Sequence record: NC_070872.1
Direction: 5' to 3' (one strand)
Length of the DNA: 64,000 nucleotides
Source of the DNA: Escherichia phage U1G
The notes beneath the pieces are model-generated. The model was not told where the DNA came from. It saw nothing but the letters and a program-made list of their open reading frames with translations, and did no database searches. Both the position numbers and the translations under genes were made by a program. Shown piece after piece: positions 1 through 64,000 of the stretch (positions within the stretch are counted from its first letter, which is position 1; each line of letters begins with the position of its first letter).

Positions 1-112
1 GGCTGGGGCTACACCCTTACACTCAACCATCCCCCCGGTATGTTGACGGTGTAGCCACTACCCTACCCCACCTTAGTGTGCTCTGCACACTAGCCTTCGG
101 CTTACACGTTAC

Positions 113-127
113 ACATGCTCCGCATGT
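113..127 (+). promoter_or_regulatory. Hairpin acatgc-TCC-gcatgt; candidate N4-type virion-RNAP early promoter
   Basis: 6-bp stem, 3-nt loop (GGA on template strand), followed by tTATGG; same architecture recurs at 949, 1210 and 4980. Confidence 0.4.
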
Positions 128-169
128 TATGGACATGTCGTCCTATCATCAACTATTGGAGCTATCATC

Positions 170-493
170 ATGACTACTACCGCTACTGTACGTATGACCG
201 CAGGAACTTTACTTGGTACTGTTAACTCAGCTGCTACTACTGTTGCAGATACATTCGGTACAGCAACTAAAGCAGTAGGTATGCTTAATTCATATGTAAG
301 TACTATGGCAGAGAAACAAGCCATTCGTACTAAATTAGAAATGCATACCTTTGTTAATAAACTGGCAGAGGAAACAGCTATGACTGAGACTCTGCGTAAG
401 AAAAGTATTGAAGAATTCTGCAAGGATTCAGAGAACGCTCGTATCTATAACGCAGAATATTCCAAAGTAATTGACATCCTGACTAAAGACTAA
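170..493 (+). CDS. hypothetical early protein
   Basis: ORF with GGAG 9 nt upstream of ATG; followed by terminator hairpin. Confidence 0.6.
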   Translation: MTTTATVRMTAGTLLGTVNSAATTVADTFGTATKAVGMLNSYVSTMAEKQAIRTKLEMHTFVNKLAEETAMTETLRKKSIEEFCKDSENARIYNAEYSKVIDILTKD

Positions 494-501
494 GTCACAT
501 A

Positions 502-526
502 GGAGACTCTTCGGAGTCTCCTTTTA
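502..526 (+). terminator. rho-independent terminator
   Basis: ggagactc-TTCG-gagtctcc followed by TTTT. Confidence 0.6.
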
Positions 527-583
527 TAAACATTAGATAGTCAATCAAAAGTAGATAACTATCTACTTTAAGGATAGAAAATT

Positions 584-943
584 ATGACTAAATTTCGTTG
601 TATCAAAGGTTCTGCTGCTGTCCCTGTTGGAACAATTATCGTAGGAGAATTGGAAGGAGAACGTATACGTCTTACCGAAGACTCTACTGTCAGAAATGCT
701 GACAACAATCCTTACTTTGTGGAAGGAGAAATGGTTCCACTAACTGGTTATGTATGGGGATGGGAATCCTGTGAGAGAGAACTAGATAGGGAAGAATTGC
801 TTGAACGCTTTGAAGCTGCTGTAGATGCTGTAAGCAATTACCAATCAGACATACTTAACTATGGTGACTCAGACAAATCATTCGATGAAGTTTACTCAGA
901 GTATAAATCTGCTAAGGCAGAATTGCTTAAACGTTTGTCTTAA
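584..943 (+). CDS. hypothetical early protein
   Basis: ORF; co-directional early array. Confidence 0.6.
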   Translation: MTKFRCIKGSAAVPVGTIIVGELEGERIRLTEDSTVRNADNNPYFVEGEMVPLTGYVWGWESCERELDREELLERFEAAVDAVSNYQSDILNYGDSDKSFDEVYSEYKSAKAELLKRLS

Positions 944-948
944 AAACC

Positions 949-963
949 AGAAGCTCCGCTTCT
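949..963 (+). promoter_or_regulatory. Hairpin agaagc-TCC-gcttct; candidate N4-type virion-RNAP early promoter
   Basis: Template strand reads AGAAGCGGAGCTTCT; preceded by TAAAAACCAG and followed by ATTGG; predicted +1 near 967 (GGAU). Confidence 0.45.
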
Positions 964-996
964 ATTGGATATCATTTAACTATTGGAGATTAAACT

Positions 997-1203
997 ATGT
1001 ATATTCATACTTCCCTGTTTGCAAACAAGAGTAACAATGGTGGATTGCTAGGTAAGATTGATGCTCAGTGGAATCTTTGGTTCTCAGAGATTACTAACGT
1101 AACCGATAGACAGCACTATGTTGCTTGTCATTCATTCCCTGCTAAGCCTACCAAGAAACAAATCCGTAAACTACGTAGAGAGTTTCGCAAAGAAGCTAAT
1201 TAA
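997..1203 (+). CDS. hypothetical early protein
   Basis: ORF with GGAG upstream. Confidence 0.55.
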   Translation: MYIHTSLFANKSNNGGLLGKIDAQWNLWFSEITNVTDRQHYVACHSFPAKPTKKQIRKLRREFRKEAN

Positions 1204-1209
1204 AACCAG

Positions 1210-1224
1210 GGCTGCTCCGCAGCC
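1210..1224 (+). promoter_or_regulatory. Hairpin ggctgc-TCC-gcagcc; candidate N4-type virion-RNAP early promoter
   Basis: Preceded by TAAAACCAG, followed by TTTGGATG; template reads CATCCAAAGGCTGCGGAGCAGCC; predicted +1 near 1228. Confidence 0.45.
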
Positions 1225-1329
1225 TTTGGATGATTTATGCATCCACTAATCATTGAAATCTTAAGTCTTTTCTTGGGTTTAGTCACCGACGAGTTCACCC
1301 GTAAATCACATAAATCTGGAGAGTACAAA

Positions 1330-1713
1330 ATGTCTATTCAAAAATTCACTTTCGGTCAATCTAACGCTGCTACTACTTCTACTGCTAAAACTGATAAGCC
1401 TAAAGCTCAGTTCTGGCTGAACATTGGTTATGTAGCTAATGAAGGCTCTGATGATGAGAAATTCATCTCACTGCCTACTGGTATTCCACTGGATACTCAG
1501 GAACCGCTGCCTACTAATAGCAGCAATGCTGACTTCCGTGCTATGCGTTGTGCACAGAATGACTTGTTGGAACAGTTAATCGAATATGCTCAGAACCTGG
1601 AACCAGGTGAAGAAGGTATCATTAACCTGCAAGTTCAACTTCGTCGTGTGAAAGCAGAGGCTGCTGACATCCCAGCAGACGAGAATAAATATGCTCGTAA
1701 ACTGACTTTCTAA
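1330..1713 (+). CDS. hypothetical early protein (alternative start at 1237)
   Basis: ATG at 1330 has GGAG 7 nt upstream; ATG at 1237 has no SD. Confidence 0.55.
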
Positions 1714-1722
1714 TCAACCACT

Positions 1723-1750
1723 AGACTCCCTTCGGGGAGTCTTTTATTTT
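1723..1750 (+). terminator. rho-independent terminator
   Basis: agactccc-TTCG-gggagtct followed by TTTTATTTTT. Confidence 0.6.
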
Positions 1751-1856
1751 TAACTAGACGATAAGCTATTTCTACTTTTTGAGTATCTTTAGGCGAAGGG
1801 TACTGAAACAGTAACCAGATAGATATAGATTTATATTAGAAGAGGATATGTACTAA

Positions 1857-2156
1857 ATGAGAGCATTTACTGAAGAAGAAGTAAGGAACAAATTCCTGCT
1901 TAATGCTAAAGAAATTGTACGTTACTGGGCAAATACTCCTGATGGTGGTGATACTGCTGAACGCATTGAGGGAGCTATATTCAGCTTACTTAACGTGATT
2001 GATGGTGGTAGTCAATTACCTGCATTTGACCTAGTAGTTAAACCACATCCTGATGACAAAGCTTACTTTGAAGAACTAGGCGAGCCATACTATGAAGATG
2101 GTATGAATATCTGTGATGGTGAATTACATTCTCAATTCATTAACTTTAAGGACTAA
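1857..2156 (+). CDS. hypothetical protein
   Basis: ORF. Confidence 0.55.
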   Translation: MRAFTEEEVRNKFLLNAKEIVRYWANTPDGGDTAERIEGAIFSLLNVIDGGSQLPAFDLVVKPHPDDKAYFEELGEPYYEDGMNICDGELHSQFINFKD

Positions 2157-2158
2157 CT

Positions 2159-2377
2159 ATGCTGGACTTCGTTGCGTTTGTAATACTCTGTTATGTGCTG
2201 TATCGCCTACGTGGTTACATTCTCAATGGAGCCAAGTGGGTAAGAACTAAGCTGGTACTTATCTGTAAGTTACCAGTTGTATTCGTTAAGTGTCTGTTTG
2301 CTTCCATCGTAGCTAAAGAGGTACGTAAGCAACTCTGGGCTAGAGAAGCAGAAGAGTTTGCAAAGAGGAACCAGTGA
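2159..2377 (+). CDS. hypothetical small hydrophobic protein
   Basis: ORF with hydrophobic N-terminal half. Confidence 0.45.
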   Translation: MLDFVAFVILCYVLYRLRGYILNGAKWVRTKLVLICKLPVVFVKCLFASIVAKEVRKQLWAREAEEFAKRNQ

Positions 2378-2570
2378 TATTCACTAACATAGAAGATGCC
2401 ATTGAAGAATGTATCTTTCGTAGATATCACACTGGTGTACAAAAACGACACTATGGTGTTGTACAACTCAATGGCTATCAAATGATTGTAAGAATTGTAC
2501 GTAACAATAAACCTTTTAACTTTATGTGGAGTACCAAACATGCGTAAGTCATTAATCATGGGAACCAAAT

Positions 2571-3044
2571 ATGGACTGGCATGAACTCTTCTCCTACCGT
2601 GAAGGCAAACTCTACTGGAAGGTTAGTAGTGGCAGAGCTAAAAGTGGGGATATTGCTGGAAGTTTCGACACGTACAGTGGATATGTATATGTCCAAGTAA
2701 AATACCGACATCTTAAGGCAGCTACTATAATCTGGGAAATGCACAACGGTAAATTGCCTGACGGTTATATGGTTGACCATATCAATCACATACGAACAGA
2801 TGACCGTTTAGAAAACCTAAGGGCAGTATCTTCCCAAGATAACAATCGTAATAGAAGTAGAGCTTCTAATAATACGTCAGGTGCAACGGGAGTAAGATAT
2901 GAAGCTGGTAAATGGAGAGTTCGTATAAAGATTAATGGTAAGCTAAAGCATTTAGGTAGATTCAACACTTTCGAAGAAGCTGTAGAAGCTAGAGAGTTAG
3001 CTAACAATGAATATGGTTTCCACTCTAATCATGGTAAGGATTAA
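2571..3044 (+). CDS. HNH homing endonuclease with AP2-like DNA-binding domain
   Basis: GKLYWK...DGYMVDHINHIRTDDRLENLR HNH core, then GVRYEAGKWRVRIKINGKLKHLGRFNTFEEA; paralogous to ORFs at 22280 and 29796. Confidence 0.8.
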   Translation: MDWHELFSYREGKLYWKVSSGRAKSGDIAGSFDTYSGYVYVQVKYRHLKAATIIWEMHNGKLPDGYMVDHINHIRTDDRLENLRAVSSQDNNRNRSRASNNTSGATGVRYEAGKWRVRIKINGKLKHLGRFNTFEEAVEARELANNEYGFHSNHGKD

Positions 3045-3238
3045 TATAATGCGTAAATCACTTATTTTAGGTAATAAATCTGACGTACAGAAGATGAAGG
3101 AACGTCTGGCTACTAAGCAACAGACATCTGAACCAGTACGTAAGATTGTTACCTTCAATCATCCTGATGCATACAAATGAACTGGCCTATCTCAATAACC
3201 ATGCTTGCACTGTTAACCTACGGTGCATTAGTAGAATT

Positions 3239-3270
3239 AGGAGTCCTCCAATAGGAGGCTCCTATTTTTT
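3239..3270 (+). terminator. putative rho-independent terminator
   Basis: aggagtcctcc/ggaggctcct imperfect hairpin followed by ATTTTTT. Confidence 0.5.
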
Positions 3271-3313
3271 ATTCTTGAATAGTTAGATATGTATTTAAAT
3301 AGGAGAAATAACC

Positions 3314-3622
3314 TTGAATGAAATAGTATGTATACTTCCTCACCAAGCTAAAGTAGCTGACAGGAATATACGGGTACATTTACCATTCCCATTAAGTAAT
3401 CCATTTGCTCGTAATGAAAGAACCACGGTAGAAGATATAGAGGTAGCTTATGAGGCTTACCTTCGTAATCGTCTTATTAGTGGTGACAAGTTAATTACAG
3501 CAGAGATGGAAAGGATTGCATCCTTTGTAACAGATAGTACAGGTAAACCCGTTGGTTTAATTGGTACTGAATCTGATGTTAACGTTATTCGTAAAATACT
3601 AATGGAGGCATTAAGCCAATGA
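3314..3622 (+). CDS. hypothetical protein (TTG start)
   Basis: ORF; AGGAG 8 nt upstream of TTG. Confidence 0.5.
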   Translation: MNEIVCILPHQAKVADRNIRVHLPFPLSNPFARNERTTVEDIEVAYEAYLRNRLISGDKLITAEMERIASFVTDSTGKPVGLIGTESDVNVIRKILMEALSQ

Positions 3623-3840
3623 TGTACACTAGCGATTATGGTATATGCCCAGTCTGTAAGAAAGGACGTGGAGTTGCCAATCATAAACGTTGTAGTCGTA
3701 TATTGCAGAAGCAACGGAACCAGGAAGAATGGGATAAGTTGTTAAATAATCAGCACAAGGAAGAGAATCAACAGATGGCTGTTAAGGCATCTACTCAGCG
3801 TATTCGTCGTATTAACTATATACAAGGATACCAAAAGTGA
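3619..3840 (+). CDS. hypothetical protein, Cys-rich N-terminus
   Basis: ORF; 4-nt overlap with upstream gene. Confidence 0.5.
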   Translation: MMYTSDYGICPVCKKGRGVANHKRCSRILQKQRNQEEWDKLLNNQHKEENQQMAVKASTQRIRRINYIQGYQK

Positions 3841-4094
3841 TTATTACATTTCCCGTAACTAAATCATTTAACTATATGGGACAAACTATTGAAGTCCCAT
3901 TATGGGTTAAATATGTAGCCTTATTACCTCGTCCTCAGAAGAGTAAGAATGCATCACTAATTGGATTTAGTAGAAAGCCTAAGCTAACTGAAAACTGTAT
4001 TTGGAAGTCTAGTGGCAGACAAGAGGAAATTGGTTTTTGTGACTATGTACCTCAACTAAATACAGTATATCTAACCCTGGAGAAAGTAGAGTGA
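3837..4094 (+). CDS. hypothetical protein
   Basis: ORF; 4-nt overlap coupling. Confidence 0.5.
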   Translation: MIITFPVTKSFNYMGQTIEVPLWVKYVALLPRPQKSKNASLIGFSRKPKLTENCIWKSSGRQEEIGFCDYVPQLNTVYLTLEKVE

Positions 4095-4411
4095 ATAACA
4101 TTGTAGTAGTACATGATTCTACATTTACTGATGTAGATAAGATGATGCGTAATATTGATTATGTATCTCAAACAAGCCAAGCATTCAATGAAGAGTTTAC
4201 TCTGTACTGCAATGCTGAATCTCCACTGGTTCCTATCCTTAAGAAGGCAGGTTTACCATTCTCTACAGAGGACTTCCCGGAAGAACCAGACTATGTAATC
4301 TCATTTATTTATGACTTACATGATGGTTCTGAAACTAGTGAATTAGCTATGAACCAGTGGCGTAGTAAACGTCCTGTGTTCCCTTTTCAGGTACTTAAAC
4401 CAAAGGATTAA
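4091..4411 (+). CDS. hypothetical protein
   Basis: ORF; 4-nt overlap coupling. Confidence 0.5.
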   Translation: MNNIVVVHDSTFTDVDKMMRNIDYVSQTSQAFNEEFTLYCNAESPLVPILKKAGLPFSTEDFPEEPDYVISFIYDLHDGSETSELAMNQWRSKRPVFPFQVLKPKD

Positions 4412-4413
4412 TA

Positions 4414-4596
4414 ATGAGCCAACAATGCAAATGTGGCAAAGGCCATGTATCTCAATGGGATAATAAATGTGGTCATTGCCGAACCAAGAAAGAACAGCGT
4501 GAACATGAGCAAGCTCTTGACTGTGTTTATGAGGTTAAGCCTGAATCACAGGAAGACGCTATTAAATTCTATAAAGAAGTAAGGGGATTAGTGTGA
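4414..4596 (+). CDS. hypothetical Cys-rich (zinc-ribbon-like) protein
   Basis: CKCGKG...CGHC pattern. Confidence 0.45.
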   Translation: MSQQCKCGKGHVSQWDNKCGHCRTKKEQREHEQALDCVYEVKPESQEDAIKFYKEVRGLV

Positions 4597-4973
4597 AAGA
4601 GATCTTTGTATTCGGAAGTAATTTAGCAGGCCGTCATGGTGCTGGTGCAGCGAAAGTTGCATATAAGAAGCACGGTGCTCGTTGGGGCATGGGTGCTGGT
4701 CACTATGGTTGCAGTTATGCAATACCCACCAAAGACCAGAACATTAAAACAATGCCCTTAGAGGCTATTGATATGTTCGTAAAAGTGTTTTTGGGATATG
4801 CAGCAGCACACCCAGAGTGGGACTTTAAAGTAACACGCATTGGTTGTGGGTTAGCTGGATATAAGGATGAGGACATTGCTCCTATGTTTGCTAATGCTAC
4901 AGGCAATGTCATGTTTGACAAAGCCTGGAAGCCCATTCTGGGAGATGACTATATCTACTGGGGAACCTTTTAG
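4593..4973 (+). CDS. hypothetical protein with Gly-rich motif (GTG start)
   Basis: FVFGSNLAGRHGAGAAKVA...GMGAGHYG; AAGGGG upstream of GTG. Confidence 0.5.
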   Translation: MKEIFVFGSNLAGRHGAGAAKVAYKKHGARWGMGAGHYGCSYAIPTKDQNIKTMPLEAIDMFVKVFLGYAAAHPEWDFKVTRIGCGLAGYKDEDIAPMFANATGNVMFDKAWKPILGDDYIYWGTF

Positions 4974-4979
4974 GTAATA

Positions 4980-4994
4980 GCTGCTCCGCAGCTT
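4980..4994 (+). promoter_or_regulatory. Hairpin agctgc-TCC-gcagct; candidate N4-type virion-RNAP early promoter
   Basis: Same stem-TCC-stem plus TTTGG architecture as 949 and 1210; lies just upstream of the RNAP II genes. Confidence 0.4.
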
Positions 4995-5026
4995 TTGGTT
5001 ATTAATCACATTTAGGAGAATAAGCG

Positions 5027-5845
5027 ATGTACTCATCCATTGAACATCAGAAGCAACTCGAAAAACTATTCAATAAAAATCAGCTCTTGCCTCGCATGAG
5101 GAAGGAATTCGAGGACTCCAAAGAAATTGACTTTAAGGCATTCGCTGCCTATTTGGAAATTGATTATAAGCTGCTCATTGATGCAATGGTGCAGATTGCC
5201 CTACATAAACGTGCTGACATCCAAACTATGATTGGCTCTCTTATGAGCCATTCAGATGATGCTCAGTACATTGCTGACTGTCTGTATAAGATGGCAGAGA
5301 ATGACTGCTTCAACTATGACCCTACCATCGACAAGTTCGGTGTTATCTATGAGATTAGTGAAGATGTTCAGATGGAACTAGAAGCATTCCAGTATCCATT
5401 ACCTATCGTAAGTGCTCCTAAGCCTGTTCTGTGTAACCGTGATACAGGTTACTACGAGAGCAGGGGAAGTATCATCCTCAAGAAGAACCATCATGAGATG
5501 GATGTCTGTCTTGATCATATCAACCGCATGAATAATCAACGTCTAAGCATTAACTGGGACGTTGCTAATTATGTAAAAGACTCTCGTCCTAATATGGATA
5601 AACCCAAAGAGGGTGAAACCCGTCAGGACTATGAGAAACGAGTTAAAGCCTTTGAGAAGTACAGCCGTACTGCTAAGGAAGTAATGGAGTTAGTGACCCA
5701 AGAAGGTAATAACTTCTCACTAGCACATCGTTACGATAAGAGGGGCAGAACCTATGCCTGTGGCTACCATATTAACTATGCAGGTACTTCGTGGAATAAG
5801 GCAGTAGTAGAGTTTGCTGATAAGGAGTTAGTAAATGAAGACTAA
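5027..5845 (+). CDS. phage RNA polymerase II small subunit (N4 gp15-like)
   Basis: 272 aa, directly upstream of the T7-like catalytic subunit; size matches the N4 RNAP II p4 subunit as recalled. Confidence 0.55.
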   Translation: MYSSIEHQKQLEKLFNKNQLLPRMRKEFEDSKEIDFKAFAAYLEIDYKLLIDAMVQIALHKRADIQTMIGSLMSHSDDAQYIADCLYKMAENDCFNYDPTIDKFGVIYEISEDVQMELEAFQYPLPIVSAPKPVLCNRDTGYYESRGSIILKKNHHEMDVCLDHINRMNNQRLSINWDVANYVKDSRPNMDKPKEGETRQDYEKRVKAFEKYSRTAKEVMELVTQEGNNFSLAHRYDKRGRTYACGYHINYAGTSWNKAVVEFADKELVNED

Positions 5846-6042
5846 CATTGGGTCATACGAATTATGGGTAAACTTTCAATGTGTTTACTCTGGTTCACTT
5901 GATAAGTGCTTAGCCCTACAAAGACTTTATCTCATAGAATTACCTAAAGCTAAGTGCTGTATATACAAACTGACTGCTGACTTAGTAACTATCTAATAAT
6001 CCACAATGCGAGCCAAGAGGCTCAGATGCTAAGGAATATAAA

Positions 6043-7260
6043 ATGCAACTGTTAACCGCTAAACAATATCTGAAAGTAGACATTGCCAATTCTTATGGCT
6101 TAGATAAAAAGACATGGGATGAGCGTATCTCTTGGTTCGATGAGAACGAAGCTAACCTGCTTAATCTGGTAGATGAAGCTGAAGATTCTGCACTGTTCTT
6201 TGCTGGTGTAAACGCATGGAAAGATATGAAAGCTGGTAAGCCTATTGGTTATGCCGTAGCACTGGATGCTACATCATCAGGCTTACAGTTACTGGCTTGT
6301 CTGACTGGTGACCGTTCTGCTGCTGAATTGTGTAACGTAGTTAATTACATGGGAGAGAATGGTAAGCCATTACGTCGTGATGCTTATACAGTTATCTATC
6401 ACAAGATGCTGGACATCCTTGGTGAAGCATCTCGTATTAAACGTAGTGACACTAAACAGGCAGTTATGACTGCGTTCTATGGTTCAGAAGCTAAGCCTAA
6501 AGAAGTATTCGGTGAAGGTATTCGTCTCAAGACTTTTGAGAATGTAATGGAAACTGTTGCTAGTGGTCCTTGGGCACTTAACAAGTTCTTACTGCAATGT
6601 GGTAACCCGGATGCTAACCGTTACGTATGGATACTGCCTGACAACTACCATGCTGTCATTAAGGTAATGGTTCCTGAAGTTCAGACTGTTAACTTCTTAG
6701 GTAAACCATTCGACATCACTCGTATGGTTCAGGGTACTGAAGAGAAGACTCGTATGCTCTCTGCTAACATCACCCACTCTATTGATGGAATGGTGGTACG
6801 TGAGATGCTACGTCGTTGTAACTTCGATATGAACCAGGTGAACTATATTAAGTCCCTCTGTGAAGGAACTGGTGACTACATGGTAGGTTCTGATGATAAC
6901 TATGAAATGGTTAATACACTGTGGACTAGTTATGAGAAGTCAGGATTCCTGTCTACTCGTATCTTTGATTATCTGGACTCAGAAACAATTGCATTGGTTG
7001 ATACAGATGTAATCATGGCTATGCTCAATACCCTGCCTAAGAAACCATTCCCTGTAATGACTGTACATGACTGCTTCCGTTGTCATCCTAACTACGGTAA
7101 TGACTTACGTCGTCAGTACAATCAGATTCTGTCTGACATTGCTAAGAGTGACCTACTGGGCTTCATCCTGTCTCAGGTACTGGGACAAGAGTTCTCTGCT
7201 GGTAAGCTGGATGACAGCCTCTGGCAAGACATCCTTGAAACAGACTATGCATTAAGTTAG
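6043..7260 (+). CDS. phage RNA polymerase II catalytic subunit, T7-like (N4 gp16-like)
   Basis: LDATSSGLQLLACLTGD (motif A), KQAVMTAFYGS (motif B), VHDCF (motif C). Confidence 0.8.
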   Translation: MQLLTAKQYLKVDIANSYGLDKKTWDERISWFDENEANLLNLVDEAEDSALFFAGVNAWKDMKAGKPIGYAVALDATSSGLQLLACLTGDRSAAELCNVVNYMGENGKPLRRDAYTVIYHKMLDILGEASRIKRSDTKQAVMTAFYGSEAKPKEVFGEGIRLKTFENVMETVASGPWALNKFLLQCGNPDANRYVWILPDNYHAVIKVMVPEVQTVNFLGKPFDITRMVQGTEEKTRMLSANITHSIDGMVVREMLRRCNFDMNQVNYIKSLCEGTGDYMVGSDDNYEMVNTLWTSYEKSGFLSTRIFDYLDSETIALVDTDVIMAMLNTLPKKPFPVMTVHDCFRCHPNYGNDLRRQYNQILSDIAKSDLLGFILSQVLGQEFSAGKLDDSLWQDILETDYALS

Positions 7261-7268
7261 TAAACTAG

Positions 7269-7300
7269 CCTCATTCCTTCGGGAGTGAGGCATATTTTTT
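7269..7300 (+). terminator. rho-independent terminator
   Basis: cctcattcc-TTCG-ggagtgagg followed by TTTTTT. Confidence 0.55.
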
Positions 7301-7317
7301 GCTTGGAGGTAACAACT

Positions 7318-7500
7318 ATGCTAATCCCCTTTGAAGTAATCTTTCAGCTAATACTGATAGTTTTATCTGTACTGGTTCTGTCTACAATAGTTCATGCTCA
7401 CAAGTCTAAGTTTGCTTATTACTACTATGGAGCATACTCACTAGGCTGCTTTGTAATAGCAGGATGGATAGCTTTTGCTATCTACTGTATAAACAACTAA
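7318..7500 (+). CDS. small membrane protein
   Basis: GGAGG upstream of ATG; two hydrophobic helices. Confidence 0.5.
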   Translation: MLIPFEVIFQLILIVLSVLVLSTIVHAHKSKFAYYYYGAYSLGCFVIAGWIAFAIYCINN

Positions 7501-7527
7501 CCCACCACTAGGTGGGTTTATTTTTTC
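7501..7527 (+). terminator. rho-independent terminator
   Basis: cccacc-ACTA-ggtggg followed by TTTATTTTTT. Confidence 0.6.
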
Positions 7528-7574
7528 ACATGTCATGTATACTAATCCTGCTATTTACTTATGAGGAAATTCAT

Positions 7575-8408
7575 ATGCCAACTTTAAAAGTAGGTTTTAA
7601 CAAAACCACCAATGTCGCAACTGTACTGGATGCGAGTGGTTCTATCCCGGGTGATTCAGTAGAAGTAGGTACTTTTGTACATCCAGATGCTACCTACCCG
7701 GATAGCTTAGTTATATTTCACGGTGTTCGTGACCTGCTGTATAAACGTTCTGCCAAAGACCCTAGTAAAGTAGGTTTCTGGCCTAACAACATTGTGGATA
7801 TGCAATCTATCTCTATTGATATGAAAGCTACTCCACGACTGACTGTTGCTACTAAACTGCCTCGTGTAGTCTCCGCTATCGAAGGCGAAGATATTAACTG
7901 GCATGTTGATGTAGCAGGTGGTAAAGCACCTTTTACTTATAAATGGCAATTCAAAGCAGATACCGCTGGTGCAGCATTCACTGATATTGATTCTGGTGAT
8001 AACGCATCTGCTGTTACTGCAACACTGACTCTTAATGACGTAACCGCTGCTTCTGCTGGTACTTATAAAGTGATTGTTACTGATGCTAATGGAACCACTG
8101 TAGAAGATGAGTCGCTGCTGGCTGTAGGTTATTACGAAGCAAGCTCACTGGTGGCTACTCCTGATTCACTGGCTCTGTCTGTTGCTGCTGATACTGCTGC
8201 CGGTAAGACTGTAACCATTACTAACATGCCTGTTGGTTCATCTGCTGGTACTTTGTCTATTAAGACTGCTCCAGATTCTGCCCGTGCTACAGCTACCATT
8301 GCTGGTAACGTACTAACAGTTAAACCTGCAGCTGCTGGTGAAGCTACTTCTGTAGTAGTTACCAACGGTAAGGTCGATGTAACCATCGCTATTACTGTTG
8401 CAGAATAA
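7575..8408 (+). CDS. Ig-like domain protein, probable capsid decoration protein (N4 gp17-like)
   Basis: Ig-like signature APFTYKWQFKADTAG...SAGTYKVIVTDANG; located right after RNAP II as in N4; GAGGAA upstream of ATG 7575 (longest ORF starts 7512). Confidence 0.55.
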   Translation: MPTLKVGFNKTTNVATVLDASGSIPGDSVEVGTFVHPDATYPDSLVIFHGVRDLLYKRSAKDPSKVGFWPNNIVDMQSISIDMKATPRLTVATKLPRVVSAIEGEDINWHVDVAGGKAPFTYKWQFKADTAGAAFTDIDSGDNASAVTATLTLNDVTAASAGTYKVIVTDANGTTVEDESLLAVGYYEASSLVATPDSLALSVAADTAAGKTVTITNMPVGSSAGTLSIKTAPDSARATATIAGNVLTVKPAAAGEATSVVVTNGKVDVTIAITVAE

Positions 8409-8429
8409 GAGTAGCCTTTATTTGGTTAT

Positions 8430-8455
8430 AGCCCTCCTTGTGAGGGCTTTCTTGT
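8430..8455 (+). terminator. putative terminator
   Basis: agccctc-CTTG-tgagggct followed by TTCTTG. Confidence 0.4.
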
Positions 8456-8473
8456 ATTTATAGGAGAGTAAAA

Positions 8474-8788
8474 ATGACGCAAAAATTACGTGTATGGCAC
8501 ATTCCTCAAGTGCCAATGAAGGCATTTCATGTAGAAACAGACAGTCTTCAGGAAGCTGTTAAGATTAAGAATGCATTAGCAGACTATGACCTATTTCAGT
8601 ATGAGAACAATGTCAAAGGCGATTATGCTAATGCTAACGGTATTGAGATGTGGGATGAGTCCCTCACTGACCAAGACCTAGTCGATATGGAACTAGAAGA
8701 CCGTTGGGTTGACTGGTTCTATGAAGATGGTAATGAATACTTCGATGACCCAGAAGAATATCTGGATTGGCTTGCTACGCAATCCTGA
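8474..8788 (+). CDS. hypothetical acidic protein
   Basis: ORF. Confidence 0.55.
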   Translation: MTQKLRVWHIPQVPMKAFHVETDSLQEAVKIKNALADYDLFQYENNVKGDYANANGIEMWDESLTDQDLVDMELEDRWVDWFYEDGNEYFDDPEEYLDWLATQS

Positions 8789-8837
8789 TTGCTTTATTTG
8801 GGTTAATAAAACCCATGACATTCCTTTGATATCTATT

Positions 8838-8867
8838 GACCTCCCTATTGAAGGGAGGTCTTTTTTT
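8838..8867 (+). terminator. rho-independent terminator
   Basis: gacctccct-ATTGA-agggaggtc followed by TTTTTTT. Confidence 0.6.
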
Positions 8868-8892
8868 GACTTAAACATTCTGGAGCCAGGAA

Positions 8893-9081
8893 ATGTATAA
8901 AGAGATTGCATTCTTCTCATTCTTACTGGGTGGTTTGATAGGTGCAGGATTTGTAGCTATTTCGAATACCTACTTTGGTTCTACTCCAAATTCTGTAACA
9001 CAAACCCTCAAGCATGAATGTGAATTGAATATCCCTCGTAATCAAAACTGTGTAATGCAGTTCGTACCGGAGAAGAAATGA
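8893..9081 (+). CDS. small membrane protein
   Basis: ORF; hydrophobic N-terminus. Confidence 0.45.
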   Translation: MYKEIAFFSFLLGGLIGAGFVAISNTYFGSTPNSVTQTLKHECELNIPRNQNCVMQFVPEKK

Positions 9082-9338
9082 ATATTCATAATCTGCATTT
9101 GGTTAAGAAGCTGTATGAAGAGTACAACGATAACCGACAGCAATTAGCTAGTCTGAAGAAGGCTCCTCATATGATAAAAGTAACTTTCTGTGATACAGAT
9201 TTAGGGATACAAGCTCGTGCGAGCATATACCCTAAATTGATAGCATTTTATCAAAAGAAGGTTGATGACTTAGAGAAACGCCTGAAGCATTTAGGGGTGG
9301 ATCTATCTGTACTACCTGAAGAAGAGGAAGAAGAGTGA
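9078..9338 (+). CDS. hypothetical protein
   Basis: ORF; 4-nt overlap. Confidence 0.5.
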   Translation: MNIHNLHLVKKLYEEYNDNRQQLASLKKAPHMIKVTFCDTDLGIQARASIYPKLIAFYQKKVDDLEKRLKHLGVDLSVLPEEEEEE

Positions 9339-9520
9339 AATTAACCCAGTCCCAAATTATTTTCCTTCGCATGGTTCAAGGTGGTTCTGCCACCAACAAC
9401 CGTAATAACAAAACCGCACAGTCTCTTAAGAAACTGAGCTTAATACAGTTTAATGCTGGTCTTGGGTGGTCATTAACCCCTACCGGAGTACTTCAACTCA
9501 ACGAGTTAAAAGGTAACTAA
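9335..9520 (+). CDS. hypothetical protein
   Basis: ORF; 4-nt overlap. Confidence 0.45.
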   Translation: MKLTQSQIIFLRMVQGGSATNNRNNKTAQSLKKLSLIQFNAGLGWSLTPTGVLQLNELKGN

Positions 9521-9847
9521 ATGAAAACTTTAATTGCTGTTGCTGTAGTAGCTTTATCAGTTCTGTCATTCAGTGCTCAAGCATCAAGCCGTGAAACTCT
9601 GTTAGACGCTGCTGCCGACTACAAAGCCAATAATGCAAACTTTGTGAACCAGGGTTACTTCATGGGCATGGTTACTATGGGTGTAGAGTCAGGAAATAAT
9701 TGTGTACCGGAGAATATGAAGTTAGGAGCCATATTTGACAGAGTAGCTTCTATTATCCTGTATGACCGAAAGGTTAATGCAACGAAAAAACCGTCAGATA
9801 TGATTCTGATGGCAATTGATACAGCATACCCATGTATTAAATCTTAA
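9521..9847 (+). CDS. secreted/periplasmic protein with signal peptide
   Basis: N-terminus MKTLIAVAVVALSVLSFSAQASS. Confidence 0.5.
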   Translation: MKTLIAVAVVALSVLSFSAQASSRETLLDAAADYKANNANFVNQGYFMGMVTMGVESGNNCVPENMKLGAIFDRVASIILYDRKVNATKKPSDMILMAIDTAYPCIKS

Positions 9848-9881
9848 TTAGTAATTCCATTAACTTTAGGAGAGTAAGTAA

Positions 9882-10195
9882 ATGGCGAGCATTGACTCAC
9901 TGACCGTATGTAATACACGTCAGGCCCGTAACTTTATTATCCGTGCCCTGCAAGCAGGTAACGTACCGTTCCTGACTTCATCACCAGGCATGGGTAAATC
10001 TGCAATTATTCGTTCTGTTGCAGAAGAATTTGGTATGAAGCTGATAGACCATCGTCTGTCTACTTCTGCCCCAGAAGACTTGTCAGGCCTACCATTCCGT
10101 AATGGTGACCATGCAGAGTTTATTCCTTTCGCTGATTTATTCCCTATTGAAGGGGATGAAATACCAGAAGGGTATAATGGTTGGCTCTTGTTCCT
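9882..10195 (+). CDS. MoxR-like AAA+ ATPase, exon 1
   Basis: Walker A SSPGMGKS; reading ends ...GWLLFL at predicted 5' splice site; frame stops 2 codons later inside the intron. Confidence 0.65.
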
Positions 10196-11077
10196 TAACT
10201 AACGGGGCTTCATGAGAGTAATCTCATGTCGAAAGTTACCTAAACAGGGAACCTCTTCTAATCTGGTTGGCTCAGGTGTATACTTGAGTTTTAATCAATT
10301 GGAGACAATCCTGTGCTAAATAATGAAATTTGGAAAGATGTGCCCGACTTACCGTATGAAGTTTCCAACTTTGGCGTAGTACGCCGAAAAGAAGGAAAGT
10401 ATAAATACAAAAATAGGACACACATAAAACCGTATCTTAATAACAAAGGGTACTACTGCGTGAACCTGTACATGAATAGTAAAGTGTACAAATACCAAGT
10501 TCACCGTCTAGTAGGGTTAGCCTTTGTACCAAACCCTAATAACTATCCTATCGTTAATCATATAGATGGAAACCCTCTTAATAACCACGAGAGTAACCTG
10601 GAATGGTGTACCCAGTCTCACAACATGAAACATGCTTGGGATACTGGACTGCAATCAAACAGGCACGCTAATGCTAGTAATAAGAATCGTGGAGGCTCAT
10701 CCAAATACGTAGGTGTATCCTGGAGTGAGCAAAGACAAAGATGGTGTGCCCATATAAGGGTTAACAAGAAATCTATTGGTTTGGGGCGTTACAAAACAGA
10801 GGAAGAAGCTGCCAAAGCCTATGACTCCTATGTAACTAATAACAATCTTATACAGATTGGATACAGTACCAATTTCATTTAAACGCCAAACGACTATCGA
10901 AAACACGCAGCAATGCGGAAGTGAGTAGAGTAGGGTGCAAGCCAATGGCACTCGAAACGGTAACAGCCCTAGTAATAGGGCTTTGATATAGTCTCCTCTG
11001 CATGGTGACATGCAGCAGTCAGTATTCACTGAGTGTACTGACGGCATTAGTAGTTGCGAACTAATGTGAAGATAATG
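10196..11077 (+). mobile_element. group I intron (td-like, subgroup IA2) carrying an HNH endonuclease ORF
   Basis: 5' region CTAAACAGGGAACCTCT...GACAATCCTGTGCTAAAT and 3' core GAGTAGGGTGCAAG...CTCGAAACGG...GATATAGTCTCCTCTGCATGGTGACATGCAGC closely match the T4 td intron as recalled; ends ...GATAATG (terminal G); splice boundaries +/- a few nt. Confidence 0.7.
10313..10882 (+). CDS. intron-encoded HNH homing endonuclease (GTG start)
   Basis: HRLVGLAFVPNP...VNHIDGNPLNNHESNLEWCTQSHN HNH motif, C-terminal AP2-like YVGVSW...WCAHIRVNKKSIGLGRYKTEEEAAKAY; GGAG 8 nt upstream of GTG. Confidence 0.8.
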   Translation: MLNNEIWKDVPDLPYEVSNFGVVRRKEGKYKYKNRTHIKPYLNNKGYYCVNLYMNSKVYKYQVHRLVGLAFVPNPNNYPIVNHIDGNPLNNHESNLEWCTQSHNMKHAWDTGLQSNRHANASNKNRGGSSKYVGVSWSEQRQRWCAHIRVNKKSIGLGRYKTEEEAAKAYDSYVTNNNLIQIGYSTNFI

Positions 11078-11816
11078 CGATGAGTTCAACTCAGCCAGAA
11101 AAGAAGTAGTAGCTGCTGCATATAAACTCATACTAGACCGTATGACTGGTCAGAAAAAACTTCATCCTAATGTGATGATTATATGTGCTGGTAACAAAGC
11201 TACTGACCGAGCCATTGTTAACCCACTGGGTACTGCAATGCAGTCTCGTGTTGTCCACTTTGAAATGGAACTTAACTTCGACATCTTTGTTGAAGACGTG
11301 ATGATTCCATTTGAATGGGATGAGCGTCTGGTTGCATTCTTACATGCTAACCCGGGTTATCTGCATGACTTCGACCCAGCACATAAGAACAAAACGTTCT
11401 GTTGTCCCCGTACCTGGGACTTTGTTAACAAAGACCTCAAGAACCGTCCTGAAGGTGCTCTACCTGACGAAGATTCTATCTACTACGCAGGGCACGTTAC
11501 TGCTGGTAAGGCTACAGAGTTTGTTCAGTTTACACAGGTGTACAATCGTATGATTACGATTGAGAAGGTAGTCAAAGACCCTCTGGGCTGTGCACTACCG
11601 GAAGATAACAACCTGTGCTGGGCTACCGTTAACCATTTGGCTAATAAAACTACTGAAGAAAACTTCTCTGATGTTCTTCAGTACATTGAACGATTTAAAA
11701 CGTTCACTCATAAGATTCTGTACTTCCGTACAGTAGGCAGAGCATTGCCAGAACTTCAGGCTACCCCTGAATGGCGTAAGGCTGCTTCCAATATCTCTCG
11801 TTACATTCACGGATAA
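11078..11816 (+). CDS. MoxR-like AAA+ ATPase, exon 2
   Basis: Begins in-frame with DEFNSA (Walker B with exon 1: LLFLDEFNSA), then sensor-1-like IICAGN; spliced product ~350 aa. Confidence 0.65.
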
Positions 11817-11823
11817 TCACAAC

Positions 11824-12998
11824 ATGAACCAGATACCTCAGCACACACTTAGTGATGAACAACTCATGCGTGAGTATGACCGTATTCAGGCGCAGGCATT
11901 TCTCGGACGTAGTGCAGCATTTTTTGGTTCATTACTGTGTAGTCTTAAGTTCTCATGGAAACGTGAAGACTGCCCCACTGCATGTACTGATGGAATAGAA
12001 CTCCATTTCAACCCAGACTTCTTTATCTGGATGTGTCCAGATGCAAGAGAAACAGTGCTAATGCACGAACTCTGGCATGTGGCATATCTGCATGGCATCC
12101 GTCGTGGAAGCCGTGACCCAGAGGTCTGGAACCAGGCATGTGACCACTTCATTAATCTTCAGTTAGAAGAAGATGGATATAAGTTCACTGGTATCGACAA
12201 AGGCATTTGCAAAGACCCTCAATACAAAGGGTGGGTCGAAGAAGACATCTACGATGACCTGATGAAGAACCCTCAGAAAAGGCAGAAGCCGTCAGGGGTG
12301 CTGGAGCAGGTCTTGCTGGTGACATGAAATCTCCCACTTCGGGGCAGTCCCAGGGTGCTGTCGTCAACAACGTAGTACGAGCAATGCAGAGCCAGAAAAT
12401 GGCTGGTGGACAGATGCCCGGTAAGGGTGCTGGTCGTATGGAAGAGGTTATTACCCAATTCCTTAAACCAGTGGTTCCATGGCAGGAAGTCCTCATGAAC
12501 TTCTTTACCGACATTGACGATACTCATTATACGTGGGCCAGACCTAACCGTCGTTTTACTGACATCTATCTACCTTCCATGGAAGATGATGAAGGACGCT
12601 TACGACACTTAGCCTACTTTGAAGATGTATCTGGTTCTATTAGTAGTGCAGATTCTCTGCGATTTAACTCAGAGGTTGCCTACGTTAAGAGCCAGTTCAA
12701 TCCTAAGAAGATGTCCCTAATTACCTTCGACGATATTATTCAAGAAGAGATAGACATCACTGAAGAAGATACTTTTGAAGAGATTAAGATTACTGGTCGT
12801 GGTGGTACAAACCTGGAACCAGTACGTGATTGGATTATTAAGAATAAGCCAACCGCTGCAATCATATTCTCTGATATGTATGTTCGTCCTATGGAAGAAT
12901 TACCATTTGATATTCCTATCATCTGGTGTGTTCTGAATAATCCCAATGCTACCGTACCTTTTGGGGAGGTAGTTCATATCCCTAAAGGAATGAAATAA
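11824..12998 (+). CDS. putative metallopeptidase + vWA-domain protein (DUF2201-like MoxR partner); two ORFs in this assembly
   Basis: HELWH (HExxH) in N-part; MIDAS-like DVSGSIS in C-part; the second frame is open from 12258 with a Gly-rich linker; +1 nt at A4 (12277-12280) or G4 (12295-12298) fuses the ORFs. Confidence 0.5.
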
Positions 12999-13504
12999 TG
13001 GTTGTTAATGGTAATTCTCTATACTGTTCATCTCAGTTGCTGGATATCCCAGACCGCAAGATATCAGAGCACGGTGTAAGCTATGGATTGGGTGAAGCTG
13101 GTTACGATATTCGTATCAAACAAGATATTACCTTCTATCGCTTATTTGGGTTGATTCCAATGGTGAAGGTCGTTGATGGAAACAAAGTATCACGCCATCT
13201 CGGTAAATTCACCTTGGCTTCAGCAATTGAGAAGTTCAACATGTCTCCGTCCTGCGTAGCCATCGTTCATGATAAGTCTACATGGGCAAGACGTGCATTA
13301 TCAGTGTTCAATACCGTAATAGAACCAGGATGGAAAGGGTATCTTACCCTCGAACTGGTCTACCATGGTCGTAAGAAATTGCATATCCCGGCTGGTGCTG
13401 GGATAGCTCAAGTATTATTTCATCTGGTTCAGGAACCTGCTAATTACAATGGCAAGTATCAGAACCAGGAAGATAAACCAGTAGCTGCTAGAAGCAGTAA
13501 ATAA
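12998..13504 (+). CDS. dCTP deaminase/dUTPase-superfamily protein
   Basis: KSTWARRAL and IEPGWKGYLTLEL resemble dCTP deaminase motifs. Confidence 0.45.
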   Translation: MVVNGNSLYCSSQLLDIPDRKISEHGVSYGLGEAGYDIRIKQDITFYRLFGLIPMVKVVDGNKVSRHLGKFTLASAIEKFNMSPSCVAIVHDKSTWARRALSVFNTVIEPGWKGYLTLELVYHGRKKLHIPAGAGIAQVLFHLVQEPANYNGKYQNQEDKPVAARSSK

Positions 13505-13513
13505 GGAAAACCC

Positions 13514-13723
13514 ATGTCAGTATTTCAAGTAACTCATGCAACCTCAGAAGTACGCTTAACTATTAATGCTGCAAATGTAATTGCGGTGGAACAGATTCCA
13601 CTGTCTGATTGTGCACGTATTGTATTTGTAAATGATAGTGCTATGGAAACCAAAGAAACCTATCGTTCAGTACGTAATTATCTGAAGAAAGCTCTTGCTC
13701 CTGCAAGTAAAGATGCTGAGTAA
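13514..13723 (+). CDS. hypothetical protein
   Basis: ORF. Confidence 0.5.
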   Translation: MSVFQVTHATSEVRLTINAANVIAVEQIPLSDCARIVFVNDSAMETKETYRSVRNYLKKALAPASKDAE

Positions 13724-13735
13724 GTAGCTGCCTAA

Positions 13736-13761
13736 ATAGCCCAGCATAGTTGGGCTATTTG
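13736..13761 (+). terminator. putative terminator
   Basis: atagccca-loop-tgggctat followed by TTGTG (weak T tract). Confidence 0.35.
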
Positions 13762-14039
13762 TGAAGAAACTAACTCAACCCCACATAGGAACCATCATGG
13801 AATCTTTAGCAGCAATCCTTGTTTTCTTATTCATATTAGCTGTATACCTCATCCCTACTATCATTGCTTTTGCACGAGGCCATGCCTCCAAGTGGGGAAT
13901 TGGTGTGCTCAATATTGTATTAGGCTGGTCTTTAGTCTTCTGGGTAGTAGCACTCATTTGGTCACTGTCCAACAAAGGTCAGAACCAAGTTACAAACGTA
14001 ACTGTTGTTCAAACCAATGGTGGCAGTAAAGCGGAGTAA
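13761..14039 (+). CDS. membrane protein (two TM helices)
   Basis: LAAILVFLFILAVYLIPTIIAF and LNIVLGWSLVFWVVALIW. Confidence 0.55.
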   Translation: MKKLTQPHIGTIMESLAAILVFLFILAVYLIPTIIAFARGHASKWGIGVLNIVLGWSLVFWVVALIWSLSNKGQNQVTNVTVVQTNGGSKAE

Positions 14040-14114
14040 CTAACCTAAGCATCATTGCATAGTGGTGCTTGTGGAAGTTACTTCCAGCTCATTGCTTATC
14101 CATCTCCTAACCCA

Positions 14115-14141
14115 AGCCCACCTAACCCGTGGGCTTTTTTA
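14115..14141 (+). terminator. rho-independent terminator
   Basis: agcccac-loop-gtgggct followed by TTTTTT. Confidence 0.55.
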
Positions 14142-14156
14142 TTTACAGGTACTGTT

Positions 14157-14387
14157 ATGTTTCAAAATAGACGAGGTAAATCAGTCCTACATGATATGGA
14201 CTTTAGTAAGCTGGAAGAAAGGCTAATTGCACACGCAGGCATTCATGACTCAGTAGATGTTACTGTTTCTAAGGTTGAATTAAAGAATCTGGAGAATATG
14301 CTCTCCAAGATGAAACAAACATTAATTCATGGATGGTCAGGTAGGCAGGTATTTGTTGATACTTACATTCCCCGGAACCTCATCTGA
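14157..14387 (+). CDS. hypothetical protein (start after the terminator; longest ORF begins 14055)
   Basis: Terminator sits inside the 5' part of the longest ORF; internal ATG follows it. Confidence 0.4.
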   Translation: MFQNRRGKSVLHDMDFSKLEERLIAHAGIHDSVDVTVSKVELKNLENMLSKMKQTLIHGWSGRQVFVDTYIPRNLI

Positions 14388-14553
14388 AATCTAAGGTAGA
14401 CAGGATCATAGATAAGTTCTGGCTTAACCCATGCGGCGATGATACACAACTTTACCTGGCTCAAATACAAAAGAATCCACGTACTAAGGATGTATTCAAA
14501 GGAAAGAGCACTACTCATCATTACCCCTGGTATAGAAGAGGTAGTAAATACTA

Positions 14554-14997
14554 ATGCGTATCCCATTCCTACGGAAAAGGGAACGAAATCCTATTCTTTA
14601 TAATAAAGGCATAGAGGATGAGTATGAACTCAACCGTAAAGCTCGTTCCTACACAACAAAATTATTCATGGGGTCTAACAACCCTGATAGGTTATTGGAC
14701 TTTGTTTTTGAGCAAGTCTTTATCATATACAGCTTAGCTATGTCTGCTGGTTCACAAGAAGTAAGTGATAAGGCAAGAGATGCTCTCTGTATGCTTCGTA
14801 GGGAGTATGAAGCCCTTATGTATGAAGACTTGTACTCCTTTAAAAAAGAAACCGCTGTAGCGTGCTCTGTGGCCCTTACCGAAGGTATAGCAGTATTACA
14901 GGAACTACCCCGTAGTGAGTTTAAGCTGGTATATGTTCAGGTTAAGAAGATTACAGAAAACCGTAGTGGTATCACCAACTATCTAAGGTCATTCTAA
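14554..14997 (+). CDS. hypothetical protein
   Basis: ORF. Confidence 0.5.
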   Translation: MRIPFLRKRERNPILYNKGIEDEYELNRKARSYTTKLFMGSNNPDRLLDFVFEQVFIIYSLAMSAGSQEVSDKARDALCMLRREYEALMYEDLYSFKKETAVACSVALTEGIAVLQELPRSEFKLVYVQVKKITENRSGITNYLRSF

Positions 14998-15941
14998 TGA
15001 TTAAGGCAACTGTCATTGCAGATTCCGTTCACCCAGAAACAGGAACTCGTATTACTACCTTTGAATTGGTTTATCCCCGATTCATTCACAGTGAGTTTAT
15101 GACCCACCGAGTATTCAACCGTAATGCTTCAAGCAGTCGTGCTATTCCCACAGCTAAGTTCATCGAACAAGTTCGTAATGAACCAGTGATGCCAAGTCAC
15201 TGGGGTAAGAACCAGAAAGGTATGCAAGCAGACGAAGAACTCACTCCCATGGAGATTGAGGATGCTAAGTTTATCTGGGATAACGCTGCATCTGCTGCTG
15301 CTGTGTATGCTGAACAGCTACGACGTGGGCAAGTACATAAGCAAATTGTTAACCGTATTCTGGAACCATTCACGCATATTCGTGTGGTGGTAACTTCAAC
15401 TAGCTGGGCTAACTTCTATGGCTTACGTGACCATGAGGATGCTCAACCGGAAATTCGTTTACTGGCTCAGGCCATGAAGAAGGCTCATGAAGAATCTGTT
15501 CCGCAAAAGCTCAAGAAAGGTGACTGGCATCTGCCTTATATTCGCAGTGTTGATTGTGCTAATGCTTACAATCATTGCAAATATCAACGAATTACTCGTG
15601 ATGAGCCAAGTAATGAAGAAATTTTAGGCTTGCTGCTTAAAGTCTCTGCTGCTCGCTGTGCCCGTGCTTCTTATAACAACTTCGAAGGTAAGCCATCTAC
15701 TATCAGCGATGACCTTGACCTGTTTGCTAAGTTGGTAGAAAAACAACCAATTCATGCTTCACCTACTGAGCATCAGGCTACGCCTATGAACCTTGGTGAA
15801 AAGTACGTGAATAACATGAACCCAGTTACATGGGAACAAGGTGTTACATCCATGGATAAAGAAGGGAATCTGTACTCAGGTAATCTGCTTCACTTTATTC
15901 AATTCCGTAAGTTAATCCCCGGTGAAACTATTACTGAATGA
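14997..15941 (+). CDS. thyX: flavin-dependent thymidylate synthase ThyX-like
   Basis: THRVFNRNASSSR resembles the ThyX RHR-x7-S signature. Confidence 0.5.
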   Translation: MIKATVIADSVHPETGTRITTFELVYPRFIHSEFMTHRVFNRNASSSRAIPTAKFIEQVRNEPVMPSHWGKNQKGMQADEELTPMEIEDAKFIWDNAASAAAVYAEQLRRGQVHKQIVNRILEPFTHIRVVVTSTSWANFYGLRDHEDAQPEIRLLAQAMKKAHEESVPQKLKKGDWHLPYIRSVDCANAYNHCKYQRITRDEPSNEEILGLLLKVSAARCARASYNNFEGKPSTISDDLDLFAKLVEKQPIHASPTEHQATPMNLGEKYVNNMNPVTWEQGVTSMDKEGNLYSGNLLHFIQFRKLIPGETITE

Positions 15942-15954
15942 TACAGTAAACCTA

Positions 15955-15981
15955 AGACCTCCTCCGGGAGGTCTTTTTTGG
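15955..15981 (+). terminator. rho-independent terminator
   Basis: agacctcc-TCCG-ggaggtct followed by TTTTTT. Confidence 0.6.
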
Positions 15982-16008
15982 TTTCAATTAACTCTTTTGG
16001 GAGGGCAT

Positions 16009-16221
16009 ATGCCTGCTAAATACCGTATCAAAGACACACCTGTAATGTGTGAGGGTGAGAAGGGTGACATTGTGTATGCCTGTACCCAGGATGATTTCAA
16101 TGCTGCTCTGATGTTAACCCAGATGACAAATACACTGCATGTATCAGTGACACTGGACCCTACCGGTGACTATCCATGTTTCCCTATTCCTGCCCACAAC
16201 CTGGAGCAAATTCATGATTAA
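16009..16221 (+). CDS. hypothetical protein
   Basis: ATG after GGGAGGG; longest ORF starts upstream, inside the terminator. Confidence 0.45.
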   Translation: MPAKYRIKDTPVMCEGEKGDIVYACTQDDFNAALMLTQMTNTLHVSVTLDPTGDYPCFPIPAHNLEQIHD

Positions 16222-16543
16222 TCCTGAAGTAATTCATAGTAAAACCGGTAAGGCTATTCCACTTAGTGAGATTGCAGTTACGGGTGATATTGCTGCTTGC
16301 CCTGCAAATATTGCTTCTCTATGTATGTGCATTGCTGCGCTGGCAGAGGAACGTAAGTTATGGCTGGAACCAAGTAAAGAAATGATCCAAGCCGGTTTGT
16401 CTGAAGTACAACGTATACTTGATGAATGGGATGATGAAGGTCACATTCAATTAGGGCACGGTAATGATCCAGTTAGTGATGACCAAGCAGCAGACCTGGC
16501 TGTATTCGTACTACAAGCAATGGCGGAGAAACGAAATGGCTAA
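16213..16543 (+). CDS. hypothetical protein
   Basis: ATGA overlap with upstream stop. Confidence 0.45.
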
Positions 16544-16730
16544 CGCTACAGTAAAAAGCAAAAACCAATACTCCATCACTATTGATGGTCTATCTAAAGA
16601 AGATTTACTAATTCTGGCTAGTTTTATGCAAAACAGTCCTTTTGGTTACAATCCTCATGAAGAACCAGAAAAAGAACGGGAATTGCGTAAAGAAATCTTT
16701 GAAGCCTGTAAATCAGCATTAGATTCTTAA
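16536..16730 (+). CDS. hypothetical protein
   Basis: ATGGCTAA overlap with upstream stop. Confidence 0.45.
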   Translation: MANATVKSKNQYSITIDGLSKEDLLILASFMQNSPFGYNPHEEPEKERELRKEIFEACKSALDS

Positions 16731-16773
16731 TAGTCATAACCAAGAAGCAACATTTAATCTGGAGAGTAAATAA

Positions 16774-19341
16774 ATGTTAGTTGCAGATACCAATGAAGTA
16801 GCTACCTCAGCGACACTGGGTGGCAAAGAAACAATTGCCTTTGGCATCTCTGATGACCCGGCATTCTTTCATGTACTAAGTACTTCCTTGTATAACAATC
16901 CTACTTTAGCAGTAGTCCGTGAGACTATCTGTAACAGTTGGGATGCTCATATTGAAGCAGGTAAGACTGATACTCCTATTCGTATTACTATTGATACAGA
17001 CAACTTTATTACCTTCCGTGACTTCGGTAACGGTATCCCTGATGAACTCATTGGCTCCATTTATGGTGTCTATGGTGCATCTACTAAGAAATCCAACAGT
17101 AGTGCTACTGGTGGTTTTGGTCTGGGATGTAAATCCCCATTCGCTTATACGGACAGCTTCCAGGTTACTTCATGGAACCTGGGAAAGATGTCGGTATATA
17201 ACATAGCTAAAGCTGCGATTGAGAATGATGGTAAGCCTGGAATTGTTCCTATTGTTACTAATATTCCTACTGAGGAATCTGGGCTGGAAGTTAAATTCCA
17301 GTTAGGCAAGCATGATGTAAATACCTTTGTACATTACATCACATCAATAGTATTTAACGGTGAGATTAAAGCTGAACTTAGTATCCCTAAACTCGTTAAA
17401 ACGGAAGAAGGTAATAGTATTCAGCAAGGTGACTACACTCTACTGAATACACTGGGCATGTCATTTGAACCTGGTTCCTATGATATGTCCGATAGCTGGT
17501 ATCAAGGCTATATGGGTAACAGTAATCTATTTGTTCGTTACGGTAACGTAATGTACCCAATAGTATCTAGCCCAGCTAGTGAAGAGGCTGTTGGTCTTAT
17601 TCTCAACTTCATGAATATCATTGGTGCTGATAATTTAGTAGTTCAGGCTGCACCAGATACACTAGCTATTGCTCCTAGTCGAGAAACACTGTCTAACCAG
17701 AAGTTAACCGACGATGGTATTACTACTCTATGTGTAGATTTAGTAGACCGTATGGAGAAGGAAATTAAGGCTAAGATTCCTGAAGCTATTAAGCAGGTTG
17801 AGGAATATGCTTCTAAATCCTCTACCCGCTTTTGGGAATATCCACCTTTCCTGCTTGCTGTTACAGACAGAATCGTTCAACGTTATATGTCCTCTAGTTT
17901 GTGGGCTAAGCAACGTAAGCATCACATCAAGCATTGGCGTAATCTATCCAATAAAGCATTATTAGCTCGTCCTGAATATACAGGTCTTAAGAAGCTGTAT
18001 GGTAAGGCTATGCGTGCTCTTAAGGATACTCGCGAAGAAAGTACATACTCCCCATTCCATGAATTAGTATATCGTCATCTACACTTACCTCAGCTTGCTG
18101 CTTTAAAAGCTACTGGTATTAAGTGGTCTGGTTACATAGTGAACCAGGGTAACAGTGTTGACTTGGAGAAGGGTAAACTCGCTGACTACTTTAGGATATT
18201 CCATAACTCTCATCAGAGTATTGGCATATTCACTACCAAGAACGTTGTAGTTACCCGACGTTTATCTGATTGTGCAGACTCTTTCTCATACTTCCCAGAA
18301 TACAACCGAGGTGACCTGGAGCGTACAGCTTTTGTTCACTTAGTTGGTCCTAAGAAGGGTGCAGCAGAAGAAGCTTTAGCTAAGTTCACTGCTATGGGTT
18401 ATCGGGTGATTGACCTTACTCAATATAATGAGTGGGACAAACCAACCAACTACCGCAGAGAGCAGGCTAAGATAGCTGCTGAGAAACGGGCTAAGACAAT
18501 AGCTGCCAATAAAACCAAAGCAGGGGGTAAAACTAATGCTCTGATTTCATTGAATGCAGTTCTTGGTACTACTCCTGTACGTAATAAAAACGGTGATTGG
18601 GAATCTAAGCCGTATATTCAGAAGGAGTTTGCTGACCCAAGTCGTCATGAAAAGTATGGTTTCGTTGAAGTAGAGCATCCTAAGTACTATGTACTGGCTA
18701 ATCAGGTTGGTTCTGGTAGTCCATTAACTGCCAGAATTGGAACCATGTGGAAATGGTATGAGCTATCTGATGAGATGAAAGAAGATACTGTTGTCTGTCG
18801 CAATCAAATCGAAGCTAATAAGGCCAAACGACGAGGTGCTATCCACATTGATGATGTTCGCTTTAATGAGTTGATGTCTGTTATTACCAGTAAGGACTTC
18901 AAGAAATATGTTACTGAACATCGCATCGGTATTCTGGAATACATAGGACTGGATGACAGAGAGTATTGGGAAATCCTTGGCATACTGGGTCTAACGTTCA
19001 AACCATTACAGAATCTGATTTTTAAACCAGAGTATGAATGGGCATACGACTTTCTACGGAATAGACCACATGACAACAAAGAAAAACTTGTTGAAATGGG
19101 TTGCATTAAGTCAGTAGATGACCTAGAGCCATATATAGTGATGACTAATCCACGTAACCATAAGTACTTTGAAATACTTAATGGTTACAAAGAATTATTC
19201 AGCTATAGCTGGGATAAAAATGACATCTTACAGACGCTGGACTTGGGCAGTTTGGTCAAACACCTTAAGAAGAATCCAGAGGATATTCCTGGGTTTAAGT
19301 CCCTCTACCGTAATCGTCTAAATAAACTGAAAGGTAACTAA
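16774..19341 (+). CDS. rIIA: rIIA-like protein (GHKL ATPase domain)
   Basis: N-box NSWDAH, G1 RDFGNGIP, G2 GGFGLGCKS. Confidence 0.65.
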   Translation: MLVADTNEVATSATLGGKETIAFGISDDPAFFHVLSTSLYNNPTLAVVRETICNSWDAHIEAGKTDTPIRITIDTDNFITFRDFGNGIPDELIGSIYGVYGASTKKSNSSATGGFGLGCKSPFAYTDSFQVTSWNLGKMSVYNIAKAAIENDGKPGIVPIVTNIPTEESGLEVKFQLGKHDVNTFVHYITSIVFNGEIKAELSIPKLVKTEEGNSIQQGDYTLLNTLGMSFEPGSYDMSDSWYQGYMGNSNLFVRYGNVMYPIVSSPASEEAVGLILNFMNIIGADNLVVQAAPDTLAIAPSRETLSNQKLTDDGITTLCVDLVDRMEKEIKAKIPEAIKQVEEYASKSSTRFWEYPPFLLAVTDRIVQRYMSSSLWAKQRKHHIKHWRNLSNKALLARPEYTGLKKLYGKAMRALKDTREESTYSPFHELVYRHLHLPQLAALKATGIKWSGYIVNQGNSVDLEKGKLADYFRIFHNSHQSIGIFTTKNVVVTRRLSDCADSFSYFPEYNRGDLERTAFVHLVGPKKGAAEEALAKFTAMGYRVIDLTQYNEWDKPTNYRREQAKIAAEKRAKTIAANKTKAGGKTNALISLNAVLGTTPVRNKNGDWESKPYIQKEFADPSRHEKYGFVEVEHPKYYVLANQVGSGSPLTARIGTMWKWYELSDEMKEDTVVCRNQIEANKAKRRGAIHIDDVRFNELMSVITSKDFKKYVTEHRIGILEYIGLDDREYWEILGILGLTFKPLQNLIFKPEYEWAYDFLRNRPHDNKEKLVEMGCIKSVDDLEPYIVMTNPRNHKYFEILNGYKELFSYSWDKNDILQTLDLGSLVKHLKKNPEDIPGFKSLYRNRLNKLKGN

Positions 19342-19345
19342 TCTG

Positions 19346-21406
19346 ATGAAAATCGAACTGATTTCTATCATCGCACTGGCAGTTGACAGTCGAAACCTAA
19401 CGTTGTGGAAGCCAGATGGCTCCACAATTGTGTATCCTCAGAGCGACCCACGGGTTGCTCGTATTGTATCTGAAGCACAAACCAAAGGCTTGGGAATTAC
19501 CAAAGACCTGATAGAAGTAAACATTGCACCAGAAGTATCACTACGTACTGAGTATCTGGAAGCAGAGAAGAGCACTAATGGATTTGTCCGTTTCTTCAAG
19601 GTCGCTAAAGCTAAACTCAAAGAGTTCTTTCAGGATGGTACAGGTGTTCCACCAGCTCGTATCGTTTCTGATATTAAGCTGGGCAATCCTACTAAGACAT
19701 TAGTATCTAAAGCTATGGATACCTTCCTGGCTATACAGGCTAATGAACCAGAAGTAACAGTAACAGACGGTTGTTATGACAGGCGTGACAATCTGATGTG
19801 GGTTACTGGCTGGGACAAAGACCATAACCATCCTGCACTGGTTCGCTTTATTAACGACGTAATGGGTTGGGGGTATGAACATACCAACACCATGCTCAGA
19901 CAGGAATGGCCTGTTGCAGTTCGTGCAGTATCCGATGATGAAATGGGTGAGTTTGCTAAACAAGCCAAGCACATCAAAGGTGTACATATTGTATTTACCA
20001 GCCGTAAACATACCCCACCGCCTTATATTGAAGTAGCTAAACCTACTAACCAGGATAAGCTGACTGCTGCTTCTGAGAAGCTAGCTGCATTGGGGGCTAT
20101 TAGTACTGATGACGCTAACTTCCACACTGATGTGAAAGAAGATGAAGTGGTTGTTGCTGTTACCAACGATGGGGTTATCCCTGGAGTTGAGAACCTGCAA
20201 CGTCACTTACGTCAGTCTGCCAAGTTGAAAGACTACAAGGGCTTCACTAAGTTCCTTGAGCGTCTGGCTCCGGTTATTAAAGACCGTCTGCACTCAGTAG
20301 AAGACCTGATGAAGTTCATGGAAACTGCTGAATTGCCTATCGCTGATGATGGTTCAATCCTGTTCCTTAAACGCCTTCAGTATAAAGGGAAAGAAGATGG
20401 TAAACGTGTATTCGTTGACTGTCACTCAGGTAACATCAAACAGTGGGTAGGCTGTAAAGTGCAGGTACGGGAAGACCTGGTAGATCCTGACCGTCGTCAG
20501 GACTGTTCTAACGGTCTGCATGTAGCATCCATGAGCTACATTCGTAGCTTCGGTGGTAACGTAACTGTCCTTGGTAAAGTAGCACCAGAAGATGTGTTTG
20601 CTGTTCCTCAGTACAGCACTAATAAAATGCGTGTATCTGCGTATCACATTATTGCTGAACTGCCTGAAGAGGAACGTTGCAACGTTAATAGTGGTATCTA
20701 TTTGTCTAAGACAGAAGTAGGTAAGAAGCTACTTAATGATGCCATAGTTGGGAACCATAGTTCACCTACCACACTTGTTATGGTTGGTGGTCATTATGGT
20801 ACTAACCTCAAATACACTAATCTCACATCTGGTTCTATAGAACAATTCCGTATAGCTGCTAGTAAGGAAGCACTGAACATGGAAGAGTCGCTGAATGAAG
20901 CTGTAGCTGCTGAACCAGTGAAAGCTACTGACCTTAAACCTGTTATTAAGAAGGCTCCTACTGTGAAAGAACAAATCCAGGAACTGGTTAAAGAGTTCCT
21001 AAATGCAACAACCCCAGAAGATAAGTTAGCTGCTGCTGACCTTCTGGTAGAACTGCGTTCCAAAGCTCGTAAGCCTTGGGCTGCATTTGATGTAGGTAGT
21101 GACGTGGTAGCTAAGATTGCTGATGTACGTGCTACCTATACAACTAAGCCTATTGGTAAACCTAAAGCTGTTAAGCAGGATATGACAGTTAAACCTACCC
21201 GTTCTGCTGCTGCCACTAAAGTAGCTCCATCTGGTAAACACGCTGATAATCTGCGTAGCATCCTGAACGATACGTCATATTCTGACTATCAGAAAGGCCA
21301 TGCTCTGCAAGATTATAAGCGTCATGCTAAGAAGTCATTCACTGCAATGGGTCTGACTGAAGAAGAAGCTAAATTAGCTACCAAGCTGGTTAAAGCAGTT
21401 AAGTAA
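19346..21406 (+). CDS. large protein adjacent to rIIA, possibly rIIB-like
   Basis: Position immediately downstream of rIIA only; no motif recognised. Confidence 0.3.
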   Translation: MKIELISIIALAVDSRNLTLWKPDGSTIVYPQSDPRVARIVSEAQTKGLGITKDLIEVNIAPEVSLRTEYLEAEKSTNGFVRFFKVAKAKLKEFFQDGTGVPPARIVSDIKLGNPTKTLVSKAMDTFLAIQANEPEVTVTDGCYDRRDNLMWVTGWDKDHNHPALVRFINDVMGWGYEHTNTMLRQEWPVAVRAVSDDEMGEFAKQAKHIKGVHIVFTSRKHTPPPYIEVAKPTNQDKLTAASEKLAALGAISTDDANFHTDVKEDEVVVAVTNDGVIPGVENLQRHLRQSAKLKDYKGFTKFLERLAPVIKDRLHSVEDLMKFMETAELPIADDGSILFLKRLQYKGKEDGKRVFVDCHSGNIKQWVGCKVQVREDLVDPDRRQDCSNGLHVASMSYIRSFGGNVTVLGKVAPEDVFAVPQYSTNKMRVSAYHIIAELPEEERCNVNSGIYLSKTEVGKKLLNDAIVGNHSSPTTLVMVGGHYGTNLKYTNLTSGSIEQFRIAASKEALNMEESLNEAVAAEPVKATDLKPVIKKAPTVKEQIQELVKEFLNATTPEDKLAAADLLVELRSKARKPWAAFDVGSDVVAKIADVRATYTTKPIGKPKAVKQDMTVKPTRSAAATKVAPSGKHADNLRSILNDTSYSDYQKGHALQDYKRHAKKSFTAMGLTEEEAKLATKLVKAVK

Positions 21407-21468
21407 TAGCCTGTTCAAATGCCCTCGCTTGTAATAAAGTGAGGGTAAATTTGAAGAGGAATTGTACT

Positions 21469-21864
21469 ATGAGTAAAGTATTCAGAAGTAATCGCAAAGC
21501 AACTGATGAAGACATCATTCGTATGAATGCTGTTGGGCTGTCCCTCGCAACTATCGCTAAGACGTTGGGGGTTCACCCCACTACGGTTACTTTGCGATTG
21601 CGTTCTTTAAACATTGAACCAGCCGACACACGTCGGACGTTCATGGAAAACGTATTACGTCCTTTACCAACCCATGTGGCTGATTGGCTATCAGAACAAG
21701 TTGGTCCTGCTTATGAAATTCGTTCATATGTAAGGGACTTGATTCTGGAGGCATATAATAATCGCCACCTTAACCAAGAGAGTGAGCATGACAAGTTCAT
21801 CCGTTTGTACGCTGGCAAATACGGAAGCCTGGTTCCGGAAAGCAGTACCAAATCCGACGAGTAA
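21469..21864 (+). CDS. helix-turn-helix DNA-binding protein
   Basis: HTH-like LSLATIAKTLGVHPTTVTLRL; longest ORF starts 21439. Confidence 0.5.
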   Translation: MSKVFRSNRKATDEDIIRMNAVGLSLATIAKTLGVHPTTVTLRLRSLNIEPADTRRTFMENVLRPLPTHVADWLSEQVGPAYEIRSYVRDLILEAYNNRHLNQESEHDKFIRLYAGKYGSLVPESSTKSDE

Positions 21865-22233
21865 GAATATTAGTACCCAGATTGGTTGTCATCTGGAAGA
21901 AGTAGTAGAGATGCTAGACGAGTTATACGCTAACTCAGAAGATGCTTACGATATTCTTCACAATGCCATTGCAGCATTAACCGAATTGTCTGATTTAATG
22001 AAAAAGATGACAAAGAGGTATATGCACCGAACAGCCATCGTTTAGCTATCCTTGATAGTCTTGCTGACCAGATTGTTACAGCAACCGGCGTCGGTACTTT
22101 CCTTGGGATGAATGTCCCTGGAGCATTGAATGAAGTCAATCGCTCTAACTATTCTAAATTTGAAGATGGAGAACCTGTCTTCAATGAGAACAAGAAAGTC
22201 ATGAAGGGTAAAGACTACACTCCCCGGATTTAA
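21788..22233 (+). CDS. putative MazG-like NTP pyrophosphohydrolase; two frames in this assembly
   Basis: EEVVEMLDEL motif; C-terminal part EVNRSNYSKFEDG in the adjacent frame; +1 nt in A5 (22001-22005) fuses them. Confidence 0.35.
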
Positions 22234-22245
22234 CCTCATTCGTAT

Positions 22246-22268
22246 AGCCCCAGTAGGGGCTTTTCTTC
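22246..22268 (+). terminator. putative terminator
   Basis: agcccc-AGTA-ggggct followed by TTTTCTTC. Confidence 0.5.
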
Positions 22269-22279
22269 TATGGACTATT

Positions 22280-22777
22280 ATGAACTGGAACCAAATATTC
22301 GATTTCGTAGATGGCAAGCTCTACTGGAAAAACTGTACACAGCCTTTTAGAAATGGCACAGAAGCTGGTTGCTTATCTGAGGATGGTTATCTAAGTGTAA
22401 GGCACAATAGAGTACTATATCTAAACCATCACATAATTTTCGAGATGCATAAAGGTAAGATTCCCCCAGGTATGGTGATTGACCATGATGACAGGAACAA
22501 ACTTAATAATTACCCAAGCAATTTAATAGCCAAAACCCAACAAGATAACACCAAAAACCAAACCATGCGTAAAAGCAATATGGCAGGTTGCACAGGTGTT
22601 CGCTTTAGAAGTGAAAGGGGTAAATGGCAAGCCCGAATTACTGTAGATGGTAAGCAAAAACACCTAGGTTATTTTACAACCAAAGAAGATGCTATATCAG
22701 CAAGAGAGGAAGCCAACATAAAGTATGGTTTCCATAAAAACCATGGAAAACCTACTGGAGGCTCCTTTGTTCGCTAA
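22280..22777 (+). CDS. HNH homing endonuclease with AP2-like domain
   Basis: GKLYWK...MVIDHDDRNKLNN, then GVRFRSERGKWQARITVDGKQKHLGYFTTKEDA; paralog of the 2571 ORF. Confidence 0.8.
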   Translation: MNWNQIFDFVDGKLYWKNCTQPFRNGTEAGCLSEDGYLSVRHNRVLYLNHHIIFEMHKGKIPPGMVIDHDDRNKLNNYPSNLIAKTQQDNTKNQTMRKSNMAGCTGVRFRSERGKWQARITVDGKQKHLGYFTTKEDAISAREEANIKYGFHKNHGKPTGGSFVR

Positions 22778-24077
22778 AAGTAATAAAAAACCCCTCAACT
22801 CTGGGCAAGAATTAGTAGCAAAAGCATTTTTTGATTTCTTATTAGACCCTAATTCAACTGAGTTTGGAATTTCAGGACCTGGGGGAACTGGTAAGACATT
22901 CCTGATGTCGCACCTCATTGATGACACTATGCCTGCATACATGGAAACTTGTTCTTTGATGGGAACCAAGCCCCTGTATAACGAAGTTGTCATGACTGCA
23001 ACCACGAACAAAGCTGCTGAAGTACTGGCTCAAGCTACAGGACGTCCAACATCTACCTATCACTCCTTCCAGGGTCTGATTGTTAAGAATGACTTTAAGA
23101 CTGGTGAGGCTAACGTAGTGCCATCTAAATCATTCAACATTAAGAAGAACAAGATTATCTTCGTAGACGAAGCATCCATGATTGATCGTCAGTTACTTAA
23201 GTATGCTCGTGAAGGTACTCACCAGTGCAAACTGGTATTTGTAGGCGATGCTTCTCAGCTACTGCCTGTTAAAGAGAATAAGTCTCCGGTATATGCAGGT
23301 AATATCCCAACACACTATCTGACTGAACAGATGCGTACTGATGCACCGGAACTTAAAGCATTGCACCAGCAATTGCGTGATACGGTGGAAGGTAAGACAG
23401 GCTTCCTGCCAATTAAATGTATCCCTGGTATCATTGACTGGGTACAGGAGGAAGAGATGGAGAAATTGGTTCTCAGTCACTTCACTCAACCTACCAACAG
23501 CCGTATTGTTGCTTACACAAATGACCAGGTTATTAATTACAATAACTACATTCGTGAAGCTAACGGTTATGTAGGTGAGTACTCCATCGGCGAGCAGCTG
23601 GTATCTAACTCTGCTGTTCGCCTGGGTGTGGAAGACCGTTTGTCTATTGAGCAGGACGTAAAACTCATCGACCAGGATAGCAGTACTCGCATGATTAAAG
23701 TTACAGGTGACCTGGAACTGAAAGTTCGTGATAGTACTCTTGACCTCGGTTATGGTGGCATTGTAAGTGAAGTTCCAGTTCCTACTGACCCAGACTACTT
23801 TAACCGTTTGGTTAAGTGGTTAGGTAAAGAAAAGAACTGGGAACCTTACTTCCGTCTTAAAGAAACCATTCCAGACCTACGTGCTACTCATGCATGTACT
23901 GTCCATAAATCTCAAGGCTCTACTTACGACACAATCTTCATTGACGCAAATGACCTCTCAAGCTGTCGCCAACCAGATATGGTTGCCCGTCTGCTTTACG
24001 TCGCTGTGTCTCGTGCTCGTAAGCGTGTAGTGTTCTATGGCAATCTTGCCAGTAAGTACGGTGGCCTAACTTTCTAA
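22725..24077 (+). CDS. SF1 DNA helicase (Dda/RecD-like)
   Basis: Walker A GPGGTGKT, IFVDEASM, VFVGDASQLLPV, VHKSQGSTYDTIFID; 5' end overlaps the upstream HNH ORF, start uncertain (22725 or 22743). Confidence 0.7.
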   Translation: MVSIKTMENLLEAPLFAKSNKKPLNSGQELVAKAFFDFLLDPNSTEFGISGPGGTGKTFLMSHLIDDTMPAYMETCSLMGTKPLYNEVVMTATTNKAAEVLAQATGRPTSTYHSFQGLIVKNDFKTGEANVVPSKSFNIKKNKIIFVDEASMIDRQLLKYAREGTHQCKLVFVGDASQLLPVKENKSPVYAGNIPTHYLTEQMRTDAPELKALHQQLRDTVEGKTGFLPIKCIPGIIDWVQEEEMEKLVLSHFTQPTNSRIVAYTNDQVINYNNYIREANGYVGEYSIGEQLVSNSAVRLGVEDRLSIEQDVKLIDQDSSTRMIKVTGDLELKVRDSTLDLGYGGIVSEVPVPTDPDYFNRLVKWLGKEKNWEPYFRLKETIPDLRATHACTVHKSQGSTYDTIFIDANDLSSCRQPDMVARLLYVAVSRARKRVVFYGNLASKYGGLTF

Positions 24078-24087
24078 GGGAGGATAT

Positions 24088-24618
24088 ATGCCTCAGATTG
24101 GTTCAGCGACTATTGGTCAAGTTGCCAATAGCAGCGAGATAGTCAAGCATCTGTTCTTAGCAGAACTGGTTCGTCTTGATGGTGTGTTAAACGGTATCAT
24201 TGATAAGAATGATCGTATCAATGGTGTAGATGTATCAGCTGGATTCCTTTACCAGGGTGAGTTCTATCAGCGTTCTAACGCTACCAGACCTCCAACCTAC
24301 GGTGAGCGATTAACGCTTAATCCAGAACTGTGGCCTGCAATGGACAAGTATCTGAAAGCCTCCAGTCGTTTGATTATGGAAGTACACCTTGTGAACCAGA
24401 CTGTATATCGTCTGGTTCGTGGCTGTATGTCCTATCAGGATGTACGTGATGCTCTGCCTGAGTGTCTGGTAGCACAAGACCAGACGGGTCAGTACAAAGG
24501 TCTGCCTCGTACTCGTGAAGCAGCTTGGACACTTGCTGGTGATGCTATGGCAATCAAGCAGTATGAGAAGATTCTGCCCTCTATTGAGTATTATGCAGCT
24601 TCCCATCTGATTTTCTAA
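24088..24618 (+). CDS. hypothetical protein
   Basis: ORF. Confidence 0.5.
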   Translation: MPQIGSATIGQVANSSEIVKHLFLAELVRLDGVLNGIIDKNDRINGVDVSAGFLYQGEFYQRSNATRPPTYGERLTLNPELWPAMDKYLKASSRLIMEVHLVNQTVYRLVRGCMSYQDVRDALPECLVAQDQTGQYKGLPRTREAAWTLAGDAMAIKQYEKILPSIEYYAASHLIF

Positions 24619-24627
24619 GGTAAAGCT

Positions 24628-26442
24628 ATGCGTTACATCACCTCTCAGGATACTGGTAAGTATCCTATTGCTATCCTCGGTCATCAAATCCGAAGGGAGG
24701 AGATGATTAAAACCTATCTGCTGCCTTATGACCTAAGTATGGAAGACTTCATCTTTATTGAACTTCATTCTGCCCCCGGCAAGAAAACTCCTGCAAGAGA
24801 GATTAAGGAGTTCATACAGCAGGAACTGCAACAAGTACTGGATGATGCAGAGACTCAATACATTATCTGTACCGATTCTGACTACTTCAAAATACTGACT
24901 AAAGAAGCTAAAGCAGAGGCTAACCTCGGCTATGTTTGTGACTCAGTATGGGGTAAGCAGAAGGTTATCTATGCACCTAGCTACAGACAGGTCTTTTATG
25001 ACCCTCCTGTAGTGAAATCCAAGATTGCTCAGGGTATGGATGCATTACTTAACCACATACGTGGGCAGTATGCTGAACCAGGTCAAGGAATCATTGAGTT
25101 TGAAGCCTATCCGGATACTCCCGAGAAGATTAAAGCCTGGCTAGACCAGTTGCTTGAGATGAATAAGCCATTGGCTATAGACATCGAAGCATTCGGTTTA
25201 AAGCACTATAACGCCGGTATAGGGACAATTACATTCTGTTGGAGTAAAACACAAGGCATAGCCTTTAACGTGGACTACGAGCCGATTCCTGGAGCTACTG
25301 AAGCACCATACGGGCGTATCAACCGTAATGATATTGTTCGAAACCTTCTGCGTGAGTTCTTCATTAAGTACACCCAACGGCAGATGTATCACAACATTAG
25401 CTATGATGTGTACATACTTATCTATCAGTTATTCATGGATAATCTGATTGATACAGAGGGACTACTACATGGCATGGACATCATGCTGCGTAATTGGGAC
25501 TGTACTAAGTTAATCACCTATCTGGCTACTAACAGTTGTGCAGGCAATCATCTTAGTCTAAAAGAGCAGGCTCAGGAGTATGCTGGTAACTATGCTCAGG
25601 ATGATATCAAAGACATACGTCTTATTCCTAATGAGCAACTGTTACGCTACAACCTCATTGATGGTTTGTGTACTTGGTACACATACGAGAAGCACTGGGA
25701 TACTCTCATTGCCGATGACCAACTTGATGTTTACAACAGCATCTTTAAACCAGCCTGTGAAGACATTATTCAGATGCAGTTAACCGGTATGCCCATGAAT
25801 ATGGAAACCGTTAACCAAGTAGCTGAAGAAATGGAAACTGACAGGAACCAGGCTCTGAAAACTATTCGTGAGTCTAACCTCATGAAGAACTTTACCCTGA
25901 TGCTTCGTCAGGAATGGGTAGACGATAAGAATGCTAAGCTTAAGAAGAAGCAGGTAACACTAGCTGATTGTGACATTGAGTTTAATCCTAACTCTGGCCC
26001 ACAACTACAGAAGCTGTTATTTGACTATATCGGCTTACCGGTTCTTGGTCTTACTAAGAGCAAGCAACCTGCTACTGACGGTGACACTATTAAAGCACTG
26101 CGTACACATACGCAGAGTGAAGATGTTAAGGAACTGCTCAATGCACTTATCGACTATAAGCTCGTGGATAAGATTATCACTAGCTTTATACCAGCTTTCA
26201 GGAATGCCCAACCGGGACCAGATGGCTGGCACTACCTGTTCGGTAACCTCAATCTGGGAGGCACAGTCTCCGGTAGGTTATCGGCTTCAGAGCCAAATCT
26301 ACAAACAATTCCATCCGGCTCTAAATATGCCAAGAAGATTAAGAAATGCTTCGAAGCTCCACCTAGTTGTTACTTGCCAAACAGGACCAAGCTGGATACA
26401 TTAATCCAGTCCCTGAAAAATACAATTAGTGGTGCCAAATGA
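24628..26442 (+). CDS. family A DNA polymerase, N-terminal fragment (3'-5' exonuclease plus part of polymerase domain)
   Basis: Exo I AIDIEAFGL; GTVSGRLSASEPNLQTIP and KKCFEAPP just before the break. Confidence 0.75.
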   Translation: MRYITSQDTGKYPIAILGHQIRREEMIKTYLLPYDLSMEDFIFIELHSAPGKKTPAREIKEFIQQELQQVLDDAETQYIICTDSDYFKILTKEAKAEANLGYVCDSVWGKQKVIYAPSYRQVFYDPPVVKSKIAQGMDALLNHIRGQYAEPGQGIIEFEAYPDTPEKIKAWLDQLLEMNKPLAIDIEAFGLKHYNAGIGTITFCWSKTQGIAFNVDYEPIPGATEAPYGRINRNDIVRNLLREFFIKYTQRQMYHNISYDVYILIYQLFMDNLIDTEGLLHGMDIMLRNWDCTKLITYLATNSCAGNHLSLKEQAQEYAGNYAQDDIKDIRLIPNEQLLRYNLIDGLCTWYTYEKHWDTLIADDQLDVYNSIFKPACEDIIQMQLTGMPMNMETVNQVAEEMETDRNQALKTIRESNLMKNFTLMLRQEWVDDKNAKLKKKQVTLADCDIEFNPNSGPQLQKLLFDYIGLPVLGLTKSKQPATDGDTIKALRTHTQSEDVKELLNALIDYKLVDKIITSFIPAFRNAQPGPDGWHYLFGNLNLGGTVSGRLSASEPNLQTIPSGSKYAKKIKKCFEAPPSCYLPNRTKLDTLIQSLKNTISGAK

Positions 26443-27095
26443 TAGGAAAGAAATTTAATAGATTGACTGTAGTCAGGTTCAGTCACAAAGACAAATACTA
26501 TGCAAAGCATTGGGAATGCCTTTGTGACTGTGGGAATACTACTATAGTCAACAATCAAAAATTAAAGAGTGGTCATACAAGAAGTTGTGGATGTTTACAC
26601 AAAGAATGCCTACGTAACTATAAAGATGGTCGTTCTAAGGAACTACTATATAAGGTTTACTACGGCATCCTTGACCGCTGCCATAATGAAAAGTGTTCCA
26701 CTTATTACAAATATGGGGCTAAGGGCATAAGTGTTTGCGATGAGTGGAAAAATTCATACGAAACTTTCCGAGATTGGGCATTATCTTCTGGTTATGCAGC
26801 AGGTCTTAGTATCGACAGGATTGATGCCTATAAAGGATATTCTCCAGACAACTGTAGATGGGCAAATAGAAGTACCCAACAAACTAACAAAAGGGTTTGG
26901 AGTACAACTCCTTACGTTAGCTACAGTAAGTCAAAAAATAAATGGGTAGGTAGAATTACCCATTTGGGTAAGAGAATAGAAATCCGGGTAGATAGAGATC
27001 TAGATACTGTTATGAATGCAGTTATTGCTTATGTATTAGCTAATAACTTGGTTGAACAGGAGAAGGTACTTCGTAATGCAGGACTTATTAAATAA
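26439..27095 (+). CDS. free-standing homing endonuclease-like ORF (Zn-ribbon plus AP2-like domain) inserted in the DNA polymerase gene
   Basis: FNRLTVV...WECLCDCGNTTIV...GHTRSCGC pattern, C-terminal NKWVGRITHLGKRIEIRV; ATGA overlap with the polymerase N-fragment stop; different frame from both polymerase parts. Confidence 0.6.
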   Translation: MIGKKFNRLTVVRFSHKDKYYAKHWECLCDCGNTTIVNNQKLKSGHTRSCGCLHKECLRNYKDGRSKELLYKVYYGILDRCHNEKCSTYYKYGAKGISVCDEWKNSYETFRDWALSSGYAAGLSIDRIDAYKGYSPDNCRWANRSTQQTNKRVWSTTPYVSYSKSKNKWVGRITHLGKRIEIRVDRDLDTVMNAVIAYVLANNLVEQEKVLRNAGLIK

Positions 27096-28047
27096 ATTAG
27101 TTAGCATAAAGGATAGAGTAACCCTGGATGACTATGACGAGTTAATACAATTAGCTAGTAAATATGGCATGCAGGAACAAGTATCTGAATGCTTTGACTA
27201 TGAGGGTGGATGGTTGTTTTGTGGGCTAGACTTTGCGTCCTTAGAGGATCGCATATCAGCCCTAACAACCAAAGACCCTAATAAATTGCGTGTGTATACT
27301 GACGGGTTTGACGGTCATTCACTCAGAGCTAAATTTTATTTCGGTGAACAAATGCCGGATATTGATGACTCTGTAGAAAGCATCAACTCTATACAGAAAA
27401 AATATAAAGCCTTACGTAGCGAATCGAAAGCACCTACTTTCTTACTGACCTACGGCGGAACTTATATGGGCTTAATGAAAAACTGTGGCTTCTCGGAAGA
27501 GAAGGCTAAATTAATTGAGTCCAGATACCACGAAATGTATACGGTTAGTGATGCCTGGGTTCAGGCTAAGCTAGACGAAGCTGCTAAGACTGGTTATGTA
27601 ACTGCTGCATTTGGTTTGAGAGTGCGTACTCCTTTACTGGCTCAGGTTTTACGTGGGACATGTAAGACCCCATATGAAGCAGAAGCTGAAGGCAGGACTG
27701 CTGGTAATGCATTAGGTCAAAGCTGGTGTCTACTGAATAATCGTGCTGGCTCAGAGTTTATGCGTAAAGTCAGAACCAGTGAGTTCAGATTAGATATACG
27801 TCCTTGTATTCACATTCATGATGCCCAATACTTCATGATTCGTGACAACATGGATACCTTGCAGTACACGAACAAGCACTTGGTTGAAGCCGTTAACTGG
27901 CAAGACCATCCTGATATTGCTCATCCAGAAGTTGGTTTGGGTGGGGAACTATCCTTGTTTTACCCAACGTGGGCTAACGAGATTGAAATTCCAAATCACG
28001 CTACCCCAGATGAAGTTCATCAAATAATTCAAAAGGCATTCGCATGA
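27076..28047 (+). CDS. family A DNA polymerase, C-terminal fragment (palm/fingers)
   Basis: Motif A LDFASLEDRISAL, motif B KAPTFLLTYGGTYMG, motif C IHIHDAQYF; AGGAGAAGG upstream of ATG 27076 (longest ORF starts TTG 27052). Confidence 0.7.
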   Translation: MQDLLNKLVSIKDRVTLDDYDELIQLASKYGMQEQVSECFDYEGGWLFCGLDFASLEDRISALTTKDPNKLRVYTDGFDGHSLRAKFYFGEQMPDIDDSVESINSIQKKYKALRSESKAPTFLLTYGGTYMGLMKNCGFSEEKAKLIESRYHEMYTVSDAWVQAKLDEAAKTGYVTAAFGLRVRTPLLAQVLRGTCKTPYEAEAEGRTAGNALGQSWCLLNNRAGSEFMRKVRTSEFRLDIRPCIHIHDAQYFMIRDNMDTLQYTNKHLVEAVNWQDHPDIAHPEVGLGGELSLFYPTWANEIEIPNHATPDEVHQIIQKAFA

Positions 28048-28349
28048 CTAAAAGTACGAAAGAAACCGTTGTCAGAAAATATCATTGGATGGTAGCAGCA
28101 CAGGTAATCTTCCAGCTTCCCAAAGCTGATGATGGCTCTCTGCTTACCATGAACACAATGCTGCTCACTGATGAACCTTACGTGACTTATAAAGATTTGG
28201 CTCGTGCCAATCACTCTCTGAAGATTAGTCTGGACCAGCGTTTTGATACCTCGGTTGACTTGAAAGACATCGTTTATTTGTCTCTTAGCAACCTGGGTCT
28301 GATGTCTGAATCAAAGTTCCAGGCAAACATGATTCCCAAGGGGGAATAA
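28044..28349 (+). CDS. hypothetical protein
   Basis: ORF; 4-nt overlap. Confidence 0.5.
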   Translation: MTKSTKETVVRKYHWMVAAQVIFQLPKADDGSLLTMNTMLLTDEPYVTYKDLARANHSLKISLDQRFDTSVDLKDIVYLSLSNLGLMSESKFQANMIPKGE

Positions 28350-28822
28350 TGACTAAGCTCTCCGGTGGATTGAATAACTGGTATGTAGTACCAGTTAAGA
28401 ACCCTCAACGGAAAGAGCAAGAGCCATACCAAGCAGAGTGTGAGGATATTATCCAGGCACTGGGCATGACCTTCGATGAAGGTTGTGCCTTTAAAGCTCT
28501 ATGGCGAAATGCTGCTGCCCGTATGGGTAATGGTAAACCTGGAAATACTCCAGTGTATGATTGTGAGAAGCTTGTTCATTATGCTAATCGACTACTTGCT
28601 AAAGCTTACTTTGATTCTAAGGATAGCGGTGAAGTAGTTAAGTTGGAAGAATCCAATACGGATTGGGTTTACAGTAATGAAAGACCATCCTTCATGCGTA
28701 AGTGGAAAAAGCTTGAGTATGAGTACAAAAACCATTGTACAACCTACACATGCTTTCCAGGGGAACCACAGCTACTATCTATTAACTGGGCAGATATTTA
28801 TCGTTATAGGATTACCTACTAA
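28349..28822 (+). CDS. hypothetical protein
   Basis: ORF. Confidence 0.5.
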   Translation: MTKLSGGLNNWYVVPVKNPQRKEQEPYQAECEDIIQALGMTFDEGCAFKALWRNAAARMGNGKPGNTPVYDCEKLVHYANRLLAKAYFDSKDSGEVVKLEESNTDWVYSNERPSFMRKWKKLEYEYKNHCTTYTCFPGEPQLLSINWADIYRYRITY

Positions 28823-37325: not shown

Positions 37326-40300
37326 TTAGTTAGTAAGGTTGAGCCAAGGGTTCAGGTTATGGGCACGTAAGCCTTGACCGAAGCCCCAGGAGTAACCGAG
37401 ATTGCCTTGTGCAGCAATACTGAATATGTTGTCCTGAATAGGTAAACCAACATTACCAAACATGGTAGGAGTTGGAGCCAATATAGCCATAGCTGCATGT
37501 ACCGGGTTATTACGAATCATGGATACTGCAATTTTTGCAGAACGAATCTTAAAGTTATAGAACCACATTAAACCAACACTTTCCATATATCCACGGAAGC
37601 GACCAGGTAAACGGTCGTAGTTAATGAACTCTTCCGTTACACGCCCCAGTGCTTCTTCACGAGTCTTACCTTTACGCTGAGTCAAATCATCATAGATGAT
37701 TGCTTTAGCAATAAAGTCAGAGTACTCAACCGTCTTCTGGATACCCTGGAAGAGAGCAGTATCCTTAGTGATAAGAGCATAACGTCCAGCGTTGCGTACA
37801 GACTTAGGTAACTTATCAGCCAGTTTATCCATGTATTCGTGAAGTTTACCTTCGGTAATCAGGATGTCATCACGTCCAATACCTGCATCTGCAATTGAAG
37901 AGAACTCACCCGCTTCTAACAGAGGCCAAATACTCATACGCTTATGGCTATCAGTGATGGACTGAATCTCAGCCTTAAGCTTACGAATCTGGTTCGGGTT
38001 AGTAGCTGCACGTAATTCTGCTTCTGCATCTACCTGACGCAGACGAGATTTCAGGTACTGATTAATCTCAGCAGTCTTCTGTGGAATGCTCTTAGCAATG
38101 TTCTTAACAGGTACACCACGAGCAACCATCTGGTAAAGGTTAGCCAGGAAGTTAACAGCAGGTACAACTACTGACTTAACCACAATCAGAGTCTTAGCTT
38201 CTTTAACTAAGTTCTGAACCAAGTTCTCACCACCCATTACATACTTATAGGCACGGTTACCGAAGACACCCAGCATAGCTTTCTTGAAGGTATCCAGTGT
38301 TTCTGGGGACCAACGAGAATTACCAGACCAGGCATCACCAACAGAAGCTGCACGATAACCTAGTGCATCGTTGAGCATGTCACGACGTACCCACAGCTCA
38401 CCCGGGCCAAACAGACTTTCTGCTTTCTGACGAGTTTCACTGTTCATCAGCTTAAGTGCATCAGCAGTTACTGGGTCCAGTTTAGAACCAAGAAGGTTAA
38501 CGTACTGAGACTTATTAGAGACAGACATCTTAATGTCGTTTTCATACATGCTATGCAGGTTCTCAATCAGCATATCGTTGAAACGCTGGGCCTTAGCTTC
38601 CTCCACCTGACGTCCACGCCATACACCAATTGCACGAGCAAGATGGTTCTCACCTTCAATGTGCTTCAGCATATTAGGGTCAATGGATTGCTCGTAAGCA
38701 ACCACATTACCATTGGCATCATATACAGGCAGCAGTGGTTCATTACCACGTTCACCACGAGCCAGTGCTTTAGTAATACGGTCTACAGAAGGCTTGTCAG
38801 TAATACGACCTGCTACCATGGTTCCCATCGTAAAGCCTGTACCAAGGTCTACACCACCAGCAGTATTGCGAACGTTCTGTAGGATACCCTGTGAGAATGG
38901 AGCCTGTGCCTGTACAGGTGCGAAGTAGTAGCTACGTGCTGGACCACGGTTAGCAGAGCTACCCTGATAAGTACCCAGACGTACATAGGATTTTTCAATC
39001 AAATCAGCAAATTGGCTATCTTCAGCAACAATCAGGTTAACACCTTGTTTAGTCTCACCAGGAATATACCCTTTGTACTGGTTCAGGGTTGCACGAGTAT
39101 CCGACTTGGCTTTAGCCATTTCATCTTTACGCTGACCAACCAGGTAAGAGGTAGCAAAGTCCATGCCTTCAGTTTCTGTTTGAGCCAGTGAAGATAACAT
39201 CTCACGGTCAGTCTTACTCATTGCTTCCAGTGCATACAGAGTAATCAGTTTATCCAGTTGAGCTACGTCTACAGTAGAACGTGCAGACTGGCGTTCTCCC
39301 AGCATACGAGAGATTGCTGTAGCATTACGCAGCAGGTTATTACCAACTGTACCGTTAATCATGTACTGAGCCAGTTGCTTAGATTTACGGCTAATCAAAG
39401 GCCAGTTACGTCCTGCTTGTTTCTGCAAATCTGCTTCCAGTTTATTAACCTCACGGTCAACAATCTTCTGGTCAGTCAGCAAGTCACGGATTTCAGCCAG
39501 AGACATAGTGTCACGCAAAACAGCTAGGTCAGTTTTACCCATTCCAGTATGCATTGCTTTCCACTCATCATTAGTCAGCTTACGGCTGAACTTAGATGCG
39601 ATAGTGGTAGGCAAATGTTCACGGAACTGTTGACGGTCAGCCTGTACCTGTGCACGTACTGCTTTAATCAAATCGTATACAGAAGCATTACTCTTAGTAC
39701 GACCAGTTAGGTCATTAACCAGGTCATGGAAAGGTTGCCATACTTTACCCTGGTTCATTGCAGCCATAACACCTTCAGCTACGATTTCACCATTCTTCTC
39801 TGTAGCAATAGCAGCTATTAGTTGTGCAGCATGAGCAGCACCTTTGACCAGTGGGTTCTTGGTATTAGCTGCAACTTCACGAGCACCTTCCAAAGCACGG
39901 GTAGACAGTACATCAATAGAATCCACCAGATACTGGTTAGCACGGTCAATAGCATTACCACTAGGAGTAGCAACGGAATCATAGAAGGATTGTGCATTAA
40001 GACTCGTCTGCATGATTGTCTGAGCCAGTGCATCCATACCTTCCTGTACGTTAGTGGCTTTAGTATCACCTGCTACGCGAGCATTCAGACTAGCCATTGC
40101 AGCAGTACCAATGTTAGTCAGCATTGCATCAACTGTATTACCAGATTGCTTATCTGCTTTCATAACTGGAATGTCAGCCAGTACTTTGCGTACTTCTTCA
40201 CTTACCATTGCCAGACCAACAAAGGTAGGTAGTAAGGAAGAACGACCCTGTGCATCAAACTCAATATTGTTAGCACCCATGATGGTATCGAACTTCTGTT

Positions 40301-43300
40301 GAGCGTAGTAACGGTCAGCAGGGTTAGTACTATCTGGGTCAGCCATGAACGCTTCAACGGTCAGGTTCTTAGTAACATGCGTGTAGTATTCCTGTGCACG
40401 AGCCAAAGCAGCTGGGTTAATAGCAGCCTCAGTAGCCAGAGCAGCAACAATGTTAGTGAAAAGACGTTGTTCCTGCATATTCATAGTGAAGCCATGAGCC
40501 TGAACATCACGAGTTACTTTAGTTGCATTCACTACTGCATCAGAGAACTTACCTTTACGAATTACTTGCTGTACTGGTTCAGAACCAATGTAGTCAGTAA
40601 TCAGTTTATCGAAGGTTTTGCCCAACTCTTCCAGACGAGTATTGTCACCATATGCTTTGTTATGGAACAAAGTAGTATCTTTGGCTACAGCAGCAGTAGG
40701 AGCTTGTCCACGCATTACTACAGCAGAGTTAAACAATAAGCCGGAGAACATATCATCAGCATTAGCTGGTGCTTTCTTACGACCAAATACCAGACGCTTG
40801 ATTGCTTCATATACAGCCTGAACCATTGTTTTCAGTGCAGTAGTTTTCTTCTGCTTACTAATCAGTTCACGGTTAGTTAAGCCCCATGCCATGTACTCAT
40901 TAAGTGCAGCAGCTTTAGCCATTGCTGGTTCAATGAAGCCATTAGACAAGTGACCATTAATGGTATTAAGTGCATCAGCATATGCCTCACGTACTGCCGG
41001 GGATTCATCCTTAACATCCAGAGCACGGAATTGATTCATCAGGTCTTCAATATTCTGTACTGCTTCATTAGGAGTACCTTCGTAGTGAGCCAGTACAGAT
41101 TCAAAAGTAGAAGCATGTACTAATTCATGAACCAGAGTCTCTAAGGAAGGAGTAACTAAGTAGATGGTCTTATCTTCGAAGTTAGTCCAGCCGTATGCAT
41201 TACCAGCTTCAGCAGCTTCAATATCTTCCGGTGCTGGACGAGTAATGTTCTTCTCAATAGCATAGGCATCCAGTTGAGAAGGTGTACCGTAAACAACCTT
41301 GTAGTCTTTAGCAGCAAGGGATTTCTGTACTTCTTTCAGTACTGCTTGCTGTTCCGGAGACATCTCTTTAGCCAGCTTAGAGATAGCAGTATTAGACAAC
41401 AGACGTACACCAGATTTCAGTACACGACCAACCTGTTCCATTGCTGGTACTTCTTTCACTGGTTCTGCTTTAGCAGCACGTACTGCATCACGACGCTTGT
41501 TTAATTCAGCATCAAACAGTTCGTTCAGCTTAGCTACTTGTTGGTCTACGGTCAGACCTTCCAGAGAGATTTTACCGTTGTTCACATAAGGAGCACCAAC
41601 AGCAGCCATCTGGTCAACAGTAGTCTGTACCTGGTTCATTACTTTGTGGCGAATATCCACACCCAGTGCAATGTTACGCAGGTTACGTTCAATCTGTTCA
41701 GCACCAATACGTAACAAGTCATCAGTAGCACCCTCACGTTGGTCATATTCCAGAGCAGATTTAGCGATAGCCTGTTTGGTTTCATCAGACAGTTTGCTGA
41801 AGTCTACGTTCTTCATGAACTTAGAGAAGGAGTCATAAACATTCTTGATAGGGTTACCCTGCCAGGAAGTGTATACAGCCTCGTTAGCTTTACGACTTGC
41901 ATCAGTGATGTTATTGATACCAATGTTCATACCATCAAAGATTTTCAGAGTATTCTTCGGAGCACCCTTCATAGTAGAAAGGGTCTGCATCATCATGCCA
42001 TCACCAGTACCAATGGTCATAAATGGAATACCTGCAACACCTGCCTGTGAAGGAGCATAGATGCTCATTGGCACACGCATACGGTCATCTAAGTTGGTAG
42101 CCAGTACTTGGTTAGCAACATCAGTATTCTCACTACCAGCAATGTAGAAAGTCTGTGAGCCAGTCTCAATCATTGGAGCCAGTGGAGACAATGATTCCTG
42201 GATTTCATTCAGTTCTTTCTGTGTTAAGAAATCACCCTTCTTCCATGTTGGGTCTTTTTCTTTTTCTGCCAGCTTAGCCTGTACTGCTTGTTGGAACATG
42301 TCTTGCAGAACCAGAGACTGAATCTGGGTAGCCTTCTGCAAGTTCTCAGTAGAGTGCATCAGACCTTCGCCAACAGTATTACGAATACCAGTACGCATTG
42401 GTTCAACGAACAAGTGAAGCATGTTTTCTTGCAGGTTCTTCAGGGCATTCCCAGATACGGTAAACTTCTGAGGGTCTAACTTACCAGTCAGAGCACCTTC
42501 TACCTGTTGAATAGACAGTTGACCTTTACGCATAACTGGAACATTACCAGTCAGTGCTTCCATGGACGTAAGGAAAGTATCCAGCATAGCCTGAGCATCA
42601 GCCTCAGACGCAGCCTCCTTACCAAACATTGCCATAGCTGGGGAAATGCTAGGGTCAGCAGCGCGAGCTTGCAGAACATCACTGAAGCGTTCATAGATGG
42701 TGTCAGTAATTGCACTAACCATCTTGCCAGCAATACCACGAGCACCGGAACCATAGATGGTAATAGTCAGTGGGTTTTTAGCGATACCACGTTTCAGGTC
42801 CAAAGTACCGTCTTCATTCAAGTTAAAGTCTTTAATGAACAGGTCCATTAACTTCTGAAGATGATTCATCTGGTTCATAACCGGAACGTTGTTACGGTAA
42901 GTAGTACGTAACTCATTCAGTGCTTGTTGCAGACCATTAGTAGATGCTTCATACAAGTCAACACTATCATCCTGTGAACGATGTTCGTTCATAGTCTTAC
43001 CGGCTTTACCGAAGAACAGACCACCTTTAGCAGTATTCTTAATCCAGTCTGAAGTAAACCTACCACCAGTCATTAATACCATTGCGTTGATTGGTCCGTT
43101 AGTTACACCATCGGCTTCAACGTACAGTGGGGTATTAAAGTTAGCACGGTCATCACTGTTCAGGTAACGGGCATACTCCATCAGAGCCATGAGAGCTACG
43201 AAGGATTTATCGCCACCAAGAGACGTCTTCAGAATATCTACTGCATTGGCAGGTAAGTGACCAGACTTATCAAACTCAACCATCATATCTACAGCAGGTT

Positions 43301-46300
43301 TCAGATTACCTTCCAGAGCTTTAGTCAGCTTTTCAGACATAGCTTCACGGGACATGTTATGTACCTTGATACCTAATGCCTGAGCCAGACCTAACTGGAA
43401 GTCAGAGAATGTTTGGCTGTTTTCATTACTCAAGTCAATAGTAGAGAAGGTTGGCAGAATTGCTTCACGAACCAGTTTACTGGATTGTGGATTGTTCTTA
43501 CCTAACATCTGCATACGACCTACACGGGTCATGTTGTAACCATAGTGAATAGGCGTATCCAGACCATTCTCCTGTTCCTGTAATTGATTGATTACACCAA
43601 ACAAAGAGTCATATGCCATAGACACTGACAGGTTCTTACCTTCCAGTGATTTAGCAGTATTCACGTTCAGCAGTTCAGGATTAAGAGTACCAGCACCCAT
43701 CAGTTCCAGAATGTTGTCACGACCTAATGCTTCATAGAAGTTAACCATCGGCATGTGTACACGGAACTCGGTAGCCTGTTCTGCTTTAAGAGCAGCTTTC
43801 TGCTCTGGGGTATTCTTAACAGCAGGGTTACGTAACTGAGTTTGAGCCACGGAAGGAATATCATCACCAAAGTACATTTTCTCTTCTGGTTCTACGAGAA
43901 CAGCTTCCTCGATAGCAGTAGGGAACTTGTTAATGGCATCGTTATCGTCCAGCTTCTCAATAGTATATAGACCAATAGTCTTATTGGAGTCTGGGTCAAT
44001 CTCAGACACATCAAGCATAGATTCTTTAACTTCACCCATCTCAATGAGAGAAGACAGAATCTCTGTAGCCATTGCCATTGGAATACCTTTGGTATAACCC
44101 AGTGGTGCATTTGGATTACGGTCCAAACCCCAGTAAGATTCAATCTTTTGAGCCAGTGAGTTAGTAGCTTCAACCAGAGTCTGAGCATTCTCGAATTCAG
44201 CCAGAATACCTTCTGGTAACAGAGATGCTTCTACACCAGTAATAGCAGCTACGTCTTTCATATCTTTAACAGCAGCATTCTGTGTAGCAGTCAGTCGCCA
44301 TTGCAGACCAGCAAGTACAGCAGTTTCTAACAACTGGTCATTAAACTTAAAGGTATCCCCATCTTTCTCTACGATGTTAAGTAACTTACCACCTACCCAA
44401 CGGTTAGCTTCAGTACCTTCTGCAAAACGTTTACCTACGTTCTTATTAGCAAGGAACTTAGCCAGACGGTCAGACAAAGTAGTCTTCAGAGTTTCGCCAA
44501 AATCAAATAAGTCCTGATAACGCTTAATCACATCACTTGTGAGAGCGTTATTTTCTTTTTGAGTGAATGCTTCAAAGCGAGCAGCAGAAGACAGTGCTTT
44601 CTTAACATCAGTCAAAGGGGATTCAGAACCAATGGTTCGAGACTTAGATTCTTCCGGCAGAGTAAATGCCTTAAGGAACTGGTTCGGTGTCTTGTCATTG
44701 TTATAGACAGGGAACACTGTTTCCATTTGAGATAGGGGTTTACCACCAACGGTATAGTCTGCTTTCAGTTGAGCCAGAGATACCTCTATCTTCTCAACGT
44801 TATTGGTATTACGCCCAGACGTATCTACACCTATTTGAATCAGTGCATTGTTTGCTTCTACGAATGATTGAACAGTATTGAATTGTTCAGGAGTCAGCTT
44901 CTGATTATCAAACAGTTGCAATGATACAAACGGTTGTTCACTGCCTTTATAGAAGGTAGAGCGAATAGCACCAGTATCTAATGACATATCACGATAACCA
45001 TCATGACCAAATACGTCCGACAAGCTAATGTGGTCACCATTAGAGCCAACAACAGTACCGTCAGCAAAGAGCCAAGGACTCTCTTTACGATCACCATACT
45101 TATTAAGAGTATCTTGAGAAATAGTATTCTCTTTTACATAAGCATCTCTTTCAGATTCAGTAGACTGTACATCAGTATCCTGTTTTTCAGACTGGTTCTC
45201 AGGCTCTTTTACAGACTGTGGTTTAGACTCTTTAATAGTAGATTCTGTTTTAACAGCTTCACTAACAGAGGGTTTAGTCTGTACAGTAGAGGTAACTGGT
45301 TCCTGTTTCATAACAGGAGTTTCATCAACCTGATTCACTGGTTCATTGGTCTGTTGAGACTGAGTGGCATCAAGACCACCTTGACGGAACTCTTTAACTA
45401 CCTGGGCAGCAGGCTTGTCCAGACGTGAATCCAATGGGGTAACTTTCACATGAGAAACATTAAGCTCCGGGTAAGCCGTAGCAAGTGCATTAGCAATATC
45501 AGCTACGGTCTTGGCCTCCAGTCCTACTTGCTGGGCAAACTTAACAGACTTGGTATCATACGGATTGACACCGAGGCCAGTACGACTACGTACCCATTCA
45601 CGGGAAGGAGTAAGAGCCTGATAATGGACAGACTTATTCTTATCCGCATTCCCAGAAATCAGATGCTCATTCAACGCTCCGACCTTATTCTGCATGTGCT
45701 GGGCGAACTTCATAAAGTCGTCGAGATAAGCGGAAGCCAAATCGAAGTTACCAGAGTTGTACGCAGAACGAATGCGTTTAGCATGTTGCAACGCAGAGTA
45801 CTGACCTTCATTAGAACGAGACTCGTCGGTTTTAATTTGTTTACTAACAATATCTTGAGGACGTAAGCCTAATTCTTCTGCTTTAGCGTCGAATTCACGT
45901 GCACCCTGTAACAAGGCAGCAGCCGATTGCAGGGCAGCACGTTGTCTATTCCCCAGTGTAATCTTACCTTCACTTGCATGTTTCAGAACCATGTTCACTG
46001 AATCTGCATCCAGTACTTCTGGAGACATATCAGCAGCCATAGCAATGTTGTTTGCTTGGGTTTGGTTAGCTTCTTCAGTAGCTTTCAGTTTACCCGCTTC
46101 AGCCTGCTCCTGAATCATGGAATGAATGGCACGGAATGCACGAAGTACCTTCGGTGTATTCTGAACGTTAGCCATCAGGCCAGAGAACTGGTCAACAATA
46201 TTAGCAGCATGAGAACCTTGTTCCAGGTTAGCCAGAGCACCTGGGTCACGGTTAATGAAGCTATCCATAGACATGATATTGTCATACATCTGGATTGCAG

Positions 46301-48080
46301 CTTCCATTTGAACGTTAGGGTCTTCAGCAGTATTAACCAGGTCAGCCATCTTCTGAATAGCTTCAACACGGTTAGTGGAACCAGAAACAGCTTCACGGAT
46401 TGCTGGGTTAGCTTGTTCCAGTTCTACTGGGTCAAACTTCATTGCCTGAGTTAAGTCAGCAGCATACTGGGTAGCAGCAGCTTTCTCTTCAGGGGAAATG
46501 TCCATTGCATCTACTGCTTCCTGTACAGTTTCTTGTGCTTGCTCTGCCTGAGCAGTAGCTTCTTGTGCAGCAGCATTAACCGTAGCATCTGATACAGGAG
46601 ATGCTTGTTCATTACGCTTAGCAACTTCTTCACCACGTTGAACCAGAATGTTAGTAATAGGAGAGGCTACTTTTGCTAGTGCCTTACCAGCCAGAGAAGC
46701 ACCAGCCAGGGTAGTACGTACAGCAGGACCAACGGCAGCACCAGCAGCCTTAACAGTTGCACCAGGAGCTTGAGCAACTCCAGCAGAACCAAAGCCGTAC
46801 AGTGCACCAAGACCTGCTTGTTCACCGACACCTTTAAGCAAATCACGCTTAGCATCTACATTACCTTGAATTGCTTTATTCTGTGCAAACTGACTAGTAC
46901 CAGACTGAATACCTTCTTCTACGGTTTCACGGAGCATGTTAGAGCCAGCACCAGCCAGTGAACCTACCTTAAGTGGGTTAAGTTCAAATTTGGATACCAG
47001 TGGACCAGTAGCAGCAGCAACTGGAGCAGTTAATCCAGCAGCAATGATACCTGTTTCAGATGCAGTCTGACGACGTGCTTCTTCAGGAGATAAGCCATCT
47101 TTAATATGTTGTTGGTATACAGGAGATTTGGCAGCCAGTTCACTAAATGGCATTTCCATAATTTCATTAGCAGTCTGTTGGTATGCACCACCTGCTTCCA
47201 TGCCACCAATTGCAATAGCAGGTGCAGCAACACGACCAGCAGACAATGCAACCTGTGCAGGACGAGAACCTAATTCAGCAGCTAAGGTAATACCTTTAAC
47301 AGCTTTATCTCCACCTACCATTACTTTGCCAAGTGCAGATACACCACGGATAAGAGGACCACCAGTAAACAGAGAACCAACACCTTCACTCAGCCCGTCA
47401 GAAGCAGCCATACCATTATCAAGTGTATTAGCAACAGAATCAAAAGCATCACGACCAATGCGAGACAGAGAGGCAACCAAACTGCTCTCCCCATTTTTAA
47501 TGTCTTCTTCATAGAGTTTCTGGTTCTTTTGTGCAGAAATCTGGTTCTGATTCTGAACAACCTTACGGGTAGCATTCAGTGCATCAGACTGTAGGTTGTG
47601 TACACCTTTGTTCAACCAGTCAAGACCGGAAGCAATGGTTGCCCCGGCATTATCATTGACCAGACCTGTGCCAAGAGCAGCAATACCCCCAAGGGTATTA
47701 GCAACACCAAGACCAACACCAGAAAGAGTATCGCCAAATGCTTCTGCGTTAGTACGTTGTTTAGATAAGTCCTGACGTACAGCATCAGCAGCATTAGCTC
47801 GGCTATTAAGAATCTGTAGACCTTGCTCATTACCATATTTATTAAGAATTTCTAATGGGGAGGCTTGAGTGAAATCTGCCTGAAGTGAACCTGGTTCGAA
47901 TGCACCGATTCCAAGATTACCTACACGACCAGTTTGGAGATTGTAAGCATTCTCTGGGGTTAATTGGAAAGGGCTTTGCCCTTGTGCAGCTTGCTTCTGA
48001 GAGGTTGCAGTAGAGACATCGACTTGCTTAGCATTAGTGATGCTGTCTGCGAAACCTGCCAGACGGTCAAATGTTGACAT
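37326..48080 (-). CDS. virion-encapsidated RNA polymerase (giant vRNAP, N4 gp50-like)
   Basis: ~3584-aa ORF at the promoter-distal end of the late operon; size and position match the N4 vRNAP; ATG 48080 preceded by AGGAAA (longest ORF starts TTG 48098). Confidence 0.75.
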   Translation of the reverse strand: MSTFDRLAGFADSITNAKQVDVSTATSQKQAAQGQSPFQLTPENAYNLQTGRVGNLGIGAFEPGSLQADFTQASPLEILNKYGNEQGLQILNSRANAADAVRQDLSKQRTNAEAFGDTLSGVGLGVANTLGGIAALGTGLVNDNAGATIASGLDWLNKGVHNLQSDALNATRKVVQNQNQISAQKNQKLYEEDIKNGESSLVASLSRIGRDAFDSVANTLDNGMAASDGLSEGVGSLFTGGPLIRGVSALGKVMVGGDKAVKGITLAAELGSRPAQVALSAGRVAAPAIAIGGMEAGGAYQQTANEIMEMPFSELAAKSPVYQQHIKDGLSPEEARRQTASETGIIAAGLTAPVAAATGPLVSKFELNPLKVGSLAGAGSNMLRETVEEGIQSGTSQFAQNKAIQGNVDAKRDLLKGVGEQAGLGALYGFGSAGVAQAPGATVKAAGAAVGPAVRTTLAGASLAGKALAKVASPITNILVQRGEEVAKRNEQASPVSDATVNAAAQEATAQAEQAQETVQEAVDAMDISPEEKAAATQYAADLTQAMKFDPVELEQANPAIREAVSGSTNRVEAIQKMADLVNTAEDPNVQMEAAIQMYDNIMSMDSFINRDPGALANLEQGSHAANIVDQFSGLMANVQNTPKVLRAFRAIHSMIQEQAEAGKLKATEEANQTQANNIAMAADMSPEVLDADSVNMVLKHASEGKITLGNRQRAALQSAAALLQGAREFDAKAEELGLRPQDIVSKQIKTDESRSNEGQYSALQHAKRIRSAYNSGNFDLASAYLDDFMKFAQHMQNKVGALNEHLISGNADKNKSVHYQALTPSREWVRSRTGLGVNPYDTKSVKFAQQVGLEAKTVADIANALATAYPELNVSHVKVTPLDSRLDKPAAQVVKEFRQGGLDATQSQQTNEPVNQVDETPVMKQEPVTSTVQTKPSVSEAVKTESTIKESKPQSVKEPENQSEKQDTDVQSTESERDAYVKENTISQDTLNKYGDRKESPWLFADGTVVGSNGDHISLSDVFGHDGYRDMSLDTGAIRSTFYKGSEQPFVSLQLFDNQKLTPEQFNTVQSFVEANNALIQIGVDTSGRNTNNVEKIEVSLAQLKADYTVGGKPLSQMETVFPVYNNDKTPNQFLKAFTLPEESKSRTIGSESPLTDVKKALSSAARFEAFTQKENNALTSDVIKRYQDLFDFGETLKTTLSDRLAKFLANKNVGKRFAEGTEANRWVGGKLLNIVEKDGDTFKFNDQLLETAVLAGLQWRLTATQNAAVKDMKDVAAITGVEASLLPEGILAEFENAQTLVEATNSLAQKIESYWGLDRNPNAPLGYTKGIPMAMATEILSSLIEMGEVKESMLDVSEIDPDSNKTIGLYTIEKLDDNDAINKFPTAIEEAVLVEPEEKMYFGDDIPSVAQTQLRNPAVKNTPEQKAALKAEQATEFRVHMPMVNFYEALGRDNILELMGAGTLNPELLNVNTAKSLEGKNLSVSMAYDSLFGVINQLQEQENGLDTPIHYGYNMTRVGRMQMLGKNNPQSSKLVREAILPTFSTIDLSNENSQTFSDFQLGLAQALGIKVHNMSREAMSEKLTKALEGNLKPAVDMMVEFDKSGHLPANAVDILKTSLGGDKSFVALMALMEYARYLNSDDRANFNTPLYVEADGVTNGPINAMVLMTGGRFTSDWIKNTAKGGLFFGKAGKTMNEHRSQDDSVDLYEASTNGLQQALNELRTTYRNNVPVMNQMNHLQKLMDLFIKDFNLNEDGTLDLKRGIAKNPLTITIYGSGARGIAGKMVSAITDTIYERFSDVLQARAADPSISPAMAMFGKEAASEADAQAMLDTFLTSMEALTGNVPVMRKGQLSIQQVEGALTGKLDPQKFTVSGNALKNLQENMLHLFVEPMRTGIRNTVGEGLMHSTENLQKATQIQSLVLQDMFQQAVQAKLAEKEKDPTWKKGDFLTQKELNEIQESLSPLAPMIETGSQTFYIAGSENTDVANQVLATNLDDRMRVPMSIYAPSQAGVAGIPFMTIGTGDGMMMQTLSTMKGAPKNTLKIFDGMNIGINNITDASRKANEAVYTSWQGNPIKNVYDSFSKFMKNVDFSKLSDETKQAIAKSALEYDQREGATDDLLRIGAEQIERNLRNIALGVDIRHKVMNQVQTTVDQMAAVGAPYVNNGKISLEGLTVDQQVAKLNELFDAELNKRRDAVRAAKAEPVKEVPAMEQVGRVLKSGVRLLSNTAISKLAKEMSPEQQAVLKEVQKSLAAKDYKVVYGTPSQLDAYAIEKNITRPAPEDIEAAEAGNAYGWTNFEDKTIYLVTPSLETLVHELVHASTFESVLAHYEGTPNEAVQNIEDLMNQFRALDVKDESPAVREAYADALNTINGHLSNGFIEPAMAKAAALNEYMAWGLTNRELISKQKKTTALKTMVQAVYEAIKRLVFGRKKAPANADDMFSGLLFNSAVVMRGQAPTAAVAKDTTLFHNKAYGDNTRLEELGKTFDKLITDYIGSEPVQQVIRKGKFSDAVVNATKVTRDVQAHGFTMNMQEQRLFTNIVAALATEAAINPAALARAQEYYTHVTKNLTVEAFMADPDSTNPADRYYAQQKFDTIMGANNIEFDAQGRSSLLPTFVGLAMVSEEVRKVLADIPVMKADKQSGNTVDAMLTNIGTAAMASLNARVAGDTKATNVQEGMDALAQTIMQTSLNAQSFYDSVATPSGNAIDRANQYLVDSIDVLSTRALEGAREVAANTKNPLVKGAAHAAQLIAAIATEKNGEIVAEGVMAAMNQGKVWQPFHDLVNDLTGRTKSNASVYDLIKAVRAQVQADRQQFREHLPTTIASKFSRKLTNDEWKAMHTGMGKTDLAVLRDTMSLAEIRDLLTDQKIVDREVNKLEADLQKQAGRNWPLISRKSKQLAQYMINGTVGNNLLRNATAISRMLGERQSARSTVDVAQLDKLITLYALEAMSKTDREMLSSLAQTETEGMDFATSYLVGQRKDEMAKAKSDTRATLNQYKGYIPGETKQGVNLIVAEDSQFADLIEKSYVRLGTYQGSSANRGPARSYYFAPVQAQAPFSQGILQNVRNTAGGVDLGTGFTMGTMVAGRITDKPSVDRITKALARGERGNEPLLPVYDANGNVVAYEQSIDPNMLKHIEGENHLARAIGVWRGRQVEEAKAQRFNDMLIENLHSMYENDIKMSVSNKSQYVNLLGSKLDPVTADALKLMNSETRQKAESLFGPGELWVRRDMLNDALGYRAASVGDAWSGNSRWSPETLDTFKKAMLGVFGNRAYKYVMGGENLVQNLVKEAKTLIVVKSVVVPAVNFLANLYQMVARGVPVKNIAKSIPQKTAEINQYLKSRLRQVDAEAELRAATNPNQIRKLKAEIQSITDSHKRMSIWPLLEAGEFSSIADAGIGRDDILITEGKLHEYMDKLADKLPKSVRNAGRYALITKDTALFQGIQKTVEYSDFIAKAIIYDDLTQRKGKTREEALGRVTEEFINYDRLPGRFRGYMESVGLMWFYNFKIRSAKIAVSMIRNNPVHAAMAILAPTPTMFGNVGLPIQDNIFSIAAQGNLGYSWGFGQGLRAHNLNPWLNLTN

Positions 48081-48142
48081 AGCATGTTTCCTGTTCAAAC
48101 TTATATCGTATATAGGAAGCTTACTCTACAGTAAGCCTGTGT

Positions 48143-48165
48143 AAGAAAAAAGCCCCGAAGGGCTT
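48143..48165 (-). terminator. terminator/attenuator hairpin upstream of the vRNAP gene
   Basis: On - strand: gccc-TTCG-gggc followed by TTTTTT. Confidence 0.5.
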
Positions 48166-48174
48166 TTATTAGTA

Positions 48175-50138
48175 TTACCGATTTTGTCTTGGTTGCATAT
48201 ACTCAGGCAAACCTTGTGCCTGACGTAGGTAACGTGCAGCACGTTCTTCATCTTCCTTGGCTCGTGCTCTGTCCACACTAGCCTGTGACCGAAAACCTCT
48301 TGGAGCCAGGTTATCTGGGTCTGCTTGTACTTGGGCTTGTGCAGCTTGTAGCATTGCAGCAGCTTTAGTAACAGCCTCCTGACGAGCAGGTAACAATGCA
48401 GTAAGACCTGTTTGTCCAGTGTTAATCTTGTTCTGGGTATTTGTCAGTGCAGCTACAGCAGCATCATAAGCAGTCTGTGCTGCCTGAATATTCTGCATAG
48501 CTTGAGCACGTCCGAGATTACGTACACTGCCTTCCAGTGGTTCGCCTCGTTGTACACCCTCAATTAACTGATCTACCAGACGGTCATTAAGACGCATACC
48601 ATTACCAGCTTCATTAGTAATGAATGGGTTAACTGCATCAATAGCACGGCTAATGTACCCTTCTGGTACACCGGTCTGTGCACGTTGCATAACAGCAGCA
48701 GCCATAGCTGGTGACATATTTCCACGTTGAGAAATATCAGTTAGTCGGTTAAGTACCCAGTTACGGTCAGCACCCTTAAAGTCACCATCCAGTAGACGAT
48801 TAGCAATCTCACCTACTGGAGTATTATCGGTAACAGTACCCAGGAAATCGGTATTAAGACTACCAGTGTTATCCTGCATAGAACGAGTACCAATCATACC
48901 TTGAGCCAAGGTAGATACTGCCCGATTTCCCTGATTATTCTGAATCAGAGCGAATGGGTCAGCACCTACTTCAGCTTGAGCAATAACAGGTTTAATCTGT
49001 TCCCAAGTCATATCCTTATAAGCACCTGGGGTAGAATTAGGTAAAGCAGCCCAGGTATCTTTAAGGTTACCATTCTTACGAGCCTCAAAAATAGCCTTAC
49101 CAATCTTCTCCTGGTTTTCAGGGGAAAGAGGCTGATTCTTCCAATCTGAGCCAAGAACTTTGGGAGCAAAGTCTTGCAGAGTAGCCTGGTTAATCTGGAA
49201 TGCACCAACAGGGGAAGCACCTTGATTTGTCTTCATGACATCCTGGTGTTTAATTACATCACCTATACTCATTTGAGTAATAGGGGTAGATGTACCAGCA
49301 AACTGATAAGTAACATCATAAGGAGAACCCTGACGAGTACCAGCAGTACCAGGAGCAGATGTAGCACCAACATTATTGCCGTAAACACCAGGGTATGCAC
49401 GAGCAAGCATTTCCTGTAAACGTGCCTGAGCAACTGGAGACAGATTCTTACTATATGCTTCTGCTAACAAACGAGCATCATTAGGGTTCTCAGCACCACG
49501 GGTAATTTGAGACATCACACCCATAGCTGCCTGACTATCAGCATCATTACGTTGAGCCACACCCAAATCAAAACGGTTCTGTGCTTGGTTAATAGCCTGA
49601 CCACCCTGCCCTTGTAGACGACTTAACATATCCAGTTGTTGGTCAGCAGGTAGTGCAGATAACGCTTCTCGCGTCTGACCCAATGCAGCATTAATACGAT
49701 TCTGGTCACCAGACTGATAAGCCTCGGACAATAAACGAATAGCTGGGGATGCATTATCTAATGCAGAGTCAGTATTCTGTAAGCGACCAAAACGATAAGC
49801 ATTATAGTCATTGGTTCCCTGCTGACCTTGTTGAGTCAGAAGAGTACCTGCTCGTTCATCCAGATTCTGGAGAGTACGCTGACTTACCAATGAAGGGTCA
49901 ACCCCTGAAACAATGCACCAGATGCCAAAGCATTACGATACTCAGTAGGGTCTTGATACTGCATAGCATTCATCATGACGGCATTGCCAGCCTCCTGCTT
50001 GGCAGCGTTCTGGAAATTACCCAGTGCATCACTTAAGCCGGAGGTGGCATTACCAATCATGTTGCCAAATGTGCGAATGCTGTCACCAACTCCGGAGAAG
50101 TTAGGTGCATAAACATTACGCCATGTAATTTGAGCCAT
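48175..50138 (-). CDS. internal virion protein (N4 gp51/52-like); two ORFs in this assembly
   Basis: 571-aa ORF has only a TTG start with no SD and 7-nt overlap with the 84-aa ORF; +1 nt in C4 (49902-49905) fuses them (~654 aa). Confidence 0.45.
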
Positions 50139-50150
50139 GATGGTTTCCTA

Positions 50151-50594
50151 TTAACGGGTTAATTTATTAGCTGCAATATAAGCATCAGCTGAGGACTGGT
50201 CACGGTTCTCTGCTGTAGCACGACTACGAGCACGGTCTTCCAATGCAGTGTTATAGGATTTAATCTGATTATTCAGGTTAGTGTTAGTAACACTCTTAGT
50301 AAAGTTCAACTGGTCTTTGGCTAACTTATTAGCCTGGAAACCACTATAGATATTCGCTAATGAACCAAGTGCACCCAGTCCTAACTGGAAGGTAGGTACA
50401 TTCAAGCCCAACTGATTAGCTGAACCAGACATGAAAGAAGCAGGTGTAGATGTACCCAAATTCGTACCCATACCAATAGTTGCACCTGGGTTATAGTTCA
50501 TAGCCGGGGTATTAAAGTTCTGATTGTTATTAGGCATCCAAGACATAGCAGCTGGCTGTGGAGTTGGGTTGCCTGTTAAGAATGACAAATCCAT
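50151..50594 (-). CDS. virion protein (hypothetical)
   Basis: ATG preceded by AGGAGA; late-operon context. Confidence 0.5.
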   Translation of the reverse strand: MDLSFLTGNPTPQPAAMSWMPNNNQNFNTPAMNYNPGATIGMGTNLGTSTPASFMSGSANQLGLNVPTFQLGLGALGSLANIYSGFQANKLAKDQLNFTKSVTNTNLNNQIKSYNTALEDRARSRATAENRDQSSADAYIAANKLTR

Positions 50595-50607
50595 GGGGAT
50601 TCTCCTG

Positions 50608-53262
50608 TTAAACAAGGTCAGTATTAAGAGTCATATCAGAGTAGTTGCCAACCATGTCTAAGGACAAGTCAGCTATATCTGAACCAGTCATGAGAGTACG
50701 TGATAGGAAAGAATCCAACGACTCCATTGACACGAATTGCATAGGGTCAATTACACCCTGTCCAGCAGTACCAAACATTTCTTCATACTGCTTATTGATT
50801 GCCATCATATCAGTATTGTACTGCTGCATTACTTTCTCTGCTTTCTGAATAGTAGCAGCCGTGGATGCATTAATATACTGACTAATACCATTACCAACTG
50901 AACTGGTAAGCTGCATGATGTTTTGGGCATTCATCATTTCACTTGCCAGAGTGGACAAAGATGTACCGGTAGACAGGGCAGTACCAACATTCATAGCTAC
51001 CATTGAAGCAATAGCTGCAATGATAAAGCCTAATTTATCACCGAACAGTGCGGTAGATACTTTAGTAACAATAGATATCAGAACCATTGCAGCAATAGCG
51101 TTCGCTACAGCACCAACAATAATGGCAGCTAATCCAACAAAACCAAGTGATGCACCAACTGCACCATATGCCCCCAGTATACCTGCACCACCAGCACCAG
51201 CTGTAAATACAGAGACAACCACAGCAACCACTACAACAACAATCTTAAATGCTCCTGTCTGATACCACTTCTGCTTAACCTTCTTATATGAGTTCATCAC
51301 TAAGTAGGAACAGGCAGTAGATAGCTGAGTACTTCGAACCAGCGACATGGAACGGTAGATATTAGTGTGCAGTGGGATAATGAATCCACTCTCCTCTGCG
51401 TCACCCATTGCTTCAGCAACATCAATGTTCACTGATTTATTTTTATATACCCTGTTATTGTGGTTTAAGCCTAGTACCCTGAGTTTACGATAGGTGTCAT
51501 TACCATCCTGCCAAAGTAACTCGTACTCCTGCATAGAATAAAATGTAGTAGTAACCTCAAGCTTCTTAGTTGAGCCAGAGTTACTAGCAGTACGTATGTT
51601 CTTACGAGTAAGAGTTATATCTCCTGCATATCTGGCTCGGAGTTGTCCCTGCTTAGCACCAGACCATGCTTGTCCTGAGTGGGTAGTTTCAGATACGTAA
51701 TTCCAACCAATGGTCATGTCATACTTGTAATGCTTATTACTATGTACCCTAAATTCCCTCTTAGGTATTACAGGGTATTCTGGCAGTGGTGAAGGAGTTC
51801 CAATAGTATGCCCTTCAGTCCTGTTCCACCATTCTACGTAAGCATCAACTGCATCGTTTGCTGCCTGATAACCTGCAATTACTGCTTCCAAAGTCGGGTA
51901 AGTTGGGTCAGGTGGGAATGCTTCAGTAGCCATCTGAAAGAAACGGTAGATGTATTCTTTAGCAGTATCCTCTGGAGTATTAAGGGATACACCAAATGTG
52001 CCATAAATGTACTGAATATCACCTATGTCCTTATTCTTCTTAAGCTCTGTGACTACTTTATCAATTTTTCCACCAGTAGCTTTATAAAGAGCTTTCTTAC
52101 AGTGGGGGTAGATTGGGTCATTCTCTACCCATTGTTTATCATTCCTAATTGGAATGAATGGGTAGAATCGGTTATCGGTAGCTTCAGTTTCAAACAGTGA
52201 ATCCAGTGCAACATTACCGGAGTTCTGTTTATAGATAAGCATTTTGGGTGTACCAACAGCAGTCATCTCAGTGTCAGTACGAGTAGTTTGGGATGAGTAC
52301 TTACGAACCTGTGTCTCTGTGGTTGTAGTGATTGTATCTGTACGTGTAACACCACCACCTATATCAACTACATTAGTAGTTACAGAAGTACTGGATTGAA
52401 CCTCACCAAACTTTTTATGAGTCATTACCCTGTCAGATACAACTACAGTCACATCATCAGGTTTCTCAGTGAATCCTCTACGGTAAACTTTAACGTAGGA
52501 GTTCCAGTTATCCACACTTGGTTCAGTAACAGTACTGTCCTCATCCGGTCTGCCATCAGAGTAAACAGAATGAGTATGTATAGTCTTAGTAAGATTGGTT
52601 GTGTTAGCAGTCGTATCACTTGAGATTGTAGTCCATAACAAAGTGGAAGGTAGGTCATCCTCCTTATCATAAACAGTAGTCGGTCCTACTACTGGTGGAT
52701 TAGTAGAAGGGGACTTATAGAATGTGTAATCAGCATAGAGATATAAAGCACCTGGTTCAAAGTTAGCAGGTGTGAATTTAATAGTAGAACCTCCATCTAA
52801 AGAGGTCATAGTAATTTCATTAGTATCTTCATCAATGTCTATGTCGAATCGTTCCATGATTCGACTTGGAGCATTCTCATAAAGATACTGGTCACACCAT
52901 TGCTCAAAGTCAGCAAAGCCTATCTCTGCTGCCTGAACATAGACTGATTCTCCAGCAGGTGGTGTAATTTGCCCTTCTATAACAGTAGGGTCAATCTTAG
53001 CCAGTACACCTAATGAAGAACCAGCCATACCAACTTCTGAATCATAGTGGTTCTTACTCCAGCTGGAGAACAGTCGCATACGAATACCCGGCCCATTCAG
53101 ATAACTATCAGAGATAGTGTCTGCCATAGTGAATCCAGTATTGGAAACAATGTTACCAATGACAACAGTCTTCATATAGTTTGGGCGTTTATGTATATCC
53201 CCTGCCATGTTATAGACAGAGGATGCTACGTATACTTTGGTCTTCCCACTGAATAAACCCAT
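50608..53262 (-). CDS. large virion protein with glycine-zipper transmembrane segments (putative ejection/channel protein)
   Basis: 884 aa; C-terminal hydrophobic run VVVVVAVVVSVFTAGAGGAGILGAYGAVGASLGFVGLAAIIVGAVANAIAAMVL. Confidence 0.45.
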   Translation of the reverse strand: MGLFSGKTKVYVASSVYNMAGDIHKRPNYMKTVVIGNIVSNTGFTMADTISDSYLNGPGIRMRLFSSWSKNHYDSEVGMAGSSLGVLAKIDPTVIEGQITPPAGESVYVQAAEIGFADFEQWCDQYLYENAPSRIMERFDIDIDEDTNEITMTSLDGGSTIKFTPANFEPGALYLYADYTFYKSPSTNPPVVGPTTVYDKEDDLPSTLLWTTISSDTTANTTNLTKTIHTHSVYSDGRPDEDSTVTEPSVDNWNSYVKVYRRGFTEKPDDVTVVVSDRVMTHKKFGEVQSSTSVTTNVVDIGGGVTRTDTITTTTETQVRKYSSQTTRTDTEMTAVGTPKMLIYKQNSGNVALDSLFETEATDNRFYPFIPIRNDKQWVENDPIYPHCKKALYKATGGKIDKVVTELKKNKDIGDIQYIYGTFGVSLNTPEDTAKEYIYRFFQMATEAFPPDPTYPTLEAVIAGYQAANDAVDAYVEWWNRTEGHTIGTPSPLPEYPVIPKREFRVHSNKHYKYDMTIGWNYVSETTHSGQAWSGAKQGQLRARYAGDITLTRKNIRTASNSGSTKKLEVTTTFYSMQEYELLWQDGNDTYRKLRVLGLNHNNRVYKNKSVNIDVAEAMGDAEESGFIIPLHTNIYRSMSLVRSTQLSTACSYLVMNSYKKVKQKWYQTGAFKIVVVVVAVVVSVFTAGAGGAGILGAYGAVGASLGFVGLAAIIVGAVANAIAAMVLISIVTKVSTALFGDKLGFIIAAIASMVAMNVGTALSTGTSLSTLASEMMNAQNIMQLTSSVGNGISQYINASTAATIQKAEKVMQQYNTDMMAINKQYEEMFGTAGQGVIDPMQFVSMESLDSFLSRTLMTGSDIADLSLDMVGNYSDMTLNTDLV

Positions 53263-53263
53263 A

Positions 53264-54106
53264 TTAGTTCAGCCCGTTGTTAGATTTCAGCTTGGTCAGA
53301 ATGGTATCAATACTTGCATTGGTGAAACCATTCGGTGGATTCAAGCCTTCATCAATAGTCTTCTGAGTAATCCATGCATCAGTAAACAGTTTAGATGCCT
53401 TAACTTCTGCATCACGTTGATAAGAAGTAATCTGTTGTGAGTACAACTCTTTCTGTTTACCAACAGAACCAGTAACAGTAGCCCCGTCACTACGGGTATC
53501 CAGTGTCTGTGCACGTTGTGCTTCGGTCTGTTCAGTAAGCAATTTAAGCTGTTGAGGTAACATCTGGTCAGCATTAAACAGTGCAGCACAGTACGTTTCA
53601 GACTCAGTAGCAATCTTCATCTTAGTAAGAGCATACTCACTCTTGGCAGATAGTGCCTGAATCTTAGCCAGTACAAACTGTGCTTTAGACGTTGCCAGTT
53701 GAACACGAGCAGTAACTGCCTGAATCTGTGCCATAGCAGCAGCCCAGTATGCCTGGTCACGACCAAGTAAGAACTGAACAGCATTGCTCATGCAAGATTC
53801 CATCATAGCAATATATGCTTTGGTATATTCACCACCAGTAATACGGTTAGCCTTAAATTCAGCTTTAAGGTGATTGTGTGCAGATTCCATTAATGCATCA
53901 AACGTACCACTACCACCTACTTCACGGGTAGTGAGAGATTCATTGGATATTTTATCAATAGCACCAAAGATAGGGGAAGCATCCCCACCTGGGATATCCC
54001 ATTCAGGACCGGTCATATCAACATCAGGAAGGGTAAAGTCATCACCCTTAGTTAACTCTTCAAGGAGTCGGTTAGCTTCTACCTCAGCAGAACAAGACAT
54101 AATCAT
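53264..54106 (-). CDS. virion structural protein (hypothetical)
   Basis: ORF between capsid and internal-protein genes. Confidence 0.45.
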
Positions 54107-54176
54107 TCCTCTTGGTTCAAAAAGAAACGGCCCACGGAGTTACCCCAGTGAGCCGTGTTGAACTGTAGCTTATACG

Positions 54177-54815
54177 TTAATCGTTCAGGCTACCAGCAGC
54201 AATCTGTGCCTGAGCCAGTTGAGCTAATTCTGCTTCAGTCAACGGAGGCAGTACTTCAATGGAGAACTCTCGTGCTTCTGTTGCACGGATATCCGGTAAG
54301 CCATTCTTACCTTTACGAGTCGTAATATTGATGAACTTACGCTCTTTTAGGAACTCATAGATACAGTACGGAATGTGATAACCATTGTCGGTTACTTCAC
54401 CGAATGGAACAAACTTACGTACAGTACCCATATATTCGTTAGCTACGGTGATAATCTCACCCGGCAGGTCTTTCTTCTTAGGGTCAAGGTTCTGGATACG
54501 TACACGAATCAATCGGGTCTGTTCTGCACGAATCTTCTGACCCAGGGTCATCTTCTTAACACCGGCTTCTTGATTAGCACCCAGCGGATTAACAGCAGCT
54601 TCTACTACTGGTTCATCTTTTACTTGTGCAGCTTCAATCTTCTCACGAAGCTTCTCAACGGAAATGTTGTTAGAGAACTTGATATTCATCAACGTTGCAC
54701 GTTGCTTAAGAACTTCAAGTTCGCTAGGCATTGCAATATCGTTAACGGTATCTTCGTTGCCCTGTACGTTCACTTCTACGTCAGTGGTCGGTTTATCGTT
54801 AATGCTCATGTTCAT
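54177..54815 (-). CDS. virion structural protein (hypothetical)
   Basis: ORF directly downstream of the major capsid gene. Confidence 0.45.
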   Translation of the reverse strand: MNMSINDKPTTDVEVNVQGNEDTVNDIAMPSELEVLKQRATLMNIKFSNNISVEKLREKIEAAQVKDEPVVEAAVNPLGANQEAGVKKMTLGQKIRAEQTRLIRVRIQNLDPKKKDLPGEIITVANEYMGTVRKFVPFGEVTDNGYHIPYCIYEFLKERKFINITTRKGKNGLPDIRATEAREFSIEVLPPLTEAELAQLAQAQIAAGSLND

Positions 54816-54844
54816 ATTTCCTGTGGTTCATTTAGTTTTATTAA

Positions 54845-54866
54845 GAGGGGGACTAATGTCCCCCTT
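54845..54866. terminator. stable hairpin downstream of the major capsid gene
   Basis: GC-rich 9-bp stem with 4-nt loop; T tract on + side, A-rich on - side. Confidence 0.35.
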
Positions 54867-54882
54867 GTTTTATTTCGGACTA

Positions 54883-56085
54883 TTACAGAGGAGCAACAGT
54901 CTTAATCATAGCCAGACGTTCTGGGCGTTTAACCAGGATACCGTAGTACCACTTGATAGAACTGAAGCCAGTTTCACCATACGGGTCATTACGGTCAGCA
55001 GTTTCTTTACCAGGCATCTTAGTCATGATGGTGAACTTAACAGACTTACCATCAGTCTGGAAGCCAATGGTAGAGAAGGAGTCATCACCAACTACCAGCA
55101 TCGGGAATACATCATAGTGTTCCTGACCAGATACCATAGAAGTACGATAACCCGGGTTAGAAGAAACTTGAGCACCAGCACCTGCCCAATGCAGCATCTC
55201 AGGAACCTGGATAATACGGAACTTATCAATGCAACCGATTTCACCATTCATCAGAGTACCGGCATCAGCATAGTGCTGAACTTCGATGAATGCTTTATTA
55301 CCGAACAGGTCTTTCATCGCTTTCAGTTCTGGAACCAGTTCAGAACCAACGTACATTACACGAGTACCACCGAGTACTTTGGTATCGGTAAGTTTAGAAC
55401 CAGTGATGATAGTAGTCTGGGTCGGGGTACGGTTCTCAGTAAGAATCTGGTCAAGACGCATCAGGTTCTTATAAGAAACTACAGACGGGGTAGAACCTTC
55501 ACCAGTGATGGTAGCATCAGAGGTAGCAGCACCTGCATACAGTACAGTACCAGCAGCAGCCAGCAGGTCTTTCTGGAGAACAGCTTCGGTCAACTGTACA
55601 GCACCGTTCATCAGTTCACGAGACAGGTGTTCTTTCAGTTGGTCATCAGAATCAAAGTCCAGAGACTCTTGGGTAAATTCGTAGAAGAAGCCGAACTTAT
55701 GGATAGAACCTTCACGAGCCAGACGAGTGAAACCTACACGGTTAACACGACCACCATTCTCTGTCAGCAGAGGCAGTTTAGAAGTGATGTTACCGACGTC
55801 TTTGGAAGAACCGTACAGGTTACCGTTAACGATGGTAGCACCATTAGCATCAATACCCTGGTCGTTAATGTTCTTATCATCGAGCAGAGGAACGTACTCA
55901 TACACCTTAACAGTCTTACCGTAGTTCTTCGGCATGTTAACGGTGTTAGCCAGAGGCATAAAATACTGGTCTTTACGGGACTGAATAATAGCCTTCTTCA
56001 GCCAGTAATAGGTATTCATCTGGTCGGAACCAGCACCATCAATGCTAGATTTCTGACCGTCAATTGGAGCGTTATAGTTTAACAT
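54883..56085 (-). CDS. major capsid protein
   Basis: 400-aa ORF downstream of the scaffold-like and portal genes; size and position match N4 gp56. Confidence 0.6.
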
Positions 56086-56101
56086 ATCATCTCATTCCTG
56101 T

Positions 56102-57322
56102 TTAAAGACTACCCGGTACTGGGAGTTTAGCGAAATCTTCGTCACTCATAGCGAGTGGGTTTACAATAGGCGTTGCTTTACGTGTAGCAGCCCGATTAAG
56201 GGAAGCTGCTTTAGCTTGCTCGTTGTTAGCCAGAGTCTGCTTAGGTTGTGCTACACGCACTACCGGCTGAACCGCTGGTTTAACTGCTTGTACTGGTTCA
56301 GGCTTAGCTACTTGGTTAAATGCTCCCTGTTGTGCAAGGAGATTGCCAACGTAGTTATAAGCCTGAATAAACGGAGTACCTACCGGAATCTGACCTAACA
56401 TTTGAAGACGATTCACTTCGTTAGCAATGGTGTCATAAATACCATTCTCACGCTGTTCGTGAATCGTATGGAGTAAGCCACGATTCTGATAAAGAGCATC
56501 TTTACTGGCAGCATCCCATGTCGAGCCAATAACACCTAATGTAGCTTGTCCTTCTTGAGTAGACTTTAAGTCGTCAATTTCGGTTGCAAAATCTGCTTCG
56601 GTGTCGGTAACACGGTGATTGCCACCCTGGTAGTTAATTTCCTCATCTGGGTTAAAGTCCAGAGGGTCTGTACCAGAGTCTTTGAGCAACTTCTTAATGG
56701 CCTCAGGATTCTTCTTATCCAGGTCAATCAGGAAAGAAAGTTTGTCCTCATCCATTAAACCGTTGTTCTGTAACATCAGCATTACCTTACGGTATGGCTG
56801 TAGTTCTTGCATTTTGCGAGTATAGTTAGCACCCATCTGCATTAGGCTAATGGCCTCCTCCGGTGAACGGGGAGTAATCATTTTGCCGTTAGCTTTAAAA
56901 GGAGCCATCAACTTCTCGTAACCTTCCTTATAGTTGAAGTCAGCAGGCAGACCTTCAGACTGTTTGCCTTCTTCTTTCTGTTCCTGGCCTGGTTCAGCAG
57001 TAGAAGGTTCAGCTTTAGTAATCGGCTTACCGTTACTATCAACTTCTGTGTCAACAACTTTATCATCAACTTTATCAGAAGTTAAAGAATTTGCTTCATC
57101 TTCTTCAACTGGTTCGGTTTCAGGGGAGGTTTCTTCGGTTGGTAGGTCTTCAACAGCAGAGGTGTCAACTTCTTCATCAGGAGTCTGTACGCCGTTGGTT
57201 TCAGGGTTGTTCTGAGTGGAAGTATCTTCCTCAGCGATAACTGCTGGGGCTTCCATATTCAGAATCTCATCATCCGACATTGCGAGAATGTCGGAAGCTG
57301 TGGTTGCAGCTTCCGTAGTCAT
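56102..57322 (-). CDS. putative scaffolding protein
   Basis: Highly acidic N-terminal region; between portal and capsid genes. Confidence 0.35.
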   Translation of the reverse strand: MTTEAATTASDILAMSDDEILNMEAPAVIAEEDTSTQNNPETNGVQTPDEEVDTSAVEDLPTEETSPETEPVEEDEANSLTSDKVDDKVVDTEVDSNGKPITKAEPSTAEPGQEQKEEGKQSEGLPADFNYKEGYEKLMAPFKANGKMITPRSPEEAISLMQMGANYTRKMQELQPYRKVMLMLQNNGLMDEDKLSFLIDLDKKNPEAIKKLLKDSGTDPLDFNPDEEINYQGGNHRVTDTEADFATEIDDLKSTQEGQATLGVIGSTWDAASKDALYQNRGLLHTIHEQRENGIYDTIANEVNRLQMLGQIPVGTPFIQAYNYVGNLLAQQGAFNQVAKPEPVQAVKPAVQPVVRVAQPKQTLANNEQAKAASLNRAATRKATPIVNPLAMSDEDFAKLPVPGSL

Positions 57323-57341
57323 AGGAAATATCTCCGGTTAA

Positions 57342-57686
57342 TTATTCGTCTTCAGGTTCAGCACGAACTGCGTCGAGTTCTTCTTCTACCTGAAGAATAA
57401 CGTCAGCTTCGTTTTCACCCATACGAATGGCGAGGTCGAGCCAACGACGTAAGTGACCAGCAGCTTGAGCCATGTTAAGTGCATCTGCACGGTTATTTGG
57501 TTCAAGCAGTGGGTCACCAGACTCCTGCACGTAACGTGCACAATCTTCTACACAGAACTGGCGAAGAATTACTTTACGGAACAGTGGATTCTCCAGAAGT
57601 TTACGTACATCTTCTGCGTGTGCAACTGCACCTTTAGCAGCTTCCAGTCGATGTTCCAGTCCAGCGATTGTTGATTCTTTACTCAT
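57342..57686 (-). CDS. hypothetical head-assembly protein
   Basis: ORF. Confidence 0.4.
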   Translation of the reverse strand: MSKESTIAGLEHRLEAAKGAVAHAEDVRKLLENPLFRKVILRQFCVEDCARYVQESGDPLLEPNNRADALNMAQAAGHLRRWLDLAIRMGENEADVILQVEEELDAVRAEPEDE

Positions 57687-57699
57687 GTGAAGGTCTGCC

Positions 57700-59970
57700 T
57701 TACAAGTTCATGCCAAGAGCCGATGCTGGGTCTTGGCTAGGGTCATAGAATTGGGAACTAAGTGAATAAGCTGGGTCTTGTTGTGCAGCTAAGTCACGTT
57801 CTGGTATAGAGTTCCCGTTAGTCAAAGCGTTATATCCAACAGCAGCAGATATGTTGGGGGTAGTTTCACCTTCTTTAGTAGGTGTTGTCAACGCCTTAGT
57901 TATCTGAAGGTTTTGGTTTCCTTGGGATTGTGCTTTTTGTTTTTCCATATCACGAGCATGTTTAGTACCAGATTCCTGTTCCAGATAATCCAGGTCTTTA
58001 AGGTCACCACTAGAAGCAGCTTCTTTAGCTTTAGCATTATTGAGTGCAATCTTACTTTGTAACTCTTCATTCTCAAGCTGTGCTTTCTGAATTGCCAATT
58101 GCTTAAGCTGTTCTTCCATAGGGTCTGGTTGTGGTTGCCAAGTACGTAACTCATGAGCAAGGTCTGGCATACGTTTAAGTTCTGCAATCTTAGCTACAAG
58201 AGATAACGTAATAGACTGGTCAACTGTGTTGCCTAGTGTTTGAACCATGAAGCCCAAATCCTGGGACTTCTGGTTATCAATTTCAGCAGTGTTAATATCA
58301 ACCTCAATATCGAAGTTACCTTTAAGGTCTTCACGGTTAATTTCTACATACTGTTCATTAGTAATACGTACCACTTCCTTCTCAGATAAAAACACAGCAT
58401 TCATTGCACAAATTTTAGTACCAATGTCTGCCATACCCTTAGCTAATCGACGAAGGATTGCCATCTCACGTTTGGATGCTGCATCTAGTACACCACGAAT
58501 ACCAGCAGCTACATCACCGTAAGCTTCCCCAGTTACACCACCTGAGAATGCTTTAACACCAGTTAGTGCTTCTGCTTCCTGGTTTTGCATCTGAGTCATT
58601 ACTATTGCCGATTGAGGTAACTCAGGGAACTTATGTTCCATGATGGCCTGACTAGGATTACCCTGCATTGGGTTGTATTCATAGTCTTGCCCATCATCAT
58701 ATCGACGACGGTTCAGGGTATCTAACATCCCTTTAGGGTAACCACGTTGACCATTTGCACTTCGACCCAACAGGTCAATCATCCCACGCATGGTTGCACC
58801 AAGAATTGCCTGGTTATCCCCCAACAGTTCAGCATCAGCTTCACCGTAGAGTTCACGTTTACGGGGCATATAAGGAACAACTACCAATGGTAACTTGCCG
58901 TCAGGAAATGGGTTCTTCTCCATACGAATAAGAGTAGAACCAATCCAGGTAGCAACAATTGGTTCCAGTGAACCATCATCGTTAATGTCGTAGAATCCCC
59001 AATACTCATAAGCAATTACTTTCTTGCGAAGTGCATCCTTAAACTGGAAGTCACCAGGAGTTTTACTTTCATGGTCTGGGTCAGTCATAGGACTGGAACT
59101 TTCCCAGTCAATCTTATCCAGGTTGTGATAACGGTCTTTGTTCTTCATGAGGTCTGCTTTACATGTCTCAAACGAAATGACTGCATACAAAGCCTTATCC
59201 AAATCACCATTACAGCTTGGATCAATAACTACGTTATTGGGGTTAAGCATTTCAACGGTAGGTCTGTTAACCAGTGCTTTCTCTACTTCTACTTCAGTAA
59301 CCCCCGTCTGGATTGCGTAAGTAGCTTCCCCGGTTTCATTGAAGTAGTTAACAGCTTCTTTAATATCTTCCGGCATCGTCTCGTCATACTCACGAGGATT
59401 CTCTGCCTGAAGCTGCAAAGCCTGTTGAAGAACATCTGCTTGTTCCTGGTTCTCAATTGGATACAACTGGAAAACTGGAGTTTCTGTTTTAATCTTAACA
59501 GTCTTACGCTCCCAGCCAATACGAGCAATACCAGTACCATCATCTACGACACTATGTACGTAATCGTCTACCAGTTTTACTTTATTAAGCTGAGTACGGA
59601 ATTGGTAGTTAAGAACTAATTCATTCTGACGTGCAGCTAATTCATCTTCAAAAGTAACAGGAGTTACTTTAAAGAGTTTATTAGACGAGAGGAATGGTTC
59701 AGACAATGGTGCATAACGCCACTCTGCCTGACGGCGAACCAGTCTAGGTTGAACTTGCGAACGTCCTTTAACTTTGGGTGGTTTAGCCTTACCCTTAACT
59801 TCCATCAAGTCATTCCACTCACGAATCTGAGCCATGATTGCATCGTGAGCAGGTTTAGCTGATTCCAAATCACCTTTCAGTAATTGGATACTTGGTTCTT
59901 TCTTCCAGTCCGTTAACTTCTCTGATTGAGCCGGGTCTGGTAAAGGCTTAAAAGTGTCTTGGTGTTCCAT
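57700..59970 (-). CDS. portal protein
   Basis: 756-aa ORF upstream of scaffold and capsid genes; size and position match N4 gp59. Confidence 0.55.
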
Positions 59971-59972
59971 AG

Positions 59973-60479
59973 TTATTCCTGTTCAAAAAGTTTACGGTCA
60001 GCCTGAATCTGTTTACCCAACTCAATTAGTTGGCTGTCACGGAGTCTAACAGTTGCCCGGAGTTCTTCAACCAAACGTCTGCCTTCTTCAAGACTGCTGT
60101 CGAGTTTGGCTGCATGGCTTGCAAGACTTCTGCACTCAAGGGTTCCGGCTTCGGCTTGACGTTTATATACCGATGCTCGTCTTTCAGACTGTTGCATCCG
60201 GCTGTCATAATCACTGCTAACGCGAGCAAGCTCGCTTGCGTAATTACTCTCAGCCGTCTGCAACCGAGAAGTGAGTAACCCGACTTCATAACTATGGTTT
60301 CTTTGGAGAGCATCGTATTTGTCCTGTAATTTTTGTATTGCCTTTTGGTCTTCAACCTTTTGGTTATCCCACTTCTTTTGAACAGTAGACTGCCCATTGG
60401 AATTACCCCAAAAGTAAATGGTGGCCCCAAGGACCACCACCAGAAGATAAGGCCAACCTTTAGAGATTAGCATCTTCAT
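59973..60479 (-). CDS. i-spanin (Rz-like)
   Basis: N-terminal [18 protein letters not shown] then charged coiled-coil-like domain; overlaps the muramidase 3' end. Confidence 0.5.
60026..60289 (-). CDS. putative o-spanin (Rz1-like), embedded in the i-spanin gene
   Basis: Alternate-frame ORF with hydrophobic signal-like segment ending TAGC followed by Pro-rich tail; lipobox atypical. Confidence 0.3.
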   Translation of the reverse strand: MKSGYSLLGCRRLRVITQASLLALAVIMTAGCNSLKDEHRYINVKPKPEPLSAEVLQAMQPNSTAVLKKADVWLKNSGQLLDSVTAN

Positions 60480-61094
60480 TACATGCCTCCAGTGGCACAT
60501 TGCCTATTCGGTTAGCTACCCAACCATACGTAAAGTCTGGCATGTTTAATGAGGTATAGTGGTTTAGTTGTTTAGCATCAAGCAGCTTAATCATTACCTG
60601 ACATGCTGCAACTTTGCCTCGTTTTTTCTGTAATGCTTTATAAGCATTAACAGTACTTGCACCGACTTTACCATCAACCTGTATTTTAGGGTAGTCTTTG
60701 CCATCACGGGACATTTCATTAAGGGATAACTGCAACCACTTAGCCGGACGGGTTACACCAGTATTAACACCAGCATCTACCAGCTTATGCGTTACAGCAG
60801 GAGATATATCAGCGAAGGCTACGAAGTTAGGCTTAAGTACGTAGTCATCAATGTATATCTCAGCAGCCATCTCCTTAGATAAACCTTTCATAGAACCACC
60901 CCAACCATATTCAGTAGCCAGAACCTCCTTATGAGACTTAGCTACCGATTGGGTAATACCATGATTAGTTTCCCCACCTGGGTCACGAGGATTGTTTACA
61001 TAACCCCTTCCATATAGAACACTGCCCCCAGGATAGCAGCGACAACCCCTCCCACTGCACCACCTTTTGCAGCAAGTTTCTGTTTAGCTTTCAT
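60460..61094 (-). CDS. GH108-type N-acetylmuramidase endolysin (N4 gp61-like) with signal-anchor-like N-terminus; frameshifted in this assembly
   Basis: YVNNPRDPGGETNHGITQ GH108 motif; SD-preceded ATG 61094 encodes MKAKQKLAAKGGAVGGVVAAILGAVFYMEG in another frame; +1 nt in C4 (61004-61007) fuses them. Confidence 0.6.
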
Positions 61095-61476
61095 GAGAAT
61101 TTTCCTTTGGACGGAACCGTATTAATCTGCCTATGATGTTTAAGGCAAACAGTGCGATTGCAATATTGGAACCATGGGGAATATCTTCCAGGATGTGACG
61201 AGGTAATCCTGTCACCATTGGTTGGATGATATCTACAGCAGAAAATAGAATTAAACCAAACGTACTAATTTGAACGGATGCCCACTTCCAGGACTTCTTC
61301 CAGTTAGGTACTAACTCAAACTTTCTTTTAGCCTGCGAACCATGCGAATATCTCCCGTCTTGCAGCAGCCAATACACCAATAATTGCACCTGCTCCAGCC
61401 CATACCCACTTACCGAAAATTCCAGCACCAACAACTTTATGCTTAATGGTGATGAACTCTTCAATAGTAGGCTCAT
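61084..61476 (-). CDS. putative lysis-associated membrane protein (holin candidate)
   Basis: Two predicted TM helices in the C-terminal 80 aa; N-terminal 50 codons overlap the upstream ORF. Confidence 0.3.
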   Translation of the reverse strand: MSLLLKSSSPLSIKLLVLEFSVSGYGLEQVQLLVYWLLQDGRYSHGSQAKRKFELVPNWKKSWKWASVQISTFGLILFSAVDIIQPMVTGLPRHILEDIPHGSNIAIALFALNIIGRLIRFRPKENSHES

Positions 61477-61657
61477 TTTTAGCTAAACTATCCTCCACAT
61501 TTTTCAGTCTATTACCTATGTCATTGATTGAATCCCGCAGTTCTCCTAGAGTTTCCTCCAGTTTCTCACGGTCCTGTCTGTCTCTTGTCTGGTTCTCAAA
61601 CAGAGTCTTCAATCGTTCCTCCAGTCTGACTAGAAGCAGTTCACCCGATTCATTCAT
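61328..61657 (-). CDS. putative membrane protein with N-terminal coiled coil and C-terminal TM (holin/antiholin candidate)
   Basis: C-terminal VVGAGIFGKWVWAGAGAIIGVLAA. Confidence 0.3.
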   Translation of the reverse strand: MNESGELLLVRLEERLKTLFENQTRDRQDREKLEETLGELRDSINDIGNRLKNVEDSLAKNEPTIEEFITIKHKVVGAGIFGKWVWAGAGAIIGVLAAARREIFAWFAG

Positions 61658-61880
61658 AATATTACCGTAGTTGTAAAGTTAAGAACCCCTATGGGGTCGT
61701 ATCATAAGATGACTCTTAGATAATACTTAGTATGCTGAAATACATCCAGACAAAGAGACGAGCAAAACCTGTGCTTTGTAGAAAGGGCATCATTGGATAT
61801 ATTCAATACCCTATGGGGGAGAGTTACCCTAACCATTTTTACAGTTAGAGCAATGGAATCAGCAAACACTAATGGGTTTG

Positions 61881-61909
61881 GTAGTGGGGTACTAAATTTA
61901 CCCCACTAC
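61881..61909. other. 9-bp stem hairpin after the tailspike stop
   Basis: gtagtgggg-loop-ccccactac; no clear U tract. Confidence 0.3.
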
Positions 61910-61915
61910 CTAAAT

Positions 61916-63800
61916 TTACTGCTTCAAGCCATATACAATAATATCTGCACCTAATGTAGTCCACGCTTCGTCACCACGAGAACTTGCGCAGTTAACCGTA
62001 AACCCAGAAGGGGTTTGGTTAGTAACGCTAAATACAGGGGCAATACTCTGCAATGCACCAATACCCCCATTAAAGGTTACGGCTACACGATAATCCAGTA
62101 AGTTAATAGGTAGTGTTACTTCAGTACTACCAGCGGAACCAGTAGAGCGGGTGATAGATATACCCTTACGATAGATGAATTGCCCATTACGCAAACCAGA
62201 TAAAGTGGTGTTATCGGAGAGTGAGTCCACAATATCCCCAGCAACAATACCAATACCAGTTAAATCAGTATTAGTAATGATTCGTACACCACCTTCCTTG
62301 GTTCTTTCTAGTACCCTGGTTCCAGAAGCCAGACTGTATTTACCAGTTAATGTACTACGACAGGTAACGTTAGTAAGGTCAAAATAGTTATTAGAGCTGC
62401 TGGCATCATTAATAAGGTAAGAGAAGTTAACACATCGCACATTACTCATAGTAATTTGAGAATCTGAACCCTTACTTGAAACATCTACAAGATAGGGGTA
62501 TTGGCTGTTTGGTATGGAGGGTAATTACCCGCATGATAATTAGAAATACCTAATGCAACCCTACCATCTATGTAGATAGCAGAACCCGTTCCTGTATTTT
62601 CAGAACCACAATTATGCATACTAATGCTTCGGGTATCTGTAGTAGCGTTATCACCGGAACCACCGCCAAATACATAACTCCAGCGGGTAGTATGGTCGCA
62701 TGCACAATCAATAATTGAACTATAGCCACTAGCTAAGTAGTAACCACGATTAGCATAATCAACATAGCATTCTTTTATGTAGGTACTAGTACCGTCTTGG
62801 ATATAGAACCCGGTATCCGTACAGTTACGAGCAATACACCGGGATATACGTTGAATCCATGAACCTTTATCAAATATACCAAACTTATAACCTTCAAAGA
62901 GGCAATCTGATACGTAACTGTTCTCCGTTATACTAAAATAGATACCGTAGTCAGCATTGACTGTAGTTGTAAAGCGAATACCTGAAATACGAGCATACTT
63001 ACTCTGATTAGTATCTGTTAGTACAACAATAGCAGCATTTACGTTAACATCCACCCCGTAAGCATCTGGCTCAGTTATACCTGTCTTAGCTAAGGTAGTT
63101 AATTCAATAATTGCATTACCACCTTGTCCTTCAATTTCATAGTTATAAAAGCCTAAATTGCGATACAACAAGGGTTTAGTAATAATGTACTTCTTGGATG
63201 GAATCACCAACTTAGTTCGATTCAGTTGACAGTAATCCATTGCTGCTTGAATGGCTTCAGTATCATCAGTAACACCATCCCCCATAGCACCAAATACTTG
63301 CGGGGTAACATAGTGTATATACTTATTAAGTAGTTCCTCTTTCAGGTATGCGTCGGATATAGCAACCCAATTAGCATCCCCAACAGGGGATGATCCAGGA
63401 GCTACAGTAACGGGTAGTGCACCCTGGTAGGTGTATCCAGTACCATTGTAAACGAGTATGTCATTCTTAGTATTTACTATGGAACCGGTGGAGAACGTGC
63501 CAGGTAGGGTAGTATACTCCCCCTGCTTTTCCCAAGTTCCCCCAAATCAACAGTACCTGCTGAATGAACCAGGATTGCTTGTTCATTCAGGCTTACAGCA
63601 GTGGTTCCTACCGGGAGTACGGGCAAAGAGTAAGCACGCTGAGTAGTCTTATCATAAATGACCTTGTATTCCCCTAAGTCTACACCTACAGCAAAGTAAA
63701 CAACCTCATTCTGCTTAACTCCAAAGTGACGGGCTACTGCTTGTTTGTTGGTTAAGATTCCAGTGGAACCTTTACCACCTTGTGAGAACATTTCGTTCAT
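61916..63800 (-). CDS. tailspike/tail fibre with pectate-lyase-like beta-helix; three ORFs in this assembly
   Basis: AAGAGG SD before ATG 63800; GDGVTDDTEAIQAA beta-helix signature; +1 nt in C5 (63519-63543) and in G4 (62495-62498) gives one ~628-aa ORF. Confidence 0.55.
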
Positions 63801-64000
63801 ATAAACCTCTTTGTTTTTCTAAGTAAGCCCCTATTTGGAGGGGCTTGCAGTGGTAGTGACAACACTTTGAGTTAGTACGATAGTAACTAAAGACAAGATT
63901 AACCCTGCTACGATGTGTTTTCATCATTTTATCCCATGGCGATGACATGCACTTGCAGGACATAGTTTGTGTGAATCGTAATGAAGTCCATGATGTCACA

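Follow-up and report, generated by a model that had tools for sequence, protein, structure and literature searches.

Four small inverted repeats in the early region of Escherichia phage U1G as probable N4-type early promoters for the virion RNA polymerase

Introduction

Four small inverted repeats with an identical core lie in the first 5 kb of the phage U1G sequence, and the question they raise is whether they start transcription, end it or do neither. The window analysed is a stretch of 64 kb which corresponds to the left part of a G7C-like coliphage (Gamaleyavirus, Schitoviridae). Its closest match was Escherichia phage PGN829.1 (Gamaleyavirus) with 93.5% identity, and the left termini of the linear records of N4, PhAPEC7, SP5M and G7C aligned with the window start. 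Overall, the repeats very probably serve the virion-encapsidated RNA polymerase (vRNAP) as early promoters of the kind known from coliphage N4, with initiation at them predicted from the sequence. The finding is correct but ordinary and already known, the mechanism being well studied and the promoters already annotated in related phages.

Sequence and position of the four hairpins

All four hairpins had a perfect 6-bp stem, a 3-nt loop and the shared core GC-TCC-GC, as the sequence-only reading had described. On the plus strand they were P1 (113-127; ACATGC-TCC-GCATGT, then TATGG), Pa (949-963; AGAAGC-TCC-GCTTCT, then ATTGG), Pb (1210-1224; GGCTGC-TCC-GCAGCC, then TTTGG) and P3 (4979-4993; AGCTGC-TCC-GCAGCT, then TTTGG). 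The first three placements in that reading were exact, while the fourth, given as 4980-4994, was one base too far right; because of this shift the fourth predicted start is 4997 and not 4998, and the starts at 131, 967 and 1228 were retained. The +1 G was found exactly 8 nt past position -8 at every hairpin (131, 967, 1228 and 4997) and the non-template strand carried C at -8 in each.

Early promoter P1 (113..132, from -18 to +2 as for the other three; predicted start G131) would drive the first early gene, a gp1 homologue (170..493, plus strand) with 66% identity to N4 gp1. The P1 hairpin, 113 nt away from the genome end, has no gene upstream, is orthologous by position to the hairpin at 90-102 of N4, and was identical in sequence in 9 relatives. 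An extra early promoter, Pa (949..968; predicted start G967), would drive a 68-aa ORF (997..1203, plus strand; DUF7279, Pfam PF23945, E = 2.3e-20) located between the tandem promoters. The Pa element was also present in SP5M, Moonfish, St11Ph5 and ST4, and the ORF behind it is a variable cassette, unrelated to the KP8 ORF in the same slot. Pb (1210..1229), the orthologue of N4 P2, has its predicted start G1228 only 9 nt before the ATG of a homologue of the RNA polymerase II cofactor gp2 (1237..1713, plus strand; 68% identity to N4 gp2 along its full length), the same spacing as in N4. P3 (4979..4998; predicted start G4997), orthologous by position to the hairpin at 4546-4562 of N4, would drive gp15 and gp16, the genes for RNA polymerase II. 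The gp15 homologue (5027..5845, plus strand), an RNA polymerase II subunit, had 66% identity to N4 gp15, and the 405-aa ORF at 6043..7260 (plus strand) is a probable homologue of gp16, the second subunit, assigned by its position, which matches N4 gp16 and the RNA polymerase subunit annotated in relatives. Predicted starts were 9-39 nt upstream of the start codons at all four promoters, with a GGAG-type ribosome-binding site in three. No minus-strand genes were found in the early region. Promoters of the N4 type point rightward ahead of early genes in the left end, which is injected first, and the four hairpins agree with this.

Three of the hairpins directly follow stop codons (TAA 941-943, TAA 1201-1203 and TAG 4971-4973) with a gap of 5-6 nt, and the TAAAA(A)CCAG sequence reported earlier before two of them was present as TAAAAACCAG (941-950) and TAAAACCAG (1201-1209). 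The conserved part of this upstream box is TAAAAACC (-26 to -19; 941..948, plus strand), which includes the stop codon of ORF 584-943, and TAAAACC (1201..1207, plus strand), which includes that of ORF 997-1203. The box T(A/G)AAA(A)CC was found before nearly all P2-type promoters, whatever the upstream ORF.

Rarity, conservation and folding of the motif

The bare heptamer GCTCCGC was not significantly over-represented in the window (4 copies, with 2.2 expected over the two strands), and therefore the test was made on the full motif, which requires a GCTYCGC core, at least 5 bp of stem and a +1 G. The full motif occurred only four times in 64 kb, always at intergenic plus-strand positions of the first 5 kb, and 1000 first-order Markov simulations gave a mean of 0.021 per window with a maximum of 1. 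The motif was conserved in 19 genomes. Across the left ends of 13 genomes there were 43 GCTYCGC cores, each within an inverted repeat of 5 bp or more, and 42 of them had the +1 G. For K57alpha1.2, only the DNA was used because annotation and sequence in the record are not in the same register.

Other hairpins with a 3-nt TCC or TTC loop in the scan of the 64 kb (e.g. 10359-10371 and 26691-26703) were rejected as they had neither the G/C closing pair nor the core. The hairpin at 74-92 (TAGTGTGC-TCT-GCACACTA) was also rejected as a promoter, its core differing at -10 and its +1 being C. A G7C site at 503-515 has the core with C at +1 and is a doubtful promoter. A 29-bp insertion had no match in a search of phage records.

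Among 24 distinct sequences, the inner five stem pairs were paired in all 120 cells, with compensatory changes at three pairs. The stem covariation score was 0.44, compared to 0.13 in shuffles and at most 0.08 in slid registers, and none of 500 shuffles reached 0.44. The non-conserved stem bases thus varied freely while pairing was kept, as vRNAP promoters allow. The template strand folded into the hairpin in the minimum-energy or the centroid structure; the P1 hairpin was not the minimum-energy fold of its own 36-nt context. Predicted DNA hairpin energies were modest (-4 to -8 kcal/mol) and similar to those of the proven N4 hairpins in the same calculation.

Virion RNA polymerase and predicted initiation

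The vRNAP of U1G (3584 aa; 37326..48080, minus strand) had 67% overall identity to N4 gp50, rising to 71% within the mini-vRNAP domain. Of nine N4 residues known to contact the promoter, eight were kept (K114, R119, W129, K268, K849, K850, D901 and R904), the ninth, K267, being replaced by N. In N4, K267 has a part in melting long stems at their base, and its replacement in U1G counts against the promoter reading. It is by this vRNAP that the four promoters would be read. The published determinants of N4 vRNAP promoters are a purine at -11, -10G, -8G, +1C, the loop-closing pair, a stem of 5-7 bp and a 3-nt loop (PMC4496689). All of them were present in the four hairpins, the -11 purine and -8G included, which supports the N4 vRNAP promoter architecture proposed in the sequence-only reading. 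The template strand reads GC-GGA-GC in each case, with the loop 5'-G(-10) R(-11) A(-12)-3' and the closing pair -13G:-9C.

Following published work on N4, negative supercoiling by host gyrase would extrude each repeat as a small cruciform, and host SSB would melt the non-template hairpin and leave the template-strand hairpin intact. The vRNAP would then bind the template-strand hairpin 5'-..GC GGA GC..-3', reading the central loop G (-11) together with -10G, -9C and -8G, and GTP, paired with the template C that lies 8 nt past -8, would be the first nucleotide of the RNA (G131, G967, G1228 and G4997). The resulting transcripts would encode gp1, the 68-aa DUF7279 protein, gp2, and gp15 with gp16, and the transcription units would end at separate conventional terminators at approximately 501-526, 1723-1752, 3241-3271 and 7268-7301. 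Extrusion, SSB dependence and actual initiation are presumed for U1G. From what the analysis established, namely the motif, its rarity, the positional orthology with N4, the stem covariation and the conserved vRNAP contacts, we infer initiation at the hairpins of the window. A literature search found no transcript 5'-end mapping or in vitro transcription for U1G or any Gamaleyavirus.

Unlikely readings of the hairpins as terminators, RNA elements or chance palindromes

The position of three hairpins directly behind stop codons would also suit intrinsic terminators for the ORFs that end there, possibly besides a promoter role, and a relaxed scan called 4979-4993 terminator-like on the plus strand (tail TTTGGTTATT). 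On the minus strand the same scan also called 1224-1210 and 964-948, owing to the upstream A-run, although that strand is gene-free in the region. However, an uninterrupted T run after a GC-rich stem-loop was found at none of the four (tails TATGGACA, ATTGGATA, TTTGGATG and TTTGGTTA), only 4979-4993 passed even the relaxed scan, and the tails TATGGACA, ATTGGATA and TTTGGATG were always broken by GG at a fixed position. An invariant loop, an invariant closing pair and a G at fixed distance are not terminator properties, and there is no gene ahead of 113-127 that it could terminate. The genuine terminators of the region, all on the plus strand, look quite different, with GC-rich stems of 8-10 bp, tetraloops and long T runs. 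They include an intrinsic-type terminator after gp1 (501..526; 9-bp stem, TTCG loop and T run), whose site is annotated as a terminator in SP5M, and another after gp2 (1723..1752), called by the terminator scan and annotated in PhAPEC7 and SP5M too. A terminator-like hairpin at 3241..3271, recognised by sequence and scan, is followed by TATTTTTT, and the terminator after gp16 (7268..7301) has a 10-bp stem and then ATATTTTTTG. A terminator function is consequently improbable, and the earlier argument that these are not simple terminators held.

Covariation alone does not tell whether a hairpin forms in DNA or in RNA, and three of the four repeats would be transcribed by upstream read-through, so that they might act as RNA, for example as processing or stability elements, instead of as DNA promoters. 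This is less probable still, and very unlikely in itself: no promoter precedes the hairpin at 113-127, conservation falls on exactly the bases contacted by vRNAP in N4 DNA, and the invariant downstream GG at fixed distance would have no role in an RNA element. In addition, an Rfam scan of 1-8000 gave no family match, the only sub-threshold hit being a hammerhead match inside gp15 which was taken as chance.

Finally, chance palindromes or double-stranded sites for a dimeric protein, which the unremarkable count of the bare heptamer would allow, are effectively refuted by the simulated rarity of the full motif (4 seen against 0.021 expected), its confinement to one strand and to intergenic sites of the first 5 kb, the conservation of the core in 13 genomes and of the motif in 19, and the stem covariation, as half-sites that vary freely while staying complementary are in keeping with a structure but not with a sequence-specific dimer site.

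Promoters as possible borders of early-gene cassettes

Compared with 18 relatives, the window had clusters of homology breakpoints at approximately 939, 969-988, 1200-1214, 4970-4972 and 4998-5012. Loss of homology between relatives tends to fall at these promoters, which would suit borders of exchangeable small-gene cassettes. The single PhAPEC7 promoter aligned to both tandem promoters of U1G, KP8 keeps both tandem promoters with an unrelated ORF between them, and in both IME11 and ST4 one copy of the tandem pair has decayed. Any mosaic phage genome would be expected to show breakpoints at conserved intergenic signals. It is tentatively suggested, at somewhat less than even confidence, that the hairpin promoters together with the stop-bearing T(A/G)AAA(A)CC box could serve as portable junctions, at which unrelated small early ORFs are swapped, inserted or lost by recombination between promoter copies. 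Promoter-stem-loop cassettes have been described in T4-type phages, and the junctions, if the suggestion is true, would be their N4-family counterpart. This possible role as cassette borders is the only, mildly new angle, and no new question is opened by the promoters themselves. The predicted starts at 131, 967, 1228 and 4997 can serve annotation, the engineering of early expression cassettes and the design of 5'-end mapping.

Comparison with known systems

In Klebsiella phage KP8, four putative early promoters, P1-P4, have been reported by prediction only (Viruses 2019, PMC6950046; 'early promoter' features of GenBank MG922974). The order of elements is the same as in U1G, with P1, gp1, P2, a small ORF, P3 and gp2, then P4 and an RNA polymerase subunit. 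The U1G Pb hairpin with its start sequence (GGCTGCTCCGCAGCCTTTGGA) is identical to the annotated KP8 early promoter P3, the sequence of which (GGGCTGCTCCGCAGCCTTTGGA) contains the entire U1G 1210-1230, and the promoter equivalent to U1G Pa is annotated at 962-983. KP8 differs in belonging to the genus Kaypoctavirus, in the unrelated ORF between its tandem promoters, in the P4 stem (AAGCAGC) and in an extra ORF between P4 and the polymerase gene.

The early hairpin promoters of Pseudomonas phage LUZ7 were mapped by ONT-cappable-seq (PMC9163698). A hairpin likewise precedes the mapped early starts, its stem being 4 bp or longer and its 3-nt loop conserved; transcription preferentially begins with G, and tandem early promoters occur too (PMC9163698). 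LUZ7, however, belongs to a distant N4-like genus, its early start sites number nine and not all of them have a hairpin, and the start is 13-14 bp from the hairpin centre (PMC9163698).

In phage N4, the motif was found at 90-102 before gp1, at 557-573 before gp2 and at 4546-4562 before gp15, so that the comparison with N4 promoters advised by the sequence-only reading gave sites which fit the mapped P1, P2 and P3. These three early promoters of the N4 vRNAP have reportedly been described by Haynes and Rothman-Denes (1985), Glucksmann et al. (1992) and Gleghorn et al. (2008). They have also been reviewed (PMC4496689). N4 differs from U1G in having three promoters instead of four, the extra one at 949-963 being predicted to drive a small ORF absent from N4. 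In addition, the N4 P1 loop is TTC instead of TCC (template -11 A in N4, G in U1G), N4 stems are 5 or 7 bp compared to 6 bp in U1G, the T(A/G)AAA(A)CC box before the P2-type promoters of U1G was not seen in N4, and residue 267 of the vRNAP is K in N4 and N in U1G. The U1G hairpins at 949-963 and 4979-4993 are nevertheless identical to the inner 15 nt of N4 557-573 and 4546-4562, respectively. Both phages share the template-strand hairpin with a stem of 5-7 bp, a 3-nt G-R-A loop, the -13G:-9C closing pair, -8G and +1C. [quoted passage not shown] Overall, N4 early transcription, in which an injected polymerase reads extruded DNA hairpins, appears to carry over essentially unchanged to the G7C-like coliphages.

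Hairpin elements in the early region

The entire 64-kb window was scanned for perfect stems with 3-nt loops and its first 5.4 kb were also read directly, and four elements of a single design were found which are very probably N4-type early promoters for the virion RNA polymerase (vRNAP), in support of an earlier sequence-only reading. All are on the + strand: P1 at 113-127 (ACATGC-TCC-GCATGT, then TATGG), Pa at 949-963 (AGAAGC-TCC-GCTTCT, then ATTGG), Pb at 1210-1224 (GGCTGC-TCC-GCAGCC, then TTTGG) and P3 at 4979-4993 (AGCTGC-TCC-GCAGCT, then TTTGG). The sequence-only reading had described four conserved hairpins with GC stems and TCC loops, and both the direct reading and the hairpin scan recovered them, three exactly as positioned and the fourth one base to the left of the 4980-4994 claimed. 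Its predicted starts at 131, 967 and 1228 likewise agree with a +1 placed 8 nt past -8, which puts the fourth predicted start at 4997 instead of 4998. Stop codons 5-6 nt upstream of three of the four hairpins, and TAAAA(A)CCAG upstream of two of these three, were present as described.

The heptamer GCTCCGC alone was unremarkable (4 copies on both strands vs 2.2 expected). The full motif, defined as a GCTYCGC core within complementary flanks of at least 5 bp, with a G 8 nt after -8, occurred four times, always on the + strand, intergenic and in the first 5 kb of the window. In 1000 simulated sequences its mean was 0.021 per window with a maximum of 1 per sequence, so the full motif is very unusual compared with chance.

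Immediately upstream of P1, a 29-bp insertion (TTAGTGTGCTCTGCACACTAGCCTTCGGC, 76-104) was observed which is absent from seven relatives, N4 included, and matched none of 50,697 phage records. The insertion forms two small hairpins, at 74-92 (TAGTGTGC-TCT-GCACACTA) and 92-102 (AGCC-TTC-GGCT). The core of the former, GCTCTGC, is one base from the promoter core; this hairpin was rejected as a promoter as it has neither -10G nor a G start.

Comparison with N4 promoters

The N4 promoter has a GC-rich heptamer centred at -11 with inverted repeats on either side, and the N4 polymerase specifically recognises -11 A/G, -10G, -8G and +1C and initiates 8 nt past -8; extrusion and stability require the loop-closing pair and the loop 5'G and 3'A (PMC4496689). 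The template-strand core in the window is 5'-GC GGA GC-3' at all four sites, which gives -12A, -11G, -10G, -9C and -8G, and the template base at +1 (131, 967, 1228 and 4997) is C at each, bearing out the proposed likeness to N4 vRNAP promoters.

An identical scan of the first 6 kb of the N4 left end (NC_008720) found three motifs, at 90-102 (GTTGC-TTC-GCAAC) before gp1, 557-573 (AAGAAGC-TCC-GCTTCTT) before gp2 and 4546-4562 (AAGCTGC-TCC-GCAGCTT) before gp15, and the window ORFs downstream of the corresponding hairpins are homologous. [quoted passage not shown] The 15-nt Pa and P3 hairpins are identical to the inner 15 nt of the N4 hairpins before gp2 and gp15, respectively.

Conservation among relatives

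From the left ends of 13 genomes, every copy of GCTYCGC was collected by the heptamer alone, ignoring any hairpin. All 43 heptamers had flanking inverted repeats of 5 bp or more, with G at +1 in 42 of them and at +2 in all. The five inner stem pairs were intact in all 24 distinct sequences, with compensatory changes at three pairs (for one of them, U-A 12, C-G 8 and A-U 4). The covariation score was 0.44 vs 0.13 for shuffles, none of 500 reaching it, and at most 0.08 in slid registers. N4 is reported to show the same pattern, in which contact bases are conserved and stem bases may change while remaining paired. The same elements were found in six further genomes. Template strands folded as single-stranded DNA gave the expected hairpins with energies close to those of proven N4 sites, the weakest predicted fold being the P1 context in the window phage and N4 alike.

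Virion RNA polymerase and proposed initiation

The vRNAP ORF (37326-48080, - strand; 3584 aa) is a homologue of N4 gp50 with 67% identity overall and 71% in the mini-vRNAP domain, and matches solved N4 structures with E = 0. In N4, K267 and K268 serve to open long promoter stems at their base; K267, in the beta-intercalating hairpin, is N in the window vRNAP (residue 1366) and K268 is kept. All the N4 residues that contact the hairpin, W129, K114, R119, D901, R904, K849, K850 and K268 (PMC4496689), are conserved.

By analogy with N4, the left genome end would enter the cell together with vRNAP, gyrase-driven supercoiling would extrude the hairpins, SSB would leave the template hairpin intact, and vRNAP would bind it and start with GTP at +1. 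The predicted 5' leaders are 39, 30, 9 and 30 nt before ATGs at 170, 997, 1237 and 5027, and three of the four contain GGAG-type ribosome-binding sites. The 9-nt gp2 leader resembles the arrangement in N4, where the start is at 576 and the gp2 ATG at 586.

Possible terminator function

The 4979-4993 hairpin may have a minor dual role and also terminate transcription, as a relaxed terminator scan flagged it as terminator-like. The tails after the four hairpins are TATGGACA, ATTGGATA, TTTGGATG and TTTGGTTA. Conventional terminators occur separately in the region (501-526, 1723-1752, ~3241-3271 and 7268-7301); they combine GC-rich stems of 8-10 bp with tetraloops and long runs of T, and some are annotated in relatives. 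These tails and separate terminators, together with P1 having no upstream gene to terminate, make simple terminators an unlikely identity for the four hairpins, which the sequence-only reading had also argued against. No Rfam family matched the hairpins.

Early genes and possible cassette boundaries

The region matched 81 phage records, all N4-like coliphages or relatives in Gamaleyavirus (G7C-like; Schitoviridae, Enquatrovirinae), the best being PGN829.1 (93.5% identity, 81% of query covered). The left terminus of the linear N4, PhAPEC7, SP5M and G7C records aligns with the window start. The deposited annotation of Klebsiella phage vB_Kpl_K57alpha1.2 (OY979416.1) does not line up with its sequence, and a clear early region carries late and replication gene labels.

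ORFs 3' of the hairpins encode proteins homologous to N4 early proteins, namely gp1 (170-493, 66% identity), gp2 (1237-1713, 68%) and gp15, an RNA polymerase II subunit (5027-5845, 66%). A sub-threshold Rfam hammerhead HH9 match within the gp15 coding sequence (5577-5652; E = 0.03, 23.4 bits vs the gathering score of 52) is most likely due to chance. ORF 584-943 (119 aa; phrog_24403, a function-unknown family) lies 3' of the gp1 terminator without its own hairpin promoter; its expression must rely on P1 read-through or on a different class of promoter. ORF 2571-3044 (157 aa) looks like an HNH-type endonuclease on reading and is probably a mobile homing-endonuclease insertion; HNH endonucleases are annotated in the early region of some relatives (G7C gp2.1, Bas96_0083).

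When the window was compared with 18 relatives by Blast, homology breakpoints clustered at the promoters (~939, 969-988, 1200-1214, 4970-4972 and 4998-5012), and slots between or beside promoters held unrelated small ORFs in different phages. The single PhAPEC7 promoter aligned to both Pa and Pb, while KP8 keeps both tandem promoters around an ORF unrelated to that of the window. In the window and relatives, a T(A/G)AAA(A)CC box that includes the stop codon of the upstream ORF accompanies P2-type promoters regardless of what that ORF is (941-948 and 1201-1207, about -27 to -19), outside the conserved region of -17 to +1 described for N4; the box gives the hairpin a terminator look on the - strand. 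One of the two tandem copies is decayed in IME11 (GCTCCAC at the Pa site, about 1545-1560) and in ST4 (GCTCCTC and a mismatch in the stem at the Pb site, about 1780-1795), although errors in sequencing may account for these changes instead of true decay. Overall, the breakpoints, the PhAPEC7 alignment, the KP8 ORF, the travelling box and the decayed copies suggest that hairpin promoters may bound exchangeable early-gene cassettes.

Comparison with other N4-like phages

The fourth promoter is not new. Promoter number varies from three to four among relatives, and the publication on Klebsiella phage KP8 gives four putative promoters, ordered as in the window (PMC6950046). KP8 P3, GGGCTGCTCCGCAGCCTTTGGA, contains the whole window 1210-1230 sequence exactly (PMC6950046), and the KP8 GenBank record has four "early promoter" features. 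Early promoters of the hairpin type were also predicted in Pectobacterium N4-like phages (PMC6027278), and in Pseudomonas phage LUZ7 such promoters were mapped by experiment (PMC9163698). Hairpin promoters are a textbook feature of the N4-like family, already annotated in a relative.

Follow-up and report, generated by a model that had tools for sequence, protein, structure and literature searches.

An insertion of 882 nt interrupts the U1G ATPase gene

The region analyzed lies in a 64,000-nt stretch of the Escherichia phage U1G genome (NC_070872.1), referred to below as the window. Positions 9882-11816 of its plus strand hold the N4-gp24-type AAA+ ATPase gene of this Gamaleyavirus (G7C-like, N4-like), with Walker A (GMGKS) and Walker B (LLFLDE) motifs. 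[quoted passage not shown] In U1G, the locus is organized as follows:

9882..10195, plus strand: exon 1, codons 1-104 and CU, the first two bases of Leu105; Walker A (SPGMGKS) inside
10196..11077, plus strand: putative group I intron, subgroup IA2 (T4 td-like), 882 nt; starts UAACUAAC, ends GAUAAUG, omega G at 11077
10313..10882, plus strand: intron ORF, 189 aa, predicted NUMOD4-HNH_3-AP2 homing endonuclease; GUG start at 10313-10315, Shine-Dalgarno GGAG at 10301-10304
11078..11816, plus strand: exon 2, C11078 as third base of Leu105, then DEFNSA up to the stop codon

The unspliced ORF (9882-10202) ends ...GWLLFLN* at a TAA at 10200, inside the insertion. DEFNSA restarts at 11079 in the same numerical frame, since the insertion measures 882 = 3 x 294 nt; the original prediction had described this break correctly, with a gap of about 880 nt. 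Aligning U1G with NAN33P5 and with the uninterrupted 1053-bp gene of G7C delimited the insertion to 10196-11077. In over 50 relatives without the intron, the ATPase gene measures 1053 bp; intron-less relatives are 90 to 95% identical to U1G over exon 1, and the uninterrupted 1053-bp gene is found in almost all of 57 related phage records.

Only one pair of junctions is both canonical (5' exon ending in U, intron ending in G) and in frame, namely U10195/10196...G11077/C11078, the very pair proposed originally. It makes G11077 the 3'-terminal base of the intron (omega G) and restores the reading frame. Boundaries at 10197-11078 would leave an exon identical to the intron-less alleles (CTT/GAT) and were rejected, as the intron would then end in C.

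Joining U10195 to C11078 in silico yields a 1053-nt ORF of 350 aa, colinear with the intron-less genes. The predicted ligated sequence is ...UUGUUCCU joined to CGAUGAGUUC..., the predicted junction peptide is ...GWLLFLDEFNSAR, and the Walker B motif is restored as LLFL-DE. Residues 4-349 of the product match positions 3-354 of the 356-position ATPase profile phrog_1297 in a single stretch (443.8 bits). The gene product had been described as an ATPase of about 350 aa and of MoxR type. Its length and the broader class hold, the Pfam AAA match exceeding its cut-off (28.7 versus 21.2 bits), whereas AAA_5 (MoxR/dynein-type) falls short (17.4 versus 22). On these profile scores, the label "AAA+ ATPase" appears safe, while "MoxR-type" is narrower than they support and is not established.

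A metagenome scan and an exact-protein look-up provided further copies. The 882-nt insertion recurs with identical junctions in NAN33P5, in a Logan assembly and in metagenome contig SKEL01004972.1, so that four full-length copies, U1G included, share length and junctions in different genomes. A second contig, SKEF01000206.1, agrees at the 3' junction but is truncated upstream, and an independent assembly yielded the same 189-aa ORF product as a gene call. Scanning IMG/VR for exact patterns of the 5' junction and of the 3' tail returned no match. This Walker B site, between residues 105 and 106, was found occupied only in U1G, NAN33P5 and three uncultured assemblies; the NAN33P5 genome holds two td-like introns at once. 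That the insertion arose from misassembly or a chimera, or acts at the protein level as an intein, is a general possibility with a very small probability. The three other full-length copies were assembled independently and have diverged flanks (91 to 94% identity) around the same junctions, and the in-frame stop codons within the insertion rule out an intein.

Predicted ribozyme anatomy

The sequence around the intron ORF can be arranged into the following helices, all on the plus strand:

10192..10207, plus strand: P1, exon UCCU (10192-10195) with internal guide GGGG (10204-10207), loop 10196-10203; read directly from the sequence
10211..10228, plus strand: P2 hairpin CAUGAGA-GUAA-UCUCAUG; MFE and centroid folds
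10235..10240, plus strand: P3 5' strand GUUACC, partner 10959-10964; 100% paired, 5 of 6 pairs change on both sides
10244..10314, plus strand: P4-P5 domain, both helices 100% paired in the alignment; P4 is ACAGGG (10244-10249) with UCCUGU (10309-10314), P5 is UCU (10254-10256) with AGA (10303-10305)
10257..10302, plus strand: long P5a-c extension; hairpin in the predicted fold
10315..10329, plus strand: P6 5' strand GC (10315-10316) and P6a 5' strand AAUGAAAU (10322-10329); alignment and fold
10872..10886, plus strand: P6a 3' strand AUUUCAUU (10872-10879), ORF stop UAA (10880-10882), P6 3' strand GC (10885-10886)
10892..10897, plus strand: P7 5' strand GACUAU, partner AUAGUC (10988-10993); guanosine-binding helix
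10898..10932, plus strand: P7.1, outer AC (10903-10904) with GU (10921-10922), inner hairpin CGCA-GCAA-UGCG (10906-10917)
10933..10953, plus strand: P7.2 hairpin GGGUGC-AAGCCAAUG-GCACUC; 100% paired, 5 of 5 pairs change on both sides
10959..10964, plus strand: P3 3' strand GGUAAC; alignment helix
10965..10982, plus strand: P8 hairpin AGCCCUA-GUAA-UAGGGCU; alignment helix and fold
10988..10993, plus strand: P7 3' strand AUAGUC, with J8/7 UUGAU just before it; alignment and covariance model
10998..11066, plus strand: P9 (10998-11015), P9.1 (11018-11042) and P9.2 (11045-11066); all three in the centroid fold, P9 100% paired in the alignment

P1 consists of just 4 bp, starting from the splice-site wobble pair U10195-G10204 and continuing with C-G, C-G and U-G. 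Exon bases 10191-10195 are unchanged in all four copies, and neighboring synonymous sites differ. No convincing complement to the 3' exon sequence CGAUGAG was found beside the guide to form P10; an AACU/AGUU pairing is possible but displaced from the junction. The GUAA loop of P2 is GCAA in other copies, which keeps a GNRA tetraloop. In P6 and P6a, 10315-10329 pair with 10872-10886, so that the start and end of the ORF come to lie side by side. P7.1 and P7.2, the additions of subgroup IA, are located between P7 and the P3 3' strand. P7.1 covaries over 10 introns, its outer pairs being AC/GU, GC/GC or CC/GG and its inner stem varying likewise, and P7 shows a compensatory change from U-A to C-G in two relatives.

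An alignment of 13 distinct td-like phage introns supports the core helices P3, P4, P5, P6, P7 and P8, with the P3/P7 pseudoknot, by covariation. Over 40 pairs, 99.2% of 520 cells are paired, 29 of the 40 pairs change on both sides, and the U1G row pairs at every position (P3-P9). None of 500 shuffles reached any observed pairing measure, and slid controls pair at 33 to 42%. The alignment was built by anchor-based segmentation with fixed register in place of a plain MAFFT alignment of ORF-deleted introns, which mis-registered several helices; as some strand positions were picked by maximizing pairing in anchored windows, it is biased towards structure. Two lines of evidence are free of that bias: a leave-out covariance model and the compensatory changes seen among nearly identical copies. 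The model covers the 3' half, was trained without U1G or its twin, and matches 10887-11015 over its full length (137.7 bits, E = 2.4e-34) with no non-canonical pair. Leave-out nhmmer profiles match the U1G intron with E = 6.6e-33 and 1.4e-27, the latter from a profile without any Gamaleyavirus intron, matching 10889-11015 and excluding a chance resemblance. With the leave-out profile and the covariance model, no further td-like core was found in the 64-kb window; a weak covariance-model match (13.4 bits, E = 0.084) at 4553-4662, within coding sequence, was treated as chance.

Rfam at its gathering threshold gave no match in the whole 64-kb window. In E-value mode, RF00028 reaches 23.7 bits (E = 0.0013) against a gathering score of 50, in a partly mis-registered alignment. 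The original prediction had proposed this search as a check, and the sub-threshold score speaks only nominally against an intron; it is uninformative because T4 td and nrdB, both proven introns, fail as well, at 40.3 and 35.7 bits. The ORF-less relatives PaoP5 (71.9 bits) and SL2 (69.9 bits) both pass. The low score is due to the 542-nt ORF in P6, not to a missing core: RF00028 misses td-like introns with an ORF in P6, and the td-like 3'-half model recovers them cleanly.

Among 12 comparators, the T4 td intron (group I, IA2, I-TevI) is closest to the U1G intron, which shares 81% identity with it over the 113-nt P3-P9 core. The original prediction had noted this resemblance, and the 168-nt td 3' segment used in this analysis matches T4 at 100%. 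The two introns share their set of helices (P1-P9.2, P7.1 and P7.2 included) and are identical in both P7 strands, in the P9 hairpin and in the 3' end AUAAUG; both loop their ORF out of P6 and lie in the catalytic-motif-coding part of a conserved phage gene. They differ in host gene (thymidylate synthase in T4, ATPase in U1G), in ORF (GIY-YIG I-TevI versus HNH-AP2), in P5 (a 5-nt loop in td versus a 46-nt extension in U1G) and in P7.1 (a simple hairpin versus a long two-tier form). Other phages carry homologous cores within their td, DNA polymerase, portal, terminase, RNA polymerase and nrdB genes, two of these introns being the proven ones of T4 td and nrdB.

The intron ORF is a predicted homing endonuclease

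The ORF at 10313-10882 had been predicted to be of HNH-AP2 type, and its 189-aa product, read from a GTG start, exceeds the Pfam cut-offs for NUMOD4 (37.3 versus 23.4), HNH_3 (34.6 versus 24.8) and AP2 (40.1 versus 33.3). Its N-terminal 110 residues align with I-HmuI from the SPO1 DNA polymerase intron (1U3E; E = 2.9e-11), including HxDGN...N and NLxW..Q.N, with VNHIDGN placed over VDHKDGN and NLEW over NLRW. Both enzymes are encoded in phage group I introns; the C-terminal DNA-binding part is AP2 in U1G and helical/HTH modules in I-HmuI. I-HmuI nicks one strand of its target.

Free-standing HNH genes also occur in these genomes: three other such ORFs lie within the 64-kb window, and in G7C one is located directly downstream of gp24. 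A free-standing HNH gene inserted in the ATPase gene with no ribozyme, for which these ORFs offer a model, is nevertheless barely credible here. The 312 nt around the ORF make up a complete td-like core, with covariation and the 137.7-bit covariance-model match, and the junctions conform to the U...G rule without shifting the reading frame. Presence and absence of the insertion, the colinear product, covariation, the leave-out model and structure-neutral substitutions (see below) all point to a td-like group I intron splitting the ATPase gene, as had been predicted.

Substitutions among the copies and the likelihood of splicing

Among the four full-length copies, 14 of the 340 non-ORF intron bases are variable. 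Nine of these lie in loops, bulges or junctions, two form the compensatory pair 10907/10916 in P7.1 (jointly G-C to A-U in the three other copies), two keep their pairs (C-G to U-G and U-G to C-G), and one breaks a peripheral P5a pair. In the ORF, 52 of 542 columns vary, and its codon differences between U1G and NAN33P5 comprise 23 synonymous and 7 non-synonymous changes; the exons of the two phages diverge by 7.7%. These substitutions show purifying selection on both the intron RNA and the ORF.

The same data bear on whether the element still functions. It could be intron-derived but splice no longer, or too poorly, leaving the ATPase in fragments or inactivated and persisting through its endonuclease only. 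The short P1 (4 bp), the lack of an evident P10 and the low RF00028 score would fit such a state, and the same genus offers a precedent: in the G7C-like phage 10GB, a similar-looking insertion of about 800 bp with a nuclease ORF in g39 is unspliced, and two polypeptides are made (bioRxiv 10.1101/542787). Intron-like anatomy is hence no guarantee of activity. In U1G, however, no core helix is disrupted, conservation is higher in the core than in the ORF or exons, and the changes in the core are structure-neutral or compensatory. Without splicing, the N-terminal fragment would end LLFLN* and neither piece would retain the Walker B Asp-Glu. A translation restart giving a C-terminal fragment was rejected, as the first in-frame candidate, Met126 (11142), has no Shine-Dalgarno before it and Walker B would be lost. 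The exons are clearly conserved in all intron-bearing genomes, in keeping with the conservation of gp24 across N4-like phages. We therefore consider loss of splicing unlikely.

Proposed splicing and mobility

Very probably, 10196-11077 is a mobile group I intron of subgroup IA2 (T4 td/nrdB type) in the gp24-type ATPase gene, and we infer that it splices, encodes an active endonuclease and homes. The splicing steps are drawn from established group I intron chemistry and from the anatomy described above. The ATPase gene would be transcribed through the intron, and the RNA would fold into P1-P9.2. Free guanosine bound in P7 would attack after U10195, positioned by the P1 wobble U10195-G10204. G11077 would next occupy the guanosine site, and the exons would be ligated as CU/C GAU GAG, restoring Leu105-Asp106-Glu107 of Walker B and giving the 350-aa ATPase.

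Upon co-infection with an intron-less relative, the endonuclease may cut or nick the ATPase allele near its Walker-B-coding sequence, and recombinational repair would copy the intron into the cut allele (homing). Both the GUG start of the ORF and its Shine-Dalgarno sequence lie within P5, P4 and P6 of the folded ribozyme. Because these elements are paired there, ribozyme folding and endonuclease translation are probably mutually exclusive, as they are in T4 introns.

Related insertions in N4-like phages

HNH elements and introns splitting the N4-like ATPase gene are already on record for Vibrio, Pseudomonas and Pseudoalteromonas phages (PMC3670811, PMC5418858), and GenBank entry JF974296 annotates the ATPase as a joined CDS. 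These records contradict the original suggestion that introns were not known in this gene of N4-like phages. Insertions with HNH ORFs in the gp24-type ATPase gene occur in Vibrio phages JA-1, VCO139 and phi 1, Pseudomonas phages ZC03/ZC08, Pseudoalteromonas phage pYD6-A, Escherichia phage Pollock and Shigella phage pSb-1. Their 3' cores belong to the same td-like family as that of U1G (nhmmer E = 1e-8 to 1e-16, sequences outside the training set), and their NUMOD4-HNH ORFs are related to the U1G ORF at 35 to 44% identity. They differ in position, occupying four other sites (37/38 in Walker A, 67/68, 119/120 and 216/217, in U1G residue numbers), and were reported earlier without a ribozyme model. 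Of the five sites in the gene family, U1G included, only the Walker B site seems new to the literature.

Outside the ATPase gene, a related case is the g16 intron of G7C-like horse phages, for which splicing was shown by RT-PCR (bioRxiv 10.1101/542787). As described, it resembles the U1G intron in genus, in size (an insertion of about 800 bp), in carrying a nuclease ORF within a core gene and in being Rfam negative. The g16 intron differs in its host gene, which encodes an RNAP2 subunit; in U1G this insertion is absent, g16 is uninterrupted, and g15 and g16 are colinear with G7C.

The U1G intron is a fresh example of a well-known type of mobile element and leaves the understanding of group I introns unchanged. 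The gp24-type ATPase gene carries td-like ribozymes with different HNH genes (35 to 44% identical) at five or more positions, Walker A and Walker B among them. At their different sites, the U1G and pSb-1 introns both follow an exon ending in CCU, begin with UAACUAA and have a GGG(G) guide 1 to 2 bases later, which would fit ribozyme-guided transposition. It is conceivable, if rather doubtful, that in Schitoviridae the ATPase gene is an intron hotspot with multiple sites, settled by such reverse-splicing-like transposition and not by endonuclease retargeting alone. With the Walker B Asp-Glu site and four other sites occupied across the family, the gene is a convenient natural setting in which to study target choice and target change by homing elements. 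Gamaleyaviruses are used in phage-therapy cocktails, in which mobile endonuclease elements can bias the outcome of co-infection.

Recognition of the intron also restores a core gene in annotation. Every annotated relative with an element of this kind lists the ATPase as two or three small, unrelated ORFs (pSb-1 gp62/gp65, Pollock gp31/gp33, JA-1 and ZC03), and phrog_21479 and phrog_16335 appear to be whole PHROG families of ATPase exon fragments.

An 882-nt insertion interrupts the ATPase gene

This region of the window is 90 to 95% identical to G7C-like, N4-like coliphages (genus Gamaleyavirus, Schitoviridae). The interrupted gene is a homologue of N4 gp24, labelled ATPase in these genomes, and contains the following features on the strand presented.

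9882-11816: ATPase gene (N4 gp24 homologue)
9882-10202: ORF with the C terminus ...GWLLFLN, then stop
10196-11077: predicted intron, last base G
10301-10304: Shine-Dalgarno sequence GGAG
10313-10882: ORF with HNH features, GUG start at 10313-10315

Related sequences occur in 57 phage records; among the rows listed, in all but one the alignment consists of two pieces covering 1053 bp in the record, which indicates intron-less genes. A three-way alignment of the window, G7C and NAN33P5 (a Gamaleyavirus, OZ035750.1, with an insertion at the same site) delimits 882 nt between ...TTGTTCCT and CGATGAG. Only one boundary pair keeps the reading frame as well as being canonical for group I introns, with the 5' exon running to U10195 and the 3' exon beginning at C11078. 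The joined exons comprise 1053 nt and encode 350 aa, and the product aligns in one stretch with phrog_1297, a phage ATPase family (residues 4-349; 443.8 bits). The junction codon, CU/C, specifies Leu105 and is followed by GAU GAG, which puts the predicted intron directly before the Walker B Asp-Glu. All four full intron-bearing copies read CT/C GAT here, in contrast to CTT GAT in the intron-less alleles examined (G7C and pSb-1), so the first 3'-exon base is C with the intron and T without it. This base could be a co-converted marker or contribute to endonuclease immunity.

The insertion contains a td-like group I ribozyme core

Fourteen introns were cut into helices by invariant anchors, and the proposed pairs were tested on a gap-free alignment of 13 distinct cores. 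Standard pairs fill 99.2% of 520 cells and both-sided changes occur in 29 of 40 pairs, some strand positions having been chosen by best pairing within anchored windows, a choice that favours structure. None of 500 shuffles equalled any observed measure, and sliding the partners by 1 to 3 columns reduced pairing to 33 to 42%. P3, P4 and P7.2 hold five covarying pairs each, P7 shows a U-A to C-G swap in two introns, and P7.1 also covaries in a separate test.

Because of the pairing-based choice of positions, leave-out tests free of that bias were added. A covariance model of the 3' half, built from 11 introns with the window and its twin NAN33P5 excluded, matches 10887-11015 over its full length (137.7 bits, E = 2.4e-34) with no non-canonical pairs. 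Leave-out HMMs match the window with E = 6.6e-33 (twin excluded) and E = 1.4e-27 (all Gamaleyavirus introns excluded). These models revealed no further td-like core in the 64-kb window. The only other covariance-model match, at 4553-4662, is very weak (13.4 bits, E = 0.084) and was rejected as chance, since the segment around it (4403-4981) reads as coding sequence; this segment has no counterpart in G7C, which has gp11.1, gp12 and gp14 at that position. In addition, folding of the RNA after replacement of the ORF by an artificial GAAA loop gave -109.4 kcal/mol (z = -3.94), and the centroid structure contains P2, the P5 extension, P6a, P7.1, P8, P9, P9.1 and P9.2.

The Rfam check proposed with the original prediction returned no match in the window at the gathering threshold; in E-value mode, RF00028 scores 23.7 bits against a threshold of 50 bits. 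However, the td and nrdB introns of T4, both proven by experiment, fall below this threshold as well (40.3 and 35.7 bits), whereas relatives with ORF-free cores score higher (PaoP5 DNA polymerase intron, 71.9 bits; SL2 td intron, 69.9 bits). The negative outcome is therefore attributed to the ORF in P6 and not to a missing ribozyme. The 195-nt 3' segment of the intron has blastn matches in 605 phage records, and the annotated ones lie where a gene is split in two; the genes concerned are td, DNA polymerase, portal, terminase, RNA polymerase beta and nrdB. Among 12 comparators, T4 td is the nearest, its P3-P9 core being 81% identical to that of the window; the td sequence used as a query matches T4 at 100%. 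The ribozyme-core data exclude a free-standing endonuclease gene as the whole insertion, and an intein and an assembly artefact are likewise excluded by the data.

Substitutions among copies respect the ribozyme structure

Full-length copies occur in the window, NAN33P5, the Logan assembly of SRR25011182 and metagenome contig SKEL01004972.1. Each is 882 nt long with identical junctions, and the flanks are 6 to 8% different. The Logan contig (44 kb) and SKEL01004972.1, both uncultured assemblies, carry the complete intron at the Walker B site; a fifth, truncated copy in a third such assembly, SKEF01000206.1, shows the 3' part and 3' junction only, the locus analysed being cut there. Downstream, the Logan contig carries an HNH gene resembling gp24.1 of G7C, and its gp25 is intact; hence it represents a genome other than that of the window.

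Across the four full copies, 14 of 340 non-ORF intron bases vary. Nine lie in loops, bulges or junctions, including three tetraloop changes that all remain GNRA; two form a compensatory pair (10907/10916, G-C to A-U), two others keep their pair (C-G to U-G; U-G to C-G), and one breaks a peripheral pair in P5a in one copy. The ORF varies at 52 of 542 columns. Between the window and NAN33P5, the exons are 7.7% different and the intron ORF has 23 synonymous and 7 non-synonymous codon differences.

The only serious alternative is a non-splicing derivative. It has a precedent in G7C-like phages, in which RT-PCR showed that the g16 insertion splices and the g39 insertion does not, both being without an Rfam match (Babenko et al., bioRxiv 10.1101/542787). 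We consider it improbable here, as the core is intact, substitutions respect the structure and, if unspliced, neither fragment would contain the acidic residues of Walker B, yet the exons stay conserved. Judged from sequence, the insertion is an IA2 intron of the td-like type that encodes an HNH homing endonuclease and is predicted to splice; its site is new, although the gene was known to host such elements. The insertion relative to intron-less relatives, the covariation and the leave-out models agree with the original prediction of a td-like intron with an HNH ORF in the ATPase gene. By this sequence evidence the prediction and its interpretation hold, including the junctions after U10195 and before C11078, which are identical to the only canonical in-frame pair found.

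The intron ORF encodes a putative homing endonuclease

The intron ORF contains NUMOD4, HNH_3 and AP2 domains above Pfam cut-offs. I-HmuI (1U3E) aligns with its N-terminal 110 residues (E = 2.9e-11), with the HNH motif conserved, and its nearest relatives outside the Walker B-site intron are merely 37 to 46% identical. The Shine-Dalgarno sequence and GUG start fall within paired strands of P5 and P4 (3' strand in each) and of P6 (5' strand); analogy with T4 introns suggests that translation would be blocked in the folded ribozyme.

Three more HNH endonuclease ORFs (2571-3041, 22280-22777 and 29796-30233) lie between complete genes of the window, for example between the exonuclease and primase genes, with no td-like core nearby. 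As some relatives have them and others lack them, they are probably free-standing homing endonuclease genes.

Introns occupy five sites in this ATPase gene family

The original remark that introns are not known in this gene of N4-like phages is contradicted by earlier reports. In Vibrio phages JA-1 and VCO139, HNH genes split the homologues of gp24, DNA polymerase and gp43, and introns were suggested (Fouts et al., PMC3670811); in Pseudomonas phages ZC03 and ZC08, a homing endonuclease lies within the ATPase of 350 aa (Amgarten et al., PMC5418858); and the pYD6-A gp24 homologue is annotated as a joined CDS (GenBank JF974296). Splitting of this ATPase gene by introns or HNH elements is an established phenomenon. 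Exon boundaries were mapped with tblastn and the cores of the introns with nhmmer, which gave five occupied sites.

Occupied sites in the gp24-type ATPase gene family (residue numbering of the window)
37/38, Walker A: JA-1, Pollock
67/68: pSb-1, phi 1, ZC03
105/106, Walker B: only the window and its four relatives
119/120: JA-1, Pollock
216/217: NAN33P5 second intron, pYD6-A

The Walker B site and this intron-ORF pair thus appear to be previously undescribed.

The NAN33P5 record has no annotation at all. At 2531-3395 it contains a paralogous td-like intron (865 nt) between FCCPR and TWDF, corresponding to window 11411/11412, with its own 187-aa HNH ORF (35% identical to that of the window), giving two introns in that ATPase gene. 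In Shigella phage pSb-1 (NC_023589), HNH gp63 lies in a td-like intron that is missing from the annotation (1831-2698; PEDL/SGLP), the ATPase exons being entered as unrelated ORFs gp62 and gp65. The two codons at this junction are recoded relative to G7C (TTA TCT to CTT AGT, still Leu-Ser), which points either to selection for P1 or to co-conversion with a diverged donor. The gp24-like ATPase of Escherichia phage Pollock (NC_027381), annotated as three separate small ORFs, apparently has two introns (about 751-1140 and 1384-2227): one of about 390 nt that has no ORF and interrupts the Walker A codons (SPGI/GKS), and one with HNH gp32 at AAA/YKL. JA-1 has an HNH gene at both of these sites.

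Related cores and split genes elsewhere

In Klebsiella phage FKP3 (PP895363), a pair of adjacent td-like introns interrupts the large terminase gene (about 826-1113 and about 1162-2166). One lacks an ORF and the other contains an HNH gene; the record shows them as small hypothetical ORFs. In AR9, the gene for virion RNA polymerase beta holds at least four td-like cores. PHROG families phrog_21479 (68 aa), phrog_16335 and phrog_30358 match only the first 67 or 187 ATPase residues or only the C-terminal part of gp25, and look like gene-fragment collections from unannotated introns or frameshifts.

The gp25 homologue of the window (VWA-like/DUF2201, 11824-12998) is divided into two ORFs of 167 and 224 aa, with the break near 12293-12327; G7C and the Logan contig have one 391-aa ORF. 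The break results from deletion of one nucleotide of a G-run (G7C GTCGGGGGGAGC, window GTC-AGGGGTGC); a sequencing error, a genuine frameshift mutation or recurrent splitting of the gene could account for it. The pSb-1 homologue also consists of two ORFs (gp66 and gp67), and phrog_30358 is made up of such C-terminal pieces.

What the first reader, a model, noticed from the sequence alone, without database searches (positions are those of the whole stretch)
11824..63800. Recurrent single-nucleotide frameshifts at short homopolymers break at least seven genes
In every case adding one nucleotide to an A4-5, C4-5 or G4-5 run restores a full-length ORF with a sensible domain order: DUF2201-like (12258-12327), MazG-like (22001-22005), AAA_24 ATPase (32817-32821), SSB-like (33300-33311), gp51/52-like (49902-49905), GH108 muramidase (61004-61007) and tailspike (62495-62498 and 63519-63543). 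The uniform direction (always one base missing) is the signature of homopolymer under-calling in the assembly, not eight independent programmed frameshifts.
Basis: seen in the sequence. Interest (0 to 1): 0.6.

Follow-up and report, generated by a model that had tools for sequence, protein, structure and literature searches.

The report
Nanopore homopolymer errors break phage genes
The broken genes are not biology: this is the nanopore-only, unpolished genome of coliphage U1G, where one base is missing at 13 places in 11 genes, and the deposited record and a published receptor prediction inherit the resulting fragments.

Summary
The window is the first 64 kb of Escherichia phage U1G (GenBank MZ394712), a G7C/N4-like Gamaleyavirus. 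Its paper states that it was sequenced only on an Oxford Nanopore MinION (Guppy, Canu 1.8, 39x), and no polishing step is described. All eight listed sites are confirmed. An unbiased scan adds five more, giving 13 one-base deficits in 11 genes, plus two likely ones in non-coding DNA. At every coding site all aligned relatives (1 to 14 per site) are exactly one base longer, and adding one base restores a full-length protein collinear with the relatives. Against the closest genome, runs of 3-4 are essentially untouched, while 11 of 77 runs of 5 or more are one shorter and none is longer, with a G/C bias. The hits include SSB, holin, endolysin, gp51 and the tailspike of a phage that forms plaques, so they cannot all be real. 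Slippery heptamers and conservation in relatives, both expected for programmed frameshifting, are absent. The fragments are annotated as separate proteins in GenBank and RefSeq. The paper's "107-aa tail spike" receptor-binding protein is the N-terminal stub of a 628-aa tailspike. This is an artefact with low biological interest but real value for curation.

The parts
12295..12298 (+). One-base deficit, G4 (relatives G5 or longer), splitting the gp25-like DUF2201_N/DUF2201 gene (11824-12998)
   Evidence: 6 of 6 relatives are one base longer. Adding G gives 391 aa, 384/391 identical to St11Ph5 gp25. Pfam DUF2201_N 17-253 and DUF2201 263-386. The halves are deposited as QXV71862.1 and QXV71863.1.
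14370..14373 (+).
   Evidence: 4 of 4 relatives are +1. The repair gives 119 aa, 119/119 identical to PGN829.1 gp08.
22001..22005 (+). One-base deficit, A5 (relatives A6), first of two hits in the gp36-like putative NTP pyrophosphohydrolase gene (21911-22247)
   Evidence: PBM-2, UE-S5a and phi G17 all have A6. With both repairs the protein is 112 aa, 109/112 identical to PBM-2.
22222..22225 (+).
   Evidence: 8 of 8 relatives are +1. It is needed to recover the last residues of gp36.
30215..30215 (+).
   Evidence: 4 of 4 relatives are +1. The repair gives 162 aa with HNH_3 and AP2. The protein is 145 aa in U1G and 162 aa in every other listed member of its 24-member cluster.
32817..32821 (+). 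One-base deficit, G5 (Bp4 has G6; others GGGGAG or GGGGTG), splitting the gp44-like AAA_24 / Sak4-like gene (32483-33234)
   Evidence: 4 of 4 relatives are +1. The repair gives 250 aa, 247/250 identical to St11Ph5 gp44. AAA_24 spans 14-218.
33300..33304 (+). One-base deficit, A5 (relatives A6), cutting off the first 9 codons of the gp45 SSB gene (33275-34071)
   Evidence: 4 of 4 relatives have A6. The repair gives 265 aa, 259 identical to St11Ph5 gp45. The deposited fragment is 213 aa, against 264-267 aa for nearly all other cluster members.
35370..35375 (+).
   Evidence: 4 of 4 relatives are +1. The repair gives 56 aa, 51/56 identical to St11Ph5 gp47.2.
49902..49905 (-). One-base deficit, C4 on the + strand (relatives C5), splitting virion protein gp51 (48175-50138)
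   Evidence: 4 of 4 relatives are +1. The repair gives 654 aa collinear with St11Ph5 gp51 over 1-648. The 84-aa N-terminal stub QXV71898.1 is a singleton cluster.
61004..61007 (-). One-base deficit, C4 on the + strand (relatives C5, C6 or CCTCC), splitting the gp61 GH108 endolysin (60460-61094)
   Evidence: 12 of 12 relatives are +1, including 7 metagenome assemblies. The repair gives 211 aa, 209/211 identical to St11Ph5. GH108 and PG_binding_3 are present.
61326..61329 (-).
   Evidence: 14 of 14 relatives are +1. The repair gives 86 aa, 76/86 identical to the St11Ph5 holin.
62495..62498 (-). One-base deficit, G4 on the + strand (PGN829.1 has G5), second break in the tailspike (61916-63800)
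   Evidence: With both repairs the protein is 628 aa, 622/628 identical to the PGN829.1 tailspike. It aligns in one piece to the ECML-4 tail fibre over 1-627. Cluster mates are 599-628 aa.
63519..63523 (-). One-base deficit, C5 on the + strand (PGN829.1 has C6), first break in the tailspike; creates the 107-aa stub ORF 63477-63800
   Evidence: The stub is QXV71913.1 'tail spike protein', a singleton cluster, with no Pfam domain. It is the '107 aa' RBP used in PMC10754912.
31..36 (.). Probable non-coding one-base deficit, C6 vs C7, at the left end of the genome
   Evidence: 4 of 4 relatives have C7. The site lies upstream of the first annotated gene in St11Ph5.
15974..15979 (.). Probable non-coding one-base deficit, T6 vs T7, in the T-tract of a terminator-like hairpin after the thymidylate synthase gene
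   Evidence: 5 of 6 relatives have T7. Only Bp4, itself an error-rich record, has T6.

Best explanation
The frameshifts are consensus errors of a nanopore-only assembly. The window is the deposited genome of Escherichia phage U1G, produced from MinION R9-era reads (SQK-LSK109, Guppy) assembled with Canu at about 39x, with no polishing described. Homopolymers of about five or more bases give an almost constant pore signal, so the basecaller and consensus systematically report them one base short. Each such deletion shifts the reading frame by -1. The annotation pipeline then called the pieces as separate small proteins. The real phage almost certainly carries intact genes. Shown here: the identity of the record, the sequencing method, the positions, direction and run-length dependence of the deficits, and the restoration of full-length proteins by single-base insertion. 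Inferred: that the reads themselves under-call these runs, since no reads are available, and the exact true base at sites where relatives are not pure homopolymers (30215, 32821, 35373).
For: Identity: ten exact window proteins, including broken halves, are U1G proteins QXV718xx-719xx on a 73,275-bp contig. Method: ONT MinION only, Canu v1.8, 39.12x; Flye polishing is mentioned only for the other two phages. Direction: 16 'missing' and 1 'extra' isolated 1-bp gaps against PGN829.1. At all 13 coding sites every aligned relative is +1, with 1-14 relatives per site, including short-read metagenome contigs. Length dependence: runs of 3-4 are unchanged apart from one 2-nt case, while 11 of 77 runs of 5 or more are one shorter and 0 are longer (p = 5e-16). 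G/C runs are hit in 8 of 22 cases against 3 of 55 for A/T (p = 0.0014). Repair: single-base insertions rebuild 11 full-length proteins, 88-100% identical to their closest relatives apart from the more divergent gp51, which is collinear over its whole length, with intact Pfam domains. Blind to coding: two further deficits lie in non-coding DNA. Biology: the phage forms plaques with a burst of 124, yet SSB, holin, endolysin, gp51 and the tailspike would all be broken. Fragments of 107, 177 and 84 aa are singleton clusters among about 15 billion proteins. Literature: homopolymer indels causing split annotations are described as common in long-read-only phage assemblies (PMC10438801).
Against: No raw reads could be examined, so the under-calling is inferred rather than observed. 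Only about 15 indel errors in 64 kb is cleaner than I would expect (my own expectation, not tested) from an entirely unpolished Canu consensus, so an unreported correction step is possible. One site (30215) is not a long homopolymer. At 32821 and 35373 the homopolymer reading needs an extra assumed substitution relative to most relatives. I cannot explain the G/C bias from the data here. The two tailspike sites rest on one relative at the DNA level.
Confidence: 0.95

Rival explanations
1. The deletions are real mutations, and U1G is a decaying or defective genome with 11 pseudogenes.
For: The sequence as deposited contains them. Polymerase slippage in short runs does produce real one-base deletions. 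A few small genes (gp28-like, gp47.2-like, the HNH homing endonuclease) are probably dispensable.
Against: The phage is lytic, was plaque-purified three times and has a burst of 124. Yet SSB, holin, endolysin, virion protein gp51 and the tailspike would be truncated within their first 10-160 codons. Direction is uniform and depends strictly on run length. No relative or metagenome contig shares any of the deletions. Apart from the deletions the broken reading frames are near-identical to relatives, with no stop codons or further decay.
Confidence: 0.03
2. These are programmed recoding events, with -1 ribosomal frameshifting or transcriptional slippage restoring the frame at each run.
For: A missing base needs a -1 shift, which is the common direction for programmed frameshifting. 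One site (gp47.2, 35369-35376) reads A_AAA_AAG in the correct frame, a known E. coli slippery heptamer.
Against: 11 of 13 sites have no X XXY YYZ heptamer within 40 nt, and most are G4/C4 runs that do not allow tandem tRNA re-pairing. Runs of 4-6 are short for efficient transcriptional slippage (established knowledge). Every relative encodes the same proteins in one uninterrupted frame, so no recoding signal is conserved. The same kind of deficit occurs in non-coding DNA. The gp47.2 heptamer is what an A7 run under-called to A6 would look like.
Confidence: 0.01
3. The window is correct and the relatives carry one-base over-calls.
For: Some relatives are themselves poor records. Bp4 shows 17 one-base deficits relative to the window and many split genes.
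Against: The n+1 state is shared by up to 14 independent records from different laboratories and platforms, including short-read metagenome assemblies. It is also the state that gives intact ORFs with complete domains.
Confidence: 0.005

Closest known systems
Homopolymer deletion errors in long-read-only (ONT R9-era) assemblies that split genes on annotation
   Same: Only deletions; confined to runs of true length 5 or more; hits coding and non-coding DNA alike; produces adjacent same-strand ORF fragments of one gene. It occurs in a genome stated to be MinION-only and Canu-assembled. PMC10438801 reports the same effect in phage assemblies, for example two homopolymer errors in a DNA polymerase giving three annotations.
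   Different: Nothing essential. The G/C-run bias (8 of 22 against 3 of 55) and one deletion inside CCTGG, a Dcm motif, are details that this analysis could not tie to a documented cause.
Escherichia phage PGN829.1 and other Gamaleyavirus (G7C-like, N4-like) genomes
   Same: Collinear gene order; 94-98% nucleotide identity to PGN829.1 over most of the window; the same tailspike (622/628 aa after repair); the same HNH insertions in the DNA polymerase and upstream of the primase; no tRNA genes.
   Different: Relatives have intact gp25, gp28, gp36, gp44, gp45, gp47.2, gp51, gp61, gp62 and tailspike genes. U1G additionally has an 882-bp homing-endonuclease insertion in gp24 (shared with NAN33P5) and a 29-bp insertion at 76-104.
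Programmed -1 ribosomal frameshifting (for example dnaX, or phage tail-assembly chaperone G/GT)
   Same: Two overlapping ORFs where the downstream frame is -1 relative to the upstream frame.
   Different: No slippery heptamer at 11 of 13 sites, no conservation in relatives, and the shift would have to be nearly 100% efficient in essential genes.

Membership tests
ONT homopolymer under-call artefact | Genome produced from nanopore reads without accurate-read polishing | tested here: met
   U1G = MZ394712. MinION SQK-LSK109, Guppy, Canu v1.8, 39x. No polishing or Illumina is described for this phage.
ONT homopolymer under-call artefact | Indels are overwhelmingly deletions | tested here: met
   16 missing against 1 extra isolated 1-bp gaps versus PGN829.1. 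All 13 coding sites are one base short against every relative.
ONT homopolymer under-call artefact | Errors concentrate in homopolymers and increase with run length | tested here: met
   0 of about 1695 runs of 3-4 are one base shorter, against 11 of 77 runs of 5 or more; C6 2 of 2, C5 4 of 12, G5 2 of 8. One exception lies outside a long run (30215).
ONT homopolymer under-call artefact | Errors are indifferent to coding potential and gene essentiality | tested here: met
   They hit SSB, holin, endolysin, gp51 and the tailspike as well as two non-coding runs.
ONT homopolymer under-call artefact | Accurate reads of the same DNA show n+1 | not testable with these tools
   No reads for U1G are accessible here.
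Programmed -1 ribosomal frameshift | In-frame X XXY YYZ slippery heptamer at the shift site | tested here: not met
   Absent at 11 of 13 sites. It is in frame only at gp47.2 (A_AAA_AAG).
Programmed -1 ribosomal frameshift | The two-frame arrangement is conserved in relatives | tested here: not met
   All relatives encode a single uninterrupted ORF.
Programmed -1 ribosomal frameshift | Downstream stimulatory hairpin or pseudoknot | not tested
   Not examined, because the first two features already fail.
Transcriptional slippage or phase-variable homopolymer tract | Long tract, typically 8 or more identical bases | tested here: not met
   The runs are 4-6 nt, and the longest run anywhere in the window is T7.
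Genuine pseudogenes | Confined to dispensable genes, with further decay (stops, mixed indels) | tested here: not met
   Essential replication, lysis and virion genes are hit. After a single-base repair the frames are 88-100% identical to their closest relatives, apart from the more divergent gp51, with no other lesions.
Gamaleyavirus (Schitoviridae, Enquatrovirinae) | Collinear N4-like genome with giant virion RNA polymerase and high nucleotide identity to genus members | tested here: met
   3590-aa ORF at 37326-48098. 90-98% identity and synteny with PGN829.1, St11Ph5, Bp4 and PBM-2.

The most novel reading that the evidence does not exclude
A minority of the deficits are real in the U1G stock. 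The best candidate is the gp47.2-like gene, where the deposited sequence creates an in-frame A_AAA_AAG slippery heptamer that could let E. coli ribosomes restore the frame by -1 slippage. Another candidate is the deletion inside the CCTGG motif of the HNH homing endonuclease, which may be a genuine inactivating mutation of a dispensable selfish gene.
Probability: 0.04. Interest if true: 0.25.

Novelty: not a real feature. Interest (0 to 1): 0.12.

Why it matters
There is no new biology here. The practical consequence is that a GenBank and RefSeq phage genome (proteins YP_0106597xx-8xx) carries at least 11 genes split into spurious fragments within these 64 kb. These fragments are already in UniRef and nr, several as singleton 'families'. 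The describing paper took the 107-aa N-terminal stub of a 628-aa pectate-lyase-fold tailspike as the receptor-binding protein for a machine-learning receptor prediction. That stub contains the particle-attachment end and none of the receptor-binding beta-helix.

Tried and rejected
(1) I guessed the window was phage IME11. That was wrong: IME11 is in the collection and is only about 82% identical in the gp36 region.
(2) An exact look-up of the portal protein in the contig index found nothing. The cluster look-up succeeded instead.
(3) I tested whether the deficit at 35567 hides a tRNA gene. ARAGORN finds none before or after repair, and none in PGN829.1, so the absence of tRNAs is genuine. Sites 35567 and 7294 agree with some relatives and were reclassified as natural variation.
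(4) I looked for a second nanopore error class, window-private substitutions at Dam (GATC) or Dcm (CCWGG) motifs. There is no enrichment (0 of 687 and 10 of 687; p = 0.63 and 0.35), and the substitution spectrum is symmetric and transition-dominated, so the substitutions look like real divergence.
A translated search of the phage collection served instead.
(6) Rfam at gathering thresholds found nothing in the window, so there is no recognisable group I intron around the homing-endonuclease insertions.
(7) Pfam gave no hit for gp36 or gp45 at E <= 0.01, so 'MazG-like' and 'SSB' rest on relatives' annotations.


Full report
WHAT THE WINDOW IS. The ORF map shows a 3590-aa ORF on the minus strand and the two-arm layout typical of N4-like podoviruses. 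Megablast against the phage collection puts the window in the genus Gamaleyavirus (G7C-like, Schitoviridae). The closest record is Escherichia phage PGN829.1 at 96-98% identity, and the window has the same orientation and left end as St11Ph5. Exact look-up of ten window-encoded proteins, including broken halves, identifies them all as proteins of Escherichia phage U1G on a 73,275-bp contig (QXV718xx-719xx; RefSeq YP_0106597xx-8xx, locus tags PP766_gpNN). The window is therefore the first 64 kb of the deposited U1G genome.

CHECKING THE OBSERVATION. I fetched complete genomes of PGN829.1, St11Ph5, Bp4 and PBM-2 and listed every alignment gap. Outside diverged patches, isolated 1-bp gaps against PGN829.1 are 16 'window missing' and 1 'window extra'. 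The extra one, at 37265, lies in a diverged non-coding stretch.

All eight listed sites are real. Their exact runs are 12295-12298 G4, 22001-22005 A5, 32817-32821 G5, 33300-33304 A5, 49902-49905 C4, 61004-61007 C4, 62495-62498 G4 and 63519-63523 C5.
- 14370-14373, C4, in the gp28-like gene
- 22222-22225, C4, a second hit in gp36
- 30215, G1 inside CCTGAA, in an HNH-AP2 homing endonuclease
- 35370-35375, A6, in the gp47.2-like gene
- 61326-61329, T4, in the holin

That makes 13 sites in 11 genes. Two more probable deficits lie in non-coding DNA, at 31-36 (C6 vs C7) and 15974-15979 (T6 vs T7). Sites 7294 and 35567, which differ from PGN829.1 only, agree with other relatives and are probably natural variation.

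REPAIR TEST. Inserting one base at each site turns the fragment pairs into single ORFs collinear with the relatives' annotated proteins:
- gp25-like: 391 aa, 384/391 identical
- gp28-like: 119/119 identical
- gp36: 112 aa, 109/112 identical to PBM-2; needs both repairs
- HNH-AP2: 162 aa
- gp44: 250 aa, 247/250 identical
- gp45 SSB: 265 aa, 259 identical
- gp47.2: 56 aa, 51/56 identical
- gp51: 654 aa, collinear over 1-648
- endolysin: 211 aa, 209/211 identical
- holin: 86 aa, 76/86 identical
- tailspike: 628 aa, 622/628 identical; needs both repairs

Pfam on the repaired proteins gives complete domains that the frameshifts cut through: DUF2201_N + DUF2201, HNH_3 + AP2, AAA_24, GH108 + PG_binding_3, and Tail_spike_N followed by a pectate-lyase-like beta-helix. 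The 107-aa tailspike stub has no domain.

BREADTH OF THE COMPARISON. Exact-protein look-ups brought in further independent loci, mostly short-read metagenome assemblies, and IMG/VR supplied three contigs carrying the HNH gene. At every one of the 13 coding sites every aligned relative is exactly one base longer than the window. Counts range from 14 of 14 (holin) and 12 of 12 (endolysin) to 1 of 1 (the two tailspike sites). Where relatives are not pure homopolymers (CCTCC, CCACC, TCTTT, GGGGAG, AAAGAAA) the length is still n+1, so what is conserved is the reading frame. For the tailspike, the repaired protein aligns in a single piece to the ECML-4 tail fibre (1-627, 54% identity) and to UTEC10 (96-627). 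Cluster mates of the 266-aa fragment are 599-628 aa.

ERROR PROFILE. I compared run lengths for all homopolymers with conserved flanks. Reference runs of 3 and 4 are unchanged in the window, about 1695 in total; the single exception is a 2-nt difference at 1238. Among runs of 5 or more, 11 of 77 are one base shorter and none is longer (Fisher p = 5e-16). G/C runs are hit far more often than A/T runs (8 of 22 against 3 of 55, p = 0.0014). Window-private substitutions, by contrast, are symmetric, transition-dominated and not enriched at Dam or Dcm motifs, so they look like ordinary divergence.

WHY IT HAPPENED. The U1G paper (PMC10754912) states that phage DNA was sequenced on an Oxford Nanopore MinION with the SQK-LSK109 kit. 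Reads were basecalled with Guppy, trimmed with Porechop, assembled with Canu v1.8 at 39.12x and annotated with RAST. Polishing (Flye iterations) is mentioned only for the two other phages, and Illumina was used only for the host.

Deletions in homopolymers are the characteristic residual error of such assemblies. A phage-assembly study describes exactly this, including a DNA polymerase split into three annotations by two homopolymer errors that was corrected only by short-read polishing (PMC10438801). The mechanism is therefore a constant pore signal within runs of about five or more bases, then a one-base under-call in the consensus, a -1 frame change, and the gene caller emitting two or three small ORFs. 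The under-calling itself is inferred, because no reads could be examined.

RIVALS.
- Real pseudogenes are implausible. U1G was plaque-purified three times and has a burst of 124, yet its SSB, holin, endolysin, gp51 and tailspike would all be truncated early. N4 gp45 SSB is required for replication and late transcription (established knowledge). Apart from the single missing bases, the frames show no other decay.
- Programmed -1 frameshifting fails its defining tests. 11 of 13 sites lack any X XXY YYZ heptamer, relatives encode single ORFs, and the same deficits occur in non-coding DNA. The one in-frame heptamer (A_AAA_AAG in gp47.2) is what an A7 run called as A6 would produce.
- The tracts, at 4-6 nt, are too short for transcriptional slippage or phase variation.
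- Errors in the relatives instead of the window are excluded by the number and independence of the n+1 records.

CONSEQUENCES. The fragments are deposited as separate proteins: for example QXV71862.1 + QXV71863.1 for gp25; QXV71913.1, QXV71912.1 and QXV71911.1 for the tailspike; and QXV71898.1 for the gp51 stub. Several are singleton clusters among about 15 billion sequences. [quoted passage not shown] It consists of residues 1-94 of the 628-aa tailspike plus an out-of-frame tail. It lacks the beta-helix that would bind the receptor.

REAL GENE SPLITS, FOR CONTRAST. Two other 'broken' genes in the window are genuine. gp24 ATPase is interrupted by an 882-bp insertion (10197-11078) carrying a NUMOD4-HNH-AP2 homing endonuclease. 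The insertion is shared with Gamaleyavirus NAN33P5, and the 224-aa C-terminal product recurs in many independent assemblies. The DNA polymerase is interrupted by an HNH gene, as in PGN829.1.

VERDICT. The finding is a sequencing artefact: it has no biological novelty but clear value for curation.

Noticed in passing
window 10197-11078 (flanked by ORFs 9882-10202 and 11142-11816): An 882-bp insertion splits the gp24 ATPase gene exactly, with no loss of gp24 sequence. It carries a NUMOD4-HNH-AP2 homing endonuclease ORF (10313-10882). It is also present in Gamaleyavirus NAN33P5 (94% identity), and the 224-aa C-terminal gp24 piece recurs in many independent contigs, so this split is real. Rfam finds no group I intron.
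   Followed up: partly
window 26364-27207 (HNH ORF 26439-27095): The DNA polymerase gene is interrupted by an insertion of about 844 bp carrying an ORF annotated as an HNH endonuclease in PGN829.1, where St11Ph5 has one continuous gp39. PGN829.1 has the same arrangement. Whether the two polymerase parts work as a split enzyme or are spliced was not examined.
   Followed up: no
window 76-104: A 29-bp insertion (GTGTGCTCTGCACACTAGCCTTCGGCTTA) is absent from all four relatives and from IMG/VR. It forms a 6-bp stem / 3-nt loop hairpin (GTGTGC-TCT-GCACAC) just upstream of a similar hairpin (ACATGC-TCC-GCATGT, about 112-126). From my own knowledge of N4, this looks like an N4-type early-promoter hairpin. 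It could be an extra promoter or an end-of-assembly artefact.
   Followed up: partly
L029 (OR061068.1, phage CR01) about 1830; OR061069.1 (phage M01) 24536-25771: The two other phages isolated on the same host in the same nanopore-only study carry a tailspike body homologous to U1G's (52-57% identity over residues 96/162-627). CR01's copy changes frame (frame 1 to frame 3, again one base short) near locus position 1830 and is annotated as fragments of 481, 38 and 62 aa. All three phages of E. coli U1007 therefore share a related tailspike head.
   Followed up: partly
L013 (CP043865.1, Enterococcus faecium chromosome record, 2711303-2732247): A 2.76-Mb E. faecium chromosome record contains a stretch encoding a PGN829.1-like coliphage (N4-like RNA polymerase, rIIA/rIIB, ThyX, tailspike). 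This is probably contamination or a chimeric assembly rather than a prophage.
   Followed up: no
whole window: GATC occurs 20 times against about 240 expected from base composition, a 12-fold depletion. CCWGG occurs 130 times.
   Followed up: no
L005/L006 (NC_024142.2, phage Bp4): Bp4 is itself an error-rich record. It shows 17 isolated one-base deficits relative to the window, and its gp53, gp51, rIIA, primase, DNA polymerase, gp25 and gp24 are annotated in pieces.
   Followed up: no
window 35500-36800: There are no tRNA genes in the window or in PGN829.1, whereas St11Ph5, Bp4 and PBM-2 carry 1-3 tRNAs in the corresponding region. Repairing the C-run at 35567 does not recover one, so the paper's 'no tRNA' statement holds.
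   Followed up: yes
window 1236-1238: A two-base deficit (TTA--TG against TAAATG in four relatives) lies immediately upstream of the gp2 start codon. It is non-coding and does not fit the one-base homopolymer pattern. It may be real or an error.
   Followed up: partly

Follow-up and report, generated by a model that had tools for sequence, protein, structure and literature searches.

The gene for the two-domain protein gp25 of Escherichia phage U1G appears in the deposited genome as two overlapping open reading frames, ORF1 and ORF2, which on the evidence of their sequence are two halves of one gene, and this split almost certainly arose in base calling or assembly and is not a biological feature. 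In the real phage, gp25 is very probably a single protein of 391 amino acids, as it is in nearly all relatives. The origin of the split would be a homopolymer of five guanines at 12295-12298 that was under-called as four in the nanopore-only Canu assembly; the lost base would shift the reading frame after codon 158, so that gene callers return one ORF of 167 amino acids and a second of 224. The analysis covers a window of 64,000 nucleotides of the U1G record NC_070872.1, to which all positions refer, and the coordinates of the features are collected in Table 1.

Table 1. Coordinates of gp24, gp25 and the one-nucleotide deletions in the U1G window
Feature	Position	Strand	Remarks
gp24 AAA+ ATPase, exon 1	9882..10196	+	Walker A GMGKS; ends ...LLFL
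Group-I-like intron, 882 nt	10197..11078	+	within the gp24 Walker B motif
Homing-endonuclease ORF in the intron	10313..10882	+	NUMOD4 + HNH_3 + AP2
gp24 AAA+ ATPase, exon 2	11079..11816	+	begins DEFN...
Whole gp25 gene (orthologue of N4/G7C gp25)	11824..12998	+	1175 nt here vs 1176 nt in intact relatives
Repaired gp25 (one G added)			391 aa: zincin-like HExxH domain, linker, VWA-like domain
ORF1, N-terminal fragment, 167 aa	11824..12327	+	QXV71862.1 / YP_010659786.1
HELWH (HExxH) motif	12064..12078	+	in ORF1
ORF2 frame open upstream of its ATG	12258..12323	+	authentic Gly-rich linker GAGAGLAGD encoded from 12298
G4 run, site of the missing base	12295..12298	+	G5 in PGN829.1 and pSb-1, G6 in G7C
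ORF2, C-terminal fragment, 224 aa	12324..12998	+	QXV71863.1 / YP_010659787.1; end of DUF2201_N and DUF2201 VWA-like domain
MIDAS motif D-V-S-G-S	12624..12638	+	D268, S270, S272 of the repaired protein
CDS deletion, gp25	12299
CDS deletion, hypothetical gene	14374
CDS deletion, gp36	22222
CDS deletion, gp44	32821
CDS deletion, SSB gp45	33300
CDS deletion, gp47.2	35373
CDS deletion, virion protein gp51	49902
CDS deletion, endolysin	61004
CDS deletions, one tail spike, twice	62495, 63519
Intergenic 1-nt deletions vs PGN829.1 and/or G7C	7294, 14135, 15980, 30215, 35567, 61326

Two reading frames of one gene

ORF1 and ORF2 are exactly identical to two annotated U1G proteins and both lie on a single 73,275-bp contig, where the ORF1 stop codon overlaps the ORF2 ATG in an ATGA at 12324-12327. 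Residues 1-158 of ORF1 are authentic, and the final nine (VLEQVLLVT) are out-of-frame read-through. Ahead of the ORF2 ATG, the open frame translates to ...RGAGAGLAGD, the Gly-rich linker of intact homologues (SGGAGAGLAGDMK), and the ATG itself corresponds to the internal Met168 of the intact protein, a residue also kept by relatives with an unshifted frame. The preliminary description of this region had the HExxH-bearing ORF ending at 12327 and the VWA frame open from 12258 with a Gly-rich linker, and each of these statements agrees with the sequence.

The Pfam matches join the two fragments. ORF1 matches positions 3-139 of the 271 of the DUF2201_N model (121.9 bits), and ORF2 matches positions 181-270 of the same model (61.8 bits) and then the whole DUF2201 VWA-like domain (118.5 bits); since the two ORFs cover consecutive parts of DUF2201_N, the break lies inside one Pfam domain model and not between two genes. 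When one G is added at 12295-12298, the resulting 391 amino acids give a continuous DUF2201_N match, with residues 17-253 aligned to model positions 3-270 at 192.3 bits, as well as a DUF2201 match of 116.2 bits, and both exceed their gathering scores (23.2 bits for PF13203 and 26.4 bits for PF09967). The earlier proposal of one DUF2201-type metallopeptidase and VWA protein of about 390 amino acids, cut by a one-nucleotide frameshift, is thus borne out by the Pfam scan of the fused protein and by the alignment of the relatives. As deposited, the sequence encodes 167 + 224 amino acids in place of a single chain of about 370-400 amino acids with both domains, which appears after the addition of one G, and this failure of the deposited sequence is attributed to a sequencing error.

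Position of the missing base

In the alignment of the window with the relatives PGN829.1, G7C and pSb-1, the missing base falls in the G run, and the junction reads GTCAGGGGTGC in the window (G4), GTCAGGGGGTGC in PGN829.1 (G5) and GTCGGGGGGAGC in G7C (G6). The repair had originally been placed either in an A4 run (12277-12280) or in this G4 run, and the alignment selects the latter. The A4 run was rejected as a repair site: downstream of it the frame of ORF1 still gives the homologous QKRQKPSG, so nothing is missing there.

The frames overlap by 70 nt (12258-12327) and a -1 shift would join them, an arrangement that programmed recoding, by -1 ribosomal frameshifting or transcriptional slippage within the overlap, could use to produce the full-length protein. 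A search of the overlap for slippery sites, however, returned no X_XXY_YYZ heptamer, and runs of four guanines or four adenines lack the length at which polymerases slip efficiently. Nor do the relatives share the layout: 50 of 55 keep the frame here, the remaining five have their breaks elsewhere, and recoding retains a negligible probability.

Relatives of gp25

A megablast search with the whole gene (11824-12998) returned 55 records of Gamaleyavirus (G7C-like, N4-like Schitoviridae), which are 93-96% identical apart from one at 60-80%, and nearly all of them span 1176 nt against 1175 nt in the window. Across the junction, assessed with a 141-nt probe, 50 of the 55 records carry one base more than the window, the run itself (G5 or G6) being read directly only in the three aligned relatives PGN829.1, pSb-1 and G7C. 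The other five (pSb-1 twice, Bp4 twice and Uz-1) are one base shorter than the window, and none of the 55 records has the junction length of the window as assessed with this probe. In G7C and PGN829.1, gp25 is annotated as one 1176-nt CDS between the gp24 ATPase and dCTP deaminase; the same gp24 - gp25 - dCTP deaminase synteny in the window, together with the high identity to G7C gp25, marks the split gene as an orthologue. At the protein level, the 90% cluster that holds ORF1 comprises 799 members, and the other members listed (n = 14) all measure 391 amino acids, while the best 120 homologue clusters (48-97% identity) are without exception single proteins of 368-403 amino acids with both PF13203 and PF09967. 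More distant homologues from roseophages, at 26% identity, have 388-393 amino acids (PMC2784036). The exact repaired 391-aa sequence is absent from a collection of 15 billion proteins, which thus holds no independent intact copy of this allele.

These comparisons also weigh on a genuine two-gene architecture, in which this lineage would produce the peptidase and the VWA protein as separate subunits. U1G is so annotated in both GenBank and RefSeq, and truncated C-terminal gp25 ORFs are listed for Bp4, Uz-1 and pSb-1 too. Nevertheless, one base in 1176 is all that separates the window from the single-gene form, the breaks of pSb-1 (two 1-nt deletions) lie at homopolymers other than the G4 of the window, and the junctions of Bp4 and Uz-1 differ in length from that of the window. 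With the break inside the DUF2201_N model and the best 120 homologue clusters all single-chain, the Pfam, alignment, cluster and junction-length evidence has effectively refuted the two-gene reading, which is left with hardly any probability. Because gp25 is broken in pSb-1, Bp4 and Uz-1 too, repeated natural loss of the gene was considered as well; it was rejected for pSb-1, where many essential genes are split and deletions likewise predominate.

Domain architecture and predicted structure

The window encodes both the HExxH motif and the DxSxS...T...D residues of the MIDAS, and an alignment of 57 homologues shows that H81, E82 and H85 (HExxH) and D268, S270, S272, T329 and D351 (MIDAS) are invariant. 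The AlphaFold2 model of a homologue of 97% identity has a mean pLDDT of 81.5, with a confident N-domain (residues 1-150) and C-domain (260-390), and its residues 158-163, at the site of the break, form the linker of lowest confidence (pLDDT below 50), by which the inter-domain linker of gp25 is probably flexible. The predicted structure superposes on solved VWA domains, in support of a VWA fold for the C-domain. No solved structure matches the N-domain among the structural hits listed, the PDB sequence search with gp25 returned one chance match only (E = 0.69), and neither gp25 nor gp24 matches a model of NCBIfam.

Homologues of gp25 bear the label 'HNH endonuclease' in RefSeq (e.g. YP_010659686.1, YP_010659786.1) and in the PHROG family phrog_1314. 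The Pfam search of gp25 identifies DUF2201_N and DUF2201 only, with no HNH domain, and the label is probably a propagated mis-annotation.

One-directional deletions across the genome

The U1G genome (MZ394712) was obtained with ONT MinION, SQK-LSK109, Guppy and Canu v1.8 at 39x coverage, and its source paper describes polishing only for two other phages and Illumina sequencing only for the host (PMC10754912). The phage had been triple plaque-purified and grown to 1e13 PFU/ml; in the published annotation, its 'tail spike' has 107 amino acids versus 628 in PGN829.1, and the virion RNA polymerase (vRNAP) was missed by RAST (PMC10754912). The 107-aa tail spike is consistent with the tail-spike frameshifts found here.

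The translated comparison of all G7C ORFs of at least 90 amino acids with the window reveals frame changes in gp25, gp44, gp51 and gp36. At the nucleotide level, where isolated, non-triplet indels in a context of at least 85% identity were counted, the window differs from PGN829.1, its closest relative, by 15 indels, every one of which is a 1-nt deletion in the window, and 10 of these fall in PGN829.1 coding sequences. Most of the 15 shorten by one base a homopolymer that has 5-7 bases in PGN829.1; among the unsubstituted G/C 5-runs of PGN829.1 with conserved flanks (n = 20), 15 are kept and 5 are shortened, and both of the two unsubstituted 6-runs are shortened. Against G7C, the count is 14 deletions and 2 insertions. 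In the control pair formed by G7C and PGN829.1 there are 7 such indels, all intergenic by annotation coordinates. The deletion at 30215 sits in a CCTGG (Dcm) motif. Systematic homopolymer deletions are a known error mode of nanopore sequencing, and the Dcm motif is another known error context. The U1G record accordingly displays the marks of homopolymer under-calling, namely a long-read-only platform and deletions that run in one direction, break coding sequences and are absent from the control pair.

This pattern weighs against the main rival explanation, a real and recent frameshift in the U1G stock by replication slippage from G5 to G4, which would leave gp25 either as a null allele or as two polypeptides, with ORF2 translated through termination-reinitiation at the ATGA. 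A true slippage mutation of this kind would give an identical consensus, and homopolymers are natural mutation hot spots as well. Moreover, a Shine-Dalgarno-like GGTGA lies 2 nt before the ORF2 ATG (GGCGA in relatives) and, with the ATGA overlap, makes expression of ORF2 possible if the shift is real; in the model, furthermore, the cut coincides with the poorly predicted linker that connects two confident domains, a place at which a split might be tolerated. Yet the ORF2 ATG is simply the conserved Met168, kept in relatives without the frameshift, and gp25 belongs to the core genes, its catalytic and MIDAS residues invariant. The window has at least nine further CDS positions broken likewise, including those in SSB, gp51, the endolysin and the tail spike, although the phage plaques normally, and it was assembled from nanopore reads alone, for which no polishing is described. 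In pSb-1, whose gp25 is broken too, many essential genes are split, and deletions outnumber insertions by 20 to 4-5. Frameshifts in SSB, a virion protein, the endolysin and the tail spike together are incompatible with a lytic phage that forms plaques, which points to an artefact, and the genome-wide pattern of deletions speaks against singling out the gp25 site as a real mutation. A recent frameshift in the stock is therefore very unlikely, and the corresponding claim that U1G propagates with a core gp25 cut in its inter-domain linker is, if anything, slightly less likely still. Were the G4 real, the HExxH and VWA halves would act as two chains, by reinitiation at the ATGA, or gp25 would be dispensable on the laboratory host.

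The record of Shigella phage pSb-1 (NC_023589.1) divides the vRNAP among three CDSs and splits each of SSB, RNAP2, a tape-measure-like protein and gp25 into two, its indels having been counted versus G7C and PGN829.1; it is another low-accuracy reference genome.

The gp24 ATPase and its intron

The preliminary description also placed a MoxR-type ATPase upstream of gp25. An AAA+ ATPase, gp24, is indeed adjacent and precedes gp25, but a group-I-like intron with a homing endonuclease of the HNH type divides the gene. Spliced, the two exons encode an intact protein of 350 amino acids, equal in length to G7C gp24, to which the exon HSPs are 94% and 97% identical, and the product contains both the Walker A (GMGKS) and the Walker B (LLFLDE) motifs. 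The intron is inserted exactly between L and D of the latter (LLFL/DEFN), and its 3' end reads ...AATGC/GATGAG, with no terminal G as deposited. The Rfam model RF00028 matches it at 23.7 bits (E = 0.0046), which misses the gathering score, and at the gathering threshold Rfam returns nothing in the whole window. The gp24 genes of G7C and PGN829.1 are without the intron. A related HNH-carrying insertion is found in gp24 of pSb-1 (1270-2145), which is 78% identical to 149 nt in the core of the window's intron (10197-11078); its insertion site differs, being located at about nt 198-205 of gp24 versus nt 315 in the window.

The 'MoxR-type' part of the claim fares less well than the AAA+ assignment. 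Pfam AAA matches gp24 with 28.7 bits (cutoff 21.2), AAA_5 with 17.4 bits, below its cutoff of 22, and the PDB sequence matches consist of midasin AAA modules only, with a best E of 6.6e-5; membership of the MoxR class is at most plausible. The ATPase-VWA pair itself stands as originally described. Both genes belong to the set of 14 core genes shared by N4-like phages (PMC4193335, Table 3), and in N4 they are middle genes, annotated 'unknown' and 'vWFA domain' (PMC4193335, PMC2784036).

Other observations in the window

The DNA polymerase gp39 occupies two ORFs (24628..26442 and 27052..28047) with a 218-aa ORF (26439..27095) between them, which in the matching position of PGN829.1 is annotated as an HNH endonuclease; the split layout, shared with PGN829.1, is probably real, and an Rfam search of the DNA-polymerase insertion gave no intron match. 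On the minus strand, the virion RNA polymerase gp50 has about 150 amino acids fewer than that of G7C (residues 965-1116) at ~45182-45189, with the same frame on both sides. Between the gp42 exonuclease and the gp43 primase (~29200-30820), the window holds about 470 nt that are extra with respect to G7C and common to PGN829.1, where they are unannotated, and that include the deletion at 30215. ARAGORN detects no tRNA in the window; GGTTCAATTCC-TCCGG at ~36362 (within 35400-36600) looks like the T-arm of a tRNA and lacks one nucleotide that G7C has, and a tRNA near this position may be masked by a sequence error.

Significance

The value of these results is mainly one of curation. The U1G genome (MZ394712 and its RefSeq copy) has at least 10 frameshifted coding positions, its proteome is fragmented, and the deposited sequence is in need of polishing; the affected entries include YP_010659786.1, YP_010659787.1 and the published 107-aa 'tail spike', and pSb-1 shares the problem. 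With such frameshifts, U1G proteins are unfit as evidence for gene fission, for pseudogenes or for short receptor-binding proteins. The underlying biology, that of an AAA+ ATPase and an HExxH/VWA protein conserved as a pair in all N4-like phages, is an already recognised question to which nothing new is added here.

Comparison with known systems

As a protein, gp25 has the architecture of the DUF2201_N (PF13203, putative metallopeptidase) and DUF2201 (PF09967, VWA-like) proteins, which carry the JGI label 'predicted metal-dependent peptidase' and among which no member with a solved structure or tested function was found. Its closest counterparts are gp25 of G7C (YP_004782151.1) and of N4 (YP_950503.1), the 'vWFA domain' core gene of N4-like phages (Schitoviridae), which take the same slot between gp24 (ATPase) and gp26 (dCTP deaminase) and have the same two Pfam domains, HExxH and MIDAS. 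At 93-96% nucleotide identity to its Gamaleyavirus relatives, the U1G gene differs from these counterparts only by the missing G at 12295-12298 and by ordinary point differences.

Unpolished nanopore assemblies of the R9.4 era show the same strict deletion bias, the same loss of one base from runs of 5-7 and the same fragmented genes, and no feature sets the gp25 case of U1G apart from that class of error.

As for the pair, the characterised AAA+/VWA systems serve as an analogy (PMC7159879, PMC9976466). MoxR/midasin AAA+ proteins are paired with VWA (MIDAS) partners in RavA-ViaA, NorQ-NorD, CbbQ-CbbO, BchI-BchD and Rea1/midasin. By analogy with them, the VWA/MIDAS site of gp25 would likely capture an acidic residue or a peptide of a client protein, which the gp24 ring would remodel or release at the expense of ATP and which the HExxH domain may cleave, and this action would be placed in the middle phase of infection. 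The phage pair differs from these systems in that gp24 falls under the Pfam AAA_5 threshold and its VWA partner, gp25, has an extra HExxH domain.

Follow-up and report, generated by a model that had tools for sequence, protein, structure and literature searches.

The DNA polymerase of Escherichia phage U1G is encoded in two fragments that lie on either side of a free-standing gene of the homing-endonuclease type. We propose, with a probability of roughly 55%, that an endonuclease cassette, neither intron nor intein, split the polymerase into halves that reassemble, probably with the help of the peptide tail and head that the cassette appends to them. The insertion is exact: it separates ...CFEAPP from GW..., at a point that precedes the motif A aspartate by seven residues, and it reads as a three-part cassette of tail, endonuclease gene and head, more than an open reading frame (ORF). 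Homologous cassettes occupy the same junction in divergent N4-like phages, and purifying selection acts strongly on each half of the polymerase.

Structure of the interrupted gene

The window analysed here, the whole 64,000-nt stretch of the U1G record NC_070872.1, is that of a Gamaleyavirus (a G7C/N4-like coliphage) with 98% identity to PGN829.1. The original prediction had described a polymerase spread over two ORFs, the first with Exo I and the PNLQTIP region and the second with motifs A, B and C, separated by a 218-aa zinc-ribbon/AP2-like ORF in another frame that overlaps the first stop codon and contains the start of the second fragment with its own Shine–Dalgarno sequence. Every one of these features was found where it had been placed (Table 1), and alignment to an intact N4-like polymerase, the check proposed then, defines the break: blastn against the intact gene of ECBP1 (860 aa) was used to set the cassette boundaries.

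Table 1. Features of the interrupted polymerase gene, in window coordinates.
Feature	Position	Strand	Details
Family A DNA polymerase N-fragment gene	24628–26442	+	604 aa, 69.1 kDa
Exo I AIDIEAFGL (N-fragment, 3′–5′ exonuclease)	25174–25200	+	Located in sequence
PNLQTIP region (N-fragment)	26293–26313	+	Located in sequence
Imperfect direct repeat, left copy	26345–26364	+	AATGCTTCGAAGCTCCACCT
Inserted, apparently mobile cassette	26365–27207	+	843 nt; order tail, endonuclease gene, head
N-fragment C-terminal tail	26365–26439	+	SCYLPNRTKLDTLIQSLKNTISGAK; cassette-encoded, 25 aa, predicted amphipathic helix
Putative free-standing homing-endonuclease gene	26439–27095	+	218 aa, 25.3 kDa, pI 9.5
Cys-rich zinc ribbon (endonuclease, N-terminal)	26517–26594	+	
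Divergent HNH-like ββα motif (endonuclease)	26808–26891	+	SIDRID...NCRW...QQTNK
AP2-like DNA-binding domain (endonuclease, C-terminal)	from 26913	+	AP2 fold matches
Shine–Dalgarno-like sequence	27058–27066	+	AGGAGAAGG; read from sequence; ends 9 nt before C-fragment ATG
Family A DNA polymerase C-fragment gene	27076–28047	+	323 aa, 36.7 kDa; 44-aa head plus motifs A, B and C
C-fragment N-terminal head	27076–27207	+	MQDLLNKLVSIKDRVTLDDYDELIQLASKYGMQEQVSECFDYEG; cassette-encoded, 44 aa, 2–3 helices predicted
Imperfect direct repeat, right copy	27188–27207	+	AATGCTTTGACTATGAGGGT
Motif A (C-fragment)	27226–27255	+	LDFASLEDRI; located in sequence
Motif B (C-fragment)	27436–27471	+	TFLLTYGGTYMG; located in sequence
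Motif C (C-fragment)	27808–27834	+	IHIHDAQYF; located in sequence

The 3′–5′ exonuclease motif and motifs A, B and C are collinear with those of the ECBP1 homologue, which assigns the enzyme to family A (N4 gp39-like), and the protein can be aligned with PolI structures, that of Taq among them. Collinear with ECBP1 residues 1–581, the N-fragment holds the exonuclease, the thumb and the PNLQTIP region, and terminates in ...KKCFEAPP followed by the 25-aa tail. It matches Pfam DNA_pol_A (3.7e-18) and the phrog_17 DNA polymerase family (6.9e-117), while the C-fragment matches DNA_pol_A (1.6e-15) and phrog_2573 (3.2e-75), a family of C-terminal polymerase fragments. The two Pfam matches cover profile positions 11–150 and 137–340, complementary halves of a single domain, which, together with the intact gene of close relatives, argues that the split did not arise by chance.

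The cassette has a GC content of 37.1%, compared with 43% in the flanking exons, and is flanked by imperfect direct repeats that agree at 9 of their first 10 nt. At the protein level, this duplication (..K.CF...) recurs in all five independent cassettes, each of which keeps the ..K.CF.Y(E/D).GW strand; in U1G, the final ~10 residues of the head repeat the ...IKKCFEAPP strand (as ...IK.CF...) that closes the N-fragment, and the head aligns to ...IRRAFIAEEGW of Taq. The polymerase frame meets 13 stop codons through the cassette and the five cassettes measure 843, 843, 686, 699 and 883 nt, not all multiples of 3, so the cassette is not read through.

The start codon of the inserted ORF overlaps the N-fragment stop as ATGA (26439–26442). 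The ORF belongs to a large family of phage proteins that carry the annotation HNH/AP2 homing endonuclease: it matches the phrog_374 HNH endonucleases (2.9e-63), relatives occur in 770 phage records, often in several copies each, and members of the family match Pfam AP2, HNH_2 and HNH_3. Beyond the zinc ribbon and AP2-like domain first noted, the protein also has a divergent HNH-like motif (IDRID...NCRW...Q..N) placed between the two. In the AlphaFold2 (AF2) model (pLDDT 91.4), a ββα element at residues 124–149 accompanies the AP2-like domain, and similarity to the HNH enzyme PacI is weak (E = 0.13). R127, N138 and N150 are invariant across 46 relatives. Endonuclease activity is uncertain, because the motif has an arginine where canonical HNH enzymes carry the catalytic histidine and the U1G protein itself gives no match to a Pfam HNH model.

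As listed, the C-fragment ORF begins at TTG 27052. The true start is almost certainly ATG 27076, since the equivalent codon is the start in phi G17 and in metagenomic homologues (P0001–P0007). This ATG and the Shine–Dalgarno-like AGGAGAAGG sit within the 3′ end of the endonuclease ORF, and positions 26990–27105 are nearly invariant in four cassette-bearing phages. Automated annotation shortens or mislabels the C-fragment, with the annotated start in PGN829.1 falling downstream of motif A; this misannotation affects polymerase-based phylogenies of the Schitoviridae.

Intron and intein readings

A first alternative takes the 843 nt for a self-splicing intron, degenerate or otherwise unusual, with an endonuclease ORF, the mRNA being spliced to encode one full-length polymerase. 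The polymerase gene of PhAPEC5 does carry a genuine group I intron that contains an HNH ORF, 21 codons upstream of the cassette site, and Pollock is reported to have such an intron too (PMC4319500); moreover, 843 is a multiple of 3, both fragments lie in a common frame and the final base of the 5′ exon is T. However, the earlier impression that no intron core is visible held up in the covariance search suggested at the time: the Rfam group I model (RF00028) gave no match in 26200–27400 even at E ≤ 10, and at the gathering threshold the whole window is likewise without a hit. Run on PhAPEC5, this search does pick up the intron of its polymerase gene (38 bits, E = 6.7e-7), although the model is not fully sensitive, finding nothing in a metagenomic contig (L007) with an HNH_3 insertion at the PhAPEC5 intron site.

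Other features of the cassettes also argue against splicing. The PhAPEC5 intron obeys the T(−1)/G(ω) rule, which none of the five cassettes does: in U1G, the register with T at −1 leaves T as the last inserted base and the alternative register puts C at −1, so that in no register do both splice-site rules hold, and in the other cassettes the −1 base is G, G, A or A and the final base C, G, T or T. Just 74 + 112 nt lie outside the endonuclease ORF; these flanking segments evolve as codons and are kept as peptides where the polymerases are only 55–67% identical to that of U1G; and the other cassettes are not all multiples of 3 in length. We consider an intron very unlikely.

A second alternative, in which tail and head between them make up a split intein and the polymerase is ligated by protein trans-splicing, takes its appeal from a gene order exactly that of the 'fractured genes' (PMC2677866) and from the Ser-Cys with which the U1G tail begins. 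Yet the two peptides amount to only 69 aa, in our judgement less than an intein needs, and the five cassettes have S, A, A, A or G as the first residue of the tail, so there is no conserved intein nucleophile. The head ends in ...YEG, YEE, YDA or QDP instead of (H)N, position +1 is always occupied by glycine, which is incapable of acting as a nucleophile, and no Pfam intein or Hint match was found. We assign this reading next to no probability. Given that the added peptides are too short and have neither intein nucleophiles nor a terminal Asn, any reunion of the halves must be non-covalent.

Distribution, mobility and selection

Among 50,697 phage records, the cassette was found only in PGN829.1, ST4 and phi G17, all three of them plaque-forming phages from independent isolations; of the Gamaleyavirus records listed, most are without it. 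A homologous tail–endonuclease–head arrangement is present at the same junction in N4-like metagenomic contigs (L007, L008, L009, L010 and L012), whose endonucleases show 45–47% identity to that of U1G and whose polymerases are 55–67% identical. The metagenomic clusters are large, that of the C-fragment with 131 members and that of the endonuclease with 110. In one of these contigs (L008), the endonuclease has decayed, with its N-terminal 57 aa missing and an in-frame TAG, while tail, head and both polymerase fragments remain intact.

The patchy distribution fits cassette mobility, as does the occurrence of the cassette in two different polymerase allele backgrounds. ST4 is 98.7% identical to U1G in the 3′ half of the cassette; its downstream exon is 77% identical to that of U1G and 97% to that of the cassette-free PhAPEC5. 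As judged from these comparisons, the cassette appears to be both conserved and mobile across divergent N4-like phages. A second intron-less split site, of the SP5M type, exists in the N4-like polymerase.

Selection was estimated between U1G and phi G17, both of which carry the cassette. The two polymerase halves are under strong purifying selection, with dN/dS of 0.038 for the N exon and 0.023 for the C exon; the endonuclease gave 0.067 and the head, outside the overlap, 0.073. The dS of the cassette (0.30–0.56) is at least equal to that of the exons (0.30–0.34).

These values bear on the view that the insertion killed the polymerase, leaving decaying pseudogenes, or that the split is a sequencing artefact, with another enzyme replicating the phage. 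Nothing speaks in its favour beyond the bare fact of interruption and the shortened C-fragment in the PGN829.1 annotation. Against it stand the low dN/dS of both halves, the integrity of all three frames (N-fragment, endonuclease and C-fragment) in the genomes of four phages and in numerous metagenomic contigs, and the isolation of the carriers as lytic phages from three countries; the identical structure in independent assemblies rules out a sequencing artefact. We regard this view as extremely unlikely. That the two halves instead assemble into an active enzyme is suggested by purifying selection, by the propagation of the phages and by retention of the split after endonuclease decay.

A proposed model for reassembly

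Our preferred reading, in which the halves reassemble with probable help from tail and head, can be set out as a sequence of events. The cassette entered the family A DNA polymerase gene, the only replicative one of the phage, at a β-hairpin turn seven residues before the catalytic aspartate, giving the upstream half a 25-codon tail and a stop codon. The endonuclease gene would be translationally coupled to the N-fragment through the ATGA overlap, and its 3′ end would supply the ribosome-binding site, ATG and 44-codon head of the downstream half. A 69-kDa fragment (exonuclease and thumb) and a 37-kDa fragment (palm catalytic core and fingers) would then be made separately and reassemble non-covalently into a working polymerase, the helical tail, the head and the duplicated ..K.CF.. 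strand probably assisting the docking of the fragments or their activity. In co-infection, polymerase alleles that lack the cassette would presumably be cut by the endonuclease, after which repair would copy in the whole cassette.

The chief competitor accepts the same two-piece polymerase and makes tail and head passive: they would supply only a stop, ribosome-binding sites and a start, and the native interface would join the fragments. In its favour, the tail differs from that of phi G17 by 3 non-synonymous and 0 synonymous changes, with no clear synonymous excess among close relatives, and the tails and heads of two metagenomic cassettes (L009 and L010) are so divergent as to be barely recognisable. 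At its 3′ end the tail shares sequence with the endonuclease start, as the head does at its 5′ end with the endonuclease 3′ end, so overlapping signals explain some of the conservation; that of the tail may come in part from the translation signals of the endonuclease gene.

Several observations nonetheless favour a role for the peptides. Tail homologues (L..LIQ.LK....GA) were found in L012, L008, L009 and L010; between U1G and L012 the amphipathic pattern is kept, with 11 of 25 residues identical, the same level as the endonuclease. The head, conserved in six metagenomic homologues (P0014, P0016, P0018, P0044, P0074 and P0089), is constrained outside the overlap, and 6 of its 7 substitutions relative to phi G17 fall at codon position 3. 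AF2 predicts a tail helix (residues 207–220 of the fused model) and the head helices, at a pLDDT of only 62–82 across tail and head. Both peptides outlast the endonuclease in L008, the duplicated strand is present in every cassette, and in phage Aeh1 the corresponding tails are essential for activity (PMC3045599). On balance, we think a purely passive role unlikely, albeit a serious contender.

More tentatively, at a little short of even odds, tail and head may form a portable, co-evolving adaptor pair by which the element neutralises its own insertion through non-covalent reassembly. If so, adaptor peptides would constitute a third strategy beside RNA splicing by introns and protein splicing by inteins; the host would come to depend on them, so that the split would survive loss of the endonuclease, as in L008; and the N4-like polymerase, with its SP5M-type split site too, would offer a natural series for studying them. 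If the halves do assemble, the cassette site would be a split point in family A polymerases that nature has already validated. Since the cultivable E. coli phages include some with the cassette (PGN829.1, phi G17 and ST4) and some without it (ECBP1, G7C and others), and the related PhAPEC5 has a true intron in the gene, the tolerance of a monomeric polymerase for a break seven residues from the catalytic aspartate is directly testable.

Comparison with known systems

Group I introns with HNH ORFs occur in the family A polymerase genes of the T7-like phiI/W31 and of SPO1. The introns of PhAPEC5, which belongs to the same genus as U1G, and Pollock (PMC4319500) share with the cassette the target gene and conserved region, an HNH-type endonuclease ORF and a patchy occurrence among close relatives. 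The PhAPEC5 intron lies at PNL|Q, and has an Rfam-detected ribozyme core and the U(−1)/G(ω) rule; the U1G cassette has neither, but has conserved translated flanks. The fractured genes (Dassa et al. 2009, PMC2677866) show the same order of host N-part plus peptide, endonuclease ORF, and peptide plus C-part, whereas the U1G peptides fall short of intein length and are without nucleophiles or terminal Asn.

The split polymerase is a family A case of 'genes-in-pieces', its closest counterparts being nrdA/mobE of Aeh1 and the split gp43 of T4-like phages. The nrdA gene of Aeromonas phage Aeh1 is reportedly split by the free-standing mobE, a finding attributed to Friedrich and colleagues in 2007. 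The precedent named in the original prediction, gp43 of T4-related phages, is a real one: in Aeromonas phages 25 and 44RR, a PolB-type gp43 is split into 43A and 43B (Petrov et al. 2010, summarised in PMC2988022), likewise giving a replicative polymerase in two cistrons and a free-standing endonuclease gene, and the two products co-purify and are active. This gp43 differs in belonging to family B and in its break point, and an untranslated intercistronic element may predate the seg gene as the cause of the split; in U1G, by contrast, the endonuclease cassette itself provides both new termini.

Aeh1 is the closer parallel (PMC3045599). There, as in U1G, a free-standing endonuclease gene lies inside an essential replication-related gene, the insertion adjoins the active site between neighbouring β-strands, neither RNA nor protein splicing is involved, the endonuclease gene overlaps the downstream fragment, and insertion-derived C- and N-terminal tails are present on the two fragments. 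The host enzyme is a ribonucleotide reductase (RNR) subunit in Aeh1 and a monomeric family A DNA polymerase here, and the endonuclease is of the Mob family there and of a zinc-ribbon/HNH-like/AP2 family here. Working with one phage, Crona et al. suggested that tails derived from mobile elements may generally neutralise the fragmentation of essential genes (PMC3045599). The U1G-type arrangement, known from sequence, recurs in divergent lineages and persists after endonuclease decay, which argues for a portable cassette and not a one-off transposition. The Aeh1-type solution appears to recur in a different enzyme with a different endonuclease family, and tails that are conserved in the cassette over divergent lineages and outlast endonuclease decay provide comparative evidence that the single Aeh1 case lacked.

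A discrete insertion splits the polymerase gene

The DNA polymerase gene of Escherichia phage U1G, a Gamaleyavirus (G7C/N4-like coliphages of the Schitoviridae), is split by an endonuclease cassette that is neither an intron nor an intein. The original prediction had described an N-fragment, a 218-aa ORF in another frame and a downstream ORF ending at 28047; the ORF listing bears out this layout, including the ATGA (26439–26442) in which the endonuclease start overlaps the N-fragment stop, and all of the quoted polymerase motifs were located in the two fragments. The first and third ORFs match complementary ranges of the Pfam DNA_pol_A profile (see table) and are thus two halves of one domain. 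The ORF list starts the C-fragment at TTG 27052; the ATG given here is the start used in phage phi G17 and all metagenomic homologues and, as foreseen, lies within the middle ORF (20 nt inside it) with its own Shine–Dalgarno-like sequence, AGGAGAAGG (27058–27066).

Features of the split polymerase region and of related loci
Feature	Source	Coordinates	Strand	Description
N-fragment	U1G	24628–26442	+	604 aa, predicted 69.1 kDa; DNA_pol_A profile positions 11–150
Middle ORF	U1G	26439–27095	+	218 aa, frame differs from N-fragment; ATG overlaps N-fragment stop as ATGA
C-fragment	U1G	27076–28047	+	start ATG; predicted 36.7 kDa; DNA_pol_A profile positions 137–340
Insertion	U1G	26365–27207		843 nt
Imperfect direct repeat	U1G	26345–26364, 27188–27207
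Further endonuclease ORF	U1G	22280–22777	+	HNH_3 3.3e-15; additional weak AP2 match; overlaps start of Dda-like helicase gene (22725)
Further endonuclease ORF	U1G	29796–30233	+	HNH_3 8.6e-12; between exonuclease and primase genes, ATGA overlap
Intron with HNH ORF	PhAPEC5 (L003)	2802–3505		between PNL and Q; window equivalent about 26301
SP5M-type insertion	SP5M (L004)	2940–3691		between ...KVY and TDGYDGH; window equivalent about 27300
HNH_3 ORF	L007	3467–4363		between PNL and Q (PhAPEC5 intron site)
Polymerase pieces	L010	1236–4987		534 aa, 45 aa, 110 aa, endonuclease, 328-aa C-fragment
Locus downstream of split polymerase	L009	5920–6626		Pfam Sequestin and Acb2_Tad1_hairpin

Most relatives carry a single intact polymerase, such as that of ECBP1 (860 aa, reading ...KKCFEAPPGWIFCGLDFASLEDRI...). 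Alignment to this intact N4-like enzyme, proposed originally as the way to define the break, places it between ...CFEAPP and GW... and reveals an exact insertion, supporting the interpretation that an insertion split the gene; the uninterrupted site in cassette-free ECBP1/G7C reads ...AAATGCTTCGAAGCTCCACCTGGATGGATTTTTTGTGG.... The insertion (37.1% GC vs 43% in its flanks and in the window overall) extends 74 nt before and 112 nt after the endonuclease ORF, adding a tail to the N-fragment and a head to the C-fragment. On alignment to Taq polymerase, the break falls in the turn between ...RRAFIAEE and GWLLVALDYS..., seven residues short of the aspartate of motif A (D610 in Taq), so that the N-fragment keeps the exonuclease and thumb, and the C-fragment the fingers with motif B and the catalytic palm with motifs A and C. 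GenBank records list two ‘DNA polymerase I’ coding sequences and one ‘HNH endonuclease’, with the C-fragment of PGN829.1 annotated to start downstream of motif A.

Intron, intein and recoding explanations

Rfam covariance searches, the check suggested when no intron core was first seen, yielded no group I intron at the gathering threshold across the whole window and no group I core in 26200–27400 even at E ≤ 10 with permissive filters. The positive control, an annotated intron in the same polymerase gene of phage PhAPEC5, a member of the same genus, 21 codons upstream of the window cassette site, was detected (RF00028, 38 bits, E = 6.7e-7, with a second partial match) at a score below the RF00028 gathering score of 50. 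The PhAPEC5 insertion obeys the T(−1)/G(omega) splice-site rule, being preceded by T and ending in G; no register of the window insertion meets both, and in the four other cassettes the bases at these positions are unrelated. A group I intron is rejected on both grounds. Readthrough, frameshifting and bypass are also rejected, because the polymerase frame contains 13 in-frame stops across the insertion and a length that is a multiple of three is not conserved across lineages (686, 699 and 883 nt elsewhere). Split inteins of the ‘fractured gene’ type flank an endonuclease gene (PMC2677866); this reading is excluded by size, tail and head together being 69 aa, and by absent nucleophiles: the first tail residue is variable, no head has a terminal Asn and Gly invariably occupies position +1.

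Conservation of the three-part cassette

A search using the C-fragment returned many proteins of its size on contigs of about 70 kb, and a homologous head, MQ(D/E)LL..L...L ... (L/V)K.CF.Y(E/D).GW, occurs in several polymerases only 55–67% identical to that of the window. Five single metagenomic contigs (L007, L008, L009, L010 and L012) have a common layout at the same junction: an N-fragment end, ..CF.AP., followed by an 18–25-aa tail of amphipathic pattern L..LIQ.LK....GA (11/25 residues shared by the window and L012), a same-family endonuclease (45–47% identity; absent or decayed in L008) and a C-fragment starting inside the endonuclease 3′ end. In L008 the first 57 endonuclease residues have been lost and TAG replaces the Trp of NCRW, while tail, head and both polymerase fragments are intact, so the split arrangement persists with a decayed endonuclease gene. 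A search with the C-terminal region of the N-fragment found mostly short partial proteins and no additional tails.

In every cassette the last ~10 head residues repeat the ..IK.CF.. strand that ends the N-fragment, a duplication that is visible in the window as an imperfect DNA direct repeat. A BLAST alignment of the head to the KP8 polymerase, with SKY and CF in common, hints that the head could have arisen long ago by duplication of the 40 residues preceding the break, but lacks significance beyond those last ~10 residues. A profile of eight heads gave five matches at E ≤ 0.001 among 1.84 billion representatives, two of them comparable short N-terminal fragments, and detected neither an independent domain family nor head relatives outside C-fragments; tblastn with head plus motif A, used to look for further cassette-bearing isolates, is non-discriminating, as intact polymerases also give low-identity alignments across the head.

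The endonuclease

The middle ORF matches phrog_374 (‘HNH endonuclease’, 2.9e-63) and no Pfam model; some family members match AP2 (2.9e-8), HNH_2, HNH_3, AHH or NUMOD1. The AlphaFold model (pLDDT 91, with 46 relatives) contains an N-terminal β zinc ribbon (C27, C29, C31, C50 and C52 invariant), a predicted ββα element at residues 124–149 carrying SIDRID...NCRW...QQTNK, with Arg at the place of the canonical HNH His, and a predicted three-stranded sheet plus helix at residues 159–201. The best Foldseek domain matches are AP2 domains (7et5, probability 0.98), every E-value being sub-threshold, and the sequence weakly matches the HNH restriction enzyme PacI. The zinc-ribbon/AP2-like assignment of the original prediction is consistent with these matches, and we read the ORF as a putative free-standing homing endonuclease with a divergent HNH-like motif and an AP2-like domain. 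Its relatives occur in 770 phage records, frequently in several copies per genome. Two further endonuclease ORFs of another family lie in the window, the replication module being crowded with homing-endonuclease genes.

Selection and mobility

Each of the four cassette-bearing genomes has every frame intact. Between the window and phi G17, dN/dS is 0.038 for the N exon, 0.023 for the C exon, 0.067 for the endonuclease and 0.073 for the head outside the overlap (5 synonymous and 2 non-synonymous changes); at this distance the tail, being so short and so conserved, is uninformative about selection. The endonuclease value, with 53/69 substitutions at codon position 3, indicates purifying selection. 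The two polymerase halves and the endonuclease evolve as protein-coding sequence, as does, at a minimum, the head. Cassette dS equals or exceeds exon dS, so the halves were probably under constraint while split.

Identity to the window over 24000–28600 is 98% for PGN829.1, 93% for phi G17 and 92% for ST4, the only isolated phages with the cassette. The ST4 cassette 3′ half is 98.7% identical to that of the window; its downstream exon (27340–27599) shares 77% identity with the window and 97% with cassette-free PhAPEC5, placing one cassette in two polymerase allele backgrounds. Together with the patchy isolate distribution, this supports cassette mobility.

Compared over 24600–28100, the window and PGN829.1 are mosaic, with 100% identity over long stretches, including the entire cassette, and 92–97% at 25560–25800, 25920–26040 and beyond 27600; the window is a recombinant relative of PGN829.1, not the same phage. 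The exons flanking the insertion site (26140–26364 and 27208–27600) are unusually divergent among Gamaleyaviruses (82–87% identity vs about 95% farther off), and downstream of it two allele classes share only 70–77%. Co-conversion, recombination at nuclease-gene boundaries or cleavage escape may account for this divergence.

Other insertions in related polymerases

A third insertion type among Gamaleyavirus polymerases, found in SP5M and PD205, has an I-HmuI-like HNH ORF that overlaps each fragment, together with a 45-aa tail and a 29-aa head, and no Rfam intron match; many metagenomic C-fragments of 276–283 aa suggest that this second split without an intron is likewise widespread. In L007, an HNH_3 ORF present in addition to the tail–endonuclease–head cassette leaves a middle piece of ~50 codons (NLPAGAEGE...CFQAPP plus tail) and has no Rfam intron at E ≤ 0.1; the intron may have degenerated, or the polymerase may be made in three pieces. 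The more distant N4-like contig L010 seemingly encodes its polymerase in more than two pieces. The Pfam families matched in the N4-like contig L009 comprise anti-defence signal sponges.

Proposed mechanism and comparison with known systems

We propose that a single transcript would carry three translationally linked cistrons, coupled by the ATGA overlap and by the C-fragment start inside the endonuclease ORF; a plus-strand scan of the cassette, limited to σ70 promoters and terminators, gave nothing above background. The two polymerase products would reassemble non-covalently, and the endonuclease would target the uninterrupted ...CFEAPPGW... coding sequence. In an AF2 model of the fused fragments, tail and head form helices at model residues 207–220, 224–235, 242–254 and 258–262 (pLDDT 62–82), and these may aid docking or activity. 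Conservation and the phage Aeh1 precedent argue for such an adaptor role at roughly even odds with the alternative that tail and head are passive by-products supplying only a stop, ribosome-binding site and start.

No paper on this polymerase split in N4-like phages was found in the literature searched. The closest known system is Aeh1 nrdA split by mobE, which likewise has an insertion between β-strands at the active site, an endonuclease gene overlapping the downstream fragment and insertion-derived tails, essential for activity in Aeh1 (PMC3045599). The gp43 precedent invoked originally holds for a split PolB polymerase in Aeromonas phages 25 and 44RR (PMC2988022). The split gene is of a known type, and a portable tail–endonuclease–head cassette that outlives its endonuclease is the comparative addition, moderately interesting and experimentally tractable. 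Relative to the Aeh1 and gp43 cases, the enzyme and endonuclease families differ here and, as the chief difference, the cassette recurs in several divergent lineages.
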